64,000 nt of DNA from Candidatus Tepidifontimicrobium thermophilum (GTDB lineage: Bacteria; Sysuimicrobiota; Sysuimicrobiia; Sysuimicrobiales; Sysuimicrobiaceae). The stretch is taken from contig JAVKHO010000010.1 of the NCBI GenBank assembly GCA_031459915.1, positions 1 through 64,000 of the forward strand. The letters run 5' to 3'. Of the stretch, positions 1-64,000 are shown one piece after another. The position numbers and the translations under genes are program-made. The number at the start of each line of letters is the position of its first letter. Position 1 is the first letter of the stretch. The notes beneath the pieces were generated by a model, which saw only the letters and a program-made list of their open reading frames with translations, made no database searches and was not told where the DNA came from.

Positions 1-1
1 G

Positions 2-403
2 GGGCAGGGCGTCCAGGGCCCTCTGCACGGGCCCGTCGAGCTGCTGCTCCAGGGCGGCCTCCGGGTCCGCCCAGCTTGCGGTGACCCGCATGTCGCCGGA
101 CAGGTCGTCCAGGGGCACGTACGACTGTCGGCGCTGGCGCCGCGTGCGGTCCACAAACGAGTTGTACAGGATCCGTAGCCACCACCGGTCAAACCGCGTG
201 CCCGGGCGGAAGCGGGAGAAGGCCCGGAAGGCCTCCTCCGCCGCCTCCTGCACCAGGTCCGCCGCCTCCTCGGGGTTCCCCGTCAGCCGGTAGGCGAAGC
301 GGTAGGCCGACCGCCAGTGGGCCTCCACGAGGCGGCTGAACTCGGCCTGAGCGTCCTCCGTCCCGGCAGCCTGCGAAGCCAGCGCGCCGGCCTCCGCTTC
401 CAT
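2..403 (-). CDS. ECF RNA polymerase sigma factor (3' end runs off window)
   Basis: Own translation from ATG at 403: ...FSRLVEAHWRSAYRFAYRLTGNPEEAADLVQEAAEEAFRAFSRFRPGTRFDRWWLRILYNSFVDRTRR...VQRALDALP; sigma-70 region 2 leading into region 4. Not in the ORF track because it is truncated. Confidence 0.88.
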   Translation of the reverse strand, partial: MEAEAGALASQAAGTEDAQAEFSRLVEAHWRSAYRFAYRLTGNPEEAADLVQEAAEEAFRAFSRFRPGTRFDRWWLRILYNSFVDRTRRQRRQSYVPLDDLSGDMRVTASWADPEAALEQQLDGPVQRALDALP

Positions 404-408
404 ACCGG

Positions 409-777
409 TTACTTGAGCACCGTCACGCGGGTGGCGGTGTACGCGGCCTGCTTACCTGAGCCGCGCCACGTCCCCACGACGCGCACCACCGAGCCGCGCT
501 TGAGCTCCGCAGCGCTTACGGGCTTGCCTCCCCGCAAGAACCGGACAGACGCCGGTTCGCCGACCCGGATCCGGGTACCGCGGGCCACAGGTCCCCGCAA
601 CACACGGTCCACAGACAGCTCGAACCAACCCTTCGAGACCTCCACGACCGTCCCCTGCACCTCGAAGGAAGTGCCCGTACCGGACGCAGACCGCTTGGTG
701 GACGTTGCAGCACCTGCGGAGAGCGCGCTGCCTGCCACCAGGAGCGTGGCCAGGCCTGCTGCCAACCAGCTTCTCAT
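409..777 (-). CDS. Secreted small beta-rich protein (DUF5666/OB-fold-like)
   Basis: GGAGGT RBS before ATG at 777; signal peptide MRSWLAAGLATLLVAGSALSAGA; 'VQGTVVEV...ELKRGSVVRVVG...TATRVTV' pattern. Confidence 0.6.
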   Translation of the reverse strand: MRSWLAAGLATLLVAGSALSAGAATSTKRSASGTGTSFEVQGTVVEVSKGWFELSVDRVLRGPVARGTRIRVGEPASVRFLRGGKPVSAAELKRGSVVRVVGTWRGSGKQAAYTATRVTVLK

Positions 778-938
778 CGCACCACCTCCGTCGGTCGGTT
801 TCAACCTGTTAGCGCAGGAAGGGTCTCGGGGGTTCCCAGCTCAGCCCCTGGCGGAAACCGGAAGACCCCGGTCCTCAGGAACTGTGGGAGGGCCTGGTGC
901 GCTTTAGACTTAGAAGGACTGGCGGAGGAGGTGAGCCC

Positions 939-1124
939 GTGGGGTTCGGCGGGATCGGAGCCTCGGAGCTCGTGGTCATCCTGGTGGTCGCCCTCCTGAT
1001 CTTCGGGCCCTCGCGCCTGGCGGACATCGGGTCTTCCCTGGGTAAGGCGGTCCGGGACTTCCGCAAGGCGATGCAGGAGGAGGACCACGAAGTCCGCGGG
1101 AGCGTGCCCGGACAGGGTCGGTAG
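939..1124 (+). CDS. tatA: Twin-arginine translocase TatA/TatE subunit
   Basis: ELVVILVVALLIFGPSRLADIGSSLGKAVRDFRKA; GGAGGAGG RBS. Confidence 0.92.
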   Translation: MGFGGIGASELVVILVVALLIFGPSRLADIGSSLGKAVRDFRKAMQEEDHEVRGSVPGQGR

Positions 1125-1160
1125 GCGGGGCTGTGGAAGGTGGTGGGGGCCGGCAGGCCC

Positions 1161-2441
1161 CTAGGGGTGCAGGAGGTCCGTGACGGTGCCCACGTGGTAG
1201 TTCAGCCTGCGCAGCGTGCGGACCAGCTCAGGGAGTACCTGCAGCGTGGCCGGGACGCCTTGGTGCAGCAGGACCACGCCTCCGCCGAACACCCGGGAAA
1301 GCACCCGCGTGCGCAGTCGGTCAGGGTCCTTGATCCGGTAGTCGGCGGGGTCGTCCGTCCACAGGACGACCACGAGCCCTGACGTAGAGGCCGCCCGCAG
1401 CAGGTGACGGTTGAAGCCGCCCCCGGGCGGACGCAGGTACCGGGGCCGGACTCCCGTGGCCGCTTCGAGGGTACCCTGGGCGCGTTGCAGCTCCCCTTCC
1501 AGCTCGCCGGCTTGCAGGCGGGCGAGGGGCACATGTCGGTATCCGTGGTTGCCGACCTCGTGGCCGTCCTCCACGATGGCTCGGGCGAAGTAGGGGTACT
1601 GTTCGACCCGCTGGCCCACGAGAAAGAACGTGGCGTGGACTCCCAGGCGGCGCAGGGTGTCCAGGAGCAGGGGCGTGTACAGAGGGTGCGGGCCGTCGTC
1701 GAACGTCAAGGCCACGGACCTGCTTGGAGGCCGCGCCCGGGACACCGTGCCGTCCACCACCCCTCCCACCAGCATCCCCAGCAGGCGAATGCGGAGCGGG
1801 TCGATACGGTCCCAGGCGGCCTGCAACCCGCCGGCCGCGGTCCTGCGGGAGCCAACTTCCGTGGATGCCCGGGCGGACCTGACGGCCGGGGCCACGTGGG
1901 GGAAGGAGGGGTGCACCCACGTGCGTGGCAGTCTGCGGGCCAGCTCCGCGGGCGTGAGCGGGGAAAGCGAGCGCACCTCTGCCCGTGAGGCGGCCGCGGT
2001 GAAGCCCACGTCCCAGCGGTTACCGTCGGAGGGGCCGGGGCGCTGTTCGAGGGCGGTGACGTCCAGCTCATCCAGCACCGGGACGTCTGCGAACGTCCGG
2101 CGAAGGAGGGTGCCCACGGCGGTCTGCAGGGCCTGCAAGGGGTCTGGCTCGGAGGGCCTGTAGGTCAGCGTGACCGCGGCCACCGTGATGAACCCGTTGG
2201 TGTCGGCCGCGATGCGTACTGTGCGCTCCTCCAGGCCCGCCCGTCGGACTGACCCCAGGATGGCCTCCTCGGTGTGGGGCAGCCTCCCCGCGAGCCGCAC
2301 CCCAGGCTTCCCGCCTGCCGATGCCTCCAGGCTGGGCACGTGCAGGGTGCACAGGAGGAACCCCAGCGGGGCCGCGAACGCTATCCACCGGAGCGCCGTA
2401 GTCTGCCTGCAGGGCCTCGGGGTGTCCGGACGGGTGGGCAT
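1161..2441 (-). CDS. Exported polysaccharide deacetylase (NodB/CE4) with extra N-terminal domain
   Basis: ALTFDDGP, ATFFLVG, HEVGNHGYRH, LRPPGG, VLLH motifs; N-terminal hydrophobic segment. Confidence 0.9.
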   Translation of the reverse strand: MPTRPDTPRPCRQTTALRWIAFAAPLGFLLCTLHVPSLEASAGGKPGVRLAGRLPHTEEAILGSVRRAGLEERTVRIAADTNGFITVAAVTLTYRPSEPDPLQALQTAVGTLLRRTFADVPVLDELDVTALEQRPGPSDGNRWDVGFTAAASRAEVRSLSPLTPAELARRLPRTWVHPSFPHVAPAVRSARASTEVGSRRTAAGGLQAAWDRIDPLRIRLLGMLVGGVVDGTVSRARPPSRSVALTFDDGPHPLYTPLLLDTLRRLGVHATFFLVGQRVEQYPYFARAIVEDGHEVGNHGYRHVPLARLQAGELEGELQRAQGTLEAATGVRPRYLRPPGGGFNRHLLRAASTSGLVVVLWTDDPADYRIKDPDRLRTRVLSRVFGGGVVLLHQGVPATLQVLPELVRTLRRLNYHVGTVTDLLHP

Positions 2442-2599
2442 CCCGTGGATCTTCTCCTTGGTTGGGGCCCCGGGCTACCGATGCTCCAAAGCGCCCGGAG
2501 GACCGCCGCTGGGCGGCTGGCCGAGGCCGGCGGTGTCGTCCCGGAGCGTTTCTAATACTGTAGCGCAAGCGGCCGACAACCGGCCGGAGGTGCCTGCAG

Positions 2600-3625
2600 A
2601 TGGCATCCGAGGCGCTGGCGCGTGAGGCTCGGTGGGCCGTGCGGCTGGCTTCGCTGGCCTTGCTGCTGTGGCTGGCGTCTCGTCTGCGGACAAGCCTGCT
2701 GACCCTGGTCCTGTCCTCAGTGCTGGCGGTGCTGCTCTCCCCGCTGGCGGACTGGGTCTCCCGGAAGGCGGGGGGCCGCCGAGGGGTGGGCGCCTCCGTG
2801 GCGGTAGGGGCCTGCCTGGCAGCCGTGGCGGTGGCTGCACGCCTGCTGGCCGGACCTCTGGGACGGGAGGTCGCCCGCCTGGCGGCCCTGGCTCCCGTGT
2901 ACGCACGCTTGGCGGCGCAACACTTGGCCGAGCTGGAAGCCCGCGGCGGGCCCTTCGGTCAGGACCTGGGCCTGACGCGGCTCGTGACCTCCGCGGCGGT
3001 CGCTGCCGTGGAGCGGGTGGTGGGCGGGTCCGTGGCGGTGGGCAGCCACGCGTACGTGGTGGTGCTGGTGCCGGTGCTCGCCTTCTTCCTGCTCAAGGAC
3101 GGGCCGCAACTGGGTCGTGCGGTCGAGGTGTGGCTCCCGCTTCCCTGGCGAGGCGCCGCGGCCCAAGCTGTGCGGGGAATGGTTTGGGCCGTGCACCGCT
3201 ACCTGGTGGGTCTCCTGTGGATCGCGGCGTTTACCTGGCTGGTGCTGTGGGTCGGGTTGTGGCGGCTGGCCATGCCGAACCCCCTGGGCTGGTCGGCGCT
3301 GGTGGCGGCTGCGGAGACGGTCCCCTACCTCGGCCCGCTGTTCGCCCTGGTGACCCTGGGGACCACGGCGTTCGCGCGAGGGGTCCACACCGGCGTGGCG
3401 GTGGTCCTCTTGCTGTTGGCGGTGCGCGGGGCCGTGGACGCCGTGGTGGCTCCCTTGGTCTTCCGGAACCTGCTGCGGCTGCACCCGGTGGTGGTGGTCG
3501 GCAGTGTGCTGGTCGGTGCGGAGCTCTTCGGGGTCCTCGGGGCGTTCCTGGCAGCCCCCACGGCCACCGCGGTGGCAACCCTCCTCCGGTCGCTAGGCGG
3601 AACCCACGCCACCACGGCAGCGTAA
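2600..3625 (+). CDS. AI-2E family transporter (PerM-like)
   Basis: Multi-TM protein; 'FFLLKDG', 'VPYLGP', 'LHPVVV...GAELFGVLGAFLAAP'. Confidence 0.88.
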   Translation: MASEALAREARWAVRLASLALLLWLASRLRTSLLTLVLSSVLAVLLSPLADWVSRKAGGRRGVGASVAVGACLAAVAVAARLLAGPLGREVARLAALAPVYARLAAQHLAELEARGGPFGQDLGLTRLVTSAAVAAVERVVGGSVAVGSHAYVVVLVPVLAFFLLKDGPQLGRAVEVWLPLPWRGAAAQAVRGMVWAVHRYLVGLLWIAAFTWLVLWVGLWRLAMPNPLGWSALVAAAETVPYLGPLFALVTLGTTAFARGVHTGVAVVLLLLAVRGAVDAVVAPLVFRNLLRLHPVVVVGSVLVGAELFGVLGAFLAAPTATAVATLLRSLGGTHATTAA

Positions 3626-3795
3626 CTTGCCGCGTCAGGGGGGCCGCAGGCTCGCGGTCGGCGGCGATCCCCGCAGGAGTGTCCCGCCAGGCGTGTGACC
3701 TCCTTGTAGGTTGCTGGCGGAACAGACGGGGGCTACGCTGGCGGCGTAGTGTGGTGACCGTGGTCCTGGCGAATGGGCACGGAGGGGTGACTCAC

Positions 3796-4389
3796 GTGGG
3801 CGGCGTGGTGGTGCTGGACGTGGAGACCCGCGACTGGGGTGAGCCCCGGGGGGAGTGGAGGGCGCCAAGACTTGCGGTGGCGGTGGCTTTCCACGCGGCG
3901 TCGGCCACGTACCGGACGTACTTCGAGCAGGACGCGGAGCGGCTGGTAGCCGACCTTCAGCAGGCGGAGCTGGTGGTGGGGTTCGCGGTGCAGTCCTTCG
4001 ACTACGTGGTCCTGGAGCGGTACGGAGGCCCGTCGGTGCACGAGCTACCCACCCTGGACATCCTGGAGGAGGTGCGCAAGAGCCTGCGCCGCCGGGTGGG
4101 GCTGCACCACCTGGCGCTGGCCACCCTGGGCCGGGGGAAGTCCGCGGACGGCTGGCAGGCACTGCGCTGGTGGCGGCGGGGCTGGGTGGACCGTGTGGTG
4201 GAGTACTGCCGGCGGGACGTGGAGCTCACGTGGGAGCTGTACCGGTTCGGGTGCGAGAACGGCTACCTCCGGTACCGGGACACTCAGGGCCGCCTGAGGG
4301 AAGTTCCGGTTTCGTGGGCAGGGCCCGGGATCGACGCAGGCATGCCGGGGAAAGCGTCAGGAGGCCCCTGGCTCGGTTCACGGGCGTGA
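3796..4389 (+). CDS. RNase H-like (RNase_H_2/YprB-like) 3'-5' exonuclease domain protein
   Basis: LDVET, VVGF...FDY, TLDIL, ATLGRGKSADG, YCRRDV motifs; RBS GGAGGGG at 3781. True start lies inside the long track ORF. Confidence 0.8.
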   Translation: MGGVVVLDVETRDWGEPRGEWRAPRLAVAVAFHAASATYRTYFEQDAERLVADLQQAELVVGFAVQSFDYVVLERYGGPSVHELPTLDILEEVRKSLRRRVGLHHLALATLGRGKSADGWQALRWWRRGWVDRVVEYCRRDVELTWELYRFGCENGYLRYRDTQGRLREVPVSWAGPGIDAGMPGKASGGPWLGSRA

Positions 4390-4394
4390 AGACC

Positions 4395-5063
4395 ATGTCA
4401 GGGAAGTCGGCGGAGCTCTTCGACCGTCTTGCGGAGCGCTATGACGCCTGGTACGACCGGCCTCCCGGGAGCACCATCTTCCCCCTGGAGGTCGGCTGCC
4501 TGCAGTCGCTCCTGGATGGCCTCCCGAGGCCCTGGCTCGAGGTGGGCGTGGGCACCGGCCGGTTCGCCTCCGCGCTGGGGGTGGAGTTCGGAGTGGATCC
4601 AGCGACGCGGCCCTTGCTGGCTGCCCGGAGGCGGGGCGTCAGGGTCGTCCGCGCAAAAGGCGAGCAGCTGCCATTCCGGGACCGGAGTTTCGGCGCCGTT
4701 TTGCTGGTGGTGACCCTGTGTTTCGTGGAGGACCCCCTCGCCGTCCTTCAGGAGTCACGCCGGGTCCTGTGCCCGGGCGGGGCGGTGGTCACGGGGATGG
4801 TGTTCGCGGATTCCCCGTGGGGACAGCACTACCTCCGCGAGGCCGAGGACGGACACCCCTTCTACAGTGCGGCCCGCTTCCTCACCCGCGAGGAGTTCCG
4901 CGCCTTGCTCGTCCGTGCAGGCCTTGTCCCGGTCCGGTTCTCTTCCACCCTCCGCCAGGCTCCCGGAGAGGCGGTGGCGGCAGAGCCTGTCTGGCCGGAG
5001 GACCACCCCGACGCGGGCTTCTCCGCCTGGCTGGCCGTGAGCCGGACCGACTCCGGCGGGTGA
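4395..5063 (+). CDS. Class I SAM-dependent methyltransferase (Methyltransf_11)
   Basis: FDRLAERYDAWY, LEVGVGTGRFA, EQLPFRDRSF, TLCFVEDP. Confidence 0.9.
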   Translation: MSGKSAELFDRLAERYDAWYDRPPGSTIFPLEVGCLQSLLDGLPRPWLEVGVGTGRFASALGVEFGVDPATRPLLAARRRGVRVVRAKGEQLPFRDRSFGAVLLVVTLCFVEDPLAVLQESRRVLCPGGAVVTGMVFADSPWGQHYLREAEDGHPFYSAARFLTREEFRALLVRAGLVPVRFSSTLRQAPGEAVAAEPVWPEDHPDAGFSAWLAVSRTDSGG

Positions 5064-5244
5064 CGGGCCCGTGGGAGAGAGCCGGCTCAGGCGGAGGGGG
5101 AACACGGCAAACGCCGGGGAGGTGCCCCCGCCAGGGCAGACCACCGGGCCGTGGGGTGCGGTTGTTCCGATGTGGTCCGAGGTAGAATAACCCCCGCGCG
5201 CCGCAGGGGCGGCGACCGCGTGCGGTTTTACGCCAGGGGAACGG

Positions 5245-5609
5245 GAGGGCTTTAGGGAGTTCGTTCGCCGGGTCGAGTCGGACCGCGTGGAGCGGCTGGT
5301 CCACGAGCAGCCGGAGGTCTTTGACGCGTCCTGCCCTACGCGCTGGTCTTCGGCGTCGCGGACGAGTGGGCCCAGAAGTTCCAGGGCCTCCTCCGCAAGC
5401 CGCCGGAGTGGTACCAGTCGCCTGCCTGGAGGCCCGACACGTTCCGGCCCCGGGTCTTCCTGGACCGCTTGAGCCACGCCGTGTCCTCGATGAACTCGGT
5501 GCTGCCGTCCACGCCCTCGCGGAGTTCGGGTTTCGGAGCTGGCCGCAGCGGATTCGGCCGGGGCTTGTCGGGGCGTGGAGGGGGCGGCGGCGGGGGCGGC
5601 TCGCGGTAG
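5245..5609 (+). pseudogene. Remnant of a DUF2207-family membrane protein (C-terminal part only, frameshifted)
   Basis: One frame reads EGFREFVRRVESDRVERLVHEQPEVFD. After a frameshift at ~5326 it continues VLPYALVFGVADEWAQKF...PEWY...GLSGRGGGGGGGGSR*, a typical DUF2207 tail. No N-terminal part upstream. Confidence 0.7.
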
Positions 5610-5628
5610 GACTCCCGCGGGGGCCCCC

Positions 5629-6360
5629 TCACGCCTGCCGCAGCCGGGCCAGCACACAGGCCAGGGCCAGCAGGGGTAGCGCCCACGACAGGGCCCGCAG
5701 GGCGGCCTCCAGGGGGTCCCGCAGGCTCCGGGCGGTGAGCGGTTCGGTGCGGCCGTCGGTGTAGCGGAGCTCGCCACAGACCGACTCGACCCGGCGCCGG
5801 AGGTCGCGCGCCGGGCGGCTCAGGTGCCGCTGCGCGCGGCTGGTGAAGTACGCGGCCAGCACCAATGCCAGCCCCGCGGGCTCCACCCGGAGGCTCTGGG
5901 ACCACTGGCCCACGAAGGCCGGGAACGCGCCCCACGCCACAGCGAACCACCGGTCCGTGTGGAAGCCGCCACCCCACCACTCCAGGTTGTACGCCAGGAC
6001 CAGGAACACGCCCAAAGCGGCCACCGCCAGCACCCACGGCGTCGTGGCTAGCGCTGCGTGGACTGCCACCGCTGCGGCTGCGGCCAGCGAGCCCGCAGCC
6101 AGCACCAGCAGGACCCGGTCGGGGATCGCGGTGCGCAGGGGCCGGCCCCGGTACTCGTCCAGGGCGTGGGCGGCCACCCCGAGCCCCAGCCCGAAGGCCA
6201 CCAGCGCCTGCACCAGACGGTCGGGGTGGAACTCGGAGCTGACGCTGGCTCCCAGCGCCACGTAGCTGAGGTGCCAGGCGGTGTACGGCAGGTGCAAGAG
6301 CGTCACGTAGTCCCGCCAGCCCCCTCCGGGAAGGGCGTAGAAGGTCGGTGGCTGCCTCAC
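5629..6360 (-). CDS. Integral membrane protein, UbiA prenyltransferase-like
   Basis: GTG start overlaps upstream TGA; TM helices; 'AAHALDEYRGRPL', 'VLAYNLE...FHTD'. Confidence 0.55.
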   Translation of the reverse strand: MRQPPTFYALPGGGWRDYVTLLHLPYTAWHLSYVALGASVSSEFHPDRLVQALVAFGLGLGVAAHALDEYRGRPLRTAIPDRVLLVLAAGSLAAAAAVAVHAALATTPWVLAVAALGVFLVLAYNLEWWGGGFHTDRWFAVAWGAFPAFVGQWSQSLRVEPAGLALVLAAYFTSRAQRHLSRPARDLRRRVESVCGELRYTDGRTEPLTARSLRDPLEAALRALSWALPLLALACVLARLRQA

Positions 6361-7055
6361 CGTTTCCGCCCCCACACGACCTCCGCGGCCCCCAAGCTGA
6401 GCCGGCGGCGGCGCACCTCCACAAACCCTGCTGCTTCCCACCAGGCTCGCACCTCCGGAAAAGGGTGGGCGCGGCAGAAGGCCTCGATGCTGGGGCCCAG
6501 GAAGCGGCCCACCCGGTGCCAGCCGTCTGAGACCAGCCGGCCTCCTGCGGGCAGAACCACCCGCGTGTGCACGGACCACCACCACCGCCAGGGCGGGTCC
6601 GGCAGGCCGAACTCCAGGGAAGCCATCCAGCCGCCCCGGCGGACTACGCGGGCCAGCTCGGCCAGTACCTGGGACGGGTGCTGCACGTAACGGAGGAGGA
6701 AGGTGAAGGTGAGCGCGTCGAACGCGCCGTCCGAAAACGGAAGCTGTTCTGCCGCTCCTCGAACCAAAAACACCCGGCCGTGGAGGCGCAGCATCCGGAC
6801 CTTCCGGGTGGCCTCCCGCAGCATGGCCTCCGTGAGGTCCAGTCCCACCACCCGGTGGCCGCGGCGGGCCAGCAGCACCGCCACGCTGGCGGTGCCCGTG
6901 GCCACGTCCAGGACGCAACGCGCCTCCGGCGGGATCCGGGAGACCAGGAAACGCTGCCACCGGGGGTACTGGCCGTAACTCAGCCACCCGGCCACCCGGT
7001 CGTACCGGTAGGCCGCGTCGGAGAACACGGACTGCGCAAACTCCCGCACCCACAC
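6357..7055 (-). CDS. UbiE/MenG-like SAM methyltransferase
   Basis: RYDRVAGWLSYGQ, VLDVATGTA, LDLTEAML, LPFSDGAFD, LLRYV, ELARVVRRGG, LEF. Confidence 0.85.
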   Translation of the reverse strand: MWVREFAQSVFSDAAYRYDRVAGWLSYGQYPRWQRFLVSRIPPEARCVLDVATGTASVAVLLARRGHRVVGLDLTEAMLREATRKVRMLRLHGRVFLVRGAAEQLPFSDGAFDALTFTFLLRYVQHPSQVLAELARVVRRGGWMASLEFGLPDPPWRWWWSVHTRVVLPAGGRLVSDGWHRVGRFLGPSIEAFCRAHPFPEVRAWWEAAGFVEVRRRRLSLGAAEVVWGRKR

Positions 7056-7096
7056 CCAGGTTGGCGCGCGTGTTTATCGGCCGGGTCACGTACGTC

Positions 7097-7193
7097 AATG
7101 CCGAACATAGCTGCCGGCCGCCACTTCCGGTTTCCTTAAGCTTCCTGGTACGCTGTGCTGGGAGCGACGGATCATCCGTAAATTGCGAACTCT
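7097..7193 (+). promoter_or_regulatory. Two PurBox-like CGAAC elements upstream of purD
   Basis: AATGCCGAACATAG (7097-7110) and AATTGCGAACTCT (7181-7193) resemble Bacillus/Lactococcus PurR boxes. Confidence 0.3.
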
Positions 7194-7205
7194 GTTGGAG
7201 GTCCT

Positions 7206-8486
7206 GTGAGGCTCCTGGTCGTGGGGTCGGGCGGCCGGGAACACGCCTTGGTGTGGGCCCTGAGCCGCAGCCCCTTGGTCCAGGCGGTGTACTGCGCCCC
7301 GGGTAACCCGGGCATGCGGCAGGCCTGCCGTGTACCGGTCAGCTCCTCCGACGTCCCCGGTCTGGTGGCAGCCGCTCGCGACCTGCGTCCAGATCTCGTA
7401 GTGGTGGGTCCGGAGGACCCCCTCGCGAGAGGCCTGGTGGACGCCCTGCAGGCCGAGGGGTTCCGGGTTTTCGGCCCCACCAGGGCCGCGGCGCGGGTCG
7501 AGTGGTCGAAGGTGTACGCGAAGGAGCTGCTGTCGCGCGCAGGGGTCCCGCAGCCCGAGCACCGCTCCTTCGACTCCCCTGAGGAGGCCGTGAGGTGGGT
7601 GCGCTCCCTGGGCGGCCGCTGCGTGGTCAAGGCGGACGGGCTGGCCGCTGGAAAAGGCGCCCTCGTCTGCGCGGACCCGCAGGAGGCGGAGGACGCGGTG
7701 CGTTCGTTGATGGTGGAAGGCAGGTTCGGGCAGGCAGGGCGCCGGGTGGTGGTGGAGGAGTACCTGGAGGGCGAGGAGGCCTCTGCCCTGGCCTTCGTGG
7801 ACGGTGAGTGCGTGGTCCCCATGGTCCTGGCACAGGACCACAAGCGGCTGCTGGACGGCGACCGGGGCCCCAACACGGGCGGCATGGGCGCCGTGGCGCC
7901 GCTTTCGCACCTTCCGGCTTCTCTTGTAGAGCGGGTGCACCGTGAGGTCCTGGAGCCGGCCGCGGAAGCCCTGTGCCGGGACGGAGCCCCGTTCCGCGGG
8001 GTGCTGTACGCGGGGCTGATGCTGACCCGCGAAGGCCCGAAGGTCCTGGAGTTCAACGCGCGGTTCGGCGACCCGGAGGCCCAGGTGCTGCTGCCGCTGC
8101 TGGAGTCTGACCTCGCGGAGGTGCTGGTGGCCGCGTGCGAAGGTCGCCTGAGTGAGGTGCGGCTGCGGTGGAAGCCGAAAGCCGCGGTGTGCGTGGTGGC
8201 CGCCGCGCAGGGCTACCCTGATTCCCCTGTGAAGGGCCAGACGATCCACGGACTGGACGGACCGCTTCCCCGGAACACCCTGGTCTTCTGCGCGGGGGTA
8301 GACGAGCAGGACGGCAGGCTGGTGACCGCGGGCGGACGGGTGCTGAACGCGGTGGGTCTGGGGCCGGACGTGCGTGCCGCCCGGGAGGCGGCCTACCGTG
8401 TGCTGGGGCAGGTGGGCTTCGAGGGCATGCACTACCGGAAGGACATCGGGCTGCGGGCAGGACAGGCCGCGGGAGTGGAGCGCTGA
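7206..8486 (+). CDS. purD: Phosphoribosylamine--glycine ligase
   Basis: GSGGREHA, VVKADGLAAGKG, QDHKRL, GPNTGGMG, EFNARFGDPE. Confidence 0.97.
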   Translation: MRLLVVGSGGREHALVWALSRSPLVQAVYCAPGNPGMRQACRVPVSSSDVPGLVAAARDLRPDLVVVGPEDPLARGLVDALQAEGFRVFGPTRAAARVEWSKVYAKELLSRAGVPQPEHRSFDSPEEAVRWVRSLGGRCVVKADGLAAGKGALVCADPQEAEDAVRSLMVEGRFGQAGRRVVVEEYLEGEEASALAFVDGECVVPMVLAQDHKRLLDGDRGPNTGGMGAVAPLSHLPASLVERVHREVLEPAAEALCRDGAPFRGVLYAGLMLTREGPKVLEFNARFGDPEAQVLLPLLESDLAEVLVAACEGRLSEVRLRWKPKAAVCVVAAAQGYPDSPVKGQTIHGLDGPLPRNTLVFCAGVDEQDGRLVTAGGRVLNAVGLGPDVRAAREAAYRVLGQVGFEGMHYRKDIGLRAGQAAGVER

Positions 8487-9769
8487 TGCCGGTCACCGCG
8501 GTCGTGGGCCTGCACTGGGGCGACGAGGGCAAGGGGAAGGTCATCGACGCCCTCAGCCAGCACGCCCGGCTGGTGGTGCGTTTTAACGGCGGCGCCAACG
8601 CGGGCCACACCATCGTCAACGAGTGGGGCACCTTCCGGCTGCACCTGGTCCCCTCCGGCATCTTCCACCCAGGCTGCCGCAACCTCATCGGCCCCGGCTG
8701 CGTGGTCAACCCCGACCTGCTGCTGGACGAGATCGACGACCTGGTCCGGCGGGGCCTCGCCCGGGGTGAACTCCTGCTGTCGGACCGGGCCCACCTCACC
8801 CTGCCGCACCACGTGCAGCTGGACGTGCTGGAAGAGGAGGCACGGGGAGCAGGAGCCCACGGCACCACCCGCCAGGGGATCTGGCCTTCGTACACGGACA
8901 AGGTGGCGCGGGTGGGGCTCCGGGTAGCGGACCTGTACCACCCGGAGATGCTGGCTTCGCAACTGGAGGCGTCGCTGCGCCGGCACAACGCGTACCTGGA
9001 CCGGGTGCACGGACAGCCCGTCCTGGACCCCGCGGCGGTGCGTCGGGCCTGCCAGGCGTGGGCAGAGCGCCTGCGGCCCTACGTGACGGACGGGTTCGAG
9101 GTGGTCCAGCAGGCCCTCGAGCAGGACGAACCGGTGCTGCTGGAGGGGCACCTGGGCACCATGCGGGACGTGGACTGGGGCATCTACCCGTACGTGACGT
9201 CCTCCACCACCCTGGCAGGCGGCGCGTGCTCGGGCGCCGGGATTCCGCCCCACCGCATCACCCGGGTGGTGGGCGTGGTGAAGTCCTACACCACCGCGGT
9301 GGGCTCCGGCCCCATGCCCACGGAGGACCCAGGCCCGGACGGCGCCCGGCTGCGGGAGCTCGGGCAGGAGTACGGCGCCACCACCGGCCGGCCGCGGCGG
9401 TGCGGCTGGTTCGACGGGGTGGCCGCGCGGTTCGCCTCGCGCCTGAATGGGTGCACGGAGATCGCCCTCATGAAGCTGGACGTGCTGGACCACTTCGACC
9501 CCGTGCGGGTGTGCGTGGCCTACGAGTACCGGGGCCAGCGGCTGACCACGGTGCCGCCCACGCCGGTGCTGGAGCGCGTCCGGCCGGTGTACGAGGAGCT
9601 GCCGGGCTGGAACAGCTCCACCCACGGGGCGACCCGGTACGGGGACCTCCCTCCCCAGGCGCGGCGGTTCGTGGAGCGGGTGCAGGAGCTGTGCGGGGCA
9701 CCCGTGACCATGATCGGGACCGGGCCGCGCCGGGAACACACCGTATACACCCCGGGAGGCGTCCTGTGA
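8486..9769 (+). CDS. purA: Adenylosuccinate synthetase (divergent EGxLG type)
   Basis: WGDEGKGK, GGANAGHT, YPYVTSS, GATTGRPRRCGWFD. Confidence 0.95.
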   Translation: MPVTAVVGLHWGDEGKGKVIDALSQHARLVVRFNGGANAGHTIVNEWGTFRLHLVPSGIFHPGCRNLIGPGCVVNPDLLLDEIDDLVRRGLARGELLLSDRAHLTLPHHVQLDVLEEEARGAGAHGTTRQGIWPSYTDKVARVGLRVADLYHPEMLASQLEASLRRHNAYLDRVHGQPVLDPAAVRRACQAWAERLRPYVTDGFEVVQQALEQDEPVLLEGHLGTMRDVDWGIYPYVTSSTTLAGGACSGAGIPPHRITRVVGVVKSYTTAVGSGPMPTEDPGPDGARLRELGQEYGATTGRPRRCGWFDGVAARFASRLNGCTEIALMKLDVLDHFDPVRVCVAYEYRGQRLTTVPPTPVLERVRPVYEELPGWNSSTHGATRYGDLPPQARRFVERVQELCGAPVTMIGTGPRREHTVYTPGGVL

Positions 9770-11100
9770 TCCCGCGGTACACCACCCCGGAGATGGCGGA
9801 GCTGTGGAGCGAGCGCAGCAAGCTGGCCGCCTGGCTGGAGGTGGAGCTGCTGGCCGCAGAGGCCCAGGCCCAGCTGGGCCTGGTGCCTGTGGAAGCCGTG
9901 CGGAGGATGCGGGAGCGCGCCAGGGTCCCAGACCCCGACCGGGTCCGGGAGGTGGAGGAACGCGAGACCCACCACGACGTGGTGGCGTTCCTGCGGGTGG
10001 TCTCGGAGGAGCTGGGGGAGGACGCCCGCTACCTGCACCGGGGCCTGGGCTCCTCGGACGTGGTGGACACCGCCACCGCGGTGCTCCTCGTGCGGGCCGC
10101 GGACCTGTTGGTGGAGGAGCTGGACCGGCTGCTGGGAGCCCTGCGGGAGCTGGCAGACCGCCACCGCTACACCCTGATGGCCGGCCGCACTCACGGGGTC
10201 CAGGCAGAACCCATCACCTTCGGGTGCAAGGTGGCCACGTGGATCGCGGAGCTGGAGCGAGGACGGCAGCGCCTGCAGCAGGCGCGTGAGGCCGTGCGGG
10301 TCGGCAAGCTGTCGGGCGAGGTGGGCAACTACGCACACCTGCCGCCGCAGGTGGAGGCGTACGTTTGCGCCAGGCTGGGGCTCGCTGTGGACCCGGCGTC
10401 CTCGCAGGTGGTCCAGCGGGACCGGCACGCCCACTACTTGACCGCCCTCGCGGTCGTGGGCGGCAGCCTCGAGCGCATCGCCACGGAGGTGCGGTCCCTG
10501 CAGCGCACGGAGGTCCGGGAGCTGGAGGAGCCCTTCGCCGCGCGCCAGACGGGGTCTTCCGCCATGCCCCACAAGCGCAACCCTATCCTCAGCGAGCGGG
10601 TGGTGGGGCTGAGCCGGATGCTCCGGGGTTGTGCGGTGGTGGCCCTGGAAAACCAGGCCCTGTGGGGCGAGAGGGACATCACCCACTCCTCCAACGAGCG
10701 GGTCATCCTCTCGGGAGCCAGCACGTTGCTGCACTACATGCTCCGCAAGCTCCGACAGGTGGTGACGGGGCTGCGGGTGGACGCCGACCGCATGCGGCGG
10801 AACCTGGAGTCCACGGGCGGGCTCGTGTACTCCCACCGGGTGTTGCTGCGGCTGGTGGAGCTGGGGATGTCCCGACAGAGCGCCTACGCCGCTGTTCAGC
10901 GGGCTGCCGCGGCGGTGTGGGAGGACCCCGCTCCGCCCCCGGACGCCCTGGTGCGGCGGCTAGTGGAGGACCCGGCGGTGCGGGAGGTGGCGGACGAAGC
11001 GGTCCTGCGCCAGTGCCTGGACCCCGCCCCGTACTTGAAGTACGCGGACGAGATCCTGGAGCGGGTGGGCGTCCCGCGGCGGCAGGAGGTGGCGCGGTGA
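9766..11100 (+). CDS. purB: Adenylosuccinate lyase
   Basis: IPRY start, HDVVAF, GRTHG, GSSAMPHKRNPILSE; GTGA overlap with purA. Confidence 0.96.
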   Translation: MIPRYTTPEMAELWSERSKLAAWLEVELLAAEAQAQLGLVPVEAVRRMRERARVPDPDRVREVEERETHHDVVAFLRVVSEELGEDARYLHRGLGSSDVVDTATAVLLVRAADLLVEELDRLLGALRELADRHRYTLMAGRTHGVQAEPITFGCKVATWIAELERGRQRLQQAREAVRVGKLSGEVGNYAHLPPQVEAYVCARLGLAVDPASSQVVQRDRHAHYLTALAVVGGSLERIATEVRSLQRTEVRELEEPFAARQTGSSAMPHKRNPILSERVVGLSRMLRGCAVVALENQALWGERDITHSSNERVILSGASTLLHYMLRKLRQVVTGLRVDADRMRRNLESTGGLVYSHRVLLRLVELGMSRQSAYAAVQRAAAAVWEDPAPPPDALVRRLVEDPAVREVADEAVLRQCLDPAPYLKYADEILERVGVPRRQEVAR

Positions 11101-11981
11101 CCGGCACCCTTCTGGCGCTGCCCCTGTTCTGCCGCGGGAAGGTCCGCGACGTGTACGACCTGGGGGAGTACCTGCTGCTGGTAGCCACGGACCGCATCAG
11201 CGCCTTCGACGTGGTCCTGCCCACCCCCGTGCCGGACCGCGGCAAGGTCCTGACGCAGCTTTCGAGCTTCTGGTTCGAGAGGACCGGGTCCGTCGTCCCC
11301 AACCACCTGGTGACCACCGACCTGCAGGGGATCGCCCGGGCCGCGGGCCTAAAAGAATCGGAGTTGGGGTGGCTGCGGGGCCGCAGCATGCTGGTCCGCA
11401 GGGCGCAGCGGGTGGACTTCGAGTGTGTGGTCCGCGGGTACCTGGCGGGCTCCGCCTGGAAGGAGTACCGGCTGACCGGCCGGGTGTGCGGGGTGGAGCT
11501 GCCCCCGGGCCTGCAGCCCGGCGCACGGCTCCCCGAGCCCCTGTTCACGCCCGCCACCAAGAGTGCTTCGGGCCACGACGAGAACGTGACCTTCGAGTCC
11601 GTGGCGGAAGCGGTGGGGTCGGAGCTGGCAAGTCGGATGCGGGACGTGAGCCTGCGGCTGTACGGTCACATGGCCTCGCACGTGGAGCCGCGGGGCCTGT
11701 TGCTGGCGGACACCAAGTTCGAGTTCGGGCTAACTGGCGACCAGCTGGTGCTCATCGACGAGGTGGGCACCCCGGACTCCTCCCGGTACTGGGACGTGGA
11801 GGCGTACCGGCGGGGCGAACTGGAGCCCTTCGACAAGCAGCTCCTGCGGGACTACCTGGAGCGGGTGGGCTGGGACAAAACCCCGCCCGGTCCGGAGCTG
11901 CCCGCGGAACTGGTGGCGGAGCTGCGGGCCCGGTACCTGGAGGCGTTCCGGCGGATCACAGGGCGCGAGGTGGAGCTGTGA
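11097..11981 (+). CDS. purC: SAICAR synthetase
   Basis: GKVRDVY, ATDRISAFD, DTKFEFG, TPDSSRYW, FDKQ. Confidence 0.96.
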   Translation: MTGTLLALPLFCRGKVRDVYDLGEYLLLVATDRISAFDVVLPTPVPDRGKVLTQLSSFWFERTGSVVPNHLVTTDLQGIARAAGLKESELGWLRGRSMLVRRAQRVDFECVVRGYLAGSAWKEYRLTGRVCGVELPPGLQPGARLPEPLFTPATKSASGHDENVTFESVAEAVGSELASRMRDVSLRLYGHMASHVEPRGLLLADTKFEFGLTGDQLVLIDEVGTPDSSRYWDVEAYRRGELEPFDKQLLRDYLERVGWDKTPPGPELPAELVAELRARYLEAFRRITGREVEL

Positions 11982-12229
11982 ACAAGCGCGTGCGGGTGGT
12001 GGTGTTCCTCAAGCCGGGTGTGCTGGACGCGCAGGGACAGGCGGTCCAGACGGGACTGCGGGCGCTGGGCCTGGAAGCGTCCGAGGTGAGGGTGGGCAAG
12101 GCGTTCGAGCTGACGGTGCCCGAGGACCGGTGGCGGGAGCGGGTCCGGGAGCTGTGCGAGCGGTTCCTCACCAACCCGCTCATCGAGGACTACGAGATCT
12201 ACGAGCGGGAGGAGGTCGCGGCGCGGTGA
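11978..12229 (+). CDS. purS: FGAM synthase subunit PurS
   Basis: LKPGVLDAQG, VRVGK, LTNPLIEDY. Confidence 0.93.
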   Translation: MNKRVRVVVFLKPGVLDAQGQAVQTGLRALGLEASEVRVGKAFELTVPEDRWRERVRELCERFLTNPLIEDYEIYEREEVAAR

Positions 12230-13008
12230 GCACGGGCGCCTTCCTGGAATCGGACCGGCCGCGGAGCGGACTTCCGACCCCGGACCCGCGGTTCGCGGTG
12301 GTGGTGTTCCCCGGGTCCAACTGTGACCGGGACTGCCTGCACGTGCTGCGGGGCGTACTGGGATACCGTGCGGAGTTCGTGTGGCACGAGGAGGAGGATC
12401 TCGAGGGTTTCGACGCGGTGGTGCTGCCCGGGGGGTTCTCCTACGGGGACTACCTGCGGCCCGGCGCGGTGGCCGCCACCAGCCCGGTGGTGCGGGCGGT
12501 CCGGCGGTTTGCGGAGGCCGGCGGACTGGTGGTGGGGATCTGCAACGGGTTCCAGGTCCTGCTGGAGGCCGGGCTGCTGCCCGGCGCCCTGGTGCGGAAC
12601 CGGGGGGCCACGTTCCGGTGCGAGTGGGTGCACCTGAGGGTGGAGCGGGCCGACACGCCCTTCACCGCTCTGTACGCTCCGGGGGAGGTGGTGCGCATGC
12701 CCATCGCCCACGGGGACGGCCGGTACCACGCGCCGCCGGGGATGTTGGAGGAGGTGGAGCAGCGCGGCCAGGTGGTGTTCCGGTACGTGGGCCGGGACGG
12801 CCGCACCACGCCGGACGCCAACCCCAACGGCTCCCTGCACCACATCGCGGGCCTCGTAAACCGCGAGGGCAACGTCCTGGGCCTCATGCCGCACCCGGAG
12901 CGGTGCTCGGAGCCCGTGTTGGGCGGGCAGGACGGCAGGCGGCTGTTCGAGAGCATGGACCGGTGGCTGCGGGAGCGGGCACGGTTGGCCGCGGGGAGGA
13001 CGCGATGA
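12226..13008 (+). CDS. purQ: FGAM synthase glutaminase subunit PurQ
   Basis: [31 protein letters not shown]. Confidence 0.96.
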
Positions 13009-15206
13009 CGGCGGTAACCCAGATTCCCGAGTGGGAGGCCGCGGGGCTGCGGCGGGAGGAGTACGAGCGCGTCTGCGCGCTCCTCGGCCGCCGGCCGAAC
13101 CCCACGGAGCTGCGCATGTTCGGGGTCATGTGGTCCGAGCACTGCGCGTACAAGCACTCCCGCCCCTACCTCAAGCGCCTGCCCGCCGCAGGTCCCGGGG
13201 TGCTGCGCGGCCCCGGGGAGAACGCGGGGGTGGTGGAGGTGGCGCCGGGCCTGGCTGCGGCCCTGAAGGTGGAAAGCCACAACCACCCCAGCGCGGTAGA
13301 CCCCTTCCACGGCGCGGCCACGGGCGTGGGCGGGATCCTGCGGGACGTGCTGAGCATGGGAGCTCGTCCGGTGGCACTGCTGGACAGCCTGCGGTTCGGG
13401 CCGCCCGAGGACCCGCAGTCCCGCCGGCTGCGGGACGGGGTGGTGGCGGGGATCAGCCACTACGGGAACTCCGTGGGCGTGCCCGTGGTGGGTGGGGAGG
13501 TGCTGTACGAGGACTGCTACCGGGCCAACCCGCTGGTGAACGTGGCGTGCGTGGGGTTGTTGCCCGCCTCCCGGGTGTTGGGATCTGCGGCCGTGGGGCC
13601 AGGAAACCCCGTGGTGTACGCGGGCGCCCGCACGGGCCGGGACGGGATCGGGGGCGCGGCGTTCGCCTCCGAACAGCTGGAGGAGACCTCCGAGGAGTCC
13701 GACCGCAGCGCCGTGCAGATCGGGGACCCCTTTGCCGGCAAGCTGCTCATCGAGGCCACCCTGGAAGCGCTGGAGACCGGCGCGGTGGTGGCGCTGCAGG
13801 ACATGGGAGCCGCAGGGATCACGTGCGCGGCCGCGGAGATGAGCGCCCGCGGCGGCGTGGGGATGGTCCTGCACCTGGACCGGGTGCCGCGCCGGGAGCG
13901 TGGGATGACGCCGGTGGAAGTACTCCTGTCAGAGTCCCAGGAGCGGATGCTGCTGGTGGTGGAGCGGGGCCGGGAGGGGGAGGTCCTGCGGGCGTACCGG
14001 CGGTGGGGACTGCACGCGGAGGTGGTGGGGCAGGTGACCGCCGACCCCGTGCTCCGCGTGTACGACGGCTCCACCCTGGTGGTGGAGCTGCCGCCGGTTG
14101 CCCTGACGGACGCGCCCACCTACCGGGTGCCAGAAGAGGAGCCCCAGGCGCGGCGGGCGTTGAGGGAGGTCGACCTCAGCGGCCTGCCCGAACCGGACCC
14201 CGCACAGGCCCTGCTGCGGCTGCTGCAGTCGCCCTCCGTGGTCAGCAAGCGTCCCATCTACACCCAGTACGACCACATGGTGCAGCTCCGCACGGTCCTG
14301 CCACCGGGTGGGGACGCCGCGGTGCTGCGCCTTTTGGAAGCCCCTCCCCGGGGGATCGCCCTGAGCGTGGACGGGAGTGGCCGCATCTCCTACCTGGACC
14401 CCTGGGCGGGCGGGGCGGCTGCGGTGTGCGAGGCCACCCTGAACGTGGCGTGTGTGGGCGCAAAGCCCGTGGCCATCACCGACGGACTGAACCTGGGCAA
14501 CCCCGAGCGGCCCGAGGTGGCGTGGGAGCTGGCCGGGGTGGTGGACGGGATCGCGGAGGCCTGCCGGGTCCTGCAAGTGCCCGTGGTGGGCGGGAACGTG
14601 AGCCTTTACAACGAGTCCGAGCGCGGCGCGGTCTACCCGACTCCGGTGGTGGTGTGCCTGGGCGTGATGGAGGACGTGACCCGGACCGTGGGCACGGGCT
14701 TCGCGGCCGCGGGGGACGTGGTGGCGCTGGTGGGCTCGGACCGCGTGTCTCTGGGCGGCAGCGAGTACCTGCGGGTGGTGCACGGGAAGGTGGCGGGCAC
14801 GCCGGTGCGCCCGGACCTGGTCCTGCACCGGCGGCTGCTGGACGTGCTGGCGCGCGCCGCGGAGGGGGGGATGCTGCGGTCCAGCCACGACATCAGCGAA
14901 GGCGGGCTCGCGGTGGCCCTGGCCGAGGCGTGCGTGGCCGGCGGGATCGGCGCGCGGTGCACCCTCAGCCCCGAGTTCTTCGGGACTCGAGCGGACCTAG
15001 CCCTGTTCGGGGAGGGACCGTCGCGGGTCCTGGTGTCGGTGCCGCCCGAGCGGTACGAGGCGTTCGCGGAGCTGTGCGCGCGGGCCGGCGTCCCCCTCCG
15101 CCTGCTGGGCTACGTGGGCGGAGACCAGCTGCAGCTGCGGCTGCCGGACGGTGAGGTGATCGTTCCCGTGGCGGAGCTCCGGTCCGCGTGGGAGGCGTAC
15201 CGATGA
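13005..15206 (+). CDS. purL: FGAM synthase subunit PurL (small type)
   Basis: [39 protein letters not shown]. Confidence 0.96.
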
Positions 15207-16618
15207 CGGATCCCTGGCGCGAGGGCCCTCGGGAGGAGTGCGGGGTGTTCGGCGTCATCTGGCCTGGTCAGGTGGTGGCCCCGCTGGTGTACCTGGGGCT
15301 GCTGGCGCTGCAGCACCGGGGGCAGGAGAGCGCCGGGATCGCCACCTGGAGCGAGGCGGGCCTGCACCTGCACAAGGGGATGGGCCTGGTGAGCCGGGTG
15401 TTCGACGACCGGCTTTCCGCGCTGCTCGGTAGCGTGGGGATCGGCCACGTGCGGTACTCCACCATGGGGTCCGCGGTGCTGGAGAACGCCCAACCGGTGG
15501 CCGTTCCGTCCCCGTGGGGCACGATGGCGGTGGCCCACAACGGGAACCTCACGAACGCCCCGCAGCTGCGGGAGGAACTCCAGCGTCGCGGGGTACGCTT
15601 CCGGGGCACCTCCGACACCGAGGTGCTGGCGTGGTGCGTGGCCACCAGCTCCCGGCGCACGCCGGAGTCGGCCATCCGGGCGGCCATGGAGCGTCTGGAG
15701 GGTGCGTACACCGTGGTGGCCCTGATCGATGGGGCCCTGTTCGCCTTCCGGGATCCCTTCGCCATCCGGCCCCTGGTCCTCGGGCGCCTCGGGGAAGGGT
15801 GGGTGGTGGCCTCCGAGACGTGCGCGTTTGACCAGATCGGCGCGGCCTTCGTGCGGGACGTCCTGCCGGGGGAGCTGGTGGTGGTCCGCGGCGGCCAGCT
15901 CCACGGGGAGGTGGTGCTGCCCTCTCCCAGGCGGGCGCACTGCGTGTTCGAGTACATCTACTTCGCACGGCCGGACACCAACCTGGTCGGCCGGAATGTG
16001 CACACGGTCCGGCGTGCCATGGGGCGGGTGCTGGCGCGGGAGCATCCCGCAGACGCGGACCTGGTGGTGCCCGTGCCGGACTCCGGCACGTCCGCGGCGC
16101 TGGGGTTTGCGGAGCAGAGCGGCCTGCGGTTCGAGCTGGCCCTGGTGAAGAACCGGTACGTGGGCCGCACCTTCATCGAGCCGGACCCGCAGCGCCGGGA
16201 CCTGGGCGTGCGGGTGAAGCTGAACCCCGTGCGGGAGCTGGTGGCCGGCCAGCGGGTGGTGCTGGTGGACGACAGCATCGTCCGGGGGACCACCAGCGGC
16301 AAGATCGTACAGGTGCTGCGGGAGGCCGGAGCGCGGGAGGTGCACGTCCGTATCTCGTCCCCGCCCATCCGGTGGCCGTGCTTCTACGGGGTGGACACCA
16401 GCAGCCGCCGCCAGCTGGTGGCCGCAGAGCTGGACGTGGAGCAGATCCGCCAGCGCATCGGCGCGGACTCCCTGGGCTATTTGAGTCAGGAGGGTCTGGT
16501 GGAGGCTATCGGACTCAGCCGGGCGGAGCTGTGCATGGCGTGCCTGGACGGGCGGTACCCCACCGGGCAGCCCCAGGAGGAGCTGGCCGGCCGGATGGCC
16601 CTGGAGGTGGCGCGCTGA
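15203..16618 (+). CDS. purF: Amidophosphoribosyltransferase (propeptide, Fe-S type)
   Basis: [27 protein letters not shown], Cys ligands HCVFE / PCFYG / LCMAC. Confidence 0.96.
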
Positions 16619-17658
16619 GCCGCACCCTCACGTACCGCGACGCCGGTGTGGACCCGGAGGCCGCCGAAGCGGTCCTTCGCCGGCTGACCCCCAGGATGCA
16701 GTCCACCTTTACCCCTCACGTGGTGGGTGGGCCTGGCCTGTTCGGCGGTATGGTGCGGGTGCCTGGGGGCGGCGAGCCGGTGCTGGTGGCTTCCGTGGAC
16801 GGAGTGGGTACCAAGACGTTGCTGGCCCGCCGCCCCGAGGACTTCCGGACTCTGGGGCACGACGTGGTGGCCCACGGGCTTAATGACGTGGCCGTGCACG
16901 GCGCAAGACCCCTGTTCTTCCTGGACTACGTGGCCGCGGGCCGCCTGAGGCCGGAAGCCCTGCAGGCGGTGCTGGAGGGGGTGCTGGACGCGTGCGCCCG
17001 GTACGGGGTGGCCCTGGTGGGCGGGGAGACTGCGGAGATGCCGGGGGTCTACGCGGAGGGCGCGTGGGACGTGGTGGGTTGCGCGGTGGGGGTGGTGGAG
17101 GCGGCGGACCTGGTGGACGGGAGCTCCGTCCGGCCCGGCGACGTGCTCCTGGGCCTGGCCTCCGACGGCCTGCACACGAACGGGTACAGCCTTGCCAGGG
17201 CCGTTCTGGTGCGGGAAGTGGGGGACCTGGACCGCTACGAGCCGGACCTGGGCTGCACCCGGGCCGACGCGCTTTTGCGGCCCCACCGCTGTTACGCAGC
17301 CAGCCTGCTGCGGCTGCTGGAGGAGGTGGGCGGCCAGGTGACGGCCATGGCGCACGTGACCGGGGGCGGGATCCCGGGGAACCTGGCGCGGGTCCTGCCG
17401 GAGGGCTGTGGTGCGGAGGTCCGGGTGACCTGGGAAGTCCCCGCGGTGTTCCGGCTGGTGGCCCGCGAGGGGCCTGTGGACGAGCGGGAGATGTTCCGGG
17501 TTTTCAACATGGGCGTGGGCCTGGTGGTGGTGGTACGGCCGGAGGCCGCGGCCCGGGCGGAGGAGGTCCTGCGGGCCTGCGGGGAGACGGTGTACCGCGC
17601 AGGCGAGGTCGTAGAGGGCCCGCGGAACGTACGGGTGGTCGTGGAGGAGCGGCCGTGA
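16615..17658 (+). CDS. purM: AIR synthetase (probable CTG start)
   Basis: LTYRDAGVD, DGVGTK, GGETAEMPG, GLHTNGYSL, HVTGGG, FNMGVG. Confidence 0.94.
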   Translation: MSRTLTYRDAGVDPEAAEAVLRRLTPRMQSTFTPHVVGGPGLFGGMVRVPGGGEPVLVASVDGVGTKTLLARRPEDFRTLGHDVVAHGLNDVAVHGARPLFFLDYVAAGRLRPEALQAVLEGVLDACARYGVALVGGETAEMPGVYAEGAWDVVGCAVGVVEAADLVDGSSVRPGDVLLGLASDGLHTNGYSLARAVLVREVGDLDRYEPDLGCTRADALLRPHRCYAASLLRLLEEVGGQVTAMAHVTGGGIPGNLARVLPEGCGAEVRVTWEVPAVFRLVAREGPVDEREMFRVFNMGVGLVVVVRPEAAARAEEVLRACGETVYRAGEVVEGPRNVRVVVEERP

Positions 17659-18287
17659 GAGGGGCGCGCGCGCGGCTGGCGGTCCTGGTGTCTGGCCGGG
17701 GCACTAACCTGCAGGCGATCCTGGACGCCACACGGGCTCCGGAATACCCCGCAGAGGTGGTGGTGGTGGTCTCCGACAGGCCAGGCGCGTACGCGCTGGA
17801 GCGGGCCCGGCAGGCAGGGGTCCCCGCGTACGTGGTGCCCTGGCGTCGGGACCCGGCCGACTTCGGCCGGCGGCTGGCAGAAGTGCTGGACGCCCACCAG
17901 GCGCAGTGGGTGTGCCTGGCGGGCTTTCTGCGGATCCTTCCCCCGGAGTTCGTGCAGCGGTACCGGGGCCGCATCCTCAACATCCACCCTTCCCTGCTGC
18001 CGGCCTTCGGCGGCAGAGGGATGTACGGGGAGCGGGTGCACCAGGCGGTGCTGGCCTCCGGTGCGGTGGAGAGCGGTTGCACGGTGCACTTCGTCACCGA
18101 GGACGTGGACGCGGGGCCGGTGGTGGCCCAGGCCCGGGTGCCCGTGCTGCCGGACGACACGGTGGAAACCCTGGCCGCCCGTGTGGCGGAGCAGGAACAC
18201 CGGCTGTACCCGGAGGCCATCCGCCGGGTGGTCACCGGGCAGGTACGGTTCGACGACCTCGTGGCCGCGGAGCAGCTGGCCCGGTAA
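17655..18287 (+). CDS. purN: GAR transformylase
   Basis: SGRGTNLQA, LNIHPSLLPAFGG, GCTVHFV, DAGP. Confidence 0.96.
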   Translation: MRGARARLAVLVSGRGTNLQAILDATRAPEYPAEVVVVVSDRPGAYALERARQAGVPAYVVPWRRDPADFGRRLAEVLDAHQAQWVCLAGFLRILPPEFVQRYRGRILNIHPSLLPAFGGRGMYGERVHQAVLASGAVESGCTVHFVTEDVDAGPVVAQARVPVLPDDTVETLAARVAEQEHRLYPEAIRRVVTGQVRFDDLVAAEQLAR

Positions 18288-18298
18288 AGGAGGGAGCG

Positions 18299-19822
18299 GT
18301 GGCGCGCAGGGCGATCCTCAGCGTGACGGACAAGACGGGCATCGTGGAGTTCGCCGCGGGCCTTCGGGAACTCGGATGGGAGCTGGTGTCCACGGGCGGC
18401 ACCGCGCGGGCGCTGGCGGAAGCAGGCCTGCCGGTGATCCCGGTTCAGGAGCTCACCGGGTTCCCGGAGCTCCTGGCCGGCCGAGTGAAGACCCTGCACC
18501 CTGCGGTACACGCCGCGGTCCTGGCACGGCCGCAGCCGGAGGACCTGCGGGAGCTCGGGCGTTTCGGGATCGAGCCCGTGGACCTGGTGGCGTGCAACCT
18601 GTACCGGTTCGAACAGGCCGCCCGTGGTGACCTTGACTGGGACGAGCTGGTGGAGCACGTGGACATCGGGGGGGTCACCCTGATCCGCGCGGCGGCCAAG
18701 AACGCCGCGCGGGTAACGGTGCTCACCGACCCTGGCCAGTACCCGGAGGCCCTGGCGCTGCTGCGGGCGCGGGGGGAGGTGCCCCTGGAGGTCCGCCGGC
18801 GCTGGGCGGCCCAGGCCTTCCTGCACACCGCGTACTACGACGCCGTCATCGCTCAGGTGCTCGCCTCGCGGGCCGGCGTGGAGCCCTTTGGCGACCGGAT
18901 GGTCCGGGCGTGGCGTAAGGTCCGGGACCTGCGGTACGGGGAGAATCCCCACCAGCGCGCCGCGGTGTACCGCGAACCCCTCGCCGCAGCGGACAGCCTG
19001 GCCGCCTGCGAGCCCCTGGGCGGGAAGGAGCTTTCGTACAACAACCTGCTGGACGCCGGCGCGGCCTGGGCTTTAGCGTGCGAGTTCGCCGAGCCCGCGG
19101 CGGTGGTGGTCAAGCACACCAACCCCTGCGGGTGTGCGGCGGCGGCGACCCTGGGGGAGGCCGTGGAAGGGGCGCTGCGCGGGGACCCGGTCTCCGCCTT
19201 CGGGGGGATCGTGGCGACCAACCGGCCGGTGGACCGGGACTCCGCCGCGCGGCTGCAGGATGTGTTCCTGGAGGTGGTGGTAGCGCCCGGGTTCGAGCCG
19301 GAGGCGCTGGAGGTACTGCGCCGGAAGCGCAACCTGCGGCTGCTGACCGCGGAGCCTGGGGGGCCGGGCCCGGAGATCCGCACCGTTCCCGGAGGGGTGC
19401 TGGTACAGGAGCCCGACCGGGTGACGTGGGATCCCCAGCAGCTCCGGGTGGTGACCACACGACATCCCACCGAAGAGGAGTGGCGGGACCTCGCGTTCGC
19501 CTGGACGGTGTGCAAGCACACCAAGTCCAACGCCATCGTCCTGGCCCGGGGCAGGGAGGTGGTGGGGGTCGGGGCGGGCCAGATGAGCCGGGTAGACAGC
19601 GTGCGCATGGCGGTGTGGAAGGCGAAGGACCGAGCGCGGGGAGCAGTGCTGGCCTCCGACGCCTTCTTCCCTTTCCCCGACGGGGTGGAGGAGGCCGCGC
19701 GGGCGGGGGTGGTGGCCATCGTGCAGCCCGGGGGCTCGGTCCGGGACCCGGAGGTGGTGGCGGCCGCGGAGCGGGCAGGCTGCGCCATGGTCTTCACGGG
19801 CGTCCGCCACTTCCGGCACTAG
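18299..19822 (+). CDS. purH: Bifunctional AICAR transformylase/IMP cyclohydrolase
   Basis: GRVKTLHP, DIGG, LRYGENPHQ, KHTNPCG, SDAFFPF, RHFRH. Confidence 0.97.
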   Translation: MARRAILSVTDKTGIVEFAAGLRELGWELVSTGGTARALAEAGLPVIPVQELTGFPELLAGRVKTLHPAVHAAVLARPQPEDLRELGRFGIEPVDLVACNLYRFEQAARGDLDWDELVEHVDIGGVTLIRAAAKNAARVTVLTDPGQYPEALALLRARGEVPLEVRRRWAAQAFLHTAYYDAVIAQVLASRAGVEPFGDRMVRAWRKVRDLRYGENPHQRAAVYREPLAAADSLAACEPLGGKELSYNNLLDAGAAWALACEFAEPAAVVVKHTNPCGCAAAATLGEAVEGALRGDPVSAFGGIVATNRPVDRDSAARLQDVFLEVVVAPGFEPEALEVLRRKRNLRLLTAEPGGPGPEIRTVPGGVLVQEPDRVTWDPQQLRVVTTRHPTEEEWRDLAFAWTVCKHTKSNAIVLARGREVVGVGAGQMSRVDSVRMAVWKAKDRARGAVLASDAFFPFPDGVEEAARAGVVAIVQPGGSVRDPEVVAAAERAGCAMVFTGVRHFRH

Positions 19823-19872
19823 GCGGGCTGCGGTACGATCCAGTATCGGTGGGCCGGGAAGGAGTGAGGCTC

Positions 19873-20439
19873 GTGGCGCACGTGTTGCCGTTCGACGGGC
19901 AGTCCACCTACGAGCTGGAGATCGCGGGGGCGCGGCGGCAGCTCCCCCTGATCCAGGTGGCGCCGGACACGTGGATCGCGTACTACTACAGCCTGGGCGA
20001 CACCGAGGTCATCGACCGCGCGGCCCGGATCCTCAGCGAGCGGATGGCCGGGTGCGAGCTGTTCGTGACCACGGAGACGAAGGGGATCCCGCTGGCCCAC
20101 GCCATCGCCACCTACCTGGGCCTGCGGCCCTACGTGGTCTGCCGGAAGGAGATCCGGCCCTTCATGCTGAGCCCGCTGTCGGTGCGCTACAAGCCCATCA
20201 CCGCCAAGACCGAGCAGGAGCTGTTCCTGGACGGCCGGGACGCCCTGAAGCTGCGCGGCCGGGCGGTGGGGCTGGTGGACGACATCGTGAGCACGGGGGA
20301 GACCCTGCAGGCCATGGCGGAGCTCGTGGAACGCGCGGGCGGCCGGGTGGTGGCCAAGGCGGCGCTGCTCCTGGAGGGGCAGGAGTGGCCTGACGTGCAC
20401 CACATGGGGATCCTGCCCGTCTTCAAGAGCTCAGGGTAG
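19873..20439 (+). CDS. Type I purine phosphoribosyltransferase (Thermus-type APRT family)
   Basis: YELEIAGARRQLPL, TETKGIPLAH, PRPP-binding loop LVDDIVSTGET. Confidence 0.82.
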   Translation: MAHVLPFDGQSTYELEIAGARRQLPLIQVAPDTWIAYYYSLGDTEVIDRAARILSERMAGCELFVTTETKGIPLAHAIATYLGLRPYVVCRKEIRPFMLSPLSVRYKPITAKTEQELFLDGRDALKLRGRAVGLVDDIVSTGETLQAMAELVERAGGRVVAKAALLLEGQEWPDVHHMGILPVFKSSG

Positions 20440-20443
20440 GCCC

Positions 20444-23092
20444 TCAGCCCGCAGGGCAGGCCGCGGAGCGCCGGGCAGCGGACGGCAAGGGCGCGGGCCG
20501 CGCCACGTAGAACCCCTGGGCGCAGTCCGCTCCGAACTCCCGCAGCAGCTGCAGGGTGGACGGGTCCTCCACCCACTCCGCGATCACGAGGCAGCCCAGG
20601 GCGTGGCCCATCTCCACCAGGCTGCGGACCAGGTGCCGGTCGCGGGCGTTGGAGCGCATGTGCCGGACGAAGCTCCCGTCGATCTTGAAGCCGTCCACCT
20701 GCAGGTGGCGCAGGTGTGCGAGGGAGGAGTAGCCCACTCCGAAGTCGTCCAGGACGACGCAGGCCCCTGCCAGTCTGAGGGCCTGGATGAACCGGGCAGC
20801 CTGCTGGAGATCCTGTAAGACAGCCGTCTCGGTAATCTCCACCGCGAGACAGCCCGCGCCCTCGGGGGTAGATTGGAGCAGACCCACGGCGCGTTCCAGG
20901 GCGTGCGGGTCCGAGAGGGTCCGGCCCGAGAAGTTGACGTGGACGTAGCCGGGCAGCCTCCCCGTCAGCTCCAGGGCCCGCCTCAGGACCCACAGGTCCA
21001 GCTCCACCACCAGCCCCGAGCGCTCTACCTCGTGCAAGAACCGGTCGGGGCCTACCCACCGGGAGCTCTCGCGGAAGCGCAGGAGCAGCTCCCACCGGTC
21101 CAGCTGGTCGGTACGCAGGTCCAGGATGGGCTGTGCGAACACCCCCAGCCGGTCCTCCCGCAGGGCCTCCCGGATCCGCTCCGTCCACATCACCCGGCGT
21201 CGGCGCGGCGAGGGGTGCGCTATGGAAAACCCCGGCGGGGACTTGGCCCGGTCCAGGGCGGACTCCGCGGCCCGGAACAGCTCCGTGGCGCCCGAGCGGC
21301 TGCGGCCCAGGACGGCCGCGCCGCACCGCGGCCACACCCGCACCTGTACGCCTGCCACCGCCGCCGGCGCCCGCAGAGCCTGCAGCAGCCTTTCTGCGGT
21401 CCGGCGGGCCACCCTGGCGTCTGCGTCCGGCAGGAGGACTGCGAACCGGTCCCCGCCCACCCGGGCCACCACGTCCGTGCTCCGGACGTGGGCTCTAAGC
21501 GTCTGCGCCACCCACTGCAGGGCCCGGTCCCCCGTGGCGGGGCCGAACTCCTCGTTGACCTGGTGGAAGTCGTTCAGGTCCACCAGGAGCACCGCGGGCC
21601 TGTGGCGGGCCTGCAGCCGGGCGCTGAGCTGGTGGAGGAACTCTTCACGGTTGGCAACACCCGTGAGCGGGTCGTGGCGGGACAGGTAGGAAACCTGGTC
21701 CTGTAAGGCCCGGCGCGTCGTGTAGTCCACCACGCACCCGTCGTAGTACAGGGGCCGCCCGTCGGGCCCGAAGACCGTCCGCGCGGATTCCAGCACCCAC
21801 ACAAGCTGTCCGTCCGCGCGCCGCATCCGCGTCTCGAAATCGTCCACCCGGCCGGCGGTGTCCATGAGCTGGCGCCACCGCTCGCGGTCCTGGGGATCCG
21901 CATATACGTCCTGGGCTTTCAGGGCCATCAGGGCTTCAGGGCTCGGGTAGCCCAGCAGCTGTGCCAGGAACCGGTTCGCCTGCAGCACCGTGCCGTCGGG
22001 CGTACTCCGGTACAGCCCTACGGGGACCCGGGCGAACAGGTCCTGGTAGCTGGTGTGGTCCCGCACCCGCTCGGTGGCCACCGCGATCACCGGCCTTGTG
22101 GCCTCGCAGGCCTGAAGGTCAGCGGGATCGAGCTGGACCGGGGAACGGTAGTCCATCACCAGACAGCCCGTGATGCGGGCTTCGGAAGTCAGGGGGACCA
22201 GGACGAGCGACCGCACTCCTGCTCGGTCCAGGACTGGCGAAACCCGAAAGGGGAGGTCGGGGGTCTTGAGGTCCTGGACCCAGGACACCCTTCCGTGAGC
22301 CACCGCCCACGCCCCGCACCACGCGTCCTGGGGCAGCACGGGGAGCACGGTCCCCGGAAGGAACGCCGGGGGATCGCCTCGGGACGCGACCAGTTCCAGG
22401 TAGGTGCCGGTGGGCTCTACCACGAACAGGCTCAGCCCGTCCGGCCGGAGCTGCTTGCCCAGGGTGGCGTGGATCTCGTCCACCACCTGTTGCCAGGACG
22501 TGCAACCCAACAGGCGCGTGGCCACCCCCGCGGTGAGGCGGAGGTCGTGGCCCGCGCGCTGGCGGTCCAGGGCCGCTCCCAGGAGGCGGGCCGCGAGCCT
22601 CAGAGCCGAGATCTCTTCAGGAGCCCACGCACGGTCCTCCCAGCAGTCGTCGAACCCCACGAACCCCCACCACCGGCCGTGGGCGAAGATGGGGACCGCC
22701 GCCAGGGACCGGATCTGCTGGGCTTCCAGTACGGCCCGCTCGGCAGGAGGGAAGTCGCGGACCAGCCCGTACACTGGCTGGCCTTCCCGCATGAGCCGCA
22801 CCCACCGGCCGAACCCGCCTTCCTCCCAGGGGAAGTCCTGGAGGTCGGGGTTGTCCGTCTGCGGCTCGATCCCCGGCGCGCACCACTCGTGCCGCTGGCT
22901 GGTGAGCAGGGTTCCGTCTGCGCCCACGTGGTTTTCGAACACGTACACGCGGCTTACGCCTGCGGCCTCGCCCAGCAGCCTCAGGGGCTCCTCGCAGTTC
23001 CCCTCCTCGCACGCAGGGCTGGCCAGCAGCCACTCCGCCATCCGCAGGCAGGCTTGGAGGATCTCCGCCGCCCGCTCCGTCCGTTCCGGCAC
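20444..23092 (-). CDS. GAF-GAF-PAS-GGDEF-EAL protein; likely c-di-GMP phosphodiesterase
   Basis: GAF (VSRVYVFEN..WWGFVGFDDC), PAS, degenerate GGDRF, ELLLR, VEITET, DDFGVGYSS, KIDGSFV, QGFY. Confidence 0.9.
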   Translation of the reverse strand: MPERTERAAEILQACLRMAEWLLASPACEEGNCEEPLRLLGEAAGVSRVYVFENHVGADGTLLTSQRHEWCAPGIEPQTDNPDLQDFPWEEGGFGRWVRLMREGQPVYGLVRDFPPAERAVLEAQQIRSLAAVPIFAHGRWWGFVGFDDCWEDRAWAPEEISALRLAARLLGAALDRQRAGHDLRLTAGVATRLLGCTSWQQVVDEIHATLGKQLRPDGLSLFVVEPTGTYLELVASRGDPPAFLPGTVLPVLPQDAWCGAWAVAHGRVSWVQDLKTPDLPFRVSPVLDRAGVRSLVLVPLTSEARITGCLVMDYRSPVQLDPADLQACEATRPVIAVATERVRDHTSYQDLFARVPVGLYRSTPDGTVLQANRFLAQLLGYPSPEALMALKAQDVYADPQDRERWRQLMDTAGRVDDFETRMRRADGQLVWVLESARTVFGPDGRPLYYDGCVVDYTTRRALQDQVSYLSRHDPLTGVANREEFLHQLSARLQARHRPAVLLVDLNDFHQVNEEFGPATGDRALQWVAQTLRAHVRSTDVVARVGGDRFAVLLPDADARVARRTAERLLQALRAPAAVAGVQVRVWPRCGAAVLGRSRSGATELFRAAESALDRAKSPPGFSIAHPSPRRRRVMWTERIREALREDRLGVFAQPILDLRTDQLDRWELLLRFRESSRWVGPDRFLHEVERSGLVVELDLWVLRRALELTGRLPGYVHVNFSGRTLSDPHALERAVGLLQSTPEGAGCLAVEITETAVLQDLQQAARFIQALRLAGACVVLDDFGVGYSSLAHLRHLQVDGFKIDGSFVRHMRSNARDRHLVRSLVEMGHALGCLVIAEWVEDPSTLQLLREFGADCAQGFYVARPAPLPSAARRSAACPAG

Positions 23093-23097
23093 GGTTC

Positions 23098-24270
23098 TTA
23101 CCCCCTGGCCAGGTCGGGAGCAAGTCGTGTGCCCTCAGGGACAGAGGTCGTAGTGGGACCGGGGGCCCGCGCGAACTCCACCCGGTTCTTGCCCAGGGTC
23201 TTCGCGCGGTACAGGGCGTCGTCCGCTCGGGTGAGCAGCTCCTGGGCGGTGAACCCGTCTTCCGGGTAGCAGGCAGCACCCAGGCTGACGGTGACGGACC
23301 CCCACGGGAGCAGCTCGGCCCCGGGCAAGGGCAAAGACGCCACCGCGCTGCGGATCCGCTCCAGCACGCGGGCGCCGTCGTGAGGGTTGGTGTCCACCAG
23401 CACCACGGTGAACTCCTCCCCGCCGTACCGGGCCACCAGGTCACTGCGGCGCACGCAACAGCGCATGGCGTCTGCTACCCGGCGCAGGACCTCGTCCCCG
23501 GCCAGGTGGCCCTGGGTGTCGTTGTACAGCTTGAAGTCGTCCAGGTCCACCATGGCCACCAGGACGGGGGTGTGCTGCCGCTGTGCCCGTGCGAGCTGTT
23601 GTGCGAGGAACTCCTCCAAGTAGCGGCGGTTGTGCACGCCCGTGAGGGGGTCCCGAAGGGCCAGGTCCGCCAGCCGGCGGTTGGCCTCCTCCAGCTGTCG
23701 GGCCAGCTGCTTGGACCTCTCCCGCTGTCTCCGGAACCGCTCGGACGCCACGCTGCACATCACCGACGCGAACGCCACCGCGAAGATCACCACGAGCTCC
23801 TGGCGCAGGTAGAAACCGGGACTGCCGCTCGCCACCCACAGGTACGTGGCCAGGTACAGGGCCGTAAGGCCCAGCAGCGGCCAGACGGCGCCGAAGCCCG
23901 CCACCAGCCCGAGCGAACCCAGCCAGCCGTGCACGAGGACCCACCGGGCGTCCGGGACCGCCCGCATGTACAGGTTTAAGAGGACGACCGTGACCAGCAG
24001 GGGCAGGTACACGAAGTGGGGGTCCCACGATCGCACCGCCCGGGTGGCCCCAGTTACCGCCATCACATACAGGCCCCCCACCGCCGCGGCGGTGAGGATT
24101 ACCAGCTGTCCCAGCACCGCGGGGGCGATCGGGTAACCCCAGAGCCGGCTGGCCAGCACCACCACGCCCAGGGCGGTGCCGTAGCCCAGGGCCGACACCA
24201 GGATGCCCCGGGCCTGGGCCTGCCGGCGGCGGCCCTCGGGGTCGGAGGCTGGCGACCCCAGAGATCGCAT
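23098..24270 (-). CDS. Membrane-bound diguanylate cyclase
   Basis: About 6 TM helices, coiled coil, DPLTG, DLDDFK, RxxD I-site, RYGGEEF, GKNRV. Confidence 0.92.
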   Translation of the reverse strand: MRSLGSPASDPEGRRRQAQARGILVSALGYGTALGVVVLASRLWGYPIAPAVLGQLVILTAAAVGGLYVMAVTGATRAVRSWDPHFVYLPLLVTVVLLNLYMRAVPDARWVLVHGWLGSLGLVAGFGAVWPLLGLTALYLATYLWVASGSPGFYLRQELVVIFAVAFASVMCSVASERFRRQRERSKQLARQLEEANRRLADLALRDPLTGVHNRRYLEEFLAQQLARAQRQHTPVLVAMVDLDDFKLYNDTQGHLAGDEVLRRVADAMRCCVRRSDLVARYGGEEFTVVLVDTNPHDGARVLERIRSAVASLPLPGAELLPWGSVTVSLGAACYPEDGFTAQELLTRADDALYRAKTLGKNRVEFARAPGPTTTSVPEGTRLAPDLARG

Positions 24271-24285
24271 CAACGGACGTGCTTG

Positions 24286-24300
24286 GCAAGAACCGTGCCA
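24286..24300 (-). promoter_or_regulatory. Sigma-54-like -24/-12 element ahead of the diguanylate cyclase
   Basis: Minus strand TGGCACGGTTCTTGC matches TGGCACG-N4-TTGC. Confidence 0.4.
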
Positions 24301-24422
24301 CGTGCAGCACTTGCGCCGCCGGGCCCGGCTAGGCGATCTTATATTCACCAGCCACGGTGGATGTGGGGCACCCGTCCCGCGCGCGGCGGCTTTGCCCTGG
24401 GCAGCTTTTCGGAGGTAAGCCG

Positions 24423-25571
24423 GTGACTGGCGGAGAAGGCTACGTGCTGCCCGCTGCGGACCTGACGCAGCTACTGGACGCTCTCGCCCGGCGGGGCTAC
24501 GTCCTCGTGGGGCCCACGGTGCGGGAGGCCGCCATCGTGTACGACCGAATTCGGTCGGCCGCAGACCTGCCGGTGGGCCTCACGGACGAGCAGGAGGCCG
24601 GGCGCTACCGGCTACGGCCCCGACAGGACGCCGCCTACTTCGGTTACGCGGTCGGGCCCCACTCGTGGAAGCGCTTCCTGCACCCCCCCGAGCGGCTGCT
24701 GTGGAAGGCGGTGCGGGACGACCAGGCGTTCCGGCTGGAAGTGTCTCCCCCAGACGGCGTCCGGTATGCGTTCGTCGGGGTCAGGGCGTGCGAGCTGGCC
24801 GCGCTGCAGGTCCTAGACCGCGTGTTTTCGGGCGGTCCCTACGTGGATGCGCTTTACCGGACGCGACGGGAGGACAGTTTCGTGGTGGCGGTCCACTGCG
24901 GGCAGGCGGGGGGTACGTGCTTCTGCGCCTCCATGGGCACGGGCCCCCACTGCGCCGGCGGCTACGATCTCGCGCTCACGGAGATCCTCGAGGGCGAACA
25001 CCGCTTCTACCTGGAAGTCGGGACGTCCAGGGGGGAAGAAGTCCGGCGGGAGGTGCCCTGCCGGGCAGCCACGGAGGAGGACCGGCAGGCCGCCGCCCGG
25101 GCGGTGGCCCAGGCGGTCTCTCAGATGGGGCGCCAGCTGGACACTTCGAATCTGCGGGACCTGCTGGTCCGGAACCTGGAACACCCGCGGTGGGACGAGG
25201 TGGCCGGCCGCTGCCTGAGCTGCGGGAACTGCACGCTGGTCTGTCCCACGTGCTTCTGCTTCACCGTGGAGGATACCACGGACCTGTCGGGCGAGGTGGC
25301 GGAGCGCCGGGCGCGGTGGGACTCCTGCTTCACCCTGGGCTTCAGTTATCTCCACGGCGGGAGCGTGCGCAGCACCGTCCGGGCCCGCTACCGTCAGTGG
25401 CTCACGCACAAACTCGCCACGTGGTGGGACCAGTTCGGGACCTCCGGGTGCGTGGGGTGCGGGCGGTGTATCACGTGGTGCCCGGTGGGCATCGACCTGA
25501 CCGAGGAGGTGGCCGCCATCCGCTTGACGGACGGGGCGCGGGCGGCGGAGGGGTCCGTTGAAGGAGCTTGA
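24423..25571 (+). CDS. Group 3b [NiFe]-hydrogenase beta (Fe-S) subunit
   Basis: GVRACE, CGQAGGTCFC, CLSCGNCTLVCPTCFC, GCVGCGRCITWCP; GGAGGT RBS. Confidence 0.9.
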   Translation: MTGGEGYVLPAADLTQLLDALARRGYVLVGPTVREAAIVYDRIRSAADLPVGLTDEQEAGRYRLRPRQDAAYFGYAVGPHSWKRFLHPPERLLWKAVRDDQAFRLEVSPPDGVRYAFVGVRACELAALQVLDRVFSGGPYVDALYRTRREDSFVVAVHCGQAGGTCFCASMGTGPHCAGGYDLALTEILEGEHRFYLEVGTSRGEEVRREVPCRAATEEDRQAAARAVAQAVSQMGRQLDTSNLRDLLVRNLEHPRWDEVAGRCLSCGNCTLVCPTCFCFTVEDTTDLSGEVAERRARWDSCFTLGFSYLHGGSVRSTVRARYRQWLTHKLATWWDQFGTSGCVGCGRCITWCPVGIDLTEEVAAIRLTDGARAAEGSVEGA

Positions 25572-26040
25572 GATGCTGCTGGCGGAGCAGCCGTTCTTCC
25601 GCGGCATGGCCGCGGAGTACCTCCGGCTGTTCGCGGGCTGCGCGTCCAACGTCCGATTCGAGGAGGGCGCCTACCTGTTCCGGGAGGGGGAGCCCGCCGA
25701 CTGCTTCTACCTCATCCGGCACGGCCAGGTGGCGCTGGAACTGCACGTCCCGGAGAAGGGGAAGGTGGTCGTCCAGACGCTGGGAGAAGGAGACGTGGTG
25801 GGCTGGTCGTGGATCGTCCCCCCGTACCGGTGGGCCTTCGACGCGCGGGCGCTGGGGCTGGTGCGGGCGGTGTCCTTCGACGCGGCCTGCCTGCGCCGCA
25901 AGGCTGAGGAGGACCCGGCGCTGGGCTACGAGCTCCTCAAACGGCTGGTGCCAGTGATCGTGGAGCGCCTGCAGGCTACCCGCCTGCAGCTGCTGGACCT
26001 CTATGGTGACCCTGCAGCCCGTGTGCGCAGTCCCGCTTGA
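25558..26040 (+). CDS. Stand-alone cyclic-nucleotide-binding (Crp-like, no HTH) protein
   Basis: LFREGEPADCFYLIRHGQV, GDVVGWSW; about 160 aa, no DNA-binding domain. Confidence 0.85.
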   Translation: MKELEMLLAEQPFFRGMAAEYLRLFAGCASNVRFEEGAYLFREGEPADCFYLIRHGQVALELHVPEKGKVVVQTLGEGDVVGWSWIVPPYRWAFDARALGLVRAVSFDAACLRRKAEEDPALGYELLKRLVPVIVERLQATRLQLLDLYGDPAARVRSPA

Positions 26041-26854
26041 CTGGTCGGTGCCGCGGGCCACGGCGGTCGTCCGCGTCCGACGCGAGACGCCGGACACCTG
26101 GACCCTGTACCTGCGGCCGCCCGACGGTGTCTTCGCCTTCGAGCCGGGACAGTTCAACATGCTGTACGCCTTCGGAGTCGGGGAGGTGCCCATTTCCATC
26201 AGCGGCGACCCCTCGCAGGCCGACCTGGTCGTGCACACCGTCCGAGCTGTAGGGGCGGTCACCACCGCCCTCTCGCGGCTGCGGGCGGGCCAGGGGTTGG
26301 GCCTGCGGGGCCCTTTCGGGACGGGCTGGCCGATCCAGGAAGCGGAGGGCAAGGACGTGCTGGTGGTGGCGGGTGGCATCGGCCTCGCCCCGCTGCGCCC
26401 GCTCGTGTACCTGTTGCTGCGACAGCGCCAGCGGTACGGCAGGGTCGCGATCCTGTACGGTGCCCGGACGCCACAGGACGTCCTGTACCGCGCAGACCTG
26501 CAGCGGTGGCGGGCCCGCCTGGACGTCCGGGTGGAGGTCACGGTGGACCGGGCCGGACGGGACTGGCGCGGGTGGGTGGGCGTGGTGACCCGCCTGATTC
26601 CGCGGGCGGGGATAGAACCGGGCGAGACCGTGGCCTTCCTCTGTGGCCCGGAGGTGATGATGCGTTTTGCCGTGCGGGAACTGGAGACCCTGGGCGTGCC
26701 CCGGCAGGCCACCTTCCTTTCGGTAGAGCGCAACATGATGTGCGCGGTGGGACTGTGCGGGCACTGTCAGTTCGGCGGCTCGTTTGTGTGCCGACAGGGA
26801 CCCGTGTTCCGCTACAGCGACATCGAGGACCGGTTCCGGGTGCGGGAGCTGTGA
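26003..26854 (+). CDS. Group 3b hydrogenase gamma (FAD/NAD(P)-binding, 2Fe-2S) subunit
   Basis: [45 protein letters not shown]...C. Confidence 0.92.
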
Positions 26855-27630
26855 GGGCGCGCAGGCCGAAGCTGGCGGTGTGGAAGTTCGCCTCGTGCGA
26901 CGGCTGCCAGCTGAGCTTGCTGAACTGCGAGGACGAGCTGCTGGCCCTGGCGGACCGGGTCGAGATCGCCTACTTCCTGGAGGCGTCCCGGGCCGTGGTC
27001 CGGGGTCCCTACGACCTCTCCCTCGTGGAAGGGTCCATCAGCACGCCCCACGACGCGGAGCGCATCCGCCGTATCCGCCGGACCTCCCGGTACCTGGTCA
27101 CCATCGGCGCCTGCGCCACCGCGGGGGGGATCCAGGCCCTGCGAAACTTCGCCGACTCCCAGGAGTTCCTCTCCCTGGTGTACGCCAGGCCAGAGTACAT
27201 CCGGACCCTGGAGCGCAGCAGCCCGGTGGCCGACCACGTCCCCGTGGACTTCGAACTCCGGGGCTGCCCCGTGGACCGCAAGCTGGTGCTGGAAGTGCTC
27301 TCTGCGTTCCTCGTGGGGCGCCGGCCCCGGGTGCCGACCCACAGCGTCTGCATGGAGTGCAAGCGGAGGGGGGCGGTGTGTGTGATGGTGGCCCGCGGCA
27401 CCCCCTGCCTGGGACCGGTCACCCAGGCGGGCTGCGGCGCCCTGTGCCCGGCGGTCGGAAGGGGCTGCTACGGGTGCTTCGGGCCGGCGGAGACGGCCCA
27501 CACCGGGTCCCTGGCCCGTGTGTGGTACCAGCTGGGCAGCCGCCCGCAGGACGTGGGGCGGGCCTTCCGGACCTTCAACGCGGCCGCTCCCGCCTTCCAG
27601 GCCGAGAGCGAAAGGCACGGGCATGTCTGA
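26851..27630 (+). CDS. Group 3b hydrogenase small (delta) subunit
   Basis: [42 protein letters not shown]. Confidence 0.92.
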
Positions 27631-28918
27631 GCGGCGGACGCGGACGGTCCGGGTGGACGCCCTGGCCAGGGTCGAAGGGGAAGGTCGCCTGTGGGTGCGC
27701 GTGCGCGGGAACCGGGTGGAGGAAGCCCGGCTGGACATCTACGAGCCTCCCCGCTTCTTCGAGGCCCTCCTCCGCGGGCGGGACTTCCGCGAGGTAGTGG
27801 ACATCACCGCCCGCATCTGCGGCATCTGCCCTTGGGCCTACCAGATGAGCGCCGCCCAGGCCATGGAGGACGCGTGCGGGGTGGCGGTACCACAAGCCGT
27901 GCGGGACCTGCGGCGGCTGGTTTACTGCGGGGAGTGGATCGAGAGCCACGCCCTCCACGTGTACCTGCTGCACGCACCGGACTTCCTCGGCTACGACAGC
28001 GCCGTCCAGATGGCCCGGGACCACCCGGAGGCGGTCCGCCGCGGGCTGGAGCTGAAGAAGATCGGCAACCAGGTCATGAGCCTAGTGGCGGGCCGATCCG
28101 TGCACCCGGTCAACGCCCGTGTGGGAGGCTTCTACCGGGTACCCACCCGGGAGGAGATGAAGGCCTTGGAAGAGCCCCTCCGGCGGGCTGTGGACCTGGC
28201 GGAACAGACGGTGCGCTGGGTGGCCGGCTTCCCATTTCCCACCGTGGAGCGCGACACCGAGTACGTGGCCCTGCAGCACCCCGAGGAGTACCCCATCCTC
28301 CAGGGAAAGGTCGTCTCCTCCAGTGGGCTCGAGCTGGACGTTCGCGAGTACGAGCAGCACTTCGAAGAGGTACAGGTGCCGCATTCGAACGCCCTCCACA
28401 GCCTGCTCCACGGCCGCCCCTACGTGGTGGGGCCGGTGGCCCGGTTCAACCTGAACTTCGACCGCCTCACACCGCGGGCGCGTGCCCTGGCCCGGGAGGT
28501 GGGGGTGCTGCCGCCCTGCCGGAACCCGTTCCGGAGCATCGTGGTGCGCAGCTTGGAGATCCTGTACGCGTGTGAGGAGGCCCTGCGTCTGGTGGAGGGA
28601 TACCGACCACCGGAGGAGCCGGCGGTGGAAGTCCATCCCCGGGAGGCCACGGGATACGGGTGCACCGAAGCGCCACGAGGAATTCTCTACCACCGCTACC
28701 ACATCGACGGTTCCGGCACCGTCCGAGAGGCGAAGATCGTGCCCCCCACCTCTCAGAACCAGCGGTCGATAGAAGAGGACCTGCGGGACTTCGTGGAGAG
28801 CCACCTCCACCTCCCGGACCCCGAACTCACCTGGCGGTGCGAGCAGGTGGTCCGCAACTACGACCCCTGTATCTCGTGCGCCACTCACTTCCTGCGGCTG
28901 GAGGTGGTGCGGGAGTGA
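27623..28918 (+). CDS. Group 3b [NiFe]-hydrogenase large (alpha) subunit
   Basis: RVEGEG, L1 RICGIC, EAPRG, L2 [10 protein letters not shown] plus cleavable C-terminal tail. Confidence 0.95.
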
Positions 28919-29379
28919 GGGTCTTGGTGGCCGGGGTCGGCAACCTAGACCGCACCGACGACGGGGTCGGCGTGGTGGCGGCAGGGCTCGCCGCGGATCA
29001 GCTCCCCTCGGAGGTGGAGGTCCGGGAAAGCGTGCGACCCCTGGACCTTTTGGAGCTGTGGGGTAGCTTCGACGCGGTGTACGTACTGGACGGGGTGGTG
29101 TCGGGTGCCCCACCGGGCACCGTGCACCGCTGGGAGCTCGCGGAAGGCCGCGTGCTGTCGGCTTCCCCCGGGGTCTCGACGCACGGTCTTGGGGTCGCGG
29201 AGGTGGTGGAGCTCGGCCGGGCGCTGGGCAGGCTCCCGCCCGTCCTGGTGGTGTACGGCGTGGAGGTGGCTTCCCTCCGACCCGGCCAGGTGCTGACCCC
29301 GGAGGTGCGGCGGGGTGCGGAGGAAGCTGCTTGGCAGCTGGCCCAGGAGGTGGCAGCCGCACGGGCGCGCAGACAGTAG
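28915..29379 (+). CDS. Hydrogenase maturation protease
   Basis: [19 protein letters not shown]. Confidence 0.92.
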
Positions 29380-29389
29380 GAGGCCCAGG

Positions 29390-29653
29390 GTGCACGAACG
29401 CGGTTTAGTCCAGGCCCTAGTCCGCAGGTTGGAGGAGGTGGCGCGCTCACAGGGGGCCGTGCGGGTGACCGCGGTGCGGGTGCGGTTGGGGCCGTTGGCG
29501 GGTGTTTCCCAGGAGCACTTCCGCGAGCACTTCCAGGAACTGACCCGCGGCACCGTGGCAGAAAGGTGCCGGCTGGAAATCCTGGCGGACGAGTCCCTGG
29601 AGCCCCGCGGGCTGGAGGGAGTCATGGTGGAGTCGGTGGACCTGGAGGGATGA
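29390..29653 (+). CDS. hypA: Short HypA nickel chaperone lacking Zn-finger
   Basis: MHE N-terminus, VRVRLGPLAGV, GTVAE; no CxxC pairs. Confidence 0.75.
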   Translation: MHERGLVQALVRRLEEVARSQGAVRVTAVRVRLGPLAGVSQEHFREHFQELTRGTVAERCRLEILADESLEPRGLEGVMVESVDLEG

Positions 29654-29656
29654 ACG

Positions 29657-29896
29657 GTGTGCGCGGTGTTGCCTGCCCGGGTGGTGTCGGTGCGGGAGAC
29701 CGAAGGGGCTTTCCCGGTGGCGACGGTGGACGTGGGCGGCCGGCTGCTGGAACTTGCGGTGGTCACGCCGGAAGCCCTCGAAGCCGGCGACTGGGCGCTG
29801 GTCCACGTGGGAATGGTGGTGGCCCGGGTGGCCGAGCGGGAAGCCCGGGAGCTCCGCCGGCTGTTGGCCCCGGGGGAGGTCGCCCGTGAGCCGTGA
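29657..29896 (+). CDS. hypC: HypC/HupF chaperone
   Basis: MC..P start, GDWALVHVG. Confidence 0.85.
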   Translation: MCAVLPARVVSVRETEGAFPVATVDVGGRLLELAVVTPEALEAGDWALVHVGMVVARVAEREARELRRLLAPGEVAREP

Positions 29897-30638
29897 AGGG
29901 GCCCTGATGGCGGCCCGCTTCGCCTTCATGCCGAACCGGCTCGGGTACTGCGGCCCGGACGAAAACCGTGCCCTTCTCGACTACCTGGCCCAGGGCGCGT
30001 GGGATCGGGGTCTGGAGGAGATCCTGTCCCGCTTCCGCGCGGCCTTTCCCTACTACGCGTTCATCGCCGACGCCAGCGGGATCGGGGACCCTTTCGACCT
30101 CCGGGTGGTGGAGGCGTACTGGATCGGCAACGAGCTGCTGGAGCGCGTGCGGGTCCGGGAGTTCCGCCGGTTCCTGGAAGAGCGCTTCGGTACGCGGCTC
30201 TCGCGCGCTCAACTGGGTCACCTACTCGGTTGGGTGCCGGACGGGGCGCGTCCCCACCACACGTTTCACGCACTGGGCGTTCCTGCCCGCACCGCCCACG
30301 GGGCCCTCCCCCACACCGTGGAGGTGGCGGACCAATGCCGCATCTCCTGGGGTCGCGTGATCCTGACGGAGGGTGCCACGGTGGTGGTGGAGCGACGGCC
30401 GCTTTGCCTGGACAAGGGCCGGGTGGTGCTGGGCTCTCCTTCGCCCGTCCGTGCCTTCGTGCGGTTCGACGGGAAGTCCCTGGCGGGCCCGGTGTTGCCG
30501 GGAGACGTGGTGGCCCTACACTGGGGCTGTGCGTGCTGGAAGCTGTCCCCTAGACAGCTGAAGTCCTTGATCCACTACACGCGGCTGCACCTGCAGTTGT
30601 TGAACCGTCACTTAAGCCGGTCCGGTTTGCTGGAGTGA
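29886..30638 (+). CDS. Conserved hypothetical protein of hydrogenase clusters (DUF6390-like)
   Basis: FAFMPNRLGYCGP, VVEAYWIGN, PHHTFH, CRISWG, ALHWG..C. Confidence 0.7.
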   Translation: MSREGALMAARFAFMPNRLGYCGPDENRALLDYLAQGAWDRGLEEILSRFRAAFPYYAFIADASGIGDPFDLRVVEAYWIGNELLERVRVREFRRFLEERFGTRLSRAQLGHLLGWVPDGARPHHTFHALGVPARTAHGALPHTVEVADQCRISWGRVILTEGATVVVERRPLCLDKGRVVLGSPSPVRAFVRFDGKSLAGPVLPGDVVALHWGCACWKLSPRQLKSLIHYTRLHLQLLNRHLSRSGLLE

Positions 30639-32194
30639 TCCGGAAGCTGTTGCCCCTGGTGGTCCTGCTGGGGTGGACTGCCGCGGCCTTCCCGTCCGCT
30701 CCCATCCCCGTGGTCCGGATCGCCTGGTGGACGGACGTGGGGTTTCCATCCCCCTTCGCCTTCTCCACCGTAGGGCCCGGGGGAGTCGTACGGCTCACCC
30801 TCCTCTATGACAGCCTCCTCTGGAAGGACGAGCGGGGTCTGGTCCCGTGGCTGGCGGAGGCCTACAGGCTGTCCGCCGACGCCACCGCGTACGTGTTCCG
30901 GCTGCGGTCCGGGGTGCGCTGGCACGATGGGAGGCCGCTGGGGGCCTGGGACGTACGGTTCACCTTCGCGTACTTCCGGAAACATCCCTTCCGCTGGGTG
31001 GACACGGGCGTGGTACAGGACGTGGAGGTGCGCGACCGGCAGACGGCGGTGGTCCGCCTCAGCCGTCCCTTCGCGCCCTTCTTGGAGAACGTGGCGGCGG
31101 TAGTCCCCATCATTCCCGAACATGTGTGGAAGCCGGTCACCTTTCCGGAGCAGCTGCAGGAGTTGCGTGCCGTGGTGGGCTCCGGTCCCTACCGGCTGGC
31201 GGAGTACCGGCCCGAGGCAGGCCAGTACCGGTTCGTGGCCTTCGAGGGGTACTTCCGCGGTGCCCCGCGCGTGCAGGAGGTCCGGTACGTAGTGGTGCCC
31301 CTGGCCCGGCAGGTGCTGTCGGTCCAGAGCGGCGAGGTGGACCTAGCCATGACCCTGGCCCCCGAGGCGGTGGAACTGTTCCGGAGCCACCCCTACCTGC
31401 GTGTGATGGTCACCGAGCCCCTGTCCGTGGCGCGCCTGGTGTTCAATCTGGACCACCCACTGGCCGGGCAGAAGCGTTTCCGGCAGGCGGTGGCCCACGC
31501 GGTGGACGTGGCAGGTATAACACGGTTGGTCACCCGGGAAGCAGGAGTCCCTGGTAGCCAGGGCGTGGTCCGACCTGGAGACCCTTGGTACACACCTGAG
31601 GTCCGCCGGTACGTGCACGACCCGGCCCGGGCGCGTGGGTTGCTTCGGGAGTTGGGCTACGAGGACCGCGATGGCGATGGTTACCTGGAGGCCCGGGACG
31701 GGACTCGCCTCGTGGTCGAGGTTCTGACCAGCGCCCCGAGGGAGACCGAACCCGTGCTCCAGAGCTTGGCCCGGGCGGGAATCGAAGCCCGGGCTCGCGT
31801 GGCGGATCCTGCCACCCGGGCCCAGCTGGCCTCGGAGGGGCGTTTTGTGGTGCTGTACACCACCCACGTGGGAGCTGGCGGGGATCCGGACTACCTGAGG
31901 ACCTGGTTTTCGGGCGAGGAAGCCAACGCGTTCGCCCGGGGAAGCGCGCTCCGGCACCCGGAGTTCCTCCGGACGGCGCACCTCCAGGCGGAGGCCGTGG
32001 ATCCCTCGCGGCGGCGGGCGCTGGTGCACCGGCTGCAGCGGATCCTCGCGGAGGAGCTGCCCACCGTGGTGCTGTTCTGGCGGCCCTTTTTCTGGATCTA
32101 CGACAGCCGGAAGCTGGCTCCCCTGAACACCCGAGGCGGGATGCTGAACGGGATCCCCCTCGCGGAGAACAAGCTGGCCTTCCTCGCCCGATGA
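30635..32194 (+). CDS. ABC transporter substrate-binding protein, family 5 (peptide/nickel)
   Basis: Signal peptide, PWLAEAY, VRWHDG..DVRFT, GSGPYRL. Confidence 0.9.
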   Translation: MIRKLLPLVVLLGWTAAAFPSAPIPVVRIAWWTDVGFPSPFAFSTVGPGGVVRLTLLYDSLLWKDERGLVPWLAEAYRLSADATAYVFRLRSGVRWHDGRPLGAWDVRFTFAYFRKHPFRWVDTGVVQDVEVRDRQTAVVRLSRPFAPFLENVAAVVPIIPEHVWKPVTFPEQLQELRAVVGSGPYRLAEYRPEAGQYRFVAFEGYFRGAPRVQEVRYVVVPLARQVLSVQSGEVDLAMTLAPEAVELFRSHPYLRVMVTEPLSVARLVFNLDHPLAGQKRFRQAVAHAVDVAGITRLVTREAGVPGSQGVVRPGDPWYTPEVRRYVHDPARARGLLRELGYEDRDGDGYLEARDGTRLVVEVLTSAPRETEPVLQSLARAGIEARARVADPATRAQLASEGRFVVLYTTHVGAGGDPDYLRTWFSGEEANAFARGSALRHPEFLRTAHLQAEAVDPSRRRALVHRLQRILAEELPTVVLFWRPFFWIYDSRKLAPLNTRGGMLNGIPLAENKLAFLAR

Positions 32195-33144
32195 AAGGTA
32201 CGTTGGGCGTCCTGGCTCGCACGGTGCTACTGGCGGCGGCGGTGGCCATGGTGGACTTCTTTCTGCCGCGCCTTCTGCCCGGAAGCCCGCTTGCGAGTTC
32301 AGAACTCGCTCCGCTTCCGATGAGCGCACAGCAGGAGCTGCGGCAGCGCTACGGTCTGGACCGGCCGCTGGCGCAGCAGTTCGCGGACTACGTGACGGGG
32401 CTGCTGCGGGGGGACCTGGGGCGTTCCCTCGCGACCCACCGCCCGGTGGCGGATCTGCTGCGCGAGCGGCTGCCGTGGACGGTGCTGTTGGTGGGCGTGT
32501 CCTGGTCCTGCGGAATGCTGCTGGGCGCCAGCCTCGGGACCGTCTCGGCGATCCGTCCTGGAAGCTGGACCGCACGGATCTGGGCGCGGACGAGTGTGGC
32601 CCTGGCCGCCATCCCGGAGTTCGTGATGGCCATGCTGCTGGTGGTGGTGTTCTCCGTGCGCTGGCCCCTGTTCCCTGCAGGGGGGGTGCCGTGGGCCTCG
32701 GAGGTAGGTCCAGGACCGCTCCACGGCGTCACGGAAGTCCTACGCCGCTTGGTGCTGCCGACGGTCGCCCTCACGGTGTCGGCCACCAGCTTGTTCACCC
32801 TCGCCAGTCGGAACCTGCTGGTGGGGGTGCTGGCGGAGCCGTTCCTCCTGGTGGCGCGGGCCAAGGGCCTCGCCCCCAGAAGGGTCCTTACGCACGCGTG
32901 GCGGTGTGTGCTTCCGGCGTTTCTCGTCCTCGCCGGTCTTCGCCTGGCGACCCTGGTGACCGGCGCGGTCGCTGTGGAGCGCGTCTTCAACTACCCGGGC
33001 CTGGGCTCCCTTCTCTTCGACGCCGTGGTGCGGCGCGACTACCCCGTGATCCAGGGTGTGTTCCTCGTGGGAAGCTGGCTAGCGCTCGCCGCTTCCGCAG
33101 GGGCGGAGGTCTTGGGACGGTGGGCGGACCCGCGCCTGCGCTGA
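32191..33144 (+). CDS. ABC permease (OppB/NikB-like)
   Basis: YGLDRP, GDLGRS, ARAKGL, VERVFNYPGLG, RDYP. Confidence 0.9.
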   Translation: MKGTLGVLARTVLLAAAVAMVDFFLPRLLPGSPLASSELAPLPMSAQQELRQRYGLDRPLAQQFADYVTGLLRGDLGRSLATHRPVADLLRERLPWTVLLVGVSWSCGMLLGASLGTVSAIRPGSWTARIWARTSVALAAIPEFVMAMLLVVVFSVRWPLFPAGGVPWASEVGPGPLHGVTEVLRRLVLPTVALTVSATSLFTLASRNLLVGVLAEPFLLVARAKGLAPRRVLTHAWRCVLPAFLVLAGLRLATLVTGAVAVERVFNYPGLGSLLFDAVVRRDYPVIQGVFLVGSWLALAASAGAEVLGRWADPRLR

Positions 33145-33971
33145 CCACGGGGAAGCTGGCTCCCGGGCCTGTGCTGGCCCTGCTGGTAGCGGGCGGCATG
33201 CTTTCCGTGGCCGTCCTGGGCGACCTTCTGGCGCCCCACGGTCCACGGGCGCTTGTGGGCCCTCCCCTGAGTCCTCCCGGCCCGGGTTTCCCGTTGGGCA
33301 CCGACGAGCTCGGACAGGATCTGTGGAGCCTTTGGTGCCACGGCACCCGCAACTCCCTGTACCTGGGCCTGTCCGTAGGCCTGGCGTCCACCGCCTCGGC
33401 CACGGCGGTGGCCTTGCTGAGCGCAGGTCCGGAGCCCGCTGGGCGGGCACTGGCAGCCTTCACGGAGGTGGCGGCCGCGCTCCCTCCGTTTTTCTCCGCG
33501 ATGCTGCTCGTCGCGTTCCTCGGCCCAGGTCTTCCTTCCCTAACCGTGGGACTGACCTGCGCCAGCTGGGCCGCCTTCGCTCGCGTGCTCCGGACCCAAG
33601 TTCGCCTGGAACTGCAGCGGGAGTACGTGCTGGCCGCGCGAGCTCTGGGCGCTGAGGAGTTCCGCGTCGTCTGCCGCCACGTCCTGCCGGGGCTCGCTCC
33701 CTTGCTGTGGACGAAGTTCCTGCTCACTGTCCGCTGGTCGATCCTGATGGAGGCCACCTTGGGTCTGGTAGGGGTCAGCGACCCGCTGCGGGCGAGCTGG
33801 GGGGCGGTGCTCGGAAGCGCCTTCGCCTACCCGCTGCTGTTCACCGGACCGACCTGGCTGTGGTGGGCGGGCCCGCCGGTCGTGTCCGTCGCGGTGCTCA
33901 CCTGGTCCCTAGCCGTCCTGGGGGAACACCTGGAACGGGCCCTCGATCCAAGGACCCGAGCTTTCCCGTGA
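33141..33971 (+). CDS. ABC permease (OppC/NikC-like); start uncertain
   Basis: LGTDELGQD, EYVLAARALGA, RHVLP; in-frame CTG overlaps upstream TGA, otherwise GTG 33171 or ATG 33198. Confidence 0.85.
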   Translation: MTTGKLAPGPVLALLVAGGMLSVAVLGDLLAPHGPRALVGPPLSPPGPGFPLGTDELGQDLWSLWCHGTRNSLYLGLSVGLASTASATAVALLSAGPEPAGRALAAFTEVAAALPPFFSAMLLVAFLGPGLPSLTVGLTCASWAAFARVLRTQVRLELQREYVLAARALGAEEFRVVCRHVLPGLAPLLWTKFLLTVRWSILMEATLGLVGVSDPLRASWGAVLGSAFAYPLLFTGPTWLWWAGPPVVSVAVLTWSLAVLGEHLERALDPRTRAFP

Positions 33972-34005
33972 CCGAGCCAGGAACCTGGAATTTAAGGAAA
34001 GCCAG

Positions 34006-35439
34006 CTACAGCGGCTCCACGTCGTGGGGCAGGCTCTCCCGCAGGCCGGCGGGGGTGATGCGGACGAACCGGGCGTTCTCCCACAGCTCCGGGATGGTCC
34101 GGGCCCCGCAGTAGCTCATCCCCGACCGCAGGCCGCCCACCAGCTGGCGCAGCACGTCCGCCACCTTGCCCCGGTAGGGCACCAGCGCCTCGATCCCCTC
34201 GGCCACGATCTGCCCGATGTCCTCCTCGTCCACAGGGCTGTCCAGGGACCGGCGGCGGGCGGTGGCCCACAGGCTGGCCATGCCCCGGTACGTCTTGTAC
34301 TGGCGGCCGTTGCGGATCACCGTGGCACCCGGGCTCTCCTCCGTGCCCGCCAGCAGGTTGCCCAGCATCACCGCGCTGGCGCCCGCGGCCAGGGCCTTGG
34401 TGATGTCGCCGGAGCTACGGATCCCCCCGTCCGCGATGATGGGCACGCCCCGGGGCCGGGCCGCCCGGGCGCAGTCCAGAATGGCGGAAAGCTGCGGGAC
34501 GCCCGCTCCCGTGACCACCCGAGTGGTGCAGGTGGACCCGGGCCCCACCCCGACCTTCACCGCGTCCGCACCGGCCTCGATGAGGTCCACCGTGCCCTCC
34601 GCGGTGGCCACGTTCCCGGCCACGATGGGGACTTCGGGGAACCGCCTGCGCAGGGTGCGCACCGCCCGCAGCACCGCCTCCGAGTGCCCGTGCGCCACGT
34701 CCACCACCAGCACGTCCACCCCTTCTTCCACCAGCGCCGCCGCGCGCTCCAGGTAGTCGCCGCGCACGCCCACCGCGGCACCGACCCGGAGCCGGCCACG
34801 CTCGTCCTTGGTCGCGTGCGGGTACTGAGAGCGGGCGCGGATGTCCCGGCTGGTCACCAGGCCCACCAGCCGGCCGTCCCCGTCCACCAGGGGCAGCTTC
34901 TCCACCCGGTGCGCGTGGAGGATCCGCTTGGCCTCCTCCATGCTGATCCCCGGGGGTGCCGTGACGAGCCGGTCGCGGGGCGTCATCACCTCCCGCACGG
35001 GACGGTCCAGGTCCTCCTCGAACAGCAGGTCCCGGGCGGTGACGATCCCCACCAACCGGCCGTCCTGCACCACCAGGAGTCCCGCGGACCCGTGCTCCTC
35101 CAGGAACGCCACCGCCTCCCGCAGGGTCTGGTCCGGCCGGATGGTGTACGGCTGCTCGATGACGATGCTCTCCGCCCGCTTGACCCGCCGGACCTCCGCC
35201 ACCTGCTGGTCTGTGGGGAGGAACCGGTGGATGATGCCCAGCCCGCCCTCCCGCGCCATAGCGATGGCCATCTCGCTTTCCGTGACCGCGTCCATGTTGG
35301 CGCTCACGATGGGCACGGACAACTCGATCCCGCGGGCCAACTGGGTGCGGGTGTCCACCTCCGCGCGGCTCTCTACCGGTGACCGGCGCGGAATTAGCAG
35401 CACGTCGTCGAAGGTCAAACCCAGCGGTACCCCTTCCAC
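34006..35439 (-). CDS. guaB: IMP dehydrogenase with CBS pair
   Basis: [34 protein letters not shown]. Confidence 0.93.
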
Positions 35440-35457
35440 GTCTACCTCCTCCGTCCA

Positions 35458-36246
35458 TCATGGTAAGCGGCCCGGCAGGCTCCACCAGAGGCCCAGGGCA
35501 CCGCTCGCGGCGGTGGCGAGGAGGTTGGTGGCGTCGTTGTCCACCCACCGCAGCCCCCGCACCCGCCGGGTGCGGGCGCCGCACCCACACCTGGTCAGCT
35601 CGGTCTCGCGGCCGCAGGCGGTGCACCGGTAGTGCGCCTGGACAGCCCCTCCCACCGCCGAGTCCAGCAGCATCCCCGCCACGCCCGCTGCCGCGGTCCA
35701 GCCCGCCGGTGCTATGCCCAGCGCGCCCGCCAGCCCGCCGCAGCACACCGCCGCCACCACCCCTGCGGCCGTGCCCGCGGCCGTGATCCCGCCGCTGGCT
35801 CCCGGCTCCAGGGGCTTGCGGTCCCACAGGCGCCGGGGCCTGCCCCCGTAGCGCACCCCGAACTCCGTGGCCCAGGTGTCCGCCCACGCGGCGCTCAGCG
35901 CGGCCGCGAACGCCGGTCCGGCGGAGACCGCCTCCAGACCGTGCAGCCACGCGGCTGCCGCCGCCACCAGCCCGTTCGCCAGGACCTGGCGGGCGTTGCG
36001 CCTGGGCGCCTGCGGGCGCGGCGGCAGGGCGCTGGCGGCGGAGGCGGCGGCCACGAACCCCAGCAGGAGGGCGGCCCAGCCCCAGCCTCCCGCGCCGGCC
36101 ACCACGGTGCCCACCGCCACCGCGGCCGCCGCCCCGTCTGCGGACAGGGCGCCCAGCCGCCAGGCCAGTACCGAAGCCAGGAGGCTTCCCACCAGCGCCG
36201 CGGGCCAGCACGCGGCGGATCTCAGGACGTCCCCGAGCGCCGTCAT
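35458..36246 (-). CDS. DUF92 (TMEM19/VTE6-like) membrane protein
   Basis: RNARQVLANG, ADTWATEFG, GASGGIT, LDSAVG, DNDATN; C-terminal CxxC..CxC; start uncertain. Confidence 0.85.
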   Translation of the reverse strand: MTALGDVLRSAACWPAALVGSLLASVLAWRLGALSADGAAAAVAVGTVVAGAGGWGWAALLLGFVAAASAASALPPRPQAPRRNARQVLANGLVAAAAAWLHGLEAVSAGPAFAAALSAAWADTWATEFGVRYGGRPRRLWDRKPLEPGASGGITAAGTAAGVVAAVCCGGLAGALGIAPAGWTAAAGVAGMLLDSAVGGAVQAHYRCTACGRETELTRCGCGARTRRVRGLRWVDNDATNLLATAASGALGLWWSLPGRLP

Positions 36247-36281
36247 GACCCGAGCTAGAGCCCGAAAAGCCGGTGCGGGGC

Positions 36282-36875
36282 TTACTCGGAAGCCCGCGGC
36301 ATCCGGCCGTCCCACCGCCGGGCGCGGCTCCAGCTCCACCCGAACTGGTCCAGGACCCGCGCCACCACGTGGTCCACCACCTCGTCCAGGCTCCGCGGGT
36401 GGGTGTAGAAGGCCGGGACCGGCGGGAGGATCACCGCACCCAGGTTGGACAGCTTCAGCATGTTCTCCAGGTGGATGCTGCTCAGGGGGGCTTCCCGGGG
36501 CACCAGGACCAGCTTGCGCCGTTCCTTCAGGGTGACGTCCGCAGCCCGGTGGATGAGGTCGTCCGCGAAGCCGCAGGCGATGGCGGCCAGGGTCTTCATG
36601 CTGCACGGCACCACCGCCATCCCCCGGGTGGGGAACGAGCCGCTGGAGATCGTCGCGGCCTGGTCGTCGCGGCGGTGCACCACGCTCGCTAGGCCCAGGA
36701 CGTCCTCCACGCGGTAGTCGGTCTCGTGCTGGATGGTCCGCTCCGCCCACTCGCTGACCACCAGGTGCGTCTCCAGCCCCAGCTCCCGCGCGGCCTCCAG
36801 CAGCCGGATCCCCAAGATGGCCCCGCTGGCCCCGGTGATGGCCACCACCAGCCGCCGGCTCCCCTCGCCCTCCAT
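36282..36875 (-). CDS. ubiX: Flavin prenyltransferase (prFMN synthesis)
   Basis: ITGASG, SSGS, PCSMKTLA, RAADVTLKERR, PREAP, PAFY. Confidence 0.96.
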   Translation of the reverse strand: MEGEGSRRLVVAITGASGAILGIRLLEAARELGLETHLVVSEWAERTIQHETDYRVEDVLGLASVVHRRDDQAATISSGSFPTRGMAVVPCSMKTLAAIACGFADDLIHRAADVTLKERRKLVLVPREAPLSSIHLENMLKLSNLGAVILPPVPAFYTHPRSLDEVVDHVVARVLDQFGWSWSRARRWDGRMPRASE

Positions 36876-37012
36876 ACCAACCCTCCCTCGGCAGTCGGCC
36901 CCATGATGGGCGCCGCACCTCCGGGTGTCAACGACATCGGGTCCGCACCCGAGGCCGTCGGCTGGAGGACCGATGGTCTTCGGCCGGAGGTCTGATCGAT
37001 CTTACCTTTGCC

Positions 37013-37768
37013 GTGGCGGAGGCAGAACCCCTCGTCCGCACGCCCGTCGAACCGCCCCGGCCGGCCCGCGCCTCGGACTCGGTGGTCCGGCACATCAAGG
37101 AGATGGTCCTGCGGGGCGAGCTCCGCAGCGGGCAGCGGCTGCCGTCGGAAAAGGAGCTGGCCCGGCAGTTCGGGCTGAGCCGGGTGACCATCCGCGACGC
37201 CCTGCGGGTCCTGGAGTCCGAGGGCTTCGTGCGCATCCGGGTCGGTGCCGGGGGCGGGGTATTCGTCTCGGTTCCGGGCCCTCGGCACGTCACCGAGTCC
37301 CTGGCGAACCTCCTGCGGGTGAACCGGGCGTCGCTGCGGGCCCTGGCCGAAGCCCGGCTGCTCCTGGAGCCGGAGGTGGCCGCGCTGGCCGCCCAGCGGG
37401 CCCGGCCCAAAGACCTGGAGGCCATGCACGCGGCGGTGGAAGCGGCCCGCGCGGGACGGCAGCGTGGCGATCCCTACTTCATTCCCCACAGCGTGGGGTT
37501 CCACACGGCGCTGGCGGAGGCCTCCGGGAACCCCGTCCTGGTCGCCGCCCTGGCCTCCTTCCGTGCCCTGTTCCACGAGGTCCTGGCGCGGCTGCTGCCC
37601 GACGACGCCATGGCCACCCGGGCGGTGGAAGACCACCAGGCGATCCTGGACGCGGTGCGGGCCCGCGACCCGGAACGCGCCCGGTCCCTCATGCGGGAGC
37701 ACCTGCTGTACTTCGCGGAACGCGTGCAGAAGCTGTCCCGGCGCAGGAGGGTGGGGTCTCCGTGGTGA
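37013..37768 (+). CDS. GntR/FadR-family transcriptional regulator
   Basis: RLPSEKELARQFGLSRVTIRDAL, FH..LAEASGN, DH..I. Confidence 0.93.
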   Translation: MAEAEPLVRTPVEPPRPARASDSVVRHIKEMVLRGELRSGQRLPSEKELARQFGLSRVTIRDALRVLESEGFVRIRVGAGGGVFVSVPGPRHVTESLANLLRVNRASLRALAEARLLLEPEVAALAAQRARPKDLEAMHAAVEAARAGRQRGDPYFIPHSVGFHTALAEASGNPVLVAALASFRALFHEVLARLLPDDAMATRAVEDHQAILDAVRARDPERARSLMREHLLYFAERVQKLSRRRRVGSPW

Positions 37769-39018
37769 GGGAAGCCTCAGGGCTGCTGGCCAGCTACCGG
37801 GTGCTGGATCTCACGGACGAGGCCGGCTGGTTCTGCGGCCGGCTATTGGGGGACCTGGGCGCGGACGTGGTGAAGGTGGAACCCCCGGGGGGCGACCCGG
37901 GCCGGTGGCGGGGCCCGTTTTACCGGGACGAACCCCACCCGGAGCGCAGCCTCCCGTGGCTTGCGTACAACGCCAACAAGCGCGGCATCACCCTGGCGCT
38001 CGAGAGTCCCCGGGGGCGGGAGCTGTTCGCGCGCCTGGTGGCGCGGGCGGACTTCGTGGTGGAGTCCTACCCGCCGGGCTTCCTGGAGGACTTGGGTGTC
38101 GGCTACCCGCAGCTGCGGGAGCACAACCCGCGGCTGGTGTGGGTGTCCGTCACGCCCTTCGGACGCACCGGTCCCCGTAGCCGGTGGCGGGGTCCGGACC
38201 TGGTGGTGATGGCCGCGAGCGGCCTCCTGCACCTCGTGGGCAGTCCCGACGGCCCTCCGTTGCGGGTGTCGTTGCCGCAGGCGCCCCTGTGGGGCAGCCT
38301 GTACGCGGCCGCGGGTGCCCTGGTGGCGCACGTGTACCGCCAGCGGACCGGACGCGGCCAGCTGGTGGACGTGTCCGCTCAGGCCAGCCTGCTGAGCGCC
38401 CTGGCCAACGCGCCCGCGTACTGCAGCCTGTTCGGCAAGGACCTGCGCCGGGCCGGCAACCACATGGTGGGCCGTAACGTGCACGGCGCGCGGGTGCGGG
38501 CCGTGTACCGGTGCCGGGACGGGTACATCAACTTCATCCTGTACTCCGGCGAGGCGGGCCGCCACTCCAACGCGGCCCTGGTGCGCTGGATGGAGGAGTG
38601 CGGAGCGTTGCCGGAGACGTTGCGGGGCCGCGACTGGGAGGCCTTCGACGTGGTCACCGCGACCCAGGAGGAGATCGACGAGCTGGAGCAGGCCATCGCG
38701 GCGTTTCTCGCGGAGCGGACCAAAGCGGAGTTCACCGAGGAGGCCCTGCGCCGGGGGATCCTGGGCTACCCCGTGGCCGACCCGCGGGACATCCGGGAGG
38801 ACCCGCAGCTGGAGGCGCGGGGGTTCTGGGAACCCGTGTACCACCCGGGGCTGGAAGCCACGCTGCACTACCCTCGCGGCTTCGCGCGCTTCTCCAACGG
38901 TGCCGCGGGGATCCGGCGGCCCGCGCCGCGGGTGGGCGAGCACAACGTGGAGGTGTACGGGGAGCTGGGCCTCAGCCCGGAGGACGTGGAACGGCTCCGG
39001 GCGGAGGGGGTGGTGTGA
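37762..39018 (+). CDS. Class III (CaiB/BaiF) CoA-transferase subunit 1 (PhtSa-like)
   Basis: RVLDLT, LGDLGADVVKVEPPGGD, NANKR, APRVGEHN. Confidence 0.9.
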   Translation: MVREASGLLASYRVLDLTDEAGWFCGRLLGDLGADVVKVEPPGGDPGRWRGPFYRDEPHPERSLPWLAYNANKRGITLALESPRGRELFARLVARADFVVESYPPGFLEDLGVGYPQLREHNPRLVWVSVTPFGRTGPRSRWRGPDLVVMAASGLLHLVGSPDGPPLRVSLPQAPLWGSLYAAAGALVAHVYRQRTGRGQLVDVSAQASLLSALANAPAYCSLFGKDLRRAGNHMVGRNVHGARVRAVYRCRDGYINFILYSGEAGRHSNAALVRWMEECGALPETLRGRDWEAFDVVTATQEEIDELEQAIAAFLAERTKAEFTEEALRRGILGYPVADPRDIREDPQLEARGFWEPVYHPGLEATLHYPRGFARFSNGAAGIRRPAPRVGEHNVEVYGELGLSPEDVERLRAEGVV

Positions 39019-39019
39019 G

Positions 39020-40231
39020 GTGACGCTGCCCCTGGAAGGAGTGCGGGTCGTGGAGTTCGCCGCGTACGCGGCCGGGCCCATGGTGGGCAAGTACCTGGCT
39101 AACTTCGGCGCCACGGTGGTCCACGTGGAGTCCAGAACGCGGCCGGACGGGCTGCGAACGAACTACCCGCCCTTCAAGGACAACCGTCCCGACCCCGACG
39201 CCGCGGGCTGGTTCGCCTTCTGCAACGACACCAAGTACAGCGTCACCCTGAACCTCAAACACCCCCGCGCCCGGCCCGTGGCGGAGCGGTTGGTGCGGTG
39301 GGCCGACGTGCTCATCGAGAACTACGCCCCGGGCGTGATGGCACGCCTGGGGCTCGGCTACGAGGCGGTGCGGGCCCACAACCCCCGGATCGTGTACCTG
39401 AGTTCCTGCAACATGGGCCAGACGGGGCCGCGGGCCGCCCAGAAGGGGTTCGGCTCCCAGCTCACCTCCCAGGCGGGCTTCACCCACCTGACGGGCGACC
39501 CAAAGGACGAGCCCATGCTCCTGTTCGGCCCGTACATCGACTTCGTGGCGGTGGGGTTCGGGCTGGTGGCGGTCCTGGCCGGCCTGGACTACAGCCGGCG
39601 CACCGGGCGGGGGGTGTACATCGACCTGTCCCAGTACGAGGCGGGCGTGCACTTCGTGCTGCCGGCGGTGCTGGACTACGAGGCCAACGGCCGCATCCTG
39701 CAGCGGGCGGGCAACCGGTCCCCGCACGCGGCGCCCCACGGGGTCTACCCCTGCCGCGGGGAAGACCGCTGGTGTGCCATCGCGGTGGAAGAGGACGCGC
39801 AGTGGCAGGCCCTGTGCCGGGTGGCGGGCCACCCGGAGTGGGCCGCGGACCCGCGCTTTGACACGGCCACGGCCCGCAAACAGCACGAGGAGGAGCTGGA
39901 CGCCCTTGTGGAGGGCTGGACGCGGCAGCAGGAGGCCGGACAGCTCGCGGAGGCCCTGCAGGCGGCGGGAGTCCCCGCCGCCCCGGTGCAGCGCACCTCG
40001 GAGCTGTTCGCCGACCCGCAGCTCCGGCACCGGGACACGTGGAGGCAGCTGGCGCACCCCGTGCTGGGCAGCTTCCACTACCTGGCACCGCCGTTTTCGC
40101 TTTCGGAGAGCCCCGCCCGGGTGTCCCGCAGCCCGCTAGTGGGCGAGCACAACAACTGGTTCTACCGGGAGGTCCTCGAGCTTTCGGAGGAGGAGGTAGA
40201 GGAGCTGGAAGCGGAGGGCGTGCTCCGCTGA
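39020..40231 (+). CDS. Class III CoA-transferase subunit 2 (PhtSb-like, carries the catalytic Asp)
   Basis: LEGVRVVE, ADVLIENY, GPYIDF (Asp), APHGVYPC.GEDRW. Confidence 0.9.
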   Translation: MTLPLEGVRVVEFAAYAAGPMVGKYLANFGATVVHVESRTRPDGLRTNYPPFKDNRPDPDAAGWFAFCNDTKYSVTLNLKHPRARPVAERLVRWADVLIENYAPGVMARLGLGYEAVRAHNPRIVYLSSCNMGQTGPRAAQKGFGSQLTSQAGFTHLTGDPKDEPMLLFGPYIDFVAVGFGLVAVLAGLDYSRRTGRGVYIDLSQYEAGVHFVLPAVLDYEANGRILQRAGNRSPHAAPHGVYPCRGEDRWCAIAVEEDAQWQALCRVAGHPEWAADPRFDTATARKQHEEELDALVEGWTRQQEAGQLAEALQAAGVPAAPVQRTSELFADPQLRHRDTWRQLAHPVLGSFHYLAPPFSLSESPARVSRSPLVGEHNNWFYREVLELSEEEVEELEAEGVLR

Positions 40232-40254
40232 CGCCACGGAAGGAGGGGAGGGAC

Positions 40255-41814
40255 GTGTCCGTGACCGTGAAGACCCCGCCGAGGCTGCAGTCGCTCCGCG
40301 ACACCGTGGAGTGGCTGCGGGAGGAAGGCCTGCTGCTGGAGACCGAGGTGGAGGTGGATCCCGACCTGGAGATCACGGGGATCCAGAAACACCTGGACGG
40401 TAGCTACCCGATCCTGTTCCGGAAAGTGAAGGGCTACCCGGACTACGAGGTGGTCACCAACCTGTTCGCCAACATGGACGTGGTGGACCGGCTGTTCGGA
40501 TGGGACGGCCCCCGCGACCGGACCCGCAAGCTAGCGTACGCCATCACCCACCCCATCCCGCCCGTGGAGGTGCCGCAGGAGGAGGCGCCCTGCCAGGAGG
40601 AGGTGATCACCACGGACCTGGAGGTGAACCGGTACGTGGTGGCCATCCGGCACACGGAGCTGGAGAGCGAACGCACCATCGGCAGCGGCAACAGCGTGGT
40701 GGTGGGGCCGTACTTCCGGGGCGGCAGCCACATCGGCTACAACCGGATGAACGCCCGGTGGGGCAACGTGTGCACCTTCCAGGCCGCGCCGGGGTCCCAC
40801 ATGTGGCAGGTGATCACCGAGCACTACCACGACGACCGCCCCATCCCCCTCACCATGTGCTTCGGGGTCCCGCCCGCGGCCACCCTCATTGCGGGCAGTG
40901 GCTTCGACTACGTGATCCTGCCCATGGGTGCGGACGAACTGGGGGCCGCGGGCGCGGTCCAGGGCTTCCCCCTGCGCATCGTGAAGGCCCGCACGGTGGA
41001 CGCGTGGGCCCTGGCGGACTGCGACCTGGTCCTGGAGGGCTACCTGCACCCCCGGGACAAGCGGTTCGAGACCGCGGAGGCGGAAGCCGCGGGGGTCCAG
41101 GGCAAGTACCCCTTCCACCCCGAGTGGGCGGGGTACATGGGCAAGGCCTACCGGGCGCCCACCTTCCACGTGACCGCCATTACCCGCCGGCGCCGCACCA
41201 AGCCCATCTTCTACGTCCTGGGGGTGCACACCCTGGACGACAACAACATCGACACCACCGTGCGGGAGGCCGCCATCTTCGAGCTGTGCGAGCGGCTGCA
41301 GCCCGGGCTCATCCACGACGTGCACATCCCGTACTGCATGACCGACTGGGGGGGCTGCATCCTGCAGGTCAAGAAGCGCAACCGGCTGGACGACGGGTTC
41401 GTACGCAACTTCCTGGTCGCCACCATGGCCACCAGCTTCGGGATGCGTCTGGCCATCGCGGTGGACGCGGACGTGGACATCTACAGCATGGACGAGATCC
41501 TGTGGGCCCTTACGACCCGGGTGAACCCCCGCAGCGACATCCTGAACCCCGTGCCGGGCGGGGCCGGGCAGACCTTCGTGCCTGCGGAGCGCCTCACCGC
41601 GGGCGAGCAGGCGTGGACCGCTATGAACATCCGGTTCGAGGGCGGCCTGGCCATCGACGCCACAGTACCCTACGGGTACGAGAAGGACTTCCAGCGGCCC
41701 GTCTACCCCGTGCACCGCGTGGACCTGAAGCGCTTCTTCACCGACGAACAGATCGCGCGGGGCAGATCCGTGATGCGGGGGTGGGTGGAGTTGTTGAGCC
41801 GCACGGGCCGGTAG
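40255..41814 (+). CDS. UbiD-family decarboxylase, o-phthaloyl-CoA decarboxylase-like
   Basis: Motifs as I recall them from PCD/PhtDa: DLEITGIQK, GGSHIGYNRM, PGSHMWQV, HPEWAGYMGKAY, PYCMTDWGGC, IDATVPYGYE, C-terminal RTGR; adjacent CoA-transferase pair and ubiX. Confidence 0.85.
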   Translation: MSVTVKTPPRLQSLRDTVEWLREEGLLLETEVEVDPDLEITGIQKHLDGSYPILFRKVKGYPDYEVVTNLFANMDVVDRLFGWDGPRDRTRKLAYAITHPIPPVEVPQEEAPCQEEVITTDLEVNRYVVAIRHTELESERTIGSGNSVVVGPYFRGGSHIGYNRMNARWGNVCTFQAAPGSHMWQVITEHYHDDRPIPLTMCFGVPPAATLIAGSGFDYVILPMGADELGAAGAVQGFPLRIVKARTVDAWALADCDLVLEGYLHPRDKRFETAEAEAAGVQGKYPFHPEWAGYMGKAYRAPTFHVTAITRRRRTKPIFYVLGVHTLDDNNIDTTVREAAIFELCERLQPGLIHDVHIPYCMTDWGGCILQVKKRNRLDDGFVRNFLVATMATSFGMRLAIAVDADVDIYSMDEILWALTTRVNPRSDILNPVPGGAGQTFVPAERLTAGEQAWTAMNIRFEGGLAIDATVPYGYEKDFQRPVYPVHRVDLKRFFTDEQIARGRSVMRGWVELLSRTGR

Positions 41815-41836
41815 ACCCTAGGCCGGGAGGGCAGAG

Positions 41837-43324
41837 GTGGAGGGAACTGTACCGCAGGACCTGCGGGAGTGGCTCCACCGGGTGGCAGAAGCGGGCGAGC
41901 TGGCGGTGGTGGACGCGGAGGTGGACTGGGACCAGGAGATGGCCGCCATCACCTACCTGTGGGCCCGGCGGCCCGGTGCACCGGCCCTGTTGTTCCGCCG
42001 GGTCCGCGGCTACCGGGACCGCGCCAGCTGCCTGTGGAACCTCCTGGGCTCCAGCCTGCGGCGCATGGCCATCACCCTGGGCGCACCGTTGGACAGCACC
42101 GCCCTGGACCTGGTGCGCCACGCCCGCCAGCTGTTCCGCCGCAAGATCCCTCCGGTGTGGGTGGACCCGCAGCAGGCCCCGGTGTACGAGAACCAGCGGG
42201 TGGGCGAGGAGGTGGATGTCCTGAGCCTGCCGGTGCCCAAGCACTGGCCCCGGGACGGCGGCCGCTACGGCGGCACCTTCGACGTGGTCCTCACCCGGGA
42301 CCCGGAAGCCGGGTGGGTCAACGTGGGCACCTACCGCATGATGGTGCACGACCGCAACCACGTGGGCCTGTACGTGTCCCCGGGTAAGGACGCGCGGCTG
42401 CACATCGAGCGGGCGTGGCAACGTGGGGAGGCCGTGGAGGTGGTGGCCTGCTGGGGCGTGCCTCCCGCGTGGCTGGCGGTCTCCTCCCAGGGGTTTCCGA
42501 AGACGGAGTCGGAGCTGGACTACATCGGCGGGGTGCTGGGCCGTCCCTTGGAGCTGGTGCCCGGCCGCACCACCTCGCTGCCGGTCCCCGCGCGGGCGGA
42601 GGTGGCGCTGGAGGGGGTGATCCGCCCCGGCGCCACCCGGCTGGAGGGACCGTTCGGGGAGTTCACGGGGTACTACGGCCGGCCGGAGGACCAGGCCTTC
42701 CTGGTGGAGGTCACCGCGCTGCACCACCGCCACCGGCCCATCCTCACCAACGCCCTGATGGCCGACTACCCGTCCAACGAGCAGGCGGTGCTGTTCGCGG
42801 TAGCCCGGTCTGCCCGCATCTGGGAGGACCTGGAGCGTCTGGGTGTACCCGGGATCCGCGGGGTCTGGGCGCACCCCGCGGCCGCGGGCGGCTTCGGGGT
42901 CACCGTGGTGTCCCTGGAGCAGCGGTACGCGGGCCACGCGCCGCAGGTGCTGGCGCTGGCGGCCCAGTGCCCGGGCGGGGCCTACTACACCAAGTGGGTC
43001 ATCGCGGTGGACGAGGACGTGGACCCCTCGGACACCGACCAGGTCCTGTGGGCGCTGTCCACCCGCTGCAACCCCGCGGAGGACATCGACATCCTGCGGC
43101 AGACCTGGTCCACGTGGCTGGACCCCACGCAGAACCCGCCGGAGGAGCGTCCGTACGGGTCCAAGGCCCTGATCAACGCCTGCAAGGAGCACCGCTACCT
43201 GCACCAGTTCGCGCCGCGCACCCGGCTGGCCCGCAGCGTGTACGAGCGGGTACGGAGCCGGTGGGCGGAGCTCGGGCTCGGAGGCCAGCCGCCCTCGGTG
43301 GTGTCCTTAGAGGAGGACCGCTAG
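41837..43324 (+). CDS. UbiD-family prFMN (de)carboxylase 2
   Basis: DGGRY, NVGTYRM, EGPFGEFTGYY, VDEDVD, WALSTRCNP. Confidence 0.92.
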   Translation: MEGTVPQDLREWLHRVAEAGELAVVDAEVDWDQEMAAITYLWARRPGAPALLFRRVRGYRDRASCLWNLLGSSLRRMAITLGAPLDSTALDLVRHARQLFRRKIPPVWVDPQQAPVYENQRVGEEVDVLSLPVPKHWPRDGGRYGGTFDVVLTRDPEAGWVNVGTYRMMVHDRNHVGLYVSPGKDARLHIERAWQRGEAVEVVACWGVPPAWLAVSSQGFPKTESELDYIGGVLGRPLELVPGRTTSLPVPARAEVALEGVIRPGATRLEGPFGEFTGYYGRPEDQAFLVEVTALHHRHRPILTNALMADYPSNEQAVLFAVARSARIWEDLERLGVPGIRGVWAHPAAAGGFGVTVVSLEQRYAGHAPQVLALAAQCPGGAYYTKWVIAVDEDVDPSDTDQVLWALSTRCNPAEDIDILRQTWSTWLDPTQNPPEERPYGSKALINACKEHRYLHQFAPRTRLARSVYERVRSRWAELGLGGQPPSVVSLEEDR

Positions 43325-43836
43325 TGGACCCCGGCGGGCTGCGCGAGAAGGTGCGCGCCTACTTGGGCGCCCATCGGGTCCTGGTCCTGTGTACCCACGG
43401 CCCCGAGGGTCCCTGGGCGAGCCCCGTGTACTACGCCTCGGACTCCAGCCTGTCCCTGTACTTCTTCTCCGACCCCGAAACCCGACACGGCCGCAACCTG
43501 GCCCGGAGGGGATGGGCCAGCGGCGCGGTCACGGAGGAGTACGAGCGCTGGGAGGAGATCCAGGGCGTCCAGCTGGAGGGGCCCGTGGACGTGCTCACGG
43601 GGCCGGAGCGGGAGGAAGCCCTGCGCGTGTACCTGTGCAAGTACCCGTGGGCCCGGGCCTTCCTCTCGCCCGACGGCGCGTTCTTCGCCGCGGTGGGGAA
43701 CAAGGTGGCGCTGTACCGCCTGCGGCCGGTCCGCGTGGGGTTCACCGATAACCGACAGGGTTTCGGACACCGCGACTGGTTGGAGTTCTCGGAGTCGACC
43801 ACACCAGAGGGGAGGAGTGAGGGACCATGGCTGTGA
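43324..43836 (+). CDS. PNPOx-like FMN-binding split-barrel protein
   Basis: PWASPVYY, YFFS..TRHGRN, IQGVQLEG, FTDN..GFG. Confidence 0.82.
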   Translation: MDPGGLREKVRAYLGAHRVLVLCTHGPEGPWASPVYYASDSSLSLYFFSDPETRHGRNLARRGWASGAVTEEYERWEEIQGVQLEGPVDVLTGPEREEALRVYLCKYPWARAFLSPDGAFFAAVGNKVALYRLRPVRVGFTDNRQGFGHRDWLEFSESTTPEGRSEGPWL

Positions 43837-45278
43837 CGGTGCCGAAGACCGCGGGCTCCCTGGACGCGCGCGACTGGCTCCGCCAGGTGGAGGCGCTGGG
43901 CGAGCTGCAGGTGGTACGGGGGGCGTCCTGGGATCTGGAGATCGGGGTAATCACCGAGGAGGTGCAGAAGCGCCGGAACCCGCCGGGGCCGGCGGTACTG
44001 TTCGACGAAGTCCCTGGGTATCCCGCCGGGTACCGGGTGTTGGTGAACACCCTGGGTTCCCCGCGGCGCCTGGCCCTGACCCTCGGCCTGCCGACGGACG
44101 CCACCGACCGGGAGCTGGTGTCCCTGTGGCGCAAGCGGAGCCGGGAGATCCAGCCGATCCCGCCCGTGGAGGTGCCGGATGGCCCGGTCCTGGAGAACGT
44201 GCTGGAGGGGGACGCGGTGGACCTGCTGCGGTTCCCCGTGCCCCGGTGGCACGAGCGCGACGGCGGGCGGTACATCGGCACCGGCAGCGTGAACATCACC
44301 CGGGACCCCGACGACGGCACCCTGAACGCCGGCACCTACCGCGTCATGGTCCGCGACGCGAGGAGCGCGTTTTTCTACGTCTCACCGGGCAAGCACGGCC
44401 GGATCCACCGGGACAAGTACTTCAGCCGGGGCGAGCCCTGCCCCGTGGTGGTGTGCGCGGGCCACCACCCCCTGGTGTTCCTGGCGGGGAGCCTGGAGCT
44501 CCCCTACGGGCTCAACGAACTGGCTTGGGTGGGCGGGGTGGTGGGCGAGCCGGTGAAGGTGGTGCGGGGGCGGTACACGGGGCTGCCGTTCCCGGCGGAG
44601 GCGGAGATCGCCTTCGAGGGCTTCGCCTACCCGGACCGGTTCGAGCCGGAGGGGCCCTTCGGCGAGTGGACGGGCTACTATGCGTCCTCCGCCCGGCCCG
44701 AGCCGTGGATCGAGGTGAAGGCCGTCTACCACCGCAACGACCCCATCCTCCTGGGATCCCCGCCCGGGAAGCCGCCCACGGAGCTCACGTACTACCGCGC
44801 GGTGTTGCGGTCCGCCCTCATCGAGGAAGCCCTGGAGAAGGCCGGGGTGCCGGACGTGACGGGCGTGTGGTGCCACGAGGCGGGCGGGTCCCGGCTGCTG
44901 GTGGTGGTGGGCGTCCGGCAGCGCTACGCAGGCCACGCCAAGCAGGCAGCCCTGGCGGCGCTGAGCTCGCACCCCGGCAACTACCTGGGCCGCTACGTGG
45001 TGGTGGTGGACGAGGACGTGGACGTCACCGACCTGCAGGAGGTCATGTGGGCGGTGTGCACCCGCTCGGACCCCGAGGAGTCCATCGACATCGTGCGGCG
45101 CTGCTGGAGCGGTCCTTTGGACCCCCGCATCCCTCCGGACCGCAAGGGGTTCAACTCCCGCGCGGTGATCGACGCCACCCGTCCCTTCGAGTGGAAGGAC
45201 CGGTTCCCGCCCGTGGCCTGCTCCAGCCCCGAAGTCCGGGAGCGGGTGCTGGCCAAGTGGGCGGAGGTCCTGCGGTAG
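43827..45278 (+). CDS. UbiD-family prFMN (de)carboxylase 3
   Basis: DGGRYIGT, NAGTYR, EGPFGEWTGYY, VDEDVD, IDATRP. Confidence 0.92.
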   Translation: MAVTVPKTAGSLDARDWLRQVEALGELQVVRGASWDLEIGVITEEVQKRRNPPGPAVLFDEVPGYPAGYRVLVNTLGSPRRLALTLGLPTDATDRELVSLWRKRSREIQPIPPVEVPDGPVLENVLEGDAVDLLRFPVPRWHERDGGRYIGTGSVNITRDPDDGTLNAGTYRVMVRDARSAFFYVSPGKHGRIHRDKYFSRGEPCPVVVCAGHHPLVFLAGSLELPYGLNELAWVGGVVGEPVKVVRGRYTGLPFPAEAEIAFEGFAYPDRFEPEGPFGEWTGYYASSARPEPWIEVKAVYHRNDPILLGSPPGKPPTELTYYRAVLRSALIEEALEKAGVPDVTGVWCHEAGGSRLLVVVGVRQRYAGHAKQAALAALSSHPGNYLGRYVVVVDEDVDVTDLQEVMWAVCTRSDPEESIDIVRRCWSGPLDPRIPPDRKGFNSRAVIDATRPFEWKDRFPPVACSSPEVRERVLAKWAEVLR

Positions 45279-45285
45279 GGCAGCC

Positions 45286-46689
45286 ATGCCGGCGGACATG
45301 CGCACGTGGATCGCCCAGCTGGAGGAGGCTGGGGAACTGGTGCGGGTGCGCAGGCCCGTGGACCCCCGCACGGAGATGGGAGCTGTGCTGTACCAGTCCC
45401 GGGAGAAAGCCCTGCTGTTCGAGAACCTGGTAGGCTACCCGGGGTGGCGCAGCCTGGGCATGGCGCCCGCGAACCTGCGTCACGCGGCGCTGGCGTACGG
45501 CACCTCCCTGCAGCGCCTCACCCCCACCGCGGCCGAGCGGTCTCAGCGCCGGATCCCCACGCAGCGGGTAGCCTCCGGCCCCGTGAAGGAGGTGGTGTGG
45601 AAGGGCACGGAGGCGGACGTGACCCGGCTGCCCGTGCACGTCAACGGCAGCGAGGAGCCGCCCTACATCGCCTCGGGCCTGGTCGTCTGCCGGGATCCGG
45701 CCACGGGCAAGCGCAACGTGGCCTTCCACCGCCTGCAGGTGAAGGGCCCGCGCAAGCTGGGGATCCTCATGGTGCCGCGGCACACCCGCCGGATCTACGA
45801 CGCGTACGAGGCCGCGGGCGAGGCGATGCCCGTGGCCATCTACATCGGCCACCACCCGCTGCACTATATGGCGGCCGCCACCAGCGGGCCCTTCGAGATG
45901 GACGAGCTGGAACTGGCGGGCGGCCTGCTGGGCGAGCCGGTCCAGGTGGTCCGGTGCGAGACCAACGACCTGGAGGTCCCCGCGGACGCGGAGATCGTGC
46001 TGGAGGGGAAGGTCCTGCCCCACGTGCGGGAGCCGGAAGGGCCGTTTTCGGAGTTCCACGACTACTACGTGGCGGGGATGGGCCACAACCCCGTGGTGGA
46101 GGTGGACTGCATCACCCTGCGGCAGGACGCCATCTACAAGGCGGTGCAGAACGGGTCGGAGGTCGAGGGCTGCGTGTTCCACAAGGTGCCCCTGGCGGCG
46201 AGCATCTACAACCACATCCGGAGCATCGCCGGACACGTGGACCTGCACAACGTGGTGGTGCTGCCCGGGATCTTCGGGGTGGTGGTGCAGATGACGCCCC
46301 GCTTCTGGGGCGAGGCCAAGCAGGTCCTCATGGGCGTGCTCAGTGGCCCCGTGCTGCACCCCAAGGTCGCCATCGCGGTGGACGAGGACGTGGACCCTTA
46401 CCAGCCCTGGGAGGTCCTGTGGGCTGTCAACACCCGCTGCAACCCCGAGACGGACGTGGTGGTGGTCCCCGGCGTACGGGCACACCCCATGGACCCCTCC
46501 GCGCGGGAGCTGGTGCCTCCCGGCGGCCCGTACTGGAACCGGGTGGGCGGCAAGCTCCTCATCGACGCCACGAAGCCACCCTTGTGCGCGGGGGACGAGG
46601 CGCGCAGGCCCTTCCAGCGGCTGAGGCCCATGGGCTGGGACCGGGTGCGCCTGGAGGACTTTCTCCCCGCGGTCGGGTGTAGGACCTAG
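45286..46689 (+). CDS. UbiD-family prFMN (de)carboxylase 4
   Basis: NVAFHRLQ, EGPFSEFHDYY, HPKVAIAVDEDVD, MDPS, IDATKP. Confidence 0.92.
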   Translation: MPADMRTWIAQLEEAGELVRVRRPVDPRTEMGAVLYQSREKALLFENLVGYPGWRSLGMAPANLRHAALAYGTSLQRLTPTAAERSQRRIPTQRVASGPVKEVVWKGTEADVTRLPVHVNGSEEPPYIASGLVVCRDPATGKRNVAFHRLQVKGPRKLGILMVPRHTRRIYDAYEAAGEAMPVAIYIGHHPLHYMAAATSGPFEMDELELAGGLLGEPVQVVRCETNDLEVPADAEIVLEGKVLPHVREPEGPFSEFHDYYVAGMGHNPVVEVDCITLRQDAIYKAVQNGSEVEGCVFHKVPLAASIYNHIRSIAGHVDLHNVVVLPGIFGVVVQMTPRFWGEAKQVLMGVLSGPVLHPKVAIAVDEDVDPYQPWEVLWAVNTRCNPETDVVVVPGVRAHPMDPSARELVPPGGPYWNRVGGKLLIDATKPPLCAGDEARRPFQRLRPMGWDRVRLEDFLPAVGCRT

Positions 46690-46745
46690 GTCATCCGGCC
46701 CGCGCCGGATTGCCGGAGGACTAGGCCAGAGGTACGAAGGGACTA

Positions 46746-46760
46746 GACTGACCGGTCAGT
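46746..46760. promoter_or_regulatory. Palindromic operator upstream of the hcr-like operon
   Basis: Perfect 14-bp palindrome ACTGACCGGTCAGT (46747-46760), downstream of TTGCCG-N17-TACGAA. Confidence 0.7.
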
Positions 46761-46776
46761 TCAACGGGAGGGTGGG

Positions 46777-47256
46777 ATGGAGCGTGCGGTCCGGCTGAAG
46801 GTGAACGGACAGGAACACCGGGTCCTGGTACCTCCCCACCGCACGCTCCTGGAGGTGCTGCGGGAGGACCTGGGGCTGGTGGGGACCAAGCACGGCTGCG
46901 AGCTGGGGGAGTGCGGGGTCTGCACCGTGCTGGTGGACGGGGAGCCCGCGCTCTCGTGCCTGGTGCTGGCTCACGAGGTCGAAGGCCACGAGGTCACCAC
47001 CGTCGAGGGGCTCGCCACAGACGGCCAGCTGCACCCGGTGCAACGGGCCTTCGTGGAAAGCGGGGCCCTGCAGTGCGGCTACTGCACGCCCGCCATGGTG
47101 CTGGTCACCAAAGCGCTGCTGGACCGTGTCCCCGAGCCGTCCGGCGAGCAGGTGCGGGAGGCGGTGGCGGGCGTGTTCTGCCGCTGCACCGGCTACGTGA
47201 AGATCCTGGAAGCGGTGCAGGCCGCGGCGCGGCGGCTCCGTGAGGCGAGGGCGTAG
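46777..47256 (+). CDS. hcrC: 2x[2Fe-2S] subunit, 4-hydroxybenzoyl-CoA reductase gamma-like
   Basis: GTKHGCELGECGVC, SC, QCGYCTP, CRCTGY. Confidence 0.8.
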   Translation: MERAVRLKVNGQEHRVLVPPHRTLLEVLREDLGLVGTKHGCELGECGVCTVLVDGEPALSCLVLAHEVEGHEVTTVEGLATDGQLHPVQRAFVESGALQCGYCTPAMVLVTKALLDRVPEPSGEQVREAVAGVFCRCTGYVKILEAVQAAARRLREARA

Positions 47257-47258
47257 GG

Positions 47259-49667
47259 ATGCGGGTGCTGGAGGAGCGGGAACGCGTGTTCAGCGTGGTG
47301 GGCCAGCGCCTGCCGCGGGTGGACGGCTGGGCGAAGGTCTCTGGCCGCGCCCAGTACACCGACGACCTCACCCTTCCGGGCATGCTGTTCGGCAAGCTGG
47401 TGCGCAGCACCCACGCCCACGCGAGGCTCGTGTCGGTCAGGCTGGAGCGCGCCCTCAAGGTTCCCGGGGTGGTGGCGGCCATCACGGGCCGGGACGTGCC
47501 GGTTCGCTACAGCGTGTTCCCCGTGGGGCAGGACGAGACCGCGCTGGCGGTGGACCGGGTGCGGTACGTGGGGGAGCCGGTGGCCGCCCTGGCGGCGGTG
47601 GACCCGTACACCGCTGAGGAAGCAGCGCGCCTGGTGGAGGTGGAGTACGAACCGCTGCCGGCCCGCATGGACCTTGAGGAGGCCCTGCGGAACCCGGAGC
47701 CCCGCATCCACGACTCCGGACCGTTCGGCAACGTCCACCGGCTCGCGTCGTTGGAGTTCGGCGACGTGGAGGCGGGCTTCGCGGAAGCCGACCACGTGCG
47801 GGAGGACCTGTTCTTCTACGGAGGCAACACCCACGCGCCCCTGGAGCCGCACAGCGCTCTGGCCTGGTGGGACCCGGGGGCGCGGAAGCTCACCGTGTGG
47901 ACGTCCCACCAGGGGCCCCACTACCTGCACCGGGGACTGGCCAGAGCCCTGGGCCTGGAGGAGCACCAGGTACGGGTCGTGGTGCCTGCGGTGGGCGGAG
48001 GGTTTGGCGGCAAGCTGGACATCTTCCACCACGAGGTGTGTGCCGCCAAGCTCAGCATGCTCACGGGCCGGCCCGTGAAGATCACCCTCACGAGGGAGGA
48101 GGTGTTCTACGCGCACCGGGGAAGGCACCCGGAGCTGCTGCGGATCCGGACCGGGGTGAAGCGGGACGGCCGTATCGTCGCCATGCACGTGGAAGCCTAC
48201 CTGGACGGTGGCGCCTACTGCTCCTTCGGTCCCGCCACCCTGTTGTACGCGGGGACCCAGCAGCCGGTTACCTACCGGATCCCCCACTACCGGTTCCAGG
48301 GGGTCCGGGTGTTCACCAACAAGCCGCCGTGTGGCCCCAAGCGCGGCCACGGCACCCCGCAGGCGCGCTGCGCCCTGGAGGTGCACCTGGACAAGCTGAG
48401 CGAGGATCTGGGCCTGGACCCCGTGGAGCTGCGGCTGCGCAACCTCACAGGGCCCAACGAGCTCACGGTGAACTGGCTGGAGATCACCAGCAACGGGCTG
48501 CGGGCGTGCATCGAGAAGGTGGTGGAGGCCAGCGGGTGGCGCCAGCGGCGGGGCCGGCTGCCCTACGGGCGGGGGCTGGGGTTCGCGTGCAGCGCGTACC
48601 TCACGGGCGCGGGCGGGTCCATCTACTACAGCGACATGCCCCACTCCGAGGTCCACCTGCGGGTGGACCGCTCGGGCGGGGTGACGGTGTACACCATGGC
48701 CACGGAGATCGGGCAGGGGTCGGCCACCGCGGTGGCCACCATCGTGGCGGAGGTCCTGGGATTGCAGCCTCAGGACATCAGCCTGGTGACCTCCGACACG
48801 GATCTCACCCCCATCGACCTCGGCAGCTACAGCAGCCGGGTGACCCTCATGGTGGGGAACGCGGCGTACGAGGCCGCCTGTCGGGCGCGCGACCTCCTGC
48901 TCGACGCGGTGGCCGAACGCCTGCAGGTGCCCCGCAGCCGCCTCGTGGCACAGTCCCGGCGGATCTTCGACCGGGCGACCCCGGAAGTGGGTGCCTCCTT
49001 CGCCCAGGCGGCGCAGTGGGCCGAGGCCAGGTTCGGGTGCCTGGCGACCTCCGGCAGCTACCGGCCCCCGCAGAAGCTGGGGACGTACAAGGGCTCCGGG
49101 GTGGGACCCTCGCCCGCCTACACCTTCTCGGCGTGCGTGGCAGAAGTGCAGGCGGACCCGGAGACCGGAGAGGTGAAGGTGGAACGGGTGTGGGTGGCCC
49201 ACGACATCGGCCGCGCCCTCAACCCGGTTCTGGTGGAGGGGCAGGTGGAGGGCAGCGTGCACATGGCCTTGGGCGAGGCCCTGATGGAGGAGCAGGCGTT
49301 CCGCAAGGAGTTACACCGTGGCCCGTCCTGGCTGGACTACAAGGTGCCCACCGTGTACGAGATGCCGGAGGTGATCACCTTCCTGGTCGAGACCGACGAG
49401 CCCCGGGCCCCCTTTAGCGCCAAGGAGGTGGGCCAGGGTCCTTTGCTGTGCGTGGTACCCGCCATCCTCAACGCCATCGCGGACGCGTTGGAGGTGCGGG
49501 TGGACGAAGTTCCCGCTACGCCCGAGAAGGTGCTCAAGGCTTTGGAGGAACAGCGCAAGGGGCGGACGGGCCGCGTGGGCCCGACCAAGGTGCCGCCGTT
49601 CTCCTTCCCGCCTCCGGAGCGGGTGCCGCGTCCGCAGAGCTGGGAGGAGGCAGCGCAGCCCGCGTAG
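47259..49667 (+). CDS. hcrA: Molybdopterin subunit, xanthine oxidase family, 4-hydroxybenzoyl-CoA reductase alpha-like
   Basis: GGGFGGK, HRGRH, PPCGPKRGHG, DLGSYSSRVT, GQVEG, AKEVGQG. Confidence 0.75.
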   Translation: MRVLEERERVFSVVGQRLPRVDGWAKVSGRAQYTDDLTLPGMLFGKLVRSTHAHARLVSVRLERALKVPGVVAAITGRDVPVRYSVFPVGQDETALAVDRVRYVGEPVAALAAVDPYTAEEAARLVEVEYEPLPARMDLEEALRNPEPRIHDSGPFGNVHRLASLEFGDVEAGFAEADHVREDLFFYGGNTHAPLEPHSALAWWDPGARKLTVWTSHQGPHYLHRGLARALGLEEHQVRVVVPAVGGGFGGKLDIFHHEVCAAKLSMLTGRPVKITLTREEVFYAHRGRHPELLRIRTGVKRDGRIVAMHVEAYLDGGAYCSFGPATLLYAGTQQPVTYRIPHYRFQGVRVFTNKPPCGPKRGHGTPQARCALEVHLDKLSEDLGLDPVELRLRNLTGPNELTVNWLEITSNGLRACIEKVVEASGWRQRRGRLPYGRGLGFACSAYLTGAGGSIYYSDMPHSEVHLRVDRSGGVTVYTMATEIGQGSATAVATIVAEVLGLQPQDISLVTSDTDLTPIDLGSYSSRVTLMVGNAAYEAACRARDLLLDAVAERLQVPRSRLVAQSRRIFDRATPEVGASFAQAAQWAEARFGCLATSGSYRPPQKLGTYKGSGVGPSPAYTFSACVAEVQADPETGEVKVERVWVAHDIGRALNPVLVEGQVEGSVHMALGEALMEEQAFRKELHRGPSWLDYKVPTVYEMPEVITFLVETDEPRAPFSAKEVGQGPLLCVVPAILNAIADALEVRVDEVPATPEKVLKALEEQRKGRTGRVGPTKVPPFSFPPPERVPRPQSWEEAAQPA

Positions 49668-49678
49668 GGGGGAGCCGG

Positions 49679-50680
49679 ATGCTGCGCCTGCCCGCTTTCC
49701 AGTTGCTCCGGCCCGCCACGGTGGCGGAAGCCACACGCATGCTGGCGGAGCTGGGGCCGCAGGCGGCACCGCTGGCGGGCGGGACCGACCTGCTGCCGAA
49801 GATGAAACGCCGCCAGCTGCAGCCCAGGTACCTGGTGAGCCTCCGTGGGCTGCGGGAGCTGCGGGGCTGGTCCGGCAGTCCGGAACAGGGTCTGGTGCTG
49901 CGCGCGGGCTGCACCCTGGCCGAGGTAGCGGCGCAGCCCGCGGTGCGGTCCGCGTACCGTGCCCTGGCGGAGGCGGTGGCGGTGTGCTCGAACCCCATCC
50001 TGCACCGCATGGGCACCCTGGGCGGGAACCTGTGCCTGGACACCCGGTGCACCTACTACGACCAGACGGAGCACTGGCGCCAAGCCCTGGGCTGGTGCAT
50101 GAAGGCACCCGGCCCCCGCACCCCGGAGGAAGTGCCCTGTCGCGTGGCGCCGGGCGGAAGCAGGTGCTGGGCGGTCAGCGCGGGCGACGGGGCTCCGGCG
50201 CTGATCGCGCTGGGCGCGAAGGTGCGGCTGGTGGGCGCCCGGGGGGAGCGGGTCCTGCCCCTGGAGGACCTGTACCGGGACGACGGCATCCGCTACCTGG
50301 ACAAGTCGCCTGATGAGCTGGTGGTGGAGGTCCTGCTCCCGCCCGCGGACGGCCTGCGCAGCACCTACCGCAAGGTGCGGCGACGGGGTTCGTTGGACTT
50401 CGCCGCCCTGGGCGTCGCGGCGGCCGTGCGACAGGACCCGGACGGGACCGTGACATCCTGCCGGCTGGTACTGGGAGGGGTGGCCTCCCGGCCCCTCGTG
50501 CTGGAGGAAGTCGCGTCCCTGCTGGTGGGGCAGCGGCTGGAGCAGGAGGTCCTGGAACGGGTGAGCGAGGCCGTGTACCGGGCCGTGCACCCTATGGACA
50601 ACACCGACTTCACGGTCCTGTATCGCAGGCGCACCGCACCCGTGCACGTACGCCGCGCCCTGGAGGCGTTGGCCTCCTAG
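49679..50680 (+). CDS. hcrB: FAD subunit with extra 4Fe-4S insert, 4-hydroxybenzoyl-CoA reductase beta-like
   Basis: AGGTDL, TLGGNLCLDTRC...WCMK...PCRV..SRCWA (HcrB Cys insert), RGSLDF. Confidence 0.82.
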   Translation: MLRLPAFQLLRPATVAEATRMLAELGPQAAPLAGGTDLLPKMKRRQLQPRYLVSLRGLRELRGWSGSPEQGLVLRAGCTLAEVAAQPAVRSAYRALAEAVAVCSNPILHRMGTLGGNLCLDTRCTYYDQTEHWRQALGWCMKAPGPRTPEEVPCRVAPGGSRCWAVSAGDGAPALIALGAKVRLVGARGERVLPLEDLYRDDGIRYLDKSPDELVVEVLLPPADGLRSTYRKVRRRGSLDFAALGVAAAVRQDPDGTVTSCRLVLGGVASRPLVLEEVASLLVGQRLEQEVLERVSEAVYRAVHPMDNTDFTVLYRRRTAPVHVRRALEALAS

Positions 50681-50739
50681 GGGGTGTCCGTGAGGGCCGC
50701 AGTGGGTGCGGAGGCGGTGGGGCAGGAGGTCTAGGTAAA

Positions 50740-52287
50740 TTGGTGTTCCGTCACCCCACGGCGCGGGCTTTGGCGGTCCCCAGGCTGACCTCCTGTCAGC
50801 TCCTGGAGCGGTGGGCGCGGTCGGAGCCGAACCGCCCCGCCCTGGTGTGGGGACCTACCGAGCAGGTGACCACCTACGGCCAGCTGTGGGACACCAGCGG
50901 AAAGGTGGCCCGGGCGCTGCAGGAGCTGGGGCTGGAGAAGGGCGACCGCGTGGTGTTCCTGTCGCCCACCTGCCCGCAGGTCCCCGTGGCGTTTTACGGG
51001 GTACTCCGCGCGGGCGGGGTCGCAGTGCCCCTGAGCCCCCTCAGCAGGCTCCCGGAGGTCCAGCGCTGCCTGCTGGACACCGGAGCCCAGATGGTTTTGG
51101 CTTCAAAGGAGTGGGTCAGCCAGCTGCGGGAGGCCGGCGTGGCCTCTTCCCCGCGCTACGTGCTGAGCCTGGACGAGCTGGAGGAAGCCTCCGAGCCGTG
51201 GCAACAGCCGGAACCCGTGGCCCTGGACCCAGAACACGACCTGGCCTGCATCCTGTACTCCAGCGGCACCACGGGCCTTCCCAAGGGCGCGGCCCTCACC
51301 CACCGCAACGTGGTGGCAGACCTGATGGCCGGGCGGGCGGTGGGGTTCATCACGGAACGCTCCCGGTACGTGCACTTCCTGCCCCTCTGCCACTGCGCGG
51401 GCCTGCTGGCCCTGCTGAATGCGGGGGTGTGCCTGGGCGCCTGCCAGGTGCTGGTCCCGCGGTTTGACGCCCCGGAGGTGTTGCGGCTGATGGAGGCGCA
51501 CCGGGTGCGGGAGCTGTTCGCCGTACCTCCGGCCCTGCGGGAGCTGGTGGAGGCCGCGGAGCGGACGGGGTTCGCCTACCGGGGGCTGCGGTTTCTGAAC
51601 ACCGCGGCCCTGCCCCTGGACGCGGAGCTGGCGCGTCGGGCGGAGGAGGTTTTCGGCTGCCCGGCCACCGAGCACATCGGCATGACGGAGACTGCGGGAC
51701 CGATGAACATCGCGGTCCCGCCCATGAAGGTCAAACGGGGTTCGGTGGGACCTCCGGTGCCGGGGCTGGACCAGCGGGTGGTGGATCCGGAGACCGGTCG
51801 GGACCTGGAGGCGGGAGGGGTGGGCGAGCTGCTGGTGCGGGGGCCGATGGTCACCGTGGGCTACTGGAACAACCCGCAGGCCAACCAGGAGGCGTTCACG
51901 GACGGCTGGTTCCGCACGGGCGACCTGGTGCGGTTCGACGAGGACGGGTACCTGTGGTGGGTGGACCGCCGGAAGGAGATGATCAAGTACAAGGGGTACT
52001 CCATCGCGCCCGCGGAGCTGGAGGAGGTCCTGCGCCAACACCCCGCGGTGCGGGAAGCCTGCGTGGTCCCCCGGCCGGATCCTGAGCTGGGGGAGGTACC
52101 CAAGGCGTTCGTGGTCCGCAGGGCGCCGGTGAGCCCGGAGGAGCTGCTGCGGTTCGTGGAGGAGCGGGTGGCTCCCTACAAGCGGGTGCGCGAGGTGGAG
52201 TTCGTGGACGAGCTGCCCAAGTCCGCGGTGGGCAAGATCCTCCGGCGGGTGCTGGCGGAGCGTGAGCGGGCGCGCGTGGGAGGGTGA
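50740..52287 (+). CDS. AMP-forming acyl-CoA ligase (4CL/LCFA-like)
   Basis: YSSGTTGLPKG, GMTE, RTGD, KYKG..IAPAELE, PKSAVGKILRR. Confidence 0.92.
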   Translation: MVFRHPTARALAVPRLTSCQLLERWARSEPNRPALVWGPTEQVTTYGQLWDTSGKVARALQELGLEKGDRVVFLSPTCPQVPVAFYGVLRAGGVAVPLSPLSRLPEVQRCLLDTGAQMVLASKEWVSQLREAGVASSPRYVLSLDELEEASEPWQQPEPVALDPEHDLACILYSSGTTGLPKGAALTHRNVVADLMAGRAVGFITERSRYVHFLPLCHCAGLLALLNAGVCLGACQVLVPRFDAPEVLRLMEAHRVRELFAVPPALRELVEAAERTGFAYRGLRFLNTAALPLDAELARRAEEVFGCPATEHIGMTETAGPMNIAVPPMKVKRGSVGPPVPGLDQRVVDPETGRDLEAGGVGELLVRGPMVTVGYWNNPQANQEAFTDGWFRTGDLVRFDEDGYLWWVDRRKEMIKYKGYSIAPAELEEVLRQHPAVREACVVPRPDPELGEVPKAFVVRRAPVSPEELLRFVEERVAPYKRVREVEFVDELPKSAVGKILRRVLAERERARVGG

Positions 52288-52291
52288 GACG

Positions 52292-52570
52292 ATGATCCAG
52301 CCCCGCCCGTGGCACGGGCGTCACGCGGTGGTGACGGGCGCGAGCCGGGGGATCGGGGACACGGACTTGTTCCGGGAGGCGGCGGAGCGGGTGGTGCGGA
52401 CCACGGGCCGCAGCGACGAGTCCGCGCGGGAGGAGCTGGTGCGGTACAACCCGCAGGGCCGGCGGGTCCGGCCCGGGGAGGTGGCGGACGCGGTGGCGGG
52501 GCTGTGCCTGCGGGGTTGCGCTTCCGTCACGGGCCAGTGCCTGGTGGTGGCGGGCGGGGAAGTCATGTGA
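52292..52570 (+). pseudogene. SDR with large in-frame internal deletion
   Basis: [10 protein letters not shown] joins directly to the C-terminal DTD...NPQGR..PGEVA...VTGQ..VAGG; NAG and YxxxK core missing; 92 aa. Confidence 0.8.
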
Positions 52571-52580
52571 AGGAGGGACC

Positions 52581-53390
52581 ATGCGCGGGTCGGACGTCCG
52601 GCTTCGGCACTTCCTGTGGGACTTCCAGGACGGGGTGGCCACCGTCACCTTCAACCGTCCGGAGCGCAAGAACCCCTTCACCTTCGAGAGCTACGCGGAG
52701 CTGCGGGACACCTTCGAGTTGCTGCGGCGGGTGGAGGACGTGAAGGTGGTGGTGATCACCGGTGCCGGCGGCAACTTCTGCTCCGGCGGGGACGTGCACG
52801 AGATCATCCGCCCGCTGCTGGACATGGACGTCCGGGGCAAGCTGGCATTCACGCGGATGACCGGGGAGCTGGTGGTGGCCATGCGGCGCTGCCCGCAGCC
52901 CCTGGTGGCCGCGGTGGACGGGGTGTGCGTGGGCGCGGGTGCGGTGGTGGCCGCGGCCTGCGACCTGCGGCTGGGCACCGCCCGCAGCCGCGTGGCCTTC
53001 CTGTTCAACCGGGTGGGGCTTGCGGGATCCGACATGGGCGCCTGTGCCCTGCTGCCCCGGATCGTGGGGCTGGGCCGGGCCGCGGAGCTGCTGTACACGG
53101 GCCGGGAGATGTCGGGCGAGGAGGCGGAGCGGTGGGGGTTCTTCAACCGCCTGTGCCCTCCGGAGAGGCTGCTGCAGGAGGCCCAGGAGCTGGCCCGCCA
53201 GCTGGCCAGGGGGCCGGTCTTCGCCCACGCCATGACGAAGCGGATGCTGCACAAGGAGTGGGACATGTCCCTGGACGAGGCGGTAGAGTCGGAGGCCCAG
53301 GCGCAGGCGCTGTGCATGCTCACGCAGGACTTCGCCCGCGGCTACGAGGCCTTCGTCCAGCGCCGCCCGCCCGAGTTCCGGGGGGACTAG
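52581..53390 (+). CDS. Enoyl-CoA hydratase family (AbmC-like)
   Basis: [39 protein letters not shown]. Confidence 0.85.
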
Positions 53391-53392
53391 GG

Positions 53393-54574
53393 TTGGAGCT
53401 GCACCACCTGCGGTGGCCTTTCTTCGACGCCCACCACCGGGCGCTGGCCGAGGACCTGCGGGCGTGGGCAGCCCGGGAGCTCGGGGACCTGGTGGAGCGG
53501 GAGGAGCTGGACCCCGACGGGGCGGCGCGGGAGCTGGTGTGCAGGCTCGGTCAGGCGGGGTGGCTCCGGTACTGCGTGCCCGCGGCGTACGGAGGTGTGC
53601 ACGCCCGAGTGGACGTGCGGAGCCTGTGCCTGGCCCGGGAGATCCTGGCGTACCACAGCGGCCTTGCGGACTTCGCGTTCGCCATGCAGGGGCTCGGCAG
53701 CGTGCCCATCGCCCTGTTCGGGAGCGAGGAGCTCCGAGCCCGCTACCTGCCCGGGGTGGCCCGGGGTGAGCGCATCGCCGCCTTCGCCCTTTCGGAGCCA
53801 CAGGCGGGCTCAGACGTGGCGGCCATCCAGACCACGGCCCGACGGGTGGGGGATCACTACGAGCTCGTGGGCACGAAGACGTGGATCTCCAACGCGGGGC
53901 TGGCGCACCAGTACGTGGTGTTCGCACGCACCGGCCCCGGCAAGGAAGGGCTCACGGCCTTTGTGGTGGACGGCCACGCGGAGGGACTGCAGGTGTCCAG
54001 CCGCATCCGTACCCTGAGCCCCCACCCCCTCGGCACCCTGACCCTGGACGGCTGCCGGGTCCCGGCAACGCACCGCCTGGGCGAAGAAGGCCAGGGGTAC
54101 GCGGTGGCCCTGCGGACCCTGGATACCTTCCGGGCCACGGTAGGGGCCGCGGCGGTGGGCTTTGCCCGCAGGGCCCTGGACGAGGCGGCCGGCTACAGCC
54201 GGCAGCGCGTGGCCTTCGGCCAGAGGCTGTCGGACTTCCAGCTGGTGCGGTGGAAGCTGGCGTGGATGGCCACGGAGCTGGACGCCAGCGCGCTGCTGGT
54301 GTACCGGGCCGCGTGGGCCCACGACTGCGACGCGGGCCGGGGGCCCCAGGACAGCTCGATGGCCAAGCTGTACGCCACGGAAGCCGCCCAGCGGGTGGTG
54401 GACGAGGCGGTCCAGCTGCACGGGGCGTGGGGCGTGGTGGCGGGAAGCAGGGTGGAGCGCCTGTACCGGGACGTGCGGGCCCTGCGCATCTACGAGGGGA
54501 CCTCGGAGATCCAGGCCCTGGTGGTGGGCCGGCAGGTGGTGCGGGAGAGCCCCCGGCAGGAGGTGGCGCGGTGA
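53393..54574 (+). CDS. Acyl-CoA dehydrogenase (AbmD-like)
   Basis: [44 protein letters not shown]. Confidence 0.9.
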
Positions 54575-55338
54575 ACAACCAGGACGAGGCGATCCGGGTC
54601 CGTAGGGAGGACGGCGCGTGGTGGGTCACCCTAAACCGCCCGCCCCACAACGTGCTGACCACCGCGGTGATGCGGAAGCTAGAGGGTGCGCTGCGGGAGG
54701 CGTTCGCAGACCCCGCCGCGCGGGTCGTGGTCCTGACCGCGGAGGGACGGTCGTTCTGCGCGGGCGTGGACGTGGCGGAGCACACCGCGGAGAAGGTCCA
54801 CGAGATGCTGGAGGCTTTCCACACCCTGTGCCGCACCCTCGTGGACGCGGACGTACCCACCGTGGCCGCGGTGGGAGGCGCGGCCCTGGGTGGAGGGTGT
54901 GAGCTGGTGGCGCTGTGCGACGTGGTGGTGGCTTCCGAGAGCGCCACCTTCGGCCAGCCTGAAGTACGGGTTGGGGTCTTCCCGCCCGTGGCGGCGGCGG
55001 CCTTCCTGACCCTCCTGGGCAAGCAGGCGGTGGTCCCCGTGCTCACGGGAGAGGTCCTGACCGCGCGGCAGGCCCGCGAACTGGGCCTGGTCACCGACGT
55101 GGTGGCCGCGGAGGAGATGGAGCAGGCGGTGCGCAGGCGGGTAGAACAGCTCAGTGCCCACAGCGCCGCGGTCCTGCGCCTGGCCAAGCGGGCAGCCTTG
55201 GGTTCTTTCCGGCACGCCTTCCACCAGGCGCTGGAAGAGGCCGAGCGCGTGTACGAGGAGCTCATGCGAACCGAGGACGCCCACGAGGGGCTGCGGGCGT
55301 TTCTCGAAAAACGCAAGCCCACTTGGCAACACCGGTAG
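54571..55338 (+). CDS. dch: Cyclohexa-1,5-diene-1-carbonyl-CoA hydratase-like crotonase
   Basis: [50 protein letters not shown]; next to bcr genes. Confidence 0.7.
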
Positions 55339-55354
55339 GAGGAGGCGACTGGCA

Positions 55355-56077
55355 ATGGGAGTGGGGCGGGCGCAGATGGTACCGGGACCCCGGCTGACCG
55401 CGGACGCGGTGCGGGTCCTGCGAGAGGCGCTAGAGCGGGCCGGGGAAGCCGTCATGGTGGTGGACGGCCGGCAGCGGGTGGTGCTGTGGAACACGGCTGC
55501 GGAACGGCTTTTGGGCTGGCGGAAGGAGGACGTGCTGGGCCGGCCGTGTTACCGGGTGGTCACCGGACACGACCGAACCGGCCACCTGGTGTGCTGCCCA
55601 GGGTGCCCGGAGTTCGTGATGGCCCGCACGGGCGAGCCCATCCCGCCCCGGGACGTGTGCTACCGGAGCCGGGAGGGCCGGTACGTCTGGGTGAACCAGA
55701 GCACCCTGGTGGTGCGGTTCGGGCCGGACGAGGACGAACACTGGGTCGTACACCTGTTCAGGGACATCACCCACCAGCGCCGGGTGGAGGAGCTGGTGGA
55801 CCTGCTCACCCAGCGGGAGGGGTTCGACGCCGGGGCCGCGGCTAGCCAGCCCCTCACCCGGAGGGAGCGGGAGGTGCTGAGCCTGCTGGCTCAGGGGATG
55901 GACACCCAGGCCATCGCCCGGGCCCTGTTCCTGTCTACCGCCACCGTGCGCAACCACGTGCAGAACCTCATGCGCAAGCTGGGCGCCCACACCCGGGCCG
56001 AGGCGGTGGCGCGCGCGTTGAAGGAGGGCCTGTTCCCCCGCAACGCCCTGGTGGATCAGACGCACCACGAAAGATGA
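55355..56077 (+). CDS. PAS-LuxR transcriptional regulator with Cys-rich PAS
   Basis: WNTAAERLLGW..DVLGRPC, CCPGC; LTRREREVL..TVRNHV..KLG. Confidence 0.9.
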   Translation: MGVGRAQMVPGPRLTADAVRVLREALERAGEAVMVVDGRQRVVLWNTAAERLLGWRKEDVLGRPCYRVVTGHDRTGHLVCCPGCPEFVMARTGEPIPPRDVCYRSREGRYVWVNQSTLVVRFGPDEDEHWVVHLFRDITHQRRVEELVDLLTQREGFDAGAAASQPLTRREREVLSLLAQGMDTQAIARALFLSTATVRNHVQNLMRKLGAHTRAEAVARALKEGLFPRNALVDQTHHER

Positions 56078-56090
56078 AGCATCCGGACCA

Positions 56091-56135
56091 TTGGACTTGC
56101 GCGTCTTAGAGGGTACGGTTTGACTGACCGGTCGG
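56091..56135 (+). promoter_or_regulatory. Putative bcr promoter plus operator
   Basis: TTGGAC-N17-TACGGT followed by GACTGACCGGTCGG (56122-56135); 12 nt identical to the site at 46746. Confidence 0.65.
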
Positions 56136-56151
56136 ATAAGAGGGTTACGCC

Positions 56152-57309
56152 ATGGAGCTGGAGCGGATCTTCGACGACCTGAGGGCCCTGGTGGAGGACC
56201 CCTCGTTCCCCGCGGTGCGGCGGTGGCTGGAGGCGAATCCCCAGGGCAAGGTGGTGGGCCACTTCCAGGTGTTCTTCCCCGAGGAGGTAGCCCACGCGGC
56301 AGGCCTGCTGCCCGTGAAGATCGCGGGCGCGGGCGGGACCGTCCAGGTGCGGCAGGCGGACGCCCGCATCGCCGCCTTCGTGTGCTCCATCGTCCGCAGC
56401 TCCCTGGAGCTGGCGCTGTCGGGGCGGCTGGACTTCCTGAGCCTCATGGTGGTGCCCAACATCTGCGACGCCGCCCGCAACGGCTGCGGGGTGTGGGTGC
56501 GCAGCTTCCCCCAGATGCGGGTGGAGACCCTCTACCACCCGCACAACGCCAGCAGCGCTTACGCGGTGGACTACCTGGTGGGGGAGTACCGCCGCATCGG
56601 CCGCGTGATCGAGGAGCTGAGCGGCCGCCCCATCACCGACGACGCCCTGCGGGCCAGCATCGCCCTGTTCAACGAGAACCGCAGGCTGCTGCGGGAGGTG
56701 TACCGGATCAAGCGGGAGACCCCGTGGCTGCTGAGCGCGGTCGAAAGCTACCTGCTGGTGCGCTCCGCGGGCCTGATGCCCCGGGAGGAGCACAACGCCC
56801 TGCTGCGGCGCGTGCTGGAGCTAGTGCCCCAGCGGCCCGCCAAGAAGCAGGACCGCATCCGGGTGGTGTTGGAGGGCGGGTTCTGCGAGCAGCCGCCGCT
56901 GGACATGCTGGCGGTGATCCAGAACGCCTGCTACATCGTGGACGACGACCTCATGATCGGGCTGCGGTGGATCACCGAGGACGTCCCCCTGGACGGTGAC
57001 CCCTGGCGGAACCTGGCCGACAGCTACCTCAACCGCAGCAGCTACAGCCCCGTGCAGCGGGACCCCCGCAAGCCCAAGGCGGAGATGCTCCTGCGGCGGA
57101 TCCGGGAGGCGGGGGCGGAGGCCGCCATCGTGGCCGCGGCCAAGATGTGCGAGCCCGGGCTGGAGGAGCAGGTGAACTACAGCCGGGCCCTGGACGCCGC
57201 GGGGATCCCGCACCTGGTGATGGAGTTCGAGGAGACCATGACGGTGTTCGAGCAGGTGGGCATGGAAGTGGAGACCTTCGCGGAGTCGTTGCTGTTCCAG
57301 TTTGCGTGA
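56152..57309 (+). CDS. bcrC: Class I benzoyl-CoA reductase subunit C (HgdD family)
   Basis: [42 protein letters not shown]. Confidence 0.82.
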
Positions 57310-57320
57310 GGGGGTGCGGT

Positions 57321-58619
57321 GTGAGTACGTCGGCGCAGGAGATCCTGGGCACAAGCCGCCGGGAGGGCCGGCGGCTGATGGACCTTTGGTGGCAGCGGAT
57401 GACGGAGGCGGCCCAGACGGGACACCCCGCTGCGTACGTGTTCGTGATGGCGCCTCTTTCGGAGCTGCTCCTGACCTTCGACTTCGTCATCAACGCCCCG
57501 GAGATCACCTCCCTGCAGACCGCCATCCGGGGCCAGTCGCAGGCATACATCCAGCTGGCGGAGGACTACGGGTTCTCGCCCGACATCTGCGGGTACGTGA
57601 AGGCGGACGTGGGGGTGCAGCTCAAGCAGGGCGAGCACCCCTACGGGCGGGTCCCGAAGCCAGCCCTGGTGGTCACCAACAACGTGTGCAACACGTACAT
57701 CAAGTGGGCGGAGTTCTGGGAACACTACTACGGCTGTCCGGTGTTCACCTTCGACCTGCCCGGCTGGCGGGGCCGGGAGTCGCTGCGGGAGGGCACGGAG
57801 GCCTTCCGCGAGACCTTCGAGAACGACTGTCGCTACGTCCTGGGCCAACTGCGGGAGCTCGTCGAGCTGTGCGAGCGGGTCACCGGAAAGCCCTTCGACA
57901 TCGACCGGTTCCGGGAGCACCTGCGGGAGGCCAACCGCATGGCAGAGCTGTACCACGCGGTGTGCGACACGAACCGCCACGTCCCCGCCCCCTTCAACGC
58001 GCCCCTGGAGGGCGTCACCTACCAGGGGATCGCCAACCTGTACCGGGGGACCCCCGAGGGCACCCGGTACTTCGAGCTGGCCCTGGAGGAGATGCGGGAG
58101 CGGGTGCGGCTGGGGATGGCGGCAGTGCCGGACGAGCGGTTCCGGCTGGTGCTGGTGGGGACCGCCTGCTACAGCCACTTCCGCCGGTTCGTGGAGCTGT
58201 TCAGCTCCTGGGGCGGGGTGTTCGTGCACAGCACCTACATGGTGTTCGCGGGCGGAGGCTTCCTGCCGGGCTTCCGCTACGACCTCAGCCGGCCCCTGGA
58301 GAGCTTCGCGGAGCAGATGGTGCGGGCCACGTACTGGGGCTGGACCGGCGCCATGTTCTACCAGCAGGAGTGGCTGGACCAGGTGGTGCGGGACTGGAAG
58401 GTGGACGGCATCTGCTTCCACGGGGTGAAGAGCTGCCGGACGACCAGCACGGGGCTGCCGGACGTGCGGGAGTGGATGCGGGTGCAGCGGAACGTGCCAG
58501 GTCTGTTCATCCAGTCGGACCTGGTGGACCCGCGGCTGTGGTCGGACGCGCAGATCAAGAACCGTGTGGACGCGTTCTTCGAGGCGCTGGCGGCGCACAA
58601 GGCTACGGCGGGGAGGTGA
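57321..58619 (+). CDS. bcrB: Class I benzoyl-CoA reductase subunit B
   Basis: [39 protein letters not shown]. Confidence 0.82.
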
Positions 58620-58627
58620 GCGTGAAG

Positions 58628-59461
58628 ATGTGGGGTGCCAGGAAGGTGGTGGCGGGGGTGGACGTGGGGTCCACCCAGACCAAGGCGGTGATCCTGAGCC
58701 CGGAGCGCGAGATCGTGGGCCGGGCCCTGGTGGACACGGGGGCGCGGCTGAACGAGGCGGCCCGGGCCGCCTTCGAGGCTGCCCTGGAGGAAGCGGGGCT
58801 GTCCCCGGAGGACGTGGAGTACACCGTGGGCACCGGCTACGGCCGCTTCAAGGTGGAGTTCGGGGACACCCAGGTGACGGAGATCAGCTGCCACGCCCGG
58901 GGAGCGTGCTTTTTGTTCCCCAACACCCGCACGGTGCTGGACATCGGCGGCCAGGACACCAAGGCCATCCGGGTGGGGCCCGGGGGGGAGGTGCTGGACT
59001 TCTGCATGAACGACAAGTGCTCTGCGGGCACGGGCCGGTTCCTGGGGGCGGCGTCTGCGGCCCTGGAGATCCCCCTGGGGGAGCTGGGCCCCCTGGCTCT
59101 GACGGCCCGCAACCCCGTGACCATCACCACCACGTGCACGGTGTTCGCGGAGTCGGAGATCCTGGGTTGGCTGGCGAGGGGGCGCAAGGTGGAGGACATC
59201 CTCATGGGGGTGCACGCCTCCATCGCGTCGCGCAGCCTGTCCCTGCTTCGCCGGGTCGGGATCGAGCCCGAGCTCACCTTCACGGGCGGCGTGGCCCGCA
59301 ACGTGGCCATGGTGCACCTGATCCGGGAGATGAGCGGGGTTCCGGTGAACGTCAGCGAGGAGTCCCACTTCTGTGGCGCCATCGGCGCCGCCCTGTTCGC
59401 CCTGGACCACGTCCTGCTGGGCGAGCGGGCGGGGGCGGCCGTGGCCGCGGGAGGGCAGTAG
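58628..59461 (+). CDS. bcrA: Benzoyl-CoA reductase ATPase/activase subunit (BcrA/BzdQ-like)
   Basis: [47 protein letters not shown]. Confidence 0.8.
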
Positions 59462-59463
59462 CC

Positions 59464-60267
59464 ATGCTGGTGGCCGGGATCGACGTGGGCGCCACCTACA
59501 CGAAGGTGGTGCTGTGCCACGACGGGAAGGTGTTGGGCCGCAGCCTGTCGCCCACGGGGTTCAACTTCGCCCGGGCCGCGGAGCGGGGGCTTTCGGCAGC
59601 CCTGGAGAGTGCGGGGCTCCGGCGCGAGGACGTGGACTACGTGGCCGCCACCGGCTACGGCCGCCACATGGTCCCCTTCCGGGACCTCGCGCTCACCGAC
59701 CTCACGGCGCAGGCGTGGGCCATCCACCGCCTGTACCCCGACGCCCGGACCATCCTGGACATCGGCGGGCAGAACGTGAAGGCCATCCGGGTGGACGAGC
59801 GGGGTCGGGTGCGGGCCTTCCGGCTGAACGACAAGTGCGCGGCGGGCAGCGGGGCGTTCCTCGAGAAGACCATGCGCTACATGGGCTACACCGCCGCGGA
59901 CATCGCCCGCCTGGCGGAGGCGGCCCAGGACCCCGCGGTGGTGAGCAGCGTGTGCGCGGTGTTCGCGGAGAGTGAGGTGATCAACCACCTGGTGGCCGGT
60001 CGCAGCGCGGAGGACGTGTGCGCGGGCGCCATCGTGGCCCTGGCCGGCCGGGCCGGCCAGTTGGTGAAGCGCCTGCGGGGCGAACCCCAGTACGTGCTGA
60101 CCGGAGGCCTCACCCGGGTCCCGCTGATGCGCCGGTGCCTGGAGCAGGACCTGCGGGTGAGCTTCGTGGTCCCGCCGGAAGAGGAGGGGGTGTACGCGGC
60201 GGCCCTCGGGGCGGCCCAGCTGGCCCAGGAACGGCTTCGCCGGACCGCGCAGCGGGCCACCGCCTGA
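59464..60267 (+). CDS. bcrD: Benzoyl-CoA reductase second activase subunit (BcrD/BzdP-like)
   Basis: IDVGATYTK, ATGYGR, DIGGQ, NDKCAAGSGAFLE, CAVFAESE. Confidence 0.8.
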   Translation: MLVAGIDVGATYTKVVLCHDGKVLGRSLSPTGFNFARAAERGLSAALESAGLRREDVDYVAATGYGRHMVPFRDLALTDLTAQAWAIHRLYPDARTILDIGGQNVKAIRVDERGRVRAFRLNDKCAAGSGAFLEKTMRYMGYTAADIARLAEAAQDPAVVSSVCAVFAESEVINHLVAGRSAEDVCAGAIVALAGRAGQLVKRLRGEPQYVLTGGLTRVPLMRRCLEQDLRVSFVVPPEEEGVYAAALGAAQLAQERLRRTAQRATA

Positions 60268-60292
60268 GCGGAGCCAGGAGGGAGGTGGGCGG

Positions 60293-61165
60293 ATGGAGGA
60301 CGTGCGGGCCATCGACTTCATGTACTACGTAGCGACCCCGGAGTTCATCGCGCGGTGGAACAAGGCCAAGGAGGGGGAGCTGGTCTGCCGCATGGAGCGG
60401 GCCCTGGGCGGCAGCCTGCCCAGCTTCCCCAGCTTCGAGGCCATGCTGGCGGCCATGGACGAGGCCGGGGTGGAGAAGGTGTTCATCACCCAGTGCAAGA
60501 TGTGGTCCCACCGCAACCACTGGATGTACATGGACACCCGGCTGGAGGAGGTCCTGCAGTACACCACCCGCTACCCCGACCGGTTCGTGGGGCTGGCGGG
60601 CTACAACCCGTACCGGATCACGGAGAGCCTGCAGGAGATCGAGCGGGCGGTCAAGCAGCACGGGTTCAAGGGGGTGTACGTCCACATCTACGGCTTCGAC
60701 ATCCCCCTCCACGACCGACGCATGTACCCCCTGTACGCCAAGTGCGTGGAGCTGGACGTCCCGGTGTCCATGCAGGTGGGACACGTGCTGGAGGGCATGC
60801 CCTCGGAGCACGGCCGTCCGATTTACCTGGACCGGATCCTCTGCGACTTCCCGACCCTGAAGGTGGTGGGGGCCCACACGGGCTGGCCCTGGGTGGAGGA
60901 GCTCATCTCCGTGTGCTACAAGTGGGAGACCGTGTGGATCGGCATCGACGCATGGATGCCCAAGTACCTGAAGCCGGAGCTGGTGCAGTTCATGAACAGC
61001 CGCCTGGGCCAGGACCGGTGCCTGTGGGGGACCAACGGGCTGCCGTGGAAGCAGAGCCTGGAGCAGCTCCGGGCCCTGGGGCTGAAGCCTGAGGTGTACC
61101 GGAAGGTGGTGCGGGACAACGCCGTCGAACTGTTCCGGCTGGAGGTCCCCGTGCGGGCCGGCTAG
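60293..61165 (+). CDS. Amidohydrolase family (Amidohydro_2) TIM-barrel protein
   Basis: YPDRFVG, YPLYAKCVELDVP, QVGH, GAHTGWPW, WGTNG. Confidence 0.85.
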   Translation: MEDVRAIDFMYYVATPEFIARWNKAKEGELVCRMERALGGSLPSFPSFEAMLAAMDEAGVEKVFITQCKMWSHRNHWMYMDTRLEEVLQYTTRYPDRFVGLAGYNPYRITESLQEIERAVKQHGFKGVYVHIYGFDIPLHDRRMYPLYAKCVELDVPVSMQVGHVLEGMPSEHGRPIYLDRILCDFPTLKVVGAHTGWPWVEELISVCYKWETVWIGIDAWMPKYLKPELVQFMNSRLGQDRCLWGTNGLPWKQSLEQLRALGLKPEVYRKVVRDNAVELFRLEVPVRAG

Positions 61166-61212
61166 GCGTCGTCTGCGGCCGGGACCCCGACCATCCTGAG
61201 GCGGAGGGGAGC

Positions 61213-61968
61213 ATGGAGTTCCAGGATCGCGTGGCGCTGGTCACGGGCGGGGCGAGCGGCATCGGTCGGGCAACCTGCCTGGCCCTGGCCGCTCGAGGGG
61301 CGCGGGTGGCGGTGGCGGACATCAACGCGCAGGGTGCCGAACAGGTGGCCGAGGAGATCCGACGCCAGGACCGGGAAGCCCTGGCCGTGGGCATGGACGT
61401 CACGAACCGGGCCCACGTGGCCCAGGCGGTGCAGCAGGTCCTGGATCGCTGGGGCCGGGTGGACGTGCTCATTAACGCCGCGGGTTGGGATCGCATCGTT
61501 CCCTTCCTGGAGAGCACCGAGGACCTGTGGGACCGGGTGATCAACATCAACTTCCGCGGGGTGCTGAACACCTGTCACGTGGTCCTGCCCCACATGGTGC
61601 AGCGGGGCGGCGGGGTGGTGGTGAACATCAGCTCCGACGCGGGGCGCGTGGGCTCTTCAGGCGAGACCGTGTACTCGGGCGCCAAGGGGGCCGTGATCGC
61701 CTTCAGCAAGGCCCTGGCGCGGGAGGTGGCGCGCCACAACATCCGGGTGAACGTGGTGGCGCCGGGCATCACGGACACTCCCCTGCTGCAGCAGATCATC
61801 CAGGCGGGCAACGAGAAGCTCATCGACGCCATCGTCCGCAGCACCCCCCTGCGCCGCATGGCCCGGCCCGAGGAGGTGGCGGAGGCGGTGGTGTTCCTGG
61901 CCTCCGACCGGGCTTCGTTCATCACCGGCCAGACCCTGAGCGTCTCGGGCGGCCTCACCATGGTGTAG
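61213..61968 (+). CDS. SDR, BadH-like (2-hydroxycyclohexanecarbonyl-CoA dehydrogenase family)
   Basis: TGGASGIG, NAAGWD, SSDAGRVGSSGE.VYSGAKG, TGQTLSVSGGLTM. Confidence 0.85.
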   Translation: MEFQDRVALVTGGASGIGRATCLALAARGARVAVADINAQGAEQVAEEIRRQDREALAVGMDVTNRAHVAQAVQQVLDRWGRVDVLINAAGWDRIVPFLESTEDLWDRVININFRGVLNTCHVVLPHMVQRGGGVVVNISSDAGRVGSSGETVYSGAKGAVIAFSKALAREVARHNIRVNVVAPGITDTPLLQQIIQAGNEKLIDAIVRSTPLRRMARPEEVAEAVVFLASDRASFITGQTLSVSGGLTMV

Positions 61969-61970
61969 CC

Positions 61971-62513
61971 GTGCGGTCCACAGAGGAGCTGGTCCGAGAC
62001 CACGAGGTGATCCTGGGCGTTCTGGACGGGCTGGAAGCGCGCCTGCGGGCCGTGCAGGCCGGCGGCAGCCTGGACCCCGGCTACGTCCGCGAGGCGGTGG
62101 CCTTCAGCCAGGGCTTCGTGGATCGCTGCCACCACGGCAAGGAGGAGCACTGCCTGTTCCCGTGCCTGGAGCGGCGGGGAGTGCCCCGGGAGGGCGGCCC
62201 CATCGGCGTGATGCTGGCCGAACACGAGACGGGGCGCCAGCTGGTCCGGAGGATCGCGGAAGCGGTGGACCGGTACGAGGCAGGCCGCGGAGACCTGGGG
62301 GAGGTGGTGGACCTGGCCTGGCAGTACGTGGAGCTGCTGCGGGCCCACATCGCGAAGGAGAACGAGGTCCTGTTCCCCATGGGGGAGGCGGTGCTGCACC
62401 CGTCCGATGACGCGGACGTGGGCCGCTGCTATGATGGGGTGGAACATCAGCAGGGAGCGGAGGAGCACCGACGGCTGACGCAGCTGGCCGCGCGCCTGAG
62501 CAGACCGTCGTAG
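61971..62513 (+). CDS. Hemerythrin-like (HHE) protein
   Basis: DH, CHHGKEE..LFP, GGPIGVMLAEH, HIAKENEVLFP. Confidence 0.88.
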   Translation: MRSTEELVRDHEVILGVLDGLEARLRAVQAGGSLDPGYVREAVAFSQGFVDRCHHGKEEHCLFPCLERRGVPREGGPIGVMLAEHETGRQLVRRIAEAVDRYEAGRGDLGEVVDLAWQYVELLRAHIAKENEVLFPMGEAVLHPSDDADVGRCYDGVEHQQGAEEHRRLTQLAARLSRPS

Positions 62514-62539
62514 ACCCCAGCGCTGGCCTCCGGCCGCCG

Positions 62540-63142
62540 GTGGCGGCGCTGGAGGCGCAGCTGTCGCCGAAGCAGGAGCACCTGCTCCGCTGCACGTACC
62601 AGGTGCTGGCGGAGGGGGGCCTGCGGGGTCTTTCCCTGCAGCGGGTCGCGGATCGGGCGCAGGTCAGCAAGGGGATCCTGCTCTATTACTTCGGGACCAA
62701 GGAGAACCTGGTCCTGGCCACGCTGCGGTGGGTGCTGGCGCGGGTGGCCCGGCGCATCTACGCCGCGGTGCGGCGGGCCCGCACCCCCGAGGAGAAGATC
62801 CAGGCTACCATCGACGCCATCTTCGTGGATCCCAAAGCCAACCGGGACTTCTACCTCGTCTACACGGACCTGCTGAGCAGCGCCGCCCGGCAGCACCGGT
62901 TCCAGGAGCTGAGCGCTACCTTCCGGGGCATTGTGGACGCCGTGTACGGCCAGATCATCGAGGAGGGCGTGCGGGCAGGGGCCTTCCGGGTTCGGGACGT
63001 ACAGGAAGCCGCGGCGGTGATGCGGGCCCTGGTGGACGGTCTGTTCCTCCAGTGGCTGCAGGAGCCCGACCCTGAGGCCACCCACGCCCAGACCCGGGAG
63101 CGCTGTAAGCACGCCCTGTTCACCTACCTGCGGGGCTCCTGA
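62540..63142 (+). CDS. TetR-family transcriptional regulator
   Basis: SLQRVADRAQVSKGILLYYFGTKENL; BetI-like C-terminus. Confidence 0.92.
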   Translation: MAALEAQLSPKQEHLLRCTYQVLAEGGLRGLSLQRVADRAQVSKGILLYYFGTKENLVLATLRWVLARVARRIYAAVRRARTPEEKIQATIDAIFVDPKANRDFYLVYTDLLSSAARQHRFQELSATFRGIVDAVYGQIIEEGVRAGAFRVRDVQEAAAVMRALVDGLFLQWLQEPDPEATHAQTRERCKHALFTYLRGS

Positions 63143-63237
63143 CCGCGTGGGCGCTCGCCCTTGGGAATAGGGCCAGGCCCCGGACTGGTCCGTTTGCACC
63201 GGGTCGGCTGCGCTACCAAATCCGCGCAGGCTGGGCA

Positions 63238-63266
63238 TTGCGCGCGCCCCGTAGGGTCCTTAGCAT
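63238..63266 (+). promoter_or_regulatory. Sigma-70-like promoter, probably leaderless IclR transcript
   Basis: TTGCGC-N17-TAGCAT, with ATG 8 nt downstream and no SD. Confidence 0.5.
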
Positions 63267-63274
63267 CGCGGCAA

Positions 63275-63940
63275 ATGCTGCTGACGGTGTTACGGGCGGG
63301 TGCGGTGCTGAGCCTGTTTGACGCCGCACACCCAGAGCGTACCCTGAGCGAGGTGGCAGAAGCGCTGGGGCTGCCGCGGTCCACGGTGCACGCCCTGCTT
63401 AAGACCCTGTGCGCGGCGGGACTGCTGCGCCGTACGCCCTCGCGACGGTACGCGTTGGGCACCCGGCTGCACGCGCTGTCCGCGGAGCTCCTGGCCACAG
63501 AGCCAGGGCTGGCGAACGCCGGCAAGCTGGTGGAGGATCTGGCGGCTACCTGGGGCGGGGTGGCGCGCCTCCTGGCGGTGGATCCCGCCTGGGGCCTAGT
63601 GGAGGTGCTGCGGGCCGAAGCTGCCGACGCCGACAGGCGGGTGCGGGTTACCCCGCACCGCTGCCAGGCGGTGGCGGACGCTGTGGCCGCGGGGGAAGGG
63701 GCACAGGGGTGCTGGACCGACGTGGAGGTCACACAGCCGGGGTGGTGCTGCGTGGCCGCAGTCCTGAGGGGAACGTTGGGGGCGCTGGTGCTGGAGCTGA
63801 CCCTCCCCGCGACACGCTTCTACGGGCACGCGGCGGCGGTGCGGGCGTCCGTGTTGTCCGCGTGTGGGTACCGCCTCGCCCAGGTGATCCCCCTGGTGCC
63901 CTGCCAGGCCTCCGCCCGGCGAACTCAGCTGGCTCGGTAG
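63275..63940 (+). CDS. IclR-family regulator (divergent effector domain)
   Basis: TLSEVAEALGLPRSTVHALLKTL..YALG; C-terminal 'EVTQPGWCCVAA'. Confidence 0.82.
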   Translation: MLLTVLRAGAVLSLFDAAHPERTLSEVAEALGLPRSTVHALLKTLCAAGLLRRTPSRRYALGTRLHALSAELLATEPGLANAGKLVEDLAATWGGVARLLAVDPAWGLVEVLRAEAADADRRVRVTPHRCQAVADAVAAGEGAQGCWTDVEVTQPGWCCVAAVLRGTLGALVLELTLPATRFYGHAAAVRASVLSACGYRLAQVIPLVPCQASARRTQLAR

Positions 63941-64000
63941 ACCTCCCCCTTCGTCGCAGCGCACCGGGTCGCTCCGCTCTGGGGACCAGGGCCCAGACGC

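Follow-up and report, generated by a model that had tools for sequence, protein, structure and literature searches.

In the canonical benzoyl-CoA pathway of Thauera, Aromatoleum and Geobacter, the ring is processed by Dch, Had and Oah/BamA, and the Oah gene, bamA, serves as a field marker. Oah is treated as universal in anaerobic degraders of single-ring aromatics, and every bacterium with the benzoyl-CoA pathway is said to have it in highly conserved form (PMC5742626). The known route of the mbd cluster of Azoarcus/Aromatoleum sp. CIB (MbdONPQ; PDB 9g87; PMC4424350, PMC11971306) also runs through Dch, Had and Oah-type enzymes (PMC5742626). The bad pathway of R. palustris and Aromatoleum uses BadK, BadH and BadI, and the phthalate module on plasmid 2 of A. 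aromaticum EbN1 consists of PhtSa/PhtSb/PhtDa/PhtDb (PDB 8oz5). BamU (Gmet_2147), an amidohydrolase of Geobacter metallireducens, is induced by benzoate despite the presence of BamA/Oah (PMC1924859). ThnN, from the thn operon of N47, which has no oah, has been called the best candidate for opening the first ring (PMC12016498); it was insoluble when made in E. coli (PMC13689101).

The window analysed here (64,000 nucleotides) carries a gene cluster of ~27 kb from an uncultured Sysuimicrobiota bacterium, with predicted O2-independent breakdown of aromatic acids. An MBR-type ATP-dependent reductase, a Dch-like hydratase, a BadH-like SDR and an Amidohydro_2-fold protein (AMH) would together form an O2-independent benzoyl-CoA pathway. 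In it, Had would be replaced by the SDR, and Oah, as ring opener, by AMH. This pathway, predicted in all of its reactions, is the best explanation of the cluster, and we lean slightly towards it. The benzoyl-CoA pathway itself is already known; the AMH/SDR pathway would be a new variant of it.

Genomic setting of the cluster

The host is a Sysuimicrobiota MAG with 96% completeness (genome G000), which confirms the non-proteobacterial host proposed in an earlier note on this DNA. The words aromatic, benzo- and phthal- are absent from the main text of the two papers that describe the phylum, and the cluster would newly add aromatic and phthalate catabolism to Sysuimicrobiota. Every gene named in the earlier note is intact at 36282-63142, with IclR at 63275-63940, and five genes had been overlooked: those of a PNPOx-like protein, an internally deleted SDR, a PRK08258 enoyl-CoA hydratase, an acyl-CoA dehydrogenase and a hemerythrin-domain protein. 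The amidohydrolase and the SDR as likely replacements of Oah and Had had also been passed over, and they are the more interesting point.

The genes lie together with intergenic gaps of -10 to 137 bp, but calling them an island was too strong, because the GC content of 0.68-0.74 is close to that of the genome (~0.71) and no tRNA was found in the window. The gene order from ubiX to IclR is identical in a congeneric genome (G091). The DUF92 gene (35458-36246) is absent from the corresponding position there and is therefore probably not a member of the cluster. DNA contigs of run X4, a separate study, span 30/30 bins of 44500-64000 with few differences, and RNA coverage is thin (7 read pairs).

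The cluster had been read as a self-contained funnel. It is not, because the genes for phenol entry, for the benzoate ligases and for the lower pathway are located elsewhere in the genome and the cluster has no transporter gene. Outside it lie a Pps/PpcB-like set for phenol entry, members of the benzoate-CoA ligase family, a gene similar to that of glutaryl-CoA dehydrogenase, and genes of beta-oxidation and of 2-oxoacid:ferredoxin oxidoreductases. NarG was not found in the genome.

Phthalate module and other entry genes

The only ubiX of the genome (36282..36875, reverse strand; TIGR00421 270 bits, cut-off 109) encodes a flavin prenyltransferase that would supply prFMN to the UbiDs. All cluster genes described below lie on the forward strand. 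A GntR/FadR-type regulator gene (37013..37768; PF00392 + PF07729) heads the UbiD unit and is followed by a PhtSa/PhtSb-like family III CoA-transferase pair (37762..40231; 37762-39018 and 39020-40231), with 48% and 52% identity to the pair adjoining a Pcd-like ubiD on EbN1 plasmid 2. UbiD1 (40255..41814) is an orthologue of phthaloyl-CoA decarboxylase (Pcd), scoring 823 bits to PDB 8oz5/8pmk versus 149 for the next match, and it is 68% identical to the EbN1 plasmid protein. The Pcd orthologue, the two-subunit CoA-transferase and UbiX of a phthaloyl-CoA decarboxylase module are all present together, as in EbN1. Unlike the EbN1 module, the genes here are chromosomal and adjoin the central pathway, have another gene order and a GntR regulator, lack a transporter and are accompanied by three extra UbiDs. 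Sequence evidence for the phthalate route is good, with ortho-phthalate as the predicted specificity.

UbiD2 (41837..43324) exceeds the TIGR00148 cut-off and contains an EGPFGE motif. It is followed by the PNPOx-like flavin-binding protein (43324..43836; PF01243), UbiD3 (43827..45278; best PDB match 7pda, 389 bits; 44% to UbiD2) and UbiD4 (45286..46689; best PDB matches 6h6x/6h6v, 239 bits). UbiD2 and UbiD3 were considered as phenylphosphate carboxylases and rejected, with scores of 272 and 300 against the PpcB model TIGR02724 (cut-off 469); a better candidate (456) lies beside the Pps-like genes on contig C32. Neither hydroxybenzoates nor phthalate isomers can be assigned to UbiD2-4 as substrates. 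The block of four UbiDs varies between genomes: Pcd occurs in 1/11 other genomes of the family, and G089 and G090 have deletions.

Downstream lies an HcrC/HcrA/HcrB-like molybdoenzyme (46777..50680; 46777-47256, 47259-49667 and 49679-50680). The HcrA-like subunit scores 602 bits to 1rm6_A (next match 306) and the HcrB-like subunit 188 bits to 1rm6_B. Four insertion cysteines of the latter (C124, C140, C154 and C163) align with those of 1rm6_B, which we take to be the ligands of the extra [4Fe-4S] cluster. HCR is the top-scoring model for A and B, and none of the three TIGRFAM cut-offs is reached (A 829/995, B 298/405, C 184/258).

The next genes encode an acyl/aryl-CoA ligase (50740..52287; benzoate-CoA ligase model 235, cut-off 375) and an SDR remnant of 92 aa (52292..52570), which matches the complete 261-aa SDR of locus L005 at either end (74-76%) and lacks residues ~22-187. 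They are followed by the PRK08258 enoyl-CoA hydratase (52581-53390; NF006107 463 versus cut-off 330) and the acyl-CoA dehydrogenase (53393-54574; 57% to C21_7209), with similar genes in an AbmA-like cluster on contig C21. UbiD2-4, the ligase and this ECH/ACAD pair would likely widen the input to further (hetero)aromatic acids.

Reductase, hydratase and SDR

The four-gene operon at 56152..60267 encodes an MBR-type class I benzoyl-CoA reductase, with two HgdD-type catalytic subunits, BcrC/MbdN (56152-57309) and BcrB/MbdO (57321-58619), and two different single-domain ASKHA ATPase subunits (58622-59461 and 59464-60267). It is the sole class I reductase found in the genome. BcrB C90/C123/C372 and BcrC C78/C105/C333 align with the cluster cysteines of MbdO/MbdN, three per catalytic subunit, and each ATPase has two cysteines (C133/C172 and C125/C164); the cluster ligands of BzdO have been described (PMC11971306). 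The curated models are all below their cut-offs (BcrC 319/421, BcrB 218/487, BzdN 135/454, BzdO 98/449). The reductase falls outside the BCR-type and BZD-type clades, with MbdN/MbdO as nearest relatives, and in a BcrC tree that did not include MbdN, G000 is placed apart from the rows over the TIGR02263 and TIGR03190 cut-offs.

The earlier note had assigned these genes to a class I BCR and named grouping with 2-hydroxyacyl-CoA dehydratases as the outcome that would speak against it. A dehydratase system shares the Pfam family, and the BCR equivalog cut-offs are unreached. However, the catalytic subunits score 421/396 bits to MbdN/MbdO versus 166/91 to HadC/HadB, the two ATPases are different, and close relatives of the reductase adjoin an over-cut-off Oah in two loci (L110 and L111), so that the chance of a dehydratase is close to nil. 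The assignment as an MBR-type class I BCR is thus supported by sequence, and ATP-dependent reduction of aroyl-CoA to a dienoyl-CoA is predicted.

The mbd cluster is the nearest solved relative for both catalytic subunits, with ~51% identity between BcrC and MbdN by hand count. Both systems have two short ATPases and a TetR with palindromic operators, which are candidate ones here. In the mbd route, mbdWXY are presumably the genes of the Dch, Had and Oah-type enzymes; here, unlike in that route, Had and Oah were not found and the SDR and AMH would stand in.

The Dch-like dienoyl-CoA hydratase (54571..55338) scores 162 over the full length of TIGR03189 (cut-off 292), and a PDB search gave no match named Dch. 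It is 46% identical to a hydratase whose gene in L116 is flanked by those of an over-cut-off Oah and a Had-like protein, and it occurs in 11/11 AMH genomes of the phylum, G000 included. The BadH-like SDR (61213..61968), the candidate Had replacement, has TIGR03206 as top model (299 versus 431) and co-occurs with the crotonase that accompanies Had-like genes elsewhere. The hydratase, SDR, HCR and every reductase subunit are below their curated cut-offs. A hemerythrin-domain gene (61971..62513; PF01814) follows the SDR and recurs near the module in 13/80 AMH loci (best 80 of 586 metagenome matches).

The absence of canonical ring-opening genes, noted earlier for the cluster, extends to the 96% complete genome, in which Oah, Had and BadI are all under cut-off. 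The best score for Oah/BamA crotonase is 88 (cut-off 464), and a sensitive query, the short Oah-like crotonase OahS, retrieved MenB alone (39%). The best score for Had (MDR alcohol dehydrogenase) is 151 (cut-off 339); three candidates fit other families better. The best BadI match (322, cut-off 468) is MenB, which is over the MenB cut-off and lies within the men cluster. The reductase, Dch-like hydratase and HCR-like plus Pcd entry are shared with the canonical pathway, but OAH was found neither here nor in 38/44 AMH genomes. With the bad pathway, the locus shares a class I reductase and a BadH-like SDR adjoining a presumed hydrolase; unlike there, BadI was not found, the cluster has no ali genes and the hydratase is Dch-like.

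AMH and its distribution

AMH (60293..61165; PF04909 120 bits) is the candidate ring-opening hydratase/hydrolase. Its structure model (pLDDT 92.6) matches 3irs (Z 28.2, rmsd 2.8, 266 aligned), a TIM-barrel amidohydrolase fold, and LigJ, a hydratase, and LigY, a C-C hydrolase, are among its structural neighbours. The usual Amidohydro_2 metal ligands are a beta-1 HxH and a beta-8 Asp. AMH has IDFMYY in place of HxH and Asn248 where the family usually has Asp; His164 and His195 are kept in 16/16 close homologues. The family is tight, with at least 70% identity (73-95%) across phyla, and full-length clusters below that fall to ~50%. BamU, ThnN (N47_E41360) and AMH are likened by their descriptions, as amidohydrolase-fold proteins within anaerobic aryl-CoA clusters, but BamU coexists with BamA, unlike AMH here.

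Reductase genes were found in 45/45 AMH genomes, 44 via BcrC and one (G430) via BcrB and ATPases at a contig end. With the sensitive OahS query, 38/44 AMH genomes tested had no Oah/OahS; the other six (G001, G002, G003, G308, G410 and G430) carry OahS (53-70%) at a separate locus, which in G001 and G002 is the head of a beta-oxidation operon. At the valS-paaF locus, OahS is kept in G001 and G002 and absent in G000. The HMM screen alone missed 4 of these 6 carriers, so the complete AMH/Oah exclusivity that it gave is partly a threshold effect. Among BcrC genomes without AMH, 58/66 have Oah/OahS and 8/66 have neither AMH nor Oah by HMM, including G200 with an OahS fragment; these counts include related, not independent, genomes. 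In one acidobacterial class (201 sampled genomes), AMH occurs in 32 and an Oah over cut-off in none.

Of the best 80 of 586 metagenome AMH matches, 65 have the SDR as a direct neighbour; reductase genes are present in 41 of the 80 and a Dch-like gene in 22. No Oah-type gene was found in 92 AMH-region loci (best 36%). All four pairings adjoin the reductase: Had+OahS (L099-L101), SDR+OahS (7 genomes), SDR+AMH (here) and Had+AMH (L074, L108, L158 and L159). The BadH-like SDR and Had interchange independently, and the AMH+SDR label requires at least 5 changes on a quick BcrC tree. AMH-hydratase-Had in the four loci is the same order as Oah-Dch-Had, and L043 combines AMH with an over-cut-off BZD-type reductase.

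AMH might instead be accessory, performing only the hydration half of Oah's reaction (LigJ-like), substituent removal or thioester salvage, with an unrecognised crotonase or thiolase opening the ring. The OahS retained in 6/44 AMH genomes, the coexistence of BamU and BamA in Geobacter, the non-canonical metal site and the 12 crotonase-family matches in G000 are consistent with such a role. Against it, an Oah-type enzyme is missing from 38/44 AMH genomes, AMH occupies Oah's gene position in Had operons, and the module has no second crotonase as a regular companion (PRK08258 in 5/80 loci, best 80 of 586), so we consider an accessory role unlikely.

In a Bad-type route, reduction would continue to cyclohex-1-ene-1-carbonyl-CoA. 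The hydratase would then do the work of BadK and the SDR that of BadH, and AMH, in the manner of BadI, would cleave 2-oxocyclohexanecarbonyl-CoA to pimeloyl-CoA. R. palustris runs BadK/H/I after a class I reductase (PMC9795900), BadH tops the models for the SDR, OahS scores near-equal to the BadI and Oah models, and an acyl-CoA dehydrogenase lies within the cluster. However, four loci combine AMH with Had-like enzymes and L043 has it beside a BZD-type reductase, the hydratase is similar to those of Oah/Had clusters, and ACAD is found in few AMH loci only; such a route appears quite unlikely. AMH would remain the ring opener in it, on a saturated substrate.

That AMH opens the ring, whatever the substrate, is fairly probable; that it hydrates and hydrolyses 6-oxocyclohexenoyl-CoA is likely, if only just. 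On balance, AMH is probably a metallohydrolase-fold enzyme that opens the ring in the central anaerobic benzoyl-CoA pathway and has no relation to crotonase-fold Oah/BadI. With the SDR for Had, it would constitute a widespread variant among uncultured phyla of soil and hot springs (Sysuimicrobiota, Acidobacteriota, Methylomirabilota and Binatota), invisible to bamA/oah surveys and a thermophilic handle on BamU/ThnN-type enzymes. Should AMH be the ring opener, a group of uncultured bacteria has been rated incomplete or overlooked, and the amidohydrolase fold would gain a new type of C-C cleavage, at an unusual active site. It would also bear on how the first ring is cleaved when naphthalene is degraded anaerobically, for which ThnN is the best candidate (PMC12016498, PMC13689101).

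Regulators and substrate range

A perfect 14-bp palindrome upstream of hcrC (46747..46760) is a candidate TetR operator. It recurs at the corresponding position in G089, G090 and G091, and not in G084 or G092. A second copy with 2 mismatches upstream of bcrC (56123..56136) is kept in 7 loci with bcrC identity of at least 90% and not in more distant loci. The candidate binder is a TetR/BetI-type repressor (62540..63142; PF00440 + PF13977), which would likely repress hcr and bcr via the common palindrome; the palindrome differs from MbdR's ATACN10GTAT.

This candidate operator common to the reductase and HCR-like genes bears on whether the module serves substituted aryl-CoA (methyl-, hydroxy- or aminobenzoyl-CoA) in place of benzoyl-CoA, with benzoyl-CoA from Pcd and HCR passing with O2 to a PaaA/C-like epoxidase 10 kb downstream. 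The nearest characterised reductase works on 3-methylbenzoyl-CoA, the ECH/ACAD/SDR trio is similar to that of the AbmA-like cluster, PaaA/C-like and benzoate-CoA ligase-family genes lie at C2 71-81 kb, and Pcd is also present in genomes without BcrC. However, besides the common operator, no other class I reductase was found in the genome and AMH accompanies a BZD-type enzyme too, which makes this reading very unlikely.

A PAS-LuxR regulator gene (55355..56077; PF00989 + PF00196) lies between the hydratase and reductase genes, and the IclR HTH gene (63275..63940; PF09339) occurs only in the genus loci L004 and L005.

Gene cluster and class I reductase

All the genes listed in the earlier note were recovered at 36282–63940 by codon-scored gene calling and family scans, and they are tightly packed. 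Five more genes were found: those for a hemerythrin, a PNPOx-like protein, an acyl-CoA dehydrogenase and a PRK08258 hydratase, and an SDR remnant. Positions 44500–64000 are covered by DNA contigs of another study, and the gene order of the cluster is identical in a compared genome (G091), which shows that the cluster belongs to this genome and did not arise in assembly. A recent genomic island was ruled out by the flat GC (that of the cluster agrees with that of the genome), the absence of tRNA from the window and the conservation across genus and family. The genome of this stretch (G000) has a size of 2.6 Mb and is 96% complete. The nearest named relatives of its BcrB belong to Ca. Sysuimicrobium calidum (81%) and Ca. 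Fervidifonticultor secundus (71%), and G000 groups with the former in the BcrC tree. These relatives place the host in the Sysuimicrobiota (CSP1-3), with Sysuimicrobiaceae as the probable family. The DNA data sets that match the stretch best are for the most part hot-spring metagenomes. On 44500–64000, the RNA run X21 gave 7 read pairs, with every first mate on the minus strand, and the RNA run X22 gave zero reads. Contigs of run X12 also match this region, possibly from DNA.

The catalytic subunits BcrC and BcrB are nearest to MbdN and MbdO of 3-methylbenzoyl-CoA reductase (421 and 396 bits), compared with 166 and 91 bits against HadC/HadB and 125 and 89 bits against BzdN/BzdO. The cluster cysteines are all in place. 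The proposal of a class I reductase is borne out by these scores and cysteines, and the reading as a 2-hydroxyacyl-CoA dehydratase is ruled out by the far higher scores against MbdN/MbdO than against HadC/HadB. The enzyme is assigned by sequence to the MBR-type of class I. PMC11971306 distinguishes BCR, MBR and BZD types and gives the BzdO ligands; the mbd cluster and its MbdR are treated in PMC4424350. In four other genomes (G308:C27, G411:C22, G443:C8 and G533:C252), the BcrC match is split into two adjacent pieces at residues ~156–169, consistent with a shared insertion.

A 14-bp palindrome locates 5' of hcrC and of bcrC. Its 2 matches in the window were reached by 4 of 100 shuffles, and both sites are conserved in close relatives. 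It is a candidate operator, and the conserved sites suggest joint control of hcr and bcr by the TetR repressor (62540–63142). A second inverted repeat (TGCATC-N-GATGCA type) lies upstream of bcrC, where the PAS-LuxR gene ends, in members of the taxonomic family: at 56077–56152 in the window, and in L009 and L125. It is possibly a LuxR site. The hemerythrin gene (61971–62513) accompanies the module in 13 of 80 loci of the amidohydrolase described below (the 80 most similar of 586 matches in metagenomes), and may sense or scavenge oxygen on behalf of the oxygen-sensitive reductase.

Entry routes and genes outside the cluster

UbiD1 matched PDB 8oz5 with 823 bits (next match 149) and shares 68% identity with an EbN1 plasmid protein, and is by sequence a phthaloyl-CoA decarboxylase (Pcd) orthologue. 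Both CoA-transferases match the EbN1 neighbours of the Pcd-like gene (48% and 52%). UbiD2–4 retain the EGPF motif, and their substrate is not fixed by the profile scan or by the best structures 7pda and 6h6x, phenazine- and furan-carboxylate decarboxylases. The molybdoenzyme is nearest to 4-hydroxybenzoyl-CoA reductase (602 versus 306 bits, with the curated cut-offs not reached) and carries the four HcrB-insertion cysteines. Of 94 phylum genomes, 16 have Pcd, the unpublished G025 among them, as does 1 of the 11 other genomes of the family. The UbiD block has deletions in G089 and G090; this block is variable within relatives. Anaerobic phthalate routes are covered in PMC13040137. The upstream entry parts are of known kinds; the host and the arrangement are new.

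The funnel had been called self-contained, which does not hold: Pps/PpcB-like, ligase, lower-pathway and ferredoxin-related genes are outside the cluster. Contig C32 (8462–14447) encodes a PpcB-like UbiD (456 against the cut-off of 469), a PpsA/PpsB-like pair and HAD phosphatases. These genes are candidates for an entry route that turns phenol into 4-hydroxybenzoate. Just past the window, at 67795–81127 of the same contig (C2), are a glutaryl-CoA dehydrogenase-like gene (a label that is a reading of an acyl-CoA dehydrogenase), PaaH-/PaaF-like genes and two benzoate-CoA ligase-family genes over cut-off, together with a divergent PaaA/D/B/C-like epoxidase, two aldehyde dehydrogenases and a crotonase. 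Paa-type parts may make up a Box-like route for aerobic use of benzoyl-CoA at this locus; BoxB was not found in G000. 2-Oxoacid:ferredoxin oxidoreductases and ferredoxins are encoded elsewhere in the genome. Contig C21 (1335–17531) holds genes that, from sequence inspection, appear to encode tryptophan dioxygenase-/kynureninase-like proteins, a 798-aa AbmA-like monooxygenase, MarR, ECH, ACAD, ligases, RidA and an SDR. The SDR-remnant/ECH/ACAD trio of the window resembles the trio on C21, and recurs in some loci of the amidohydrolase.

For the electron acceptor, NarG was not found in G000. Contig C22 (11346–17511) encodes a DMSO type II enzyme of 1162 aa, below all cut-offs, with beta, gamma and chaperone genes. 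It is a candidate anaerobic terminal reductase or hydroxylase. Its homologues (L012, L020, L026, L030, L108, L126 and L160–L162) often adjoin amidohydrolase or bcr loci in other lineages. The heme-copper oxidase-like, AbmA-like and PaaA/C-like genes also present in G000 would fit a facultative aerobe.

A candidate amidohydrolase in place of the canonical ring opener

The canonical enzymes Dch, Had and Oah are described in PMC5742626, where OAH is termed highly conserved in all such degraders. The earlier note had found no canonical ring-opening genes, and this stands across G000: Oah, Had and BadI are all below cut-off, and the best BadI match is MenB. Directly 3' of the reductase genes lie an Amidohydro_2-fold protein (AMH, 60293–61165) and a BadH-like SDR (61213–61968). 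The ring-processing module is a new form of such a module, and AMH is a specific candidate enzyme that is easily tested.

The best 120 AMH homologues share 77–93% identity, and some of their records are named Methylomirabilota or Deltaproteobacteria. Acidobacteriota, Methylomirabilota and Binatota dominate the Atlas clusters of AMH, none of them characterised; below this family, full-length clusters drop to ~50% identity. Gene context was counted in the 80 AMH matches of highest similarity out of 586 in metagenomes, a set in which short contigs are frequent. The SDR is a direct neighbour in 65 of them; 41 contain reductase genes and 22 a Dch-like gene. For the 44 with 1 kb on each side, the numbers are 39, 30 and 16. 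An Oah-type gene was found in none of 92 AMH-region loci. The names BamU and ThnN were absent from name-based look-ups around AMH.

The AlphaFold2 model of AMH is a TIM barrel (pLDDT 92.6). It is structurally nearest to BB4693, itself uncharacterised (Z 28.2, rmsd 2.8, 266 aligned). Aromatic decarboxylases come next, and the hydratase LigJ and the C–C hydrolase LigY rank lower (Z ~20–21). No characterised close structure was found for AMH, Dch or SDR in the structure searches. Given the LigJ and LigY neighbours, the fold permits both Oah half-reactions and demonstrates neither. Metal use is uncertain since the beta-1 HxH is absent and Asn248 is at beta-8; His164 and His195 are kept. AMH probably opens the ring of one of two substrates, 6-oxocyclohexenoyl-CoA (Oah-like) or 2-oxocyclohexanecarbonyl-CoA (Bad-type, a route covered in PMC9795900). 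That it would do so as an Oah analogue in the enoyl route is slightly better than an even guess.

The idea of an amidohydrolase as ring opener is already printed for naphthalene, as a candidate there. For N47, an organism lacking oah, PMC12016498 regards ThnN as the leading candidate for opening the first ring, and it gives the function of BamU as unknown. Other sources report ThnN as insoluble (PMC13689101), list the BamU amidohydrolase as benzoate-induced (PMC1924859), list an expressed amidohydrolase next to reductase genes in TRIP_1 (PMC6849830), and note that MAGs of Binatota and Acidobacteriota contain benzoyl-CoA genes (bioRxiv 2025.11.25.690425). Aromatics are unmentioned in the main text of PMC11604079 and PMC11962464, whose supplementary tables may list bcr genes. 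No published account of an amidohydrolase replacing Oah was found in a search with subscription journals largely outside its range.

Distribution of AMH and Oah-type genes

Among 94 phylum genomes (including the unpublished G025, without AMH, Oah or BcrC match), BcrC was found in 25 and AMH in 11, with a 36% paralogue in G067 excluded. Ten further phylum genomes have a crotonase of 320–335 aa (OahS) ~5 kb or less from bcrC, with BadI or Oah as best score. This short Oah/BadI-like family, which scores below both cut-offs, also occupies the ring-opener position at L097:10887–11864 and L099:7221–8183, and 16 weak TIGR03200 matches in the Acidobacteriota screen belong to it. For 301 sampled Acidobacteriota, 56 have BcrC, of which 48 have an Oah-family gene and 4 have AMH. 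In one acidobacterial class (201 genomes, unpublished G498 included), AMH was found in 32, not counting a 44% paralogue in G406; all 31 BcrC genomes carry AMH, and Oah over cut-off was found in none. When the genomes were pooled, reductase genes accompanied AMH in 45 of 45, and Oah/OahS was present in 58 of the 66 BcrC genomes without AMH.

In these large HMM screens, scoring was limited to the 6 or 9 leading candidates of each genome. The perfect exclusivity of AMH and Oah that they gave at E≤1e-40 or 1e-38 was broken by a protein query, which found OahS at another locus in 6 of 44 AMH genomes (G498 left out) and none in 38. The hypergeometric values of 3e-4 and 2e-4 are therefore void, and the counts are stated without probability because the census genomes are related. 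AMH and Oah-type genes can coexist, and AMH genomes are mostly without Oah. In G001 and G002, OahS is the first gene of a beta-oxidation operon after valS. G000 has this operon at valS, with OahS absent, and its lineage appears, from these loci, to have lost the Oah-type gene.

The slots beside the reductase are filled in four combinations: Had and OahS (L099–L101), SDR and AMH (this window), SDR and OahS (G019, G060, G062, G063, G072, G073 and G078), and Had and AMH (L074, L108, L158 and L159). The Had-like proteins tested have TIGR03201 as best model (235–266 against the cut-off of 339). The order AMH–hydratase–Had in the loci with Had and AMH equals the order Oah–Dch–Had in L099–L101 and L116, and L043 has AMH together with a BZD-type reductase above cut-off. 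On a quick IQ-TREE search of 67 BcrC rows (alignments below 330 aa and two duplicates omitted), the AMH+SDR label requires at least 5 changes. A Dch-like gene is present in 11 of 11 AMH genomes of the phylum versus 0 of 4 family members without reductase. The simplest reading of these arrangements is that SDR would act in Had's place and AMH in Oah's place.

Other features of the contig were also noticed. A complete pur cluster, agreeing with the earlier note, lies at 7206–20439, and a predicted sulfhydrogenase-like NiFe hydrogenase cluster with maturation genes at 24444–30638. Two ORFs with LAGLIDADG-like starts at 98349–100191 of C2, in a gene-poor stretch at 94–100 kb, are probably homing endonucleases in rRNA introns.
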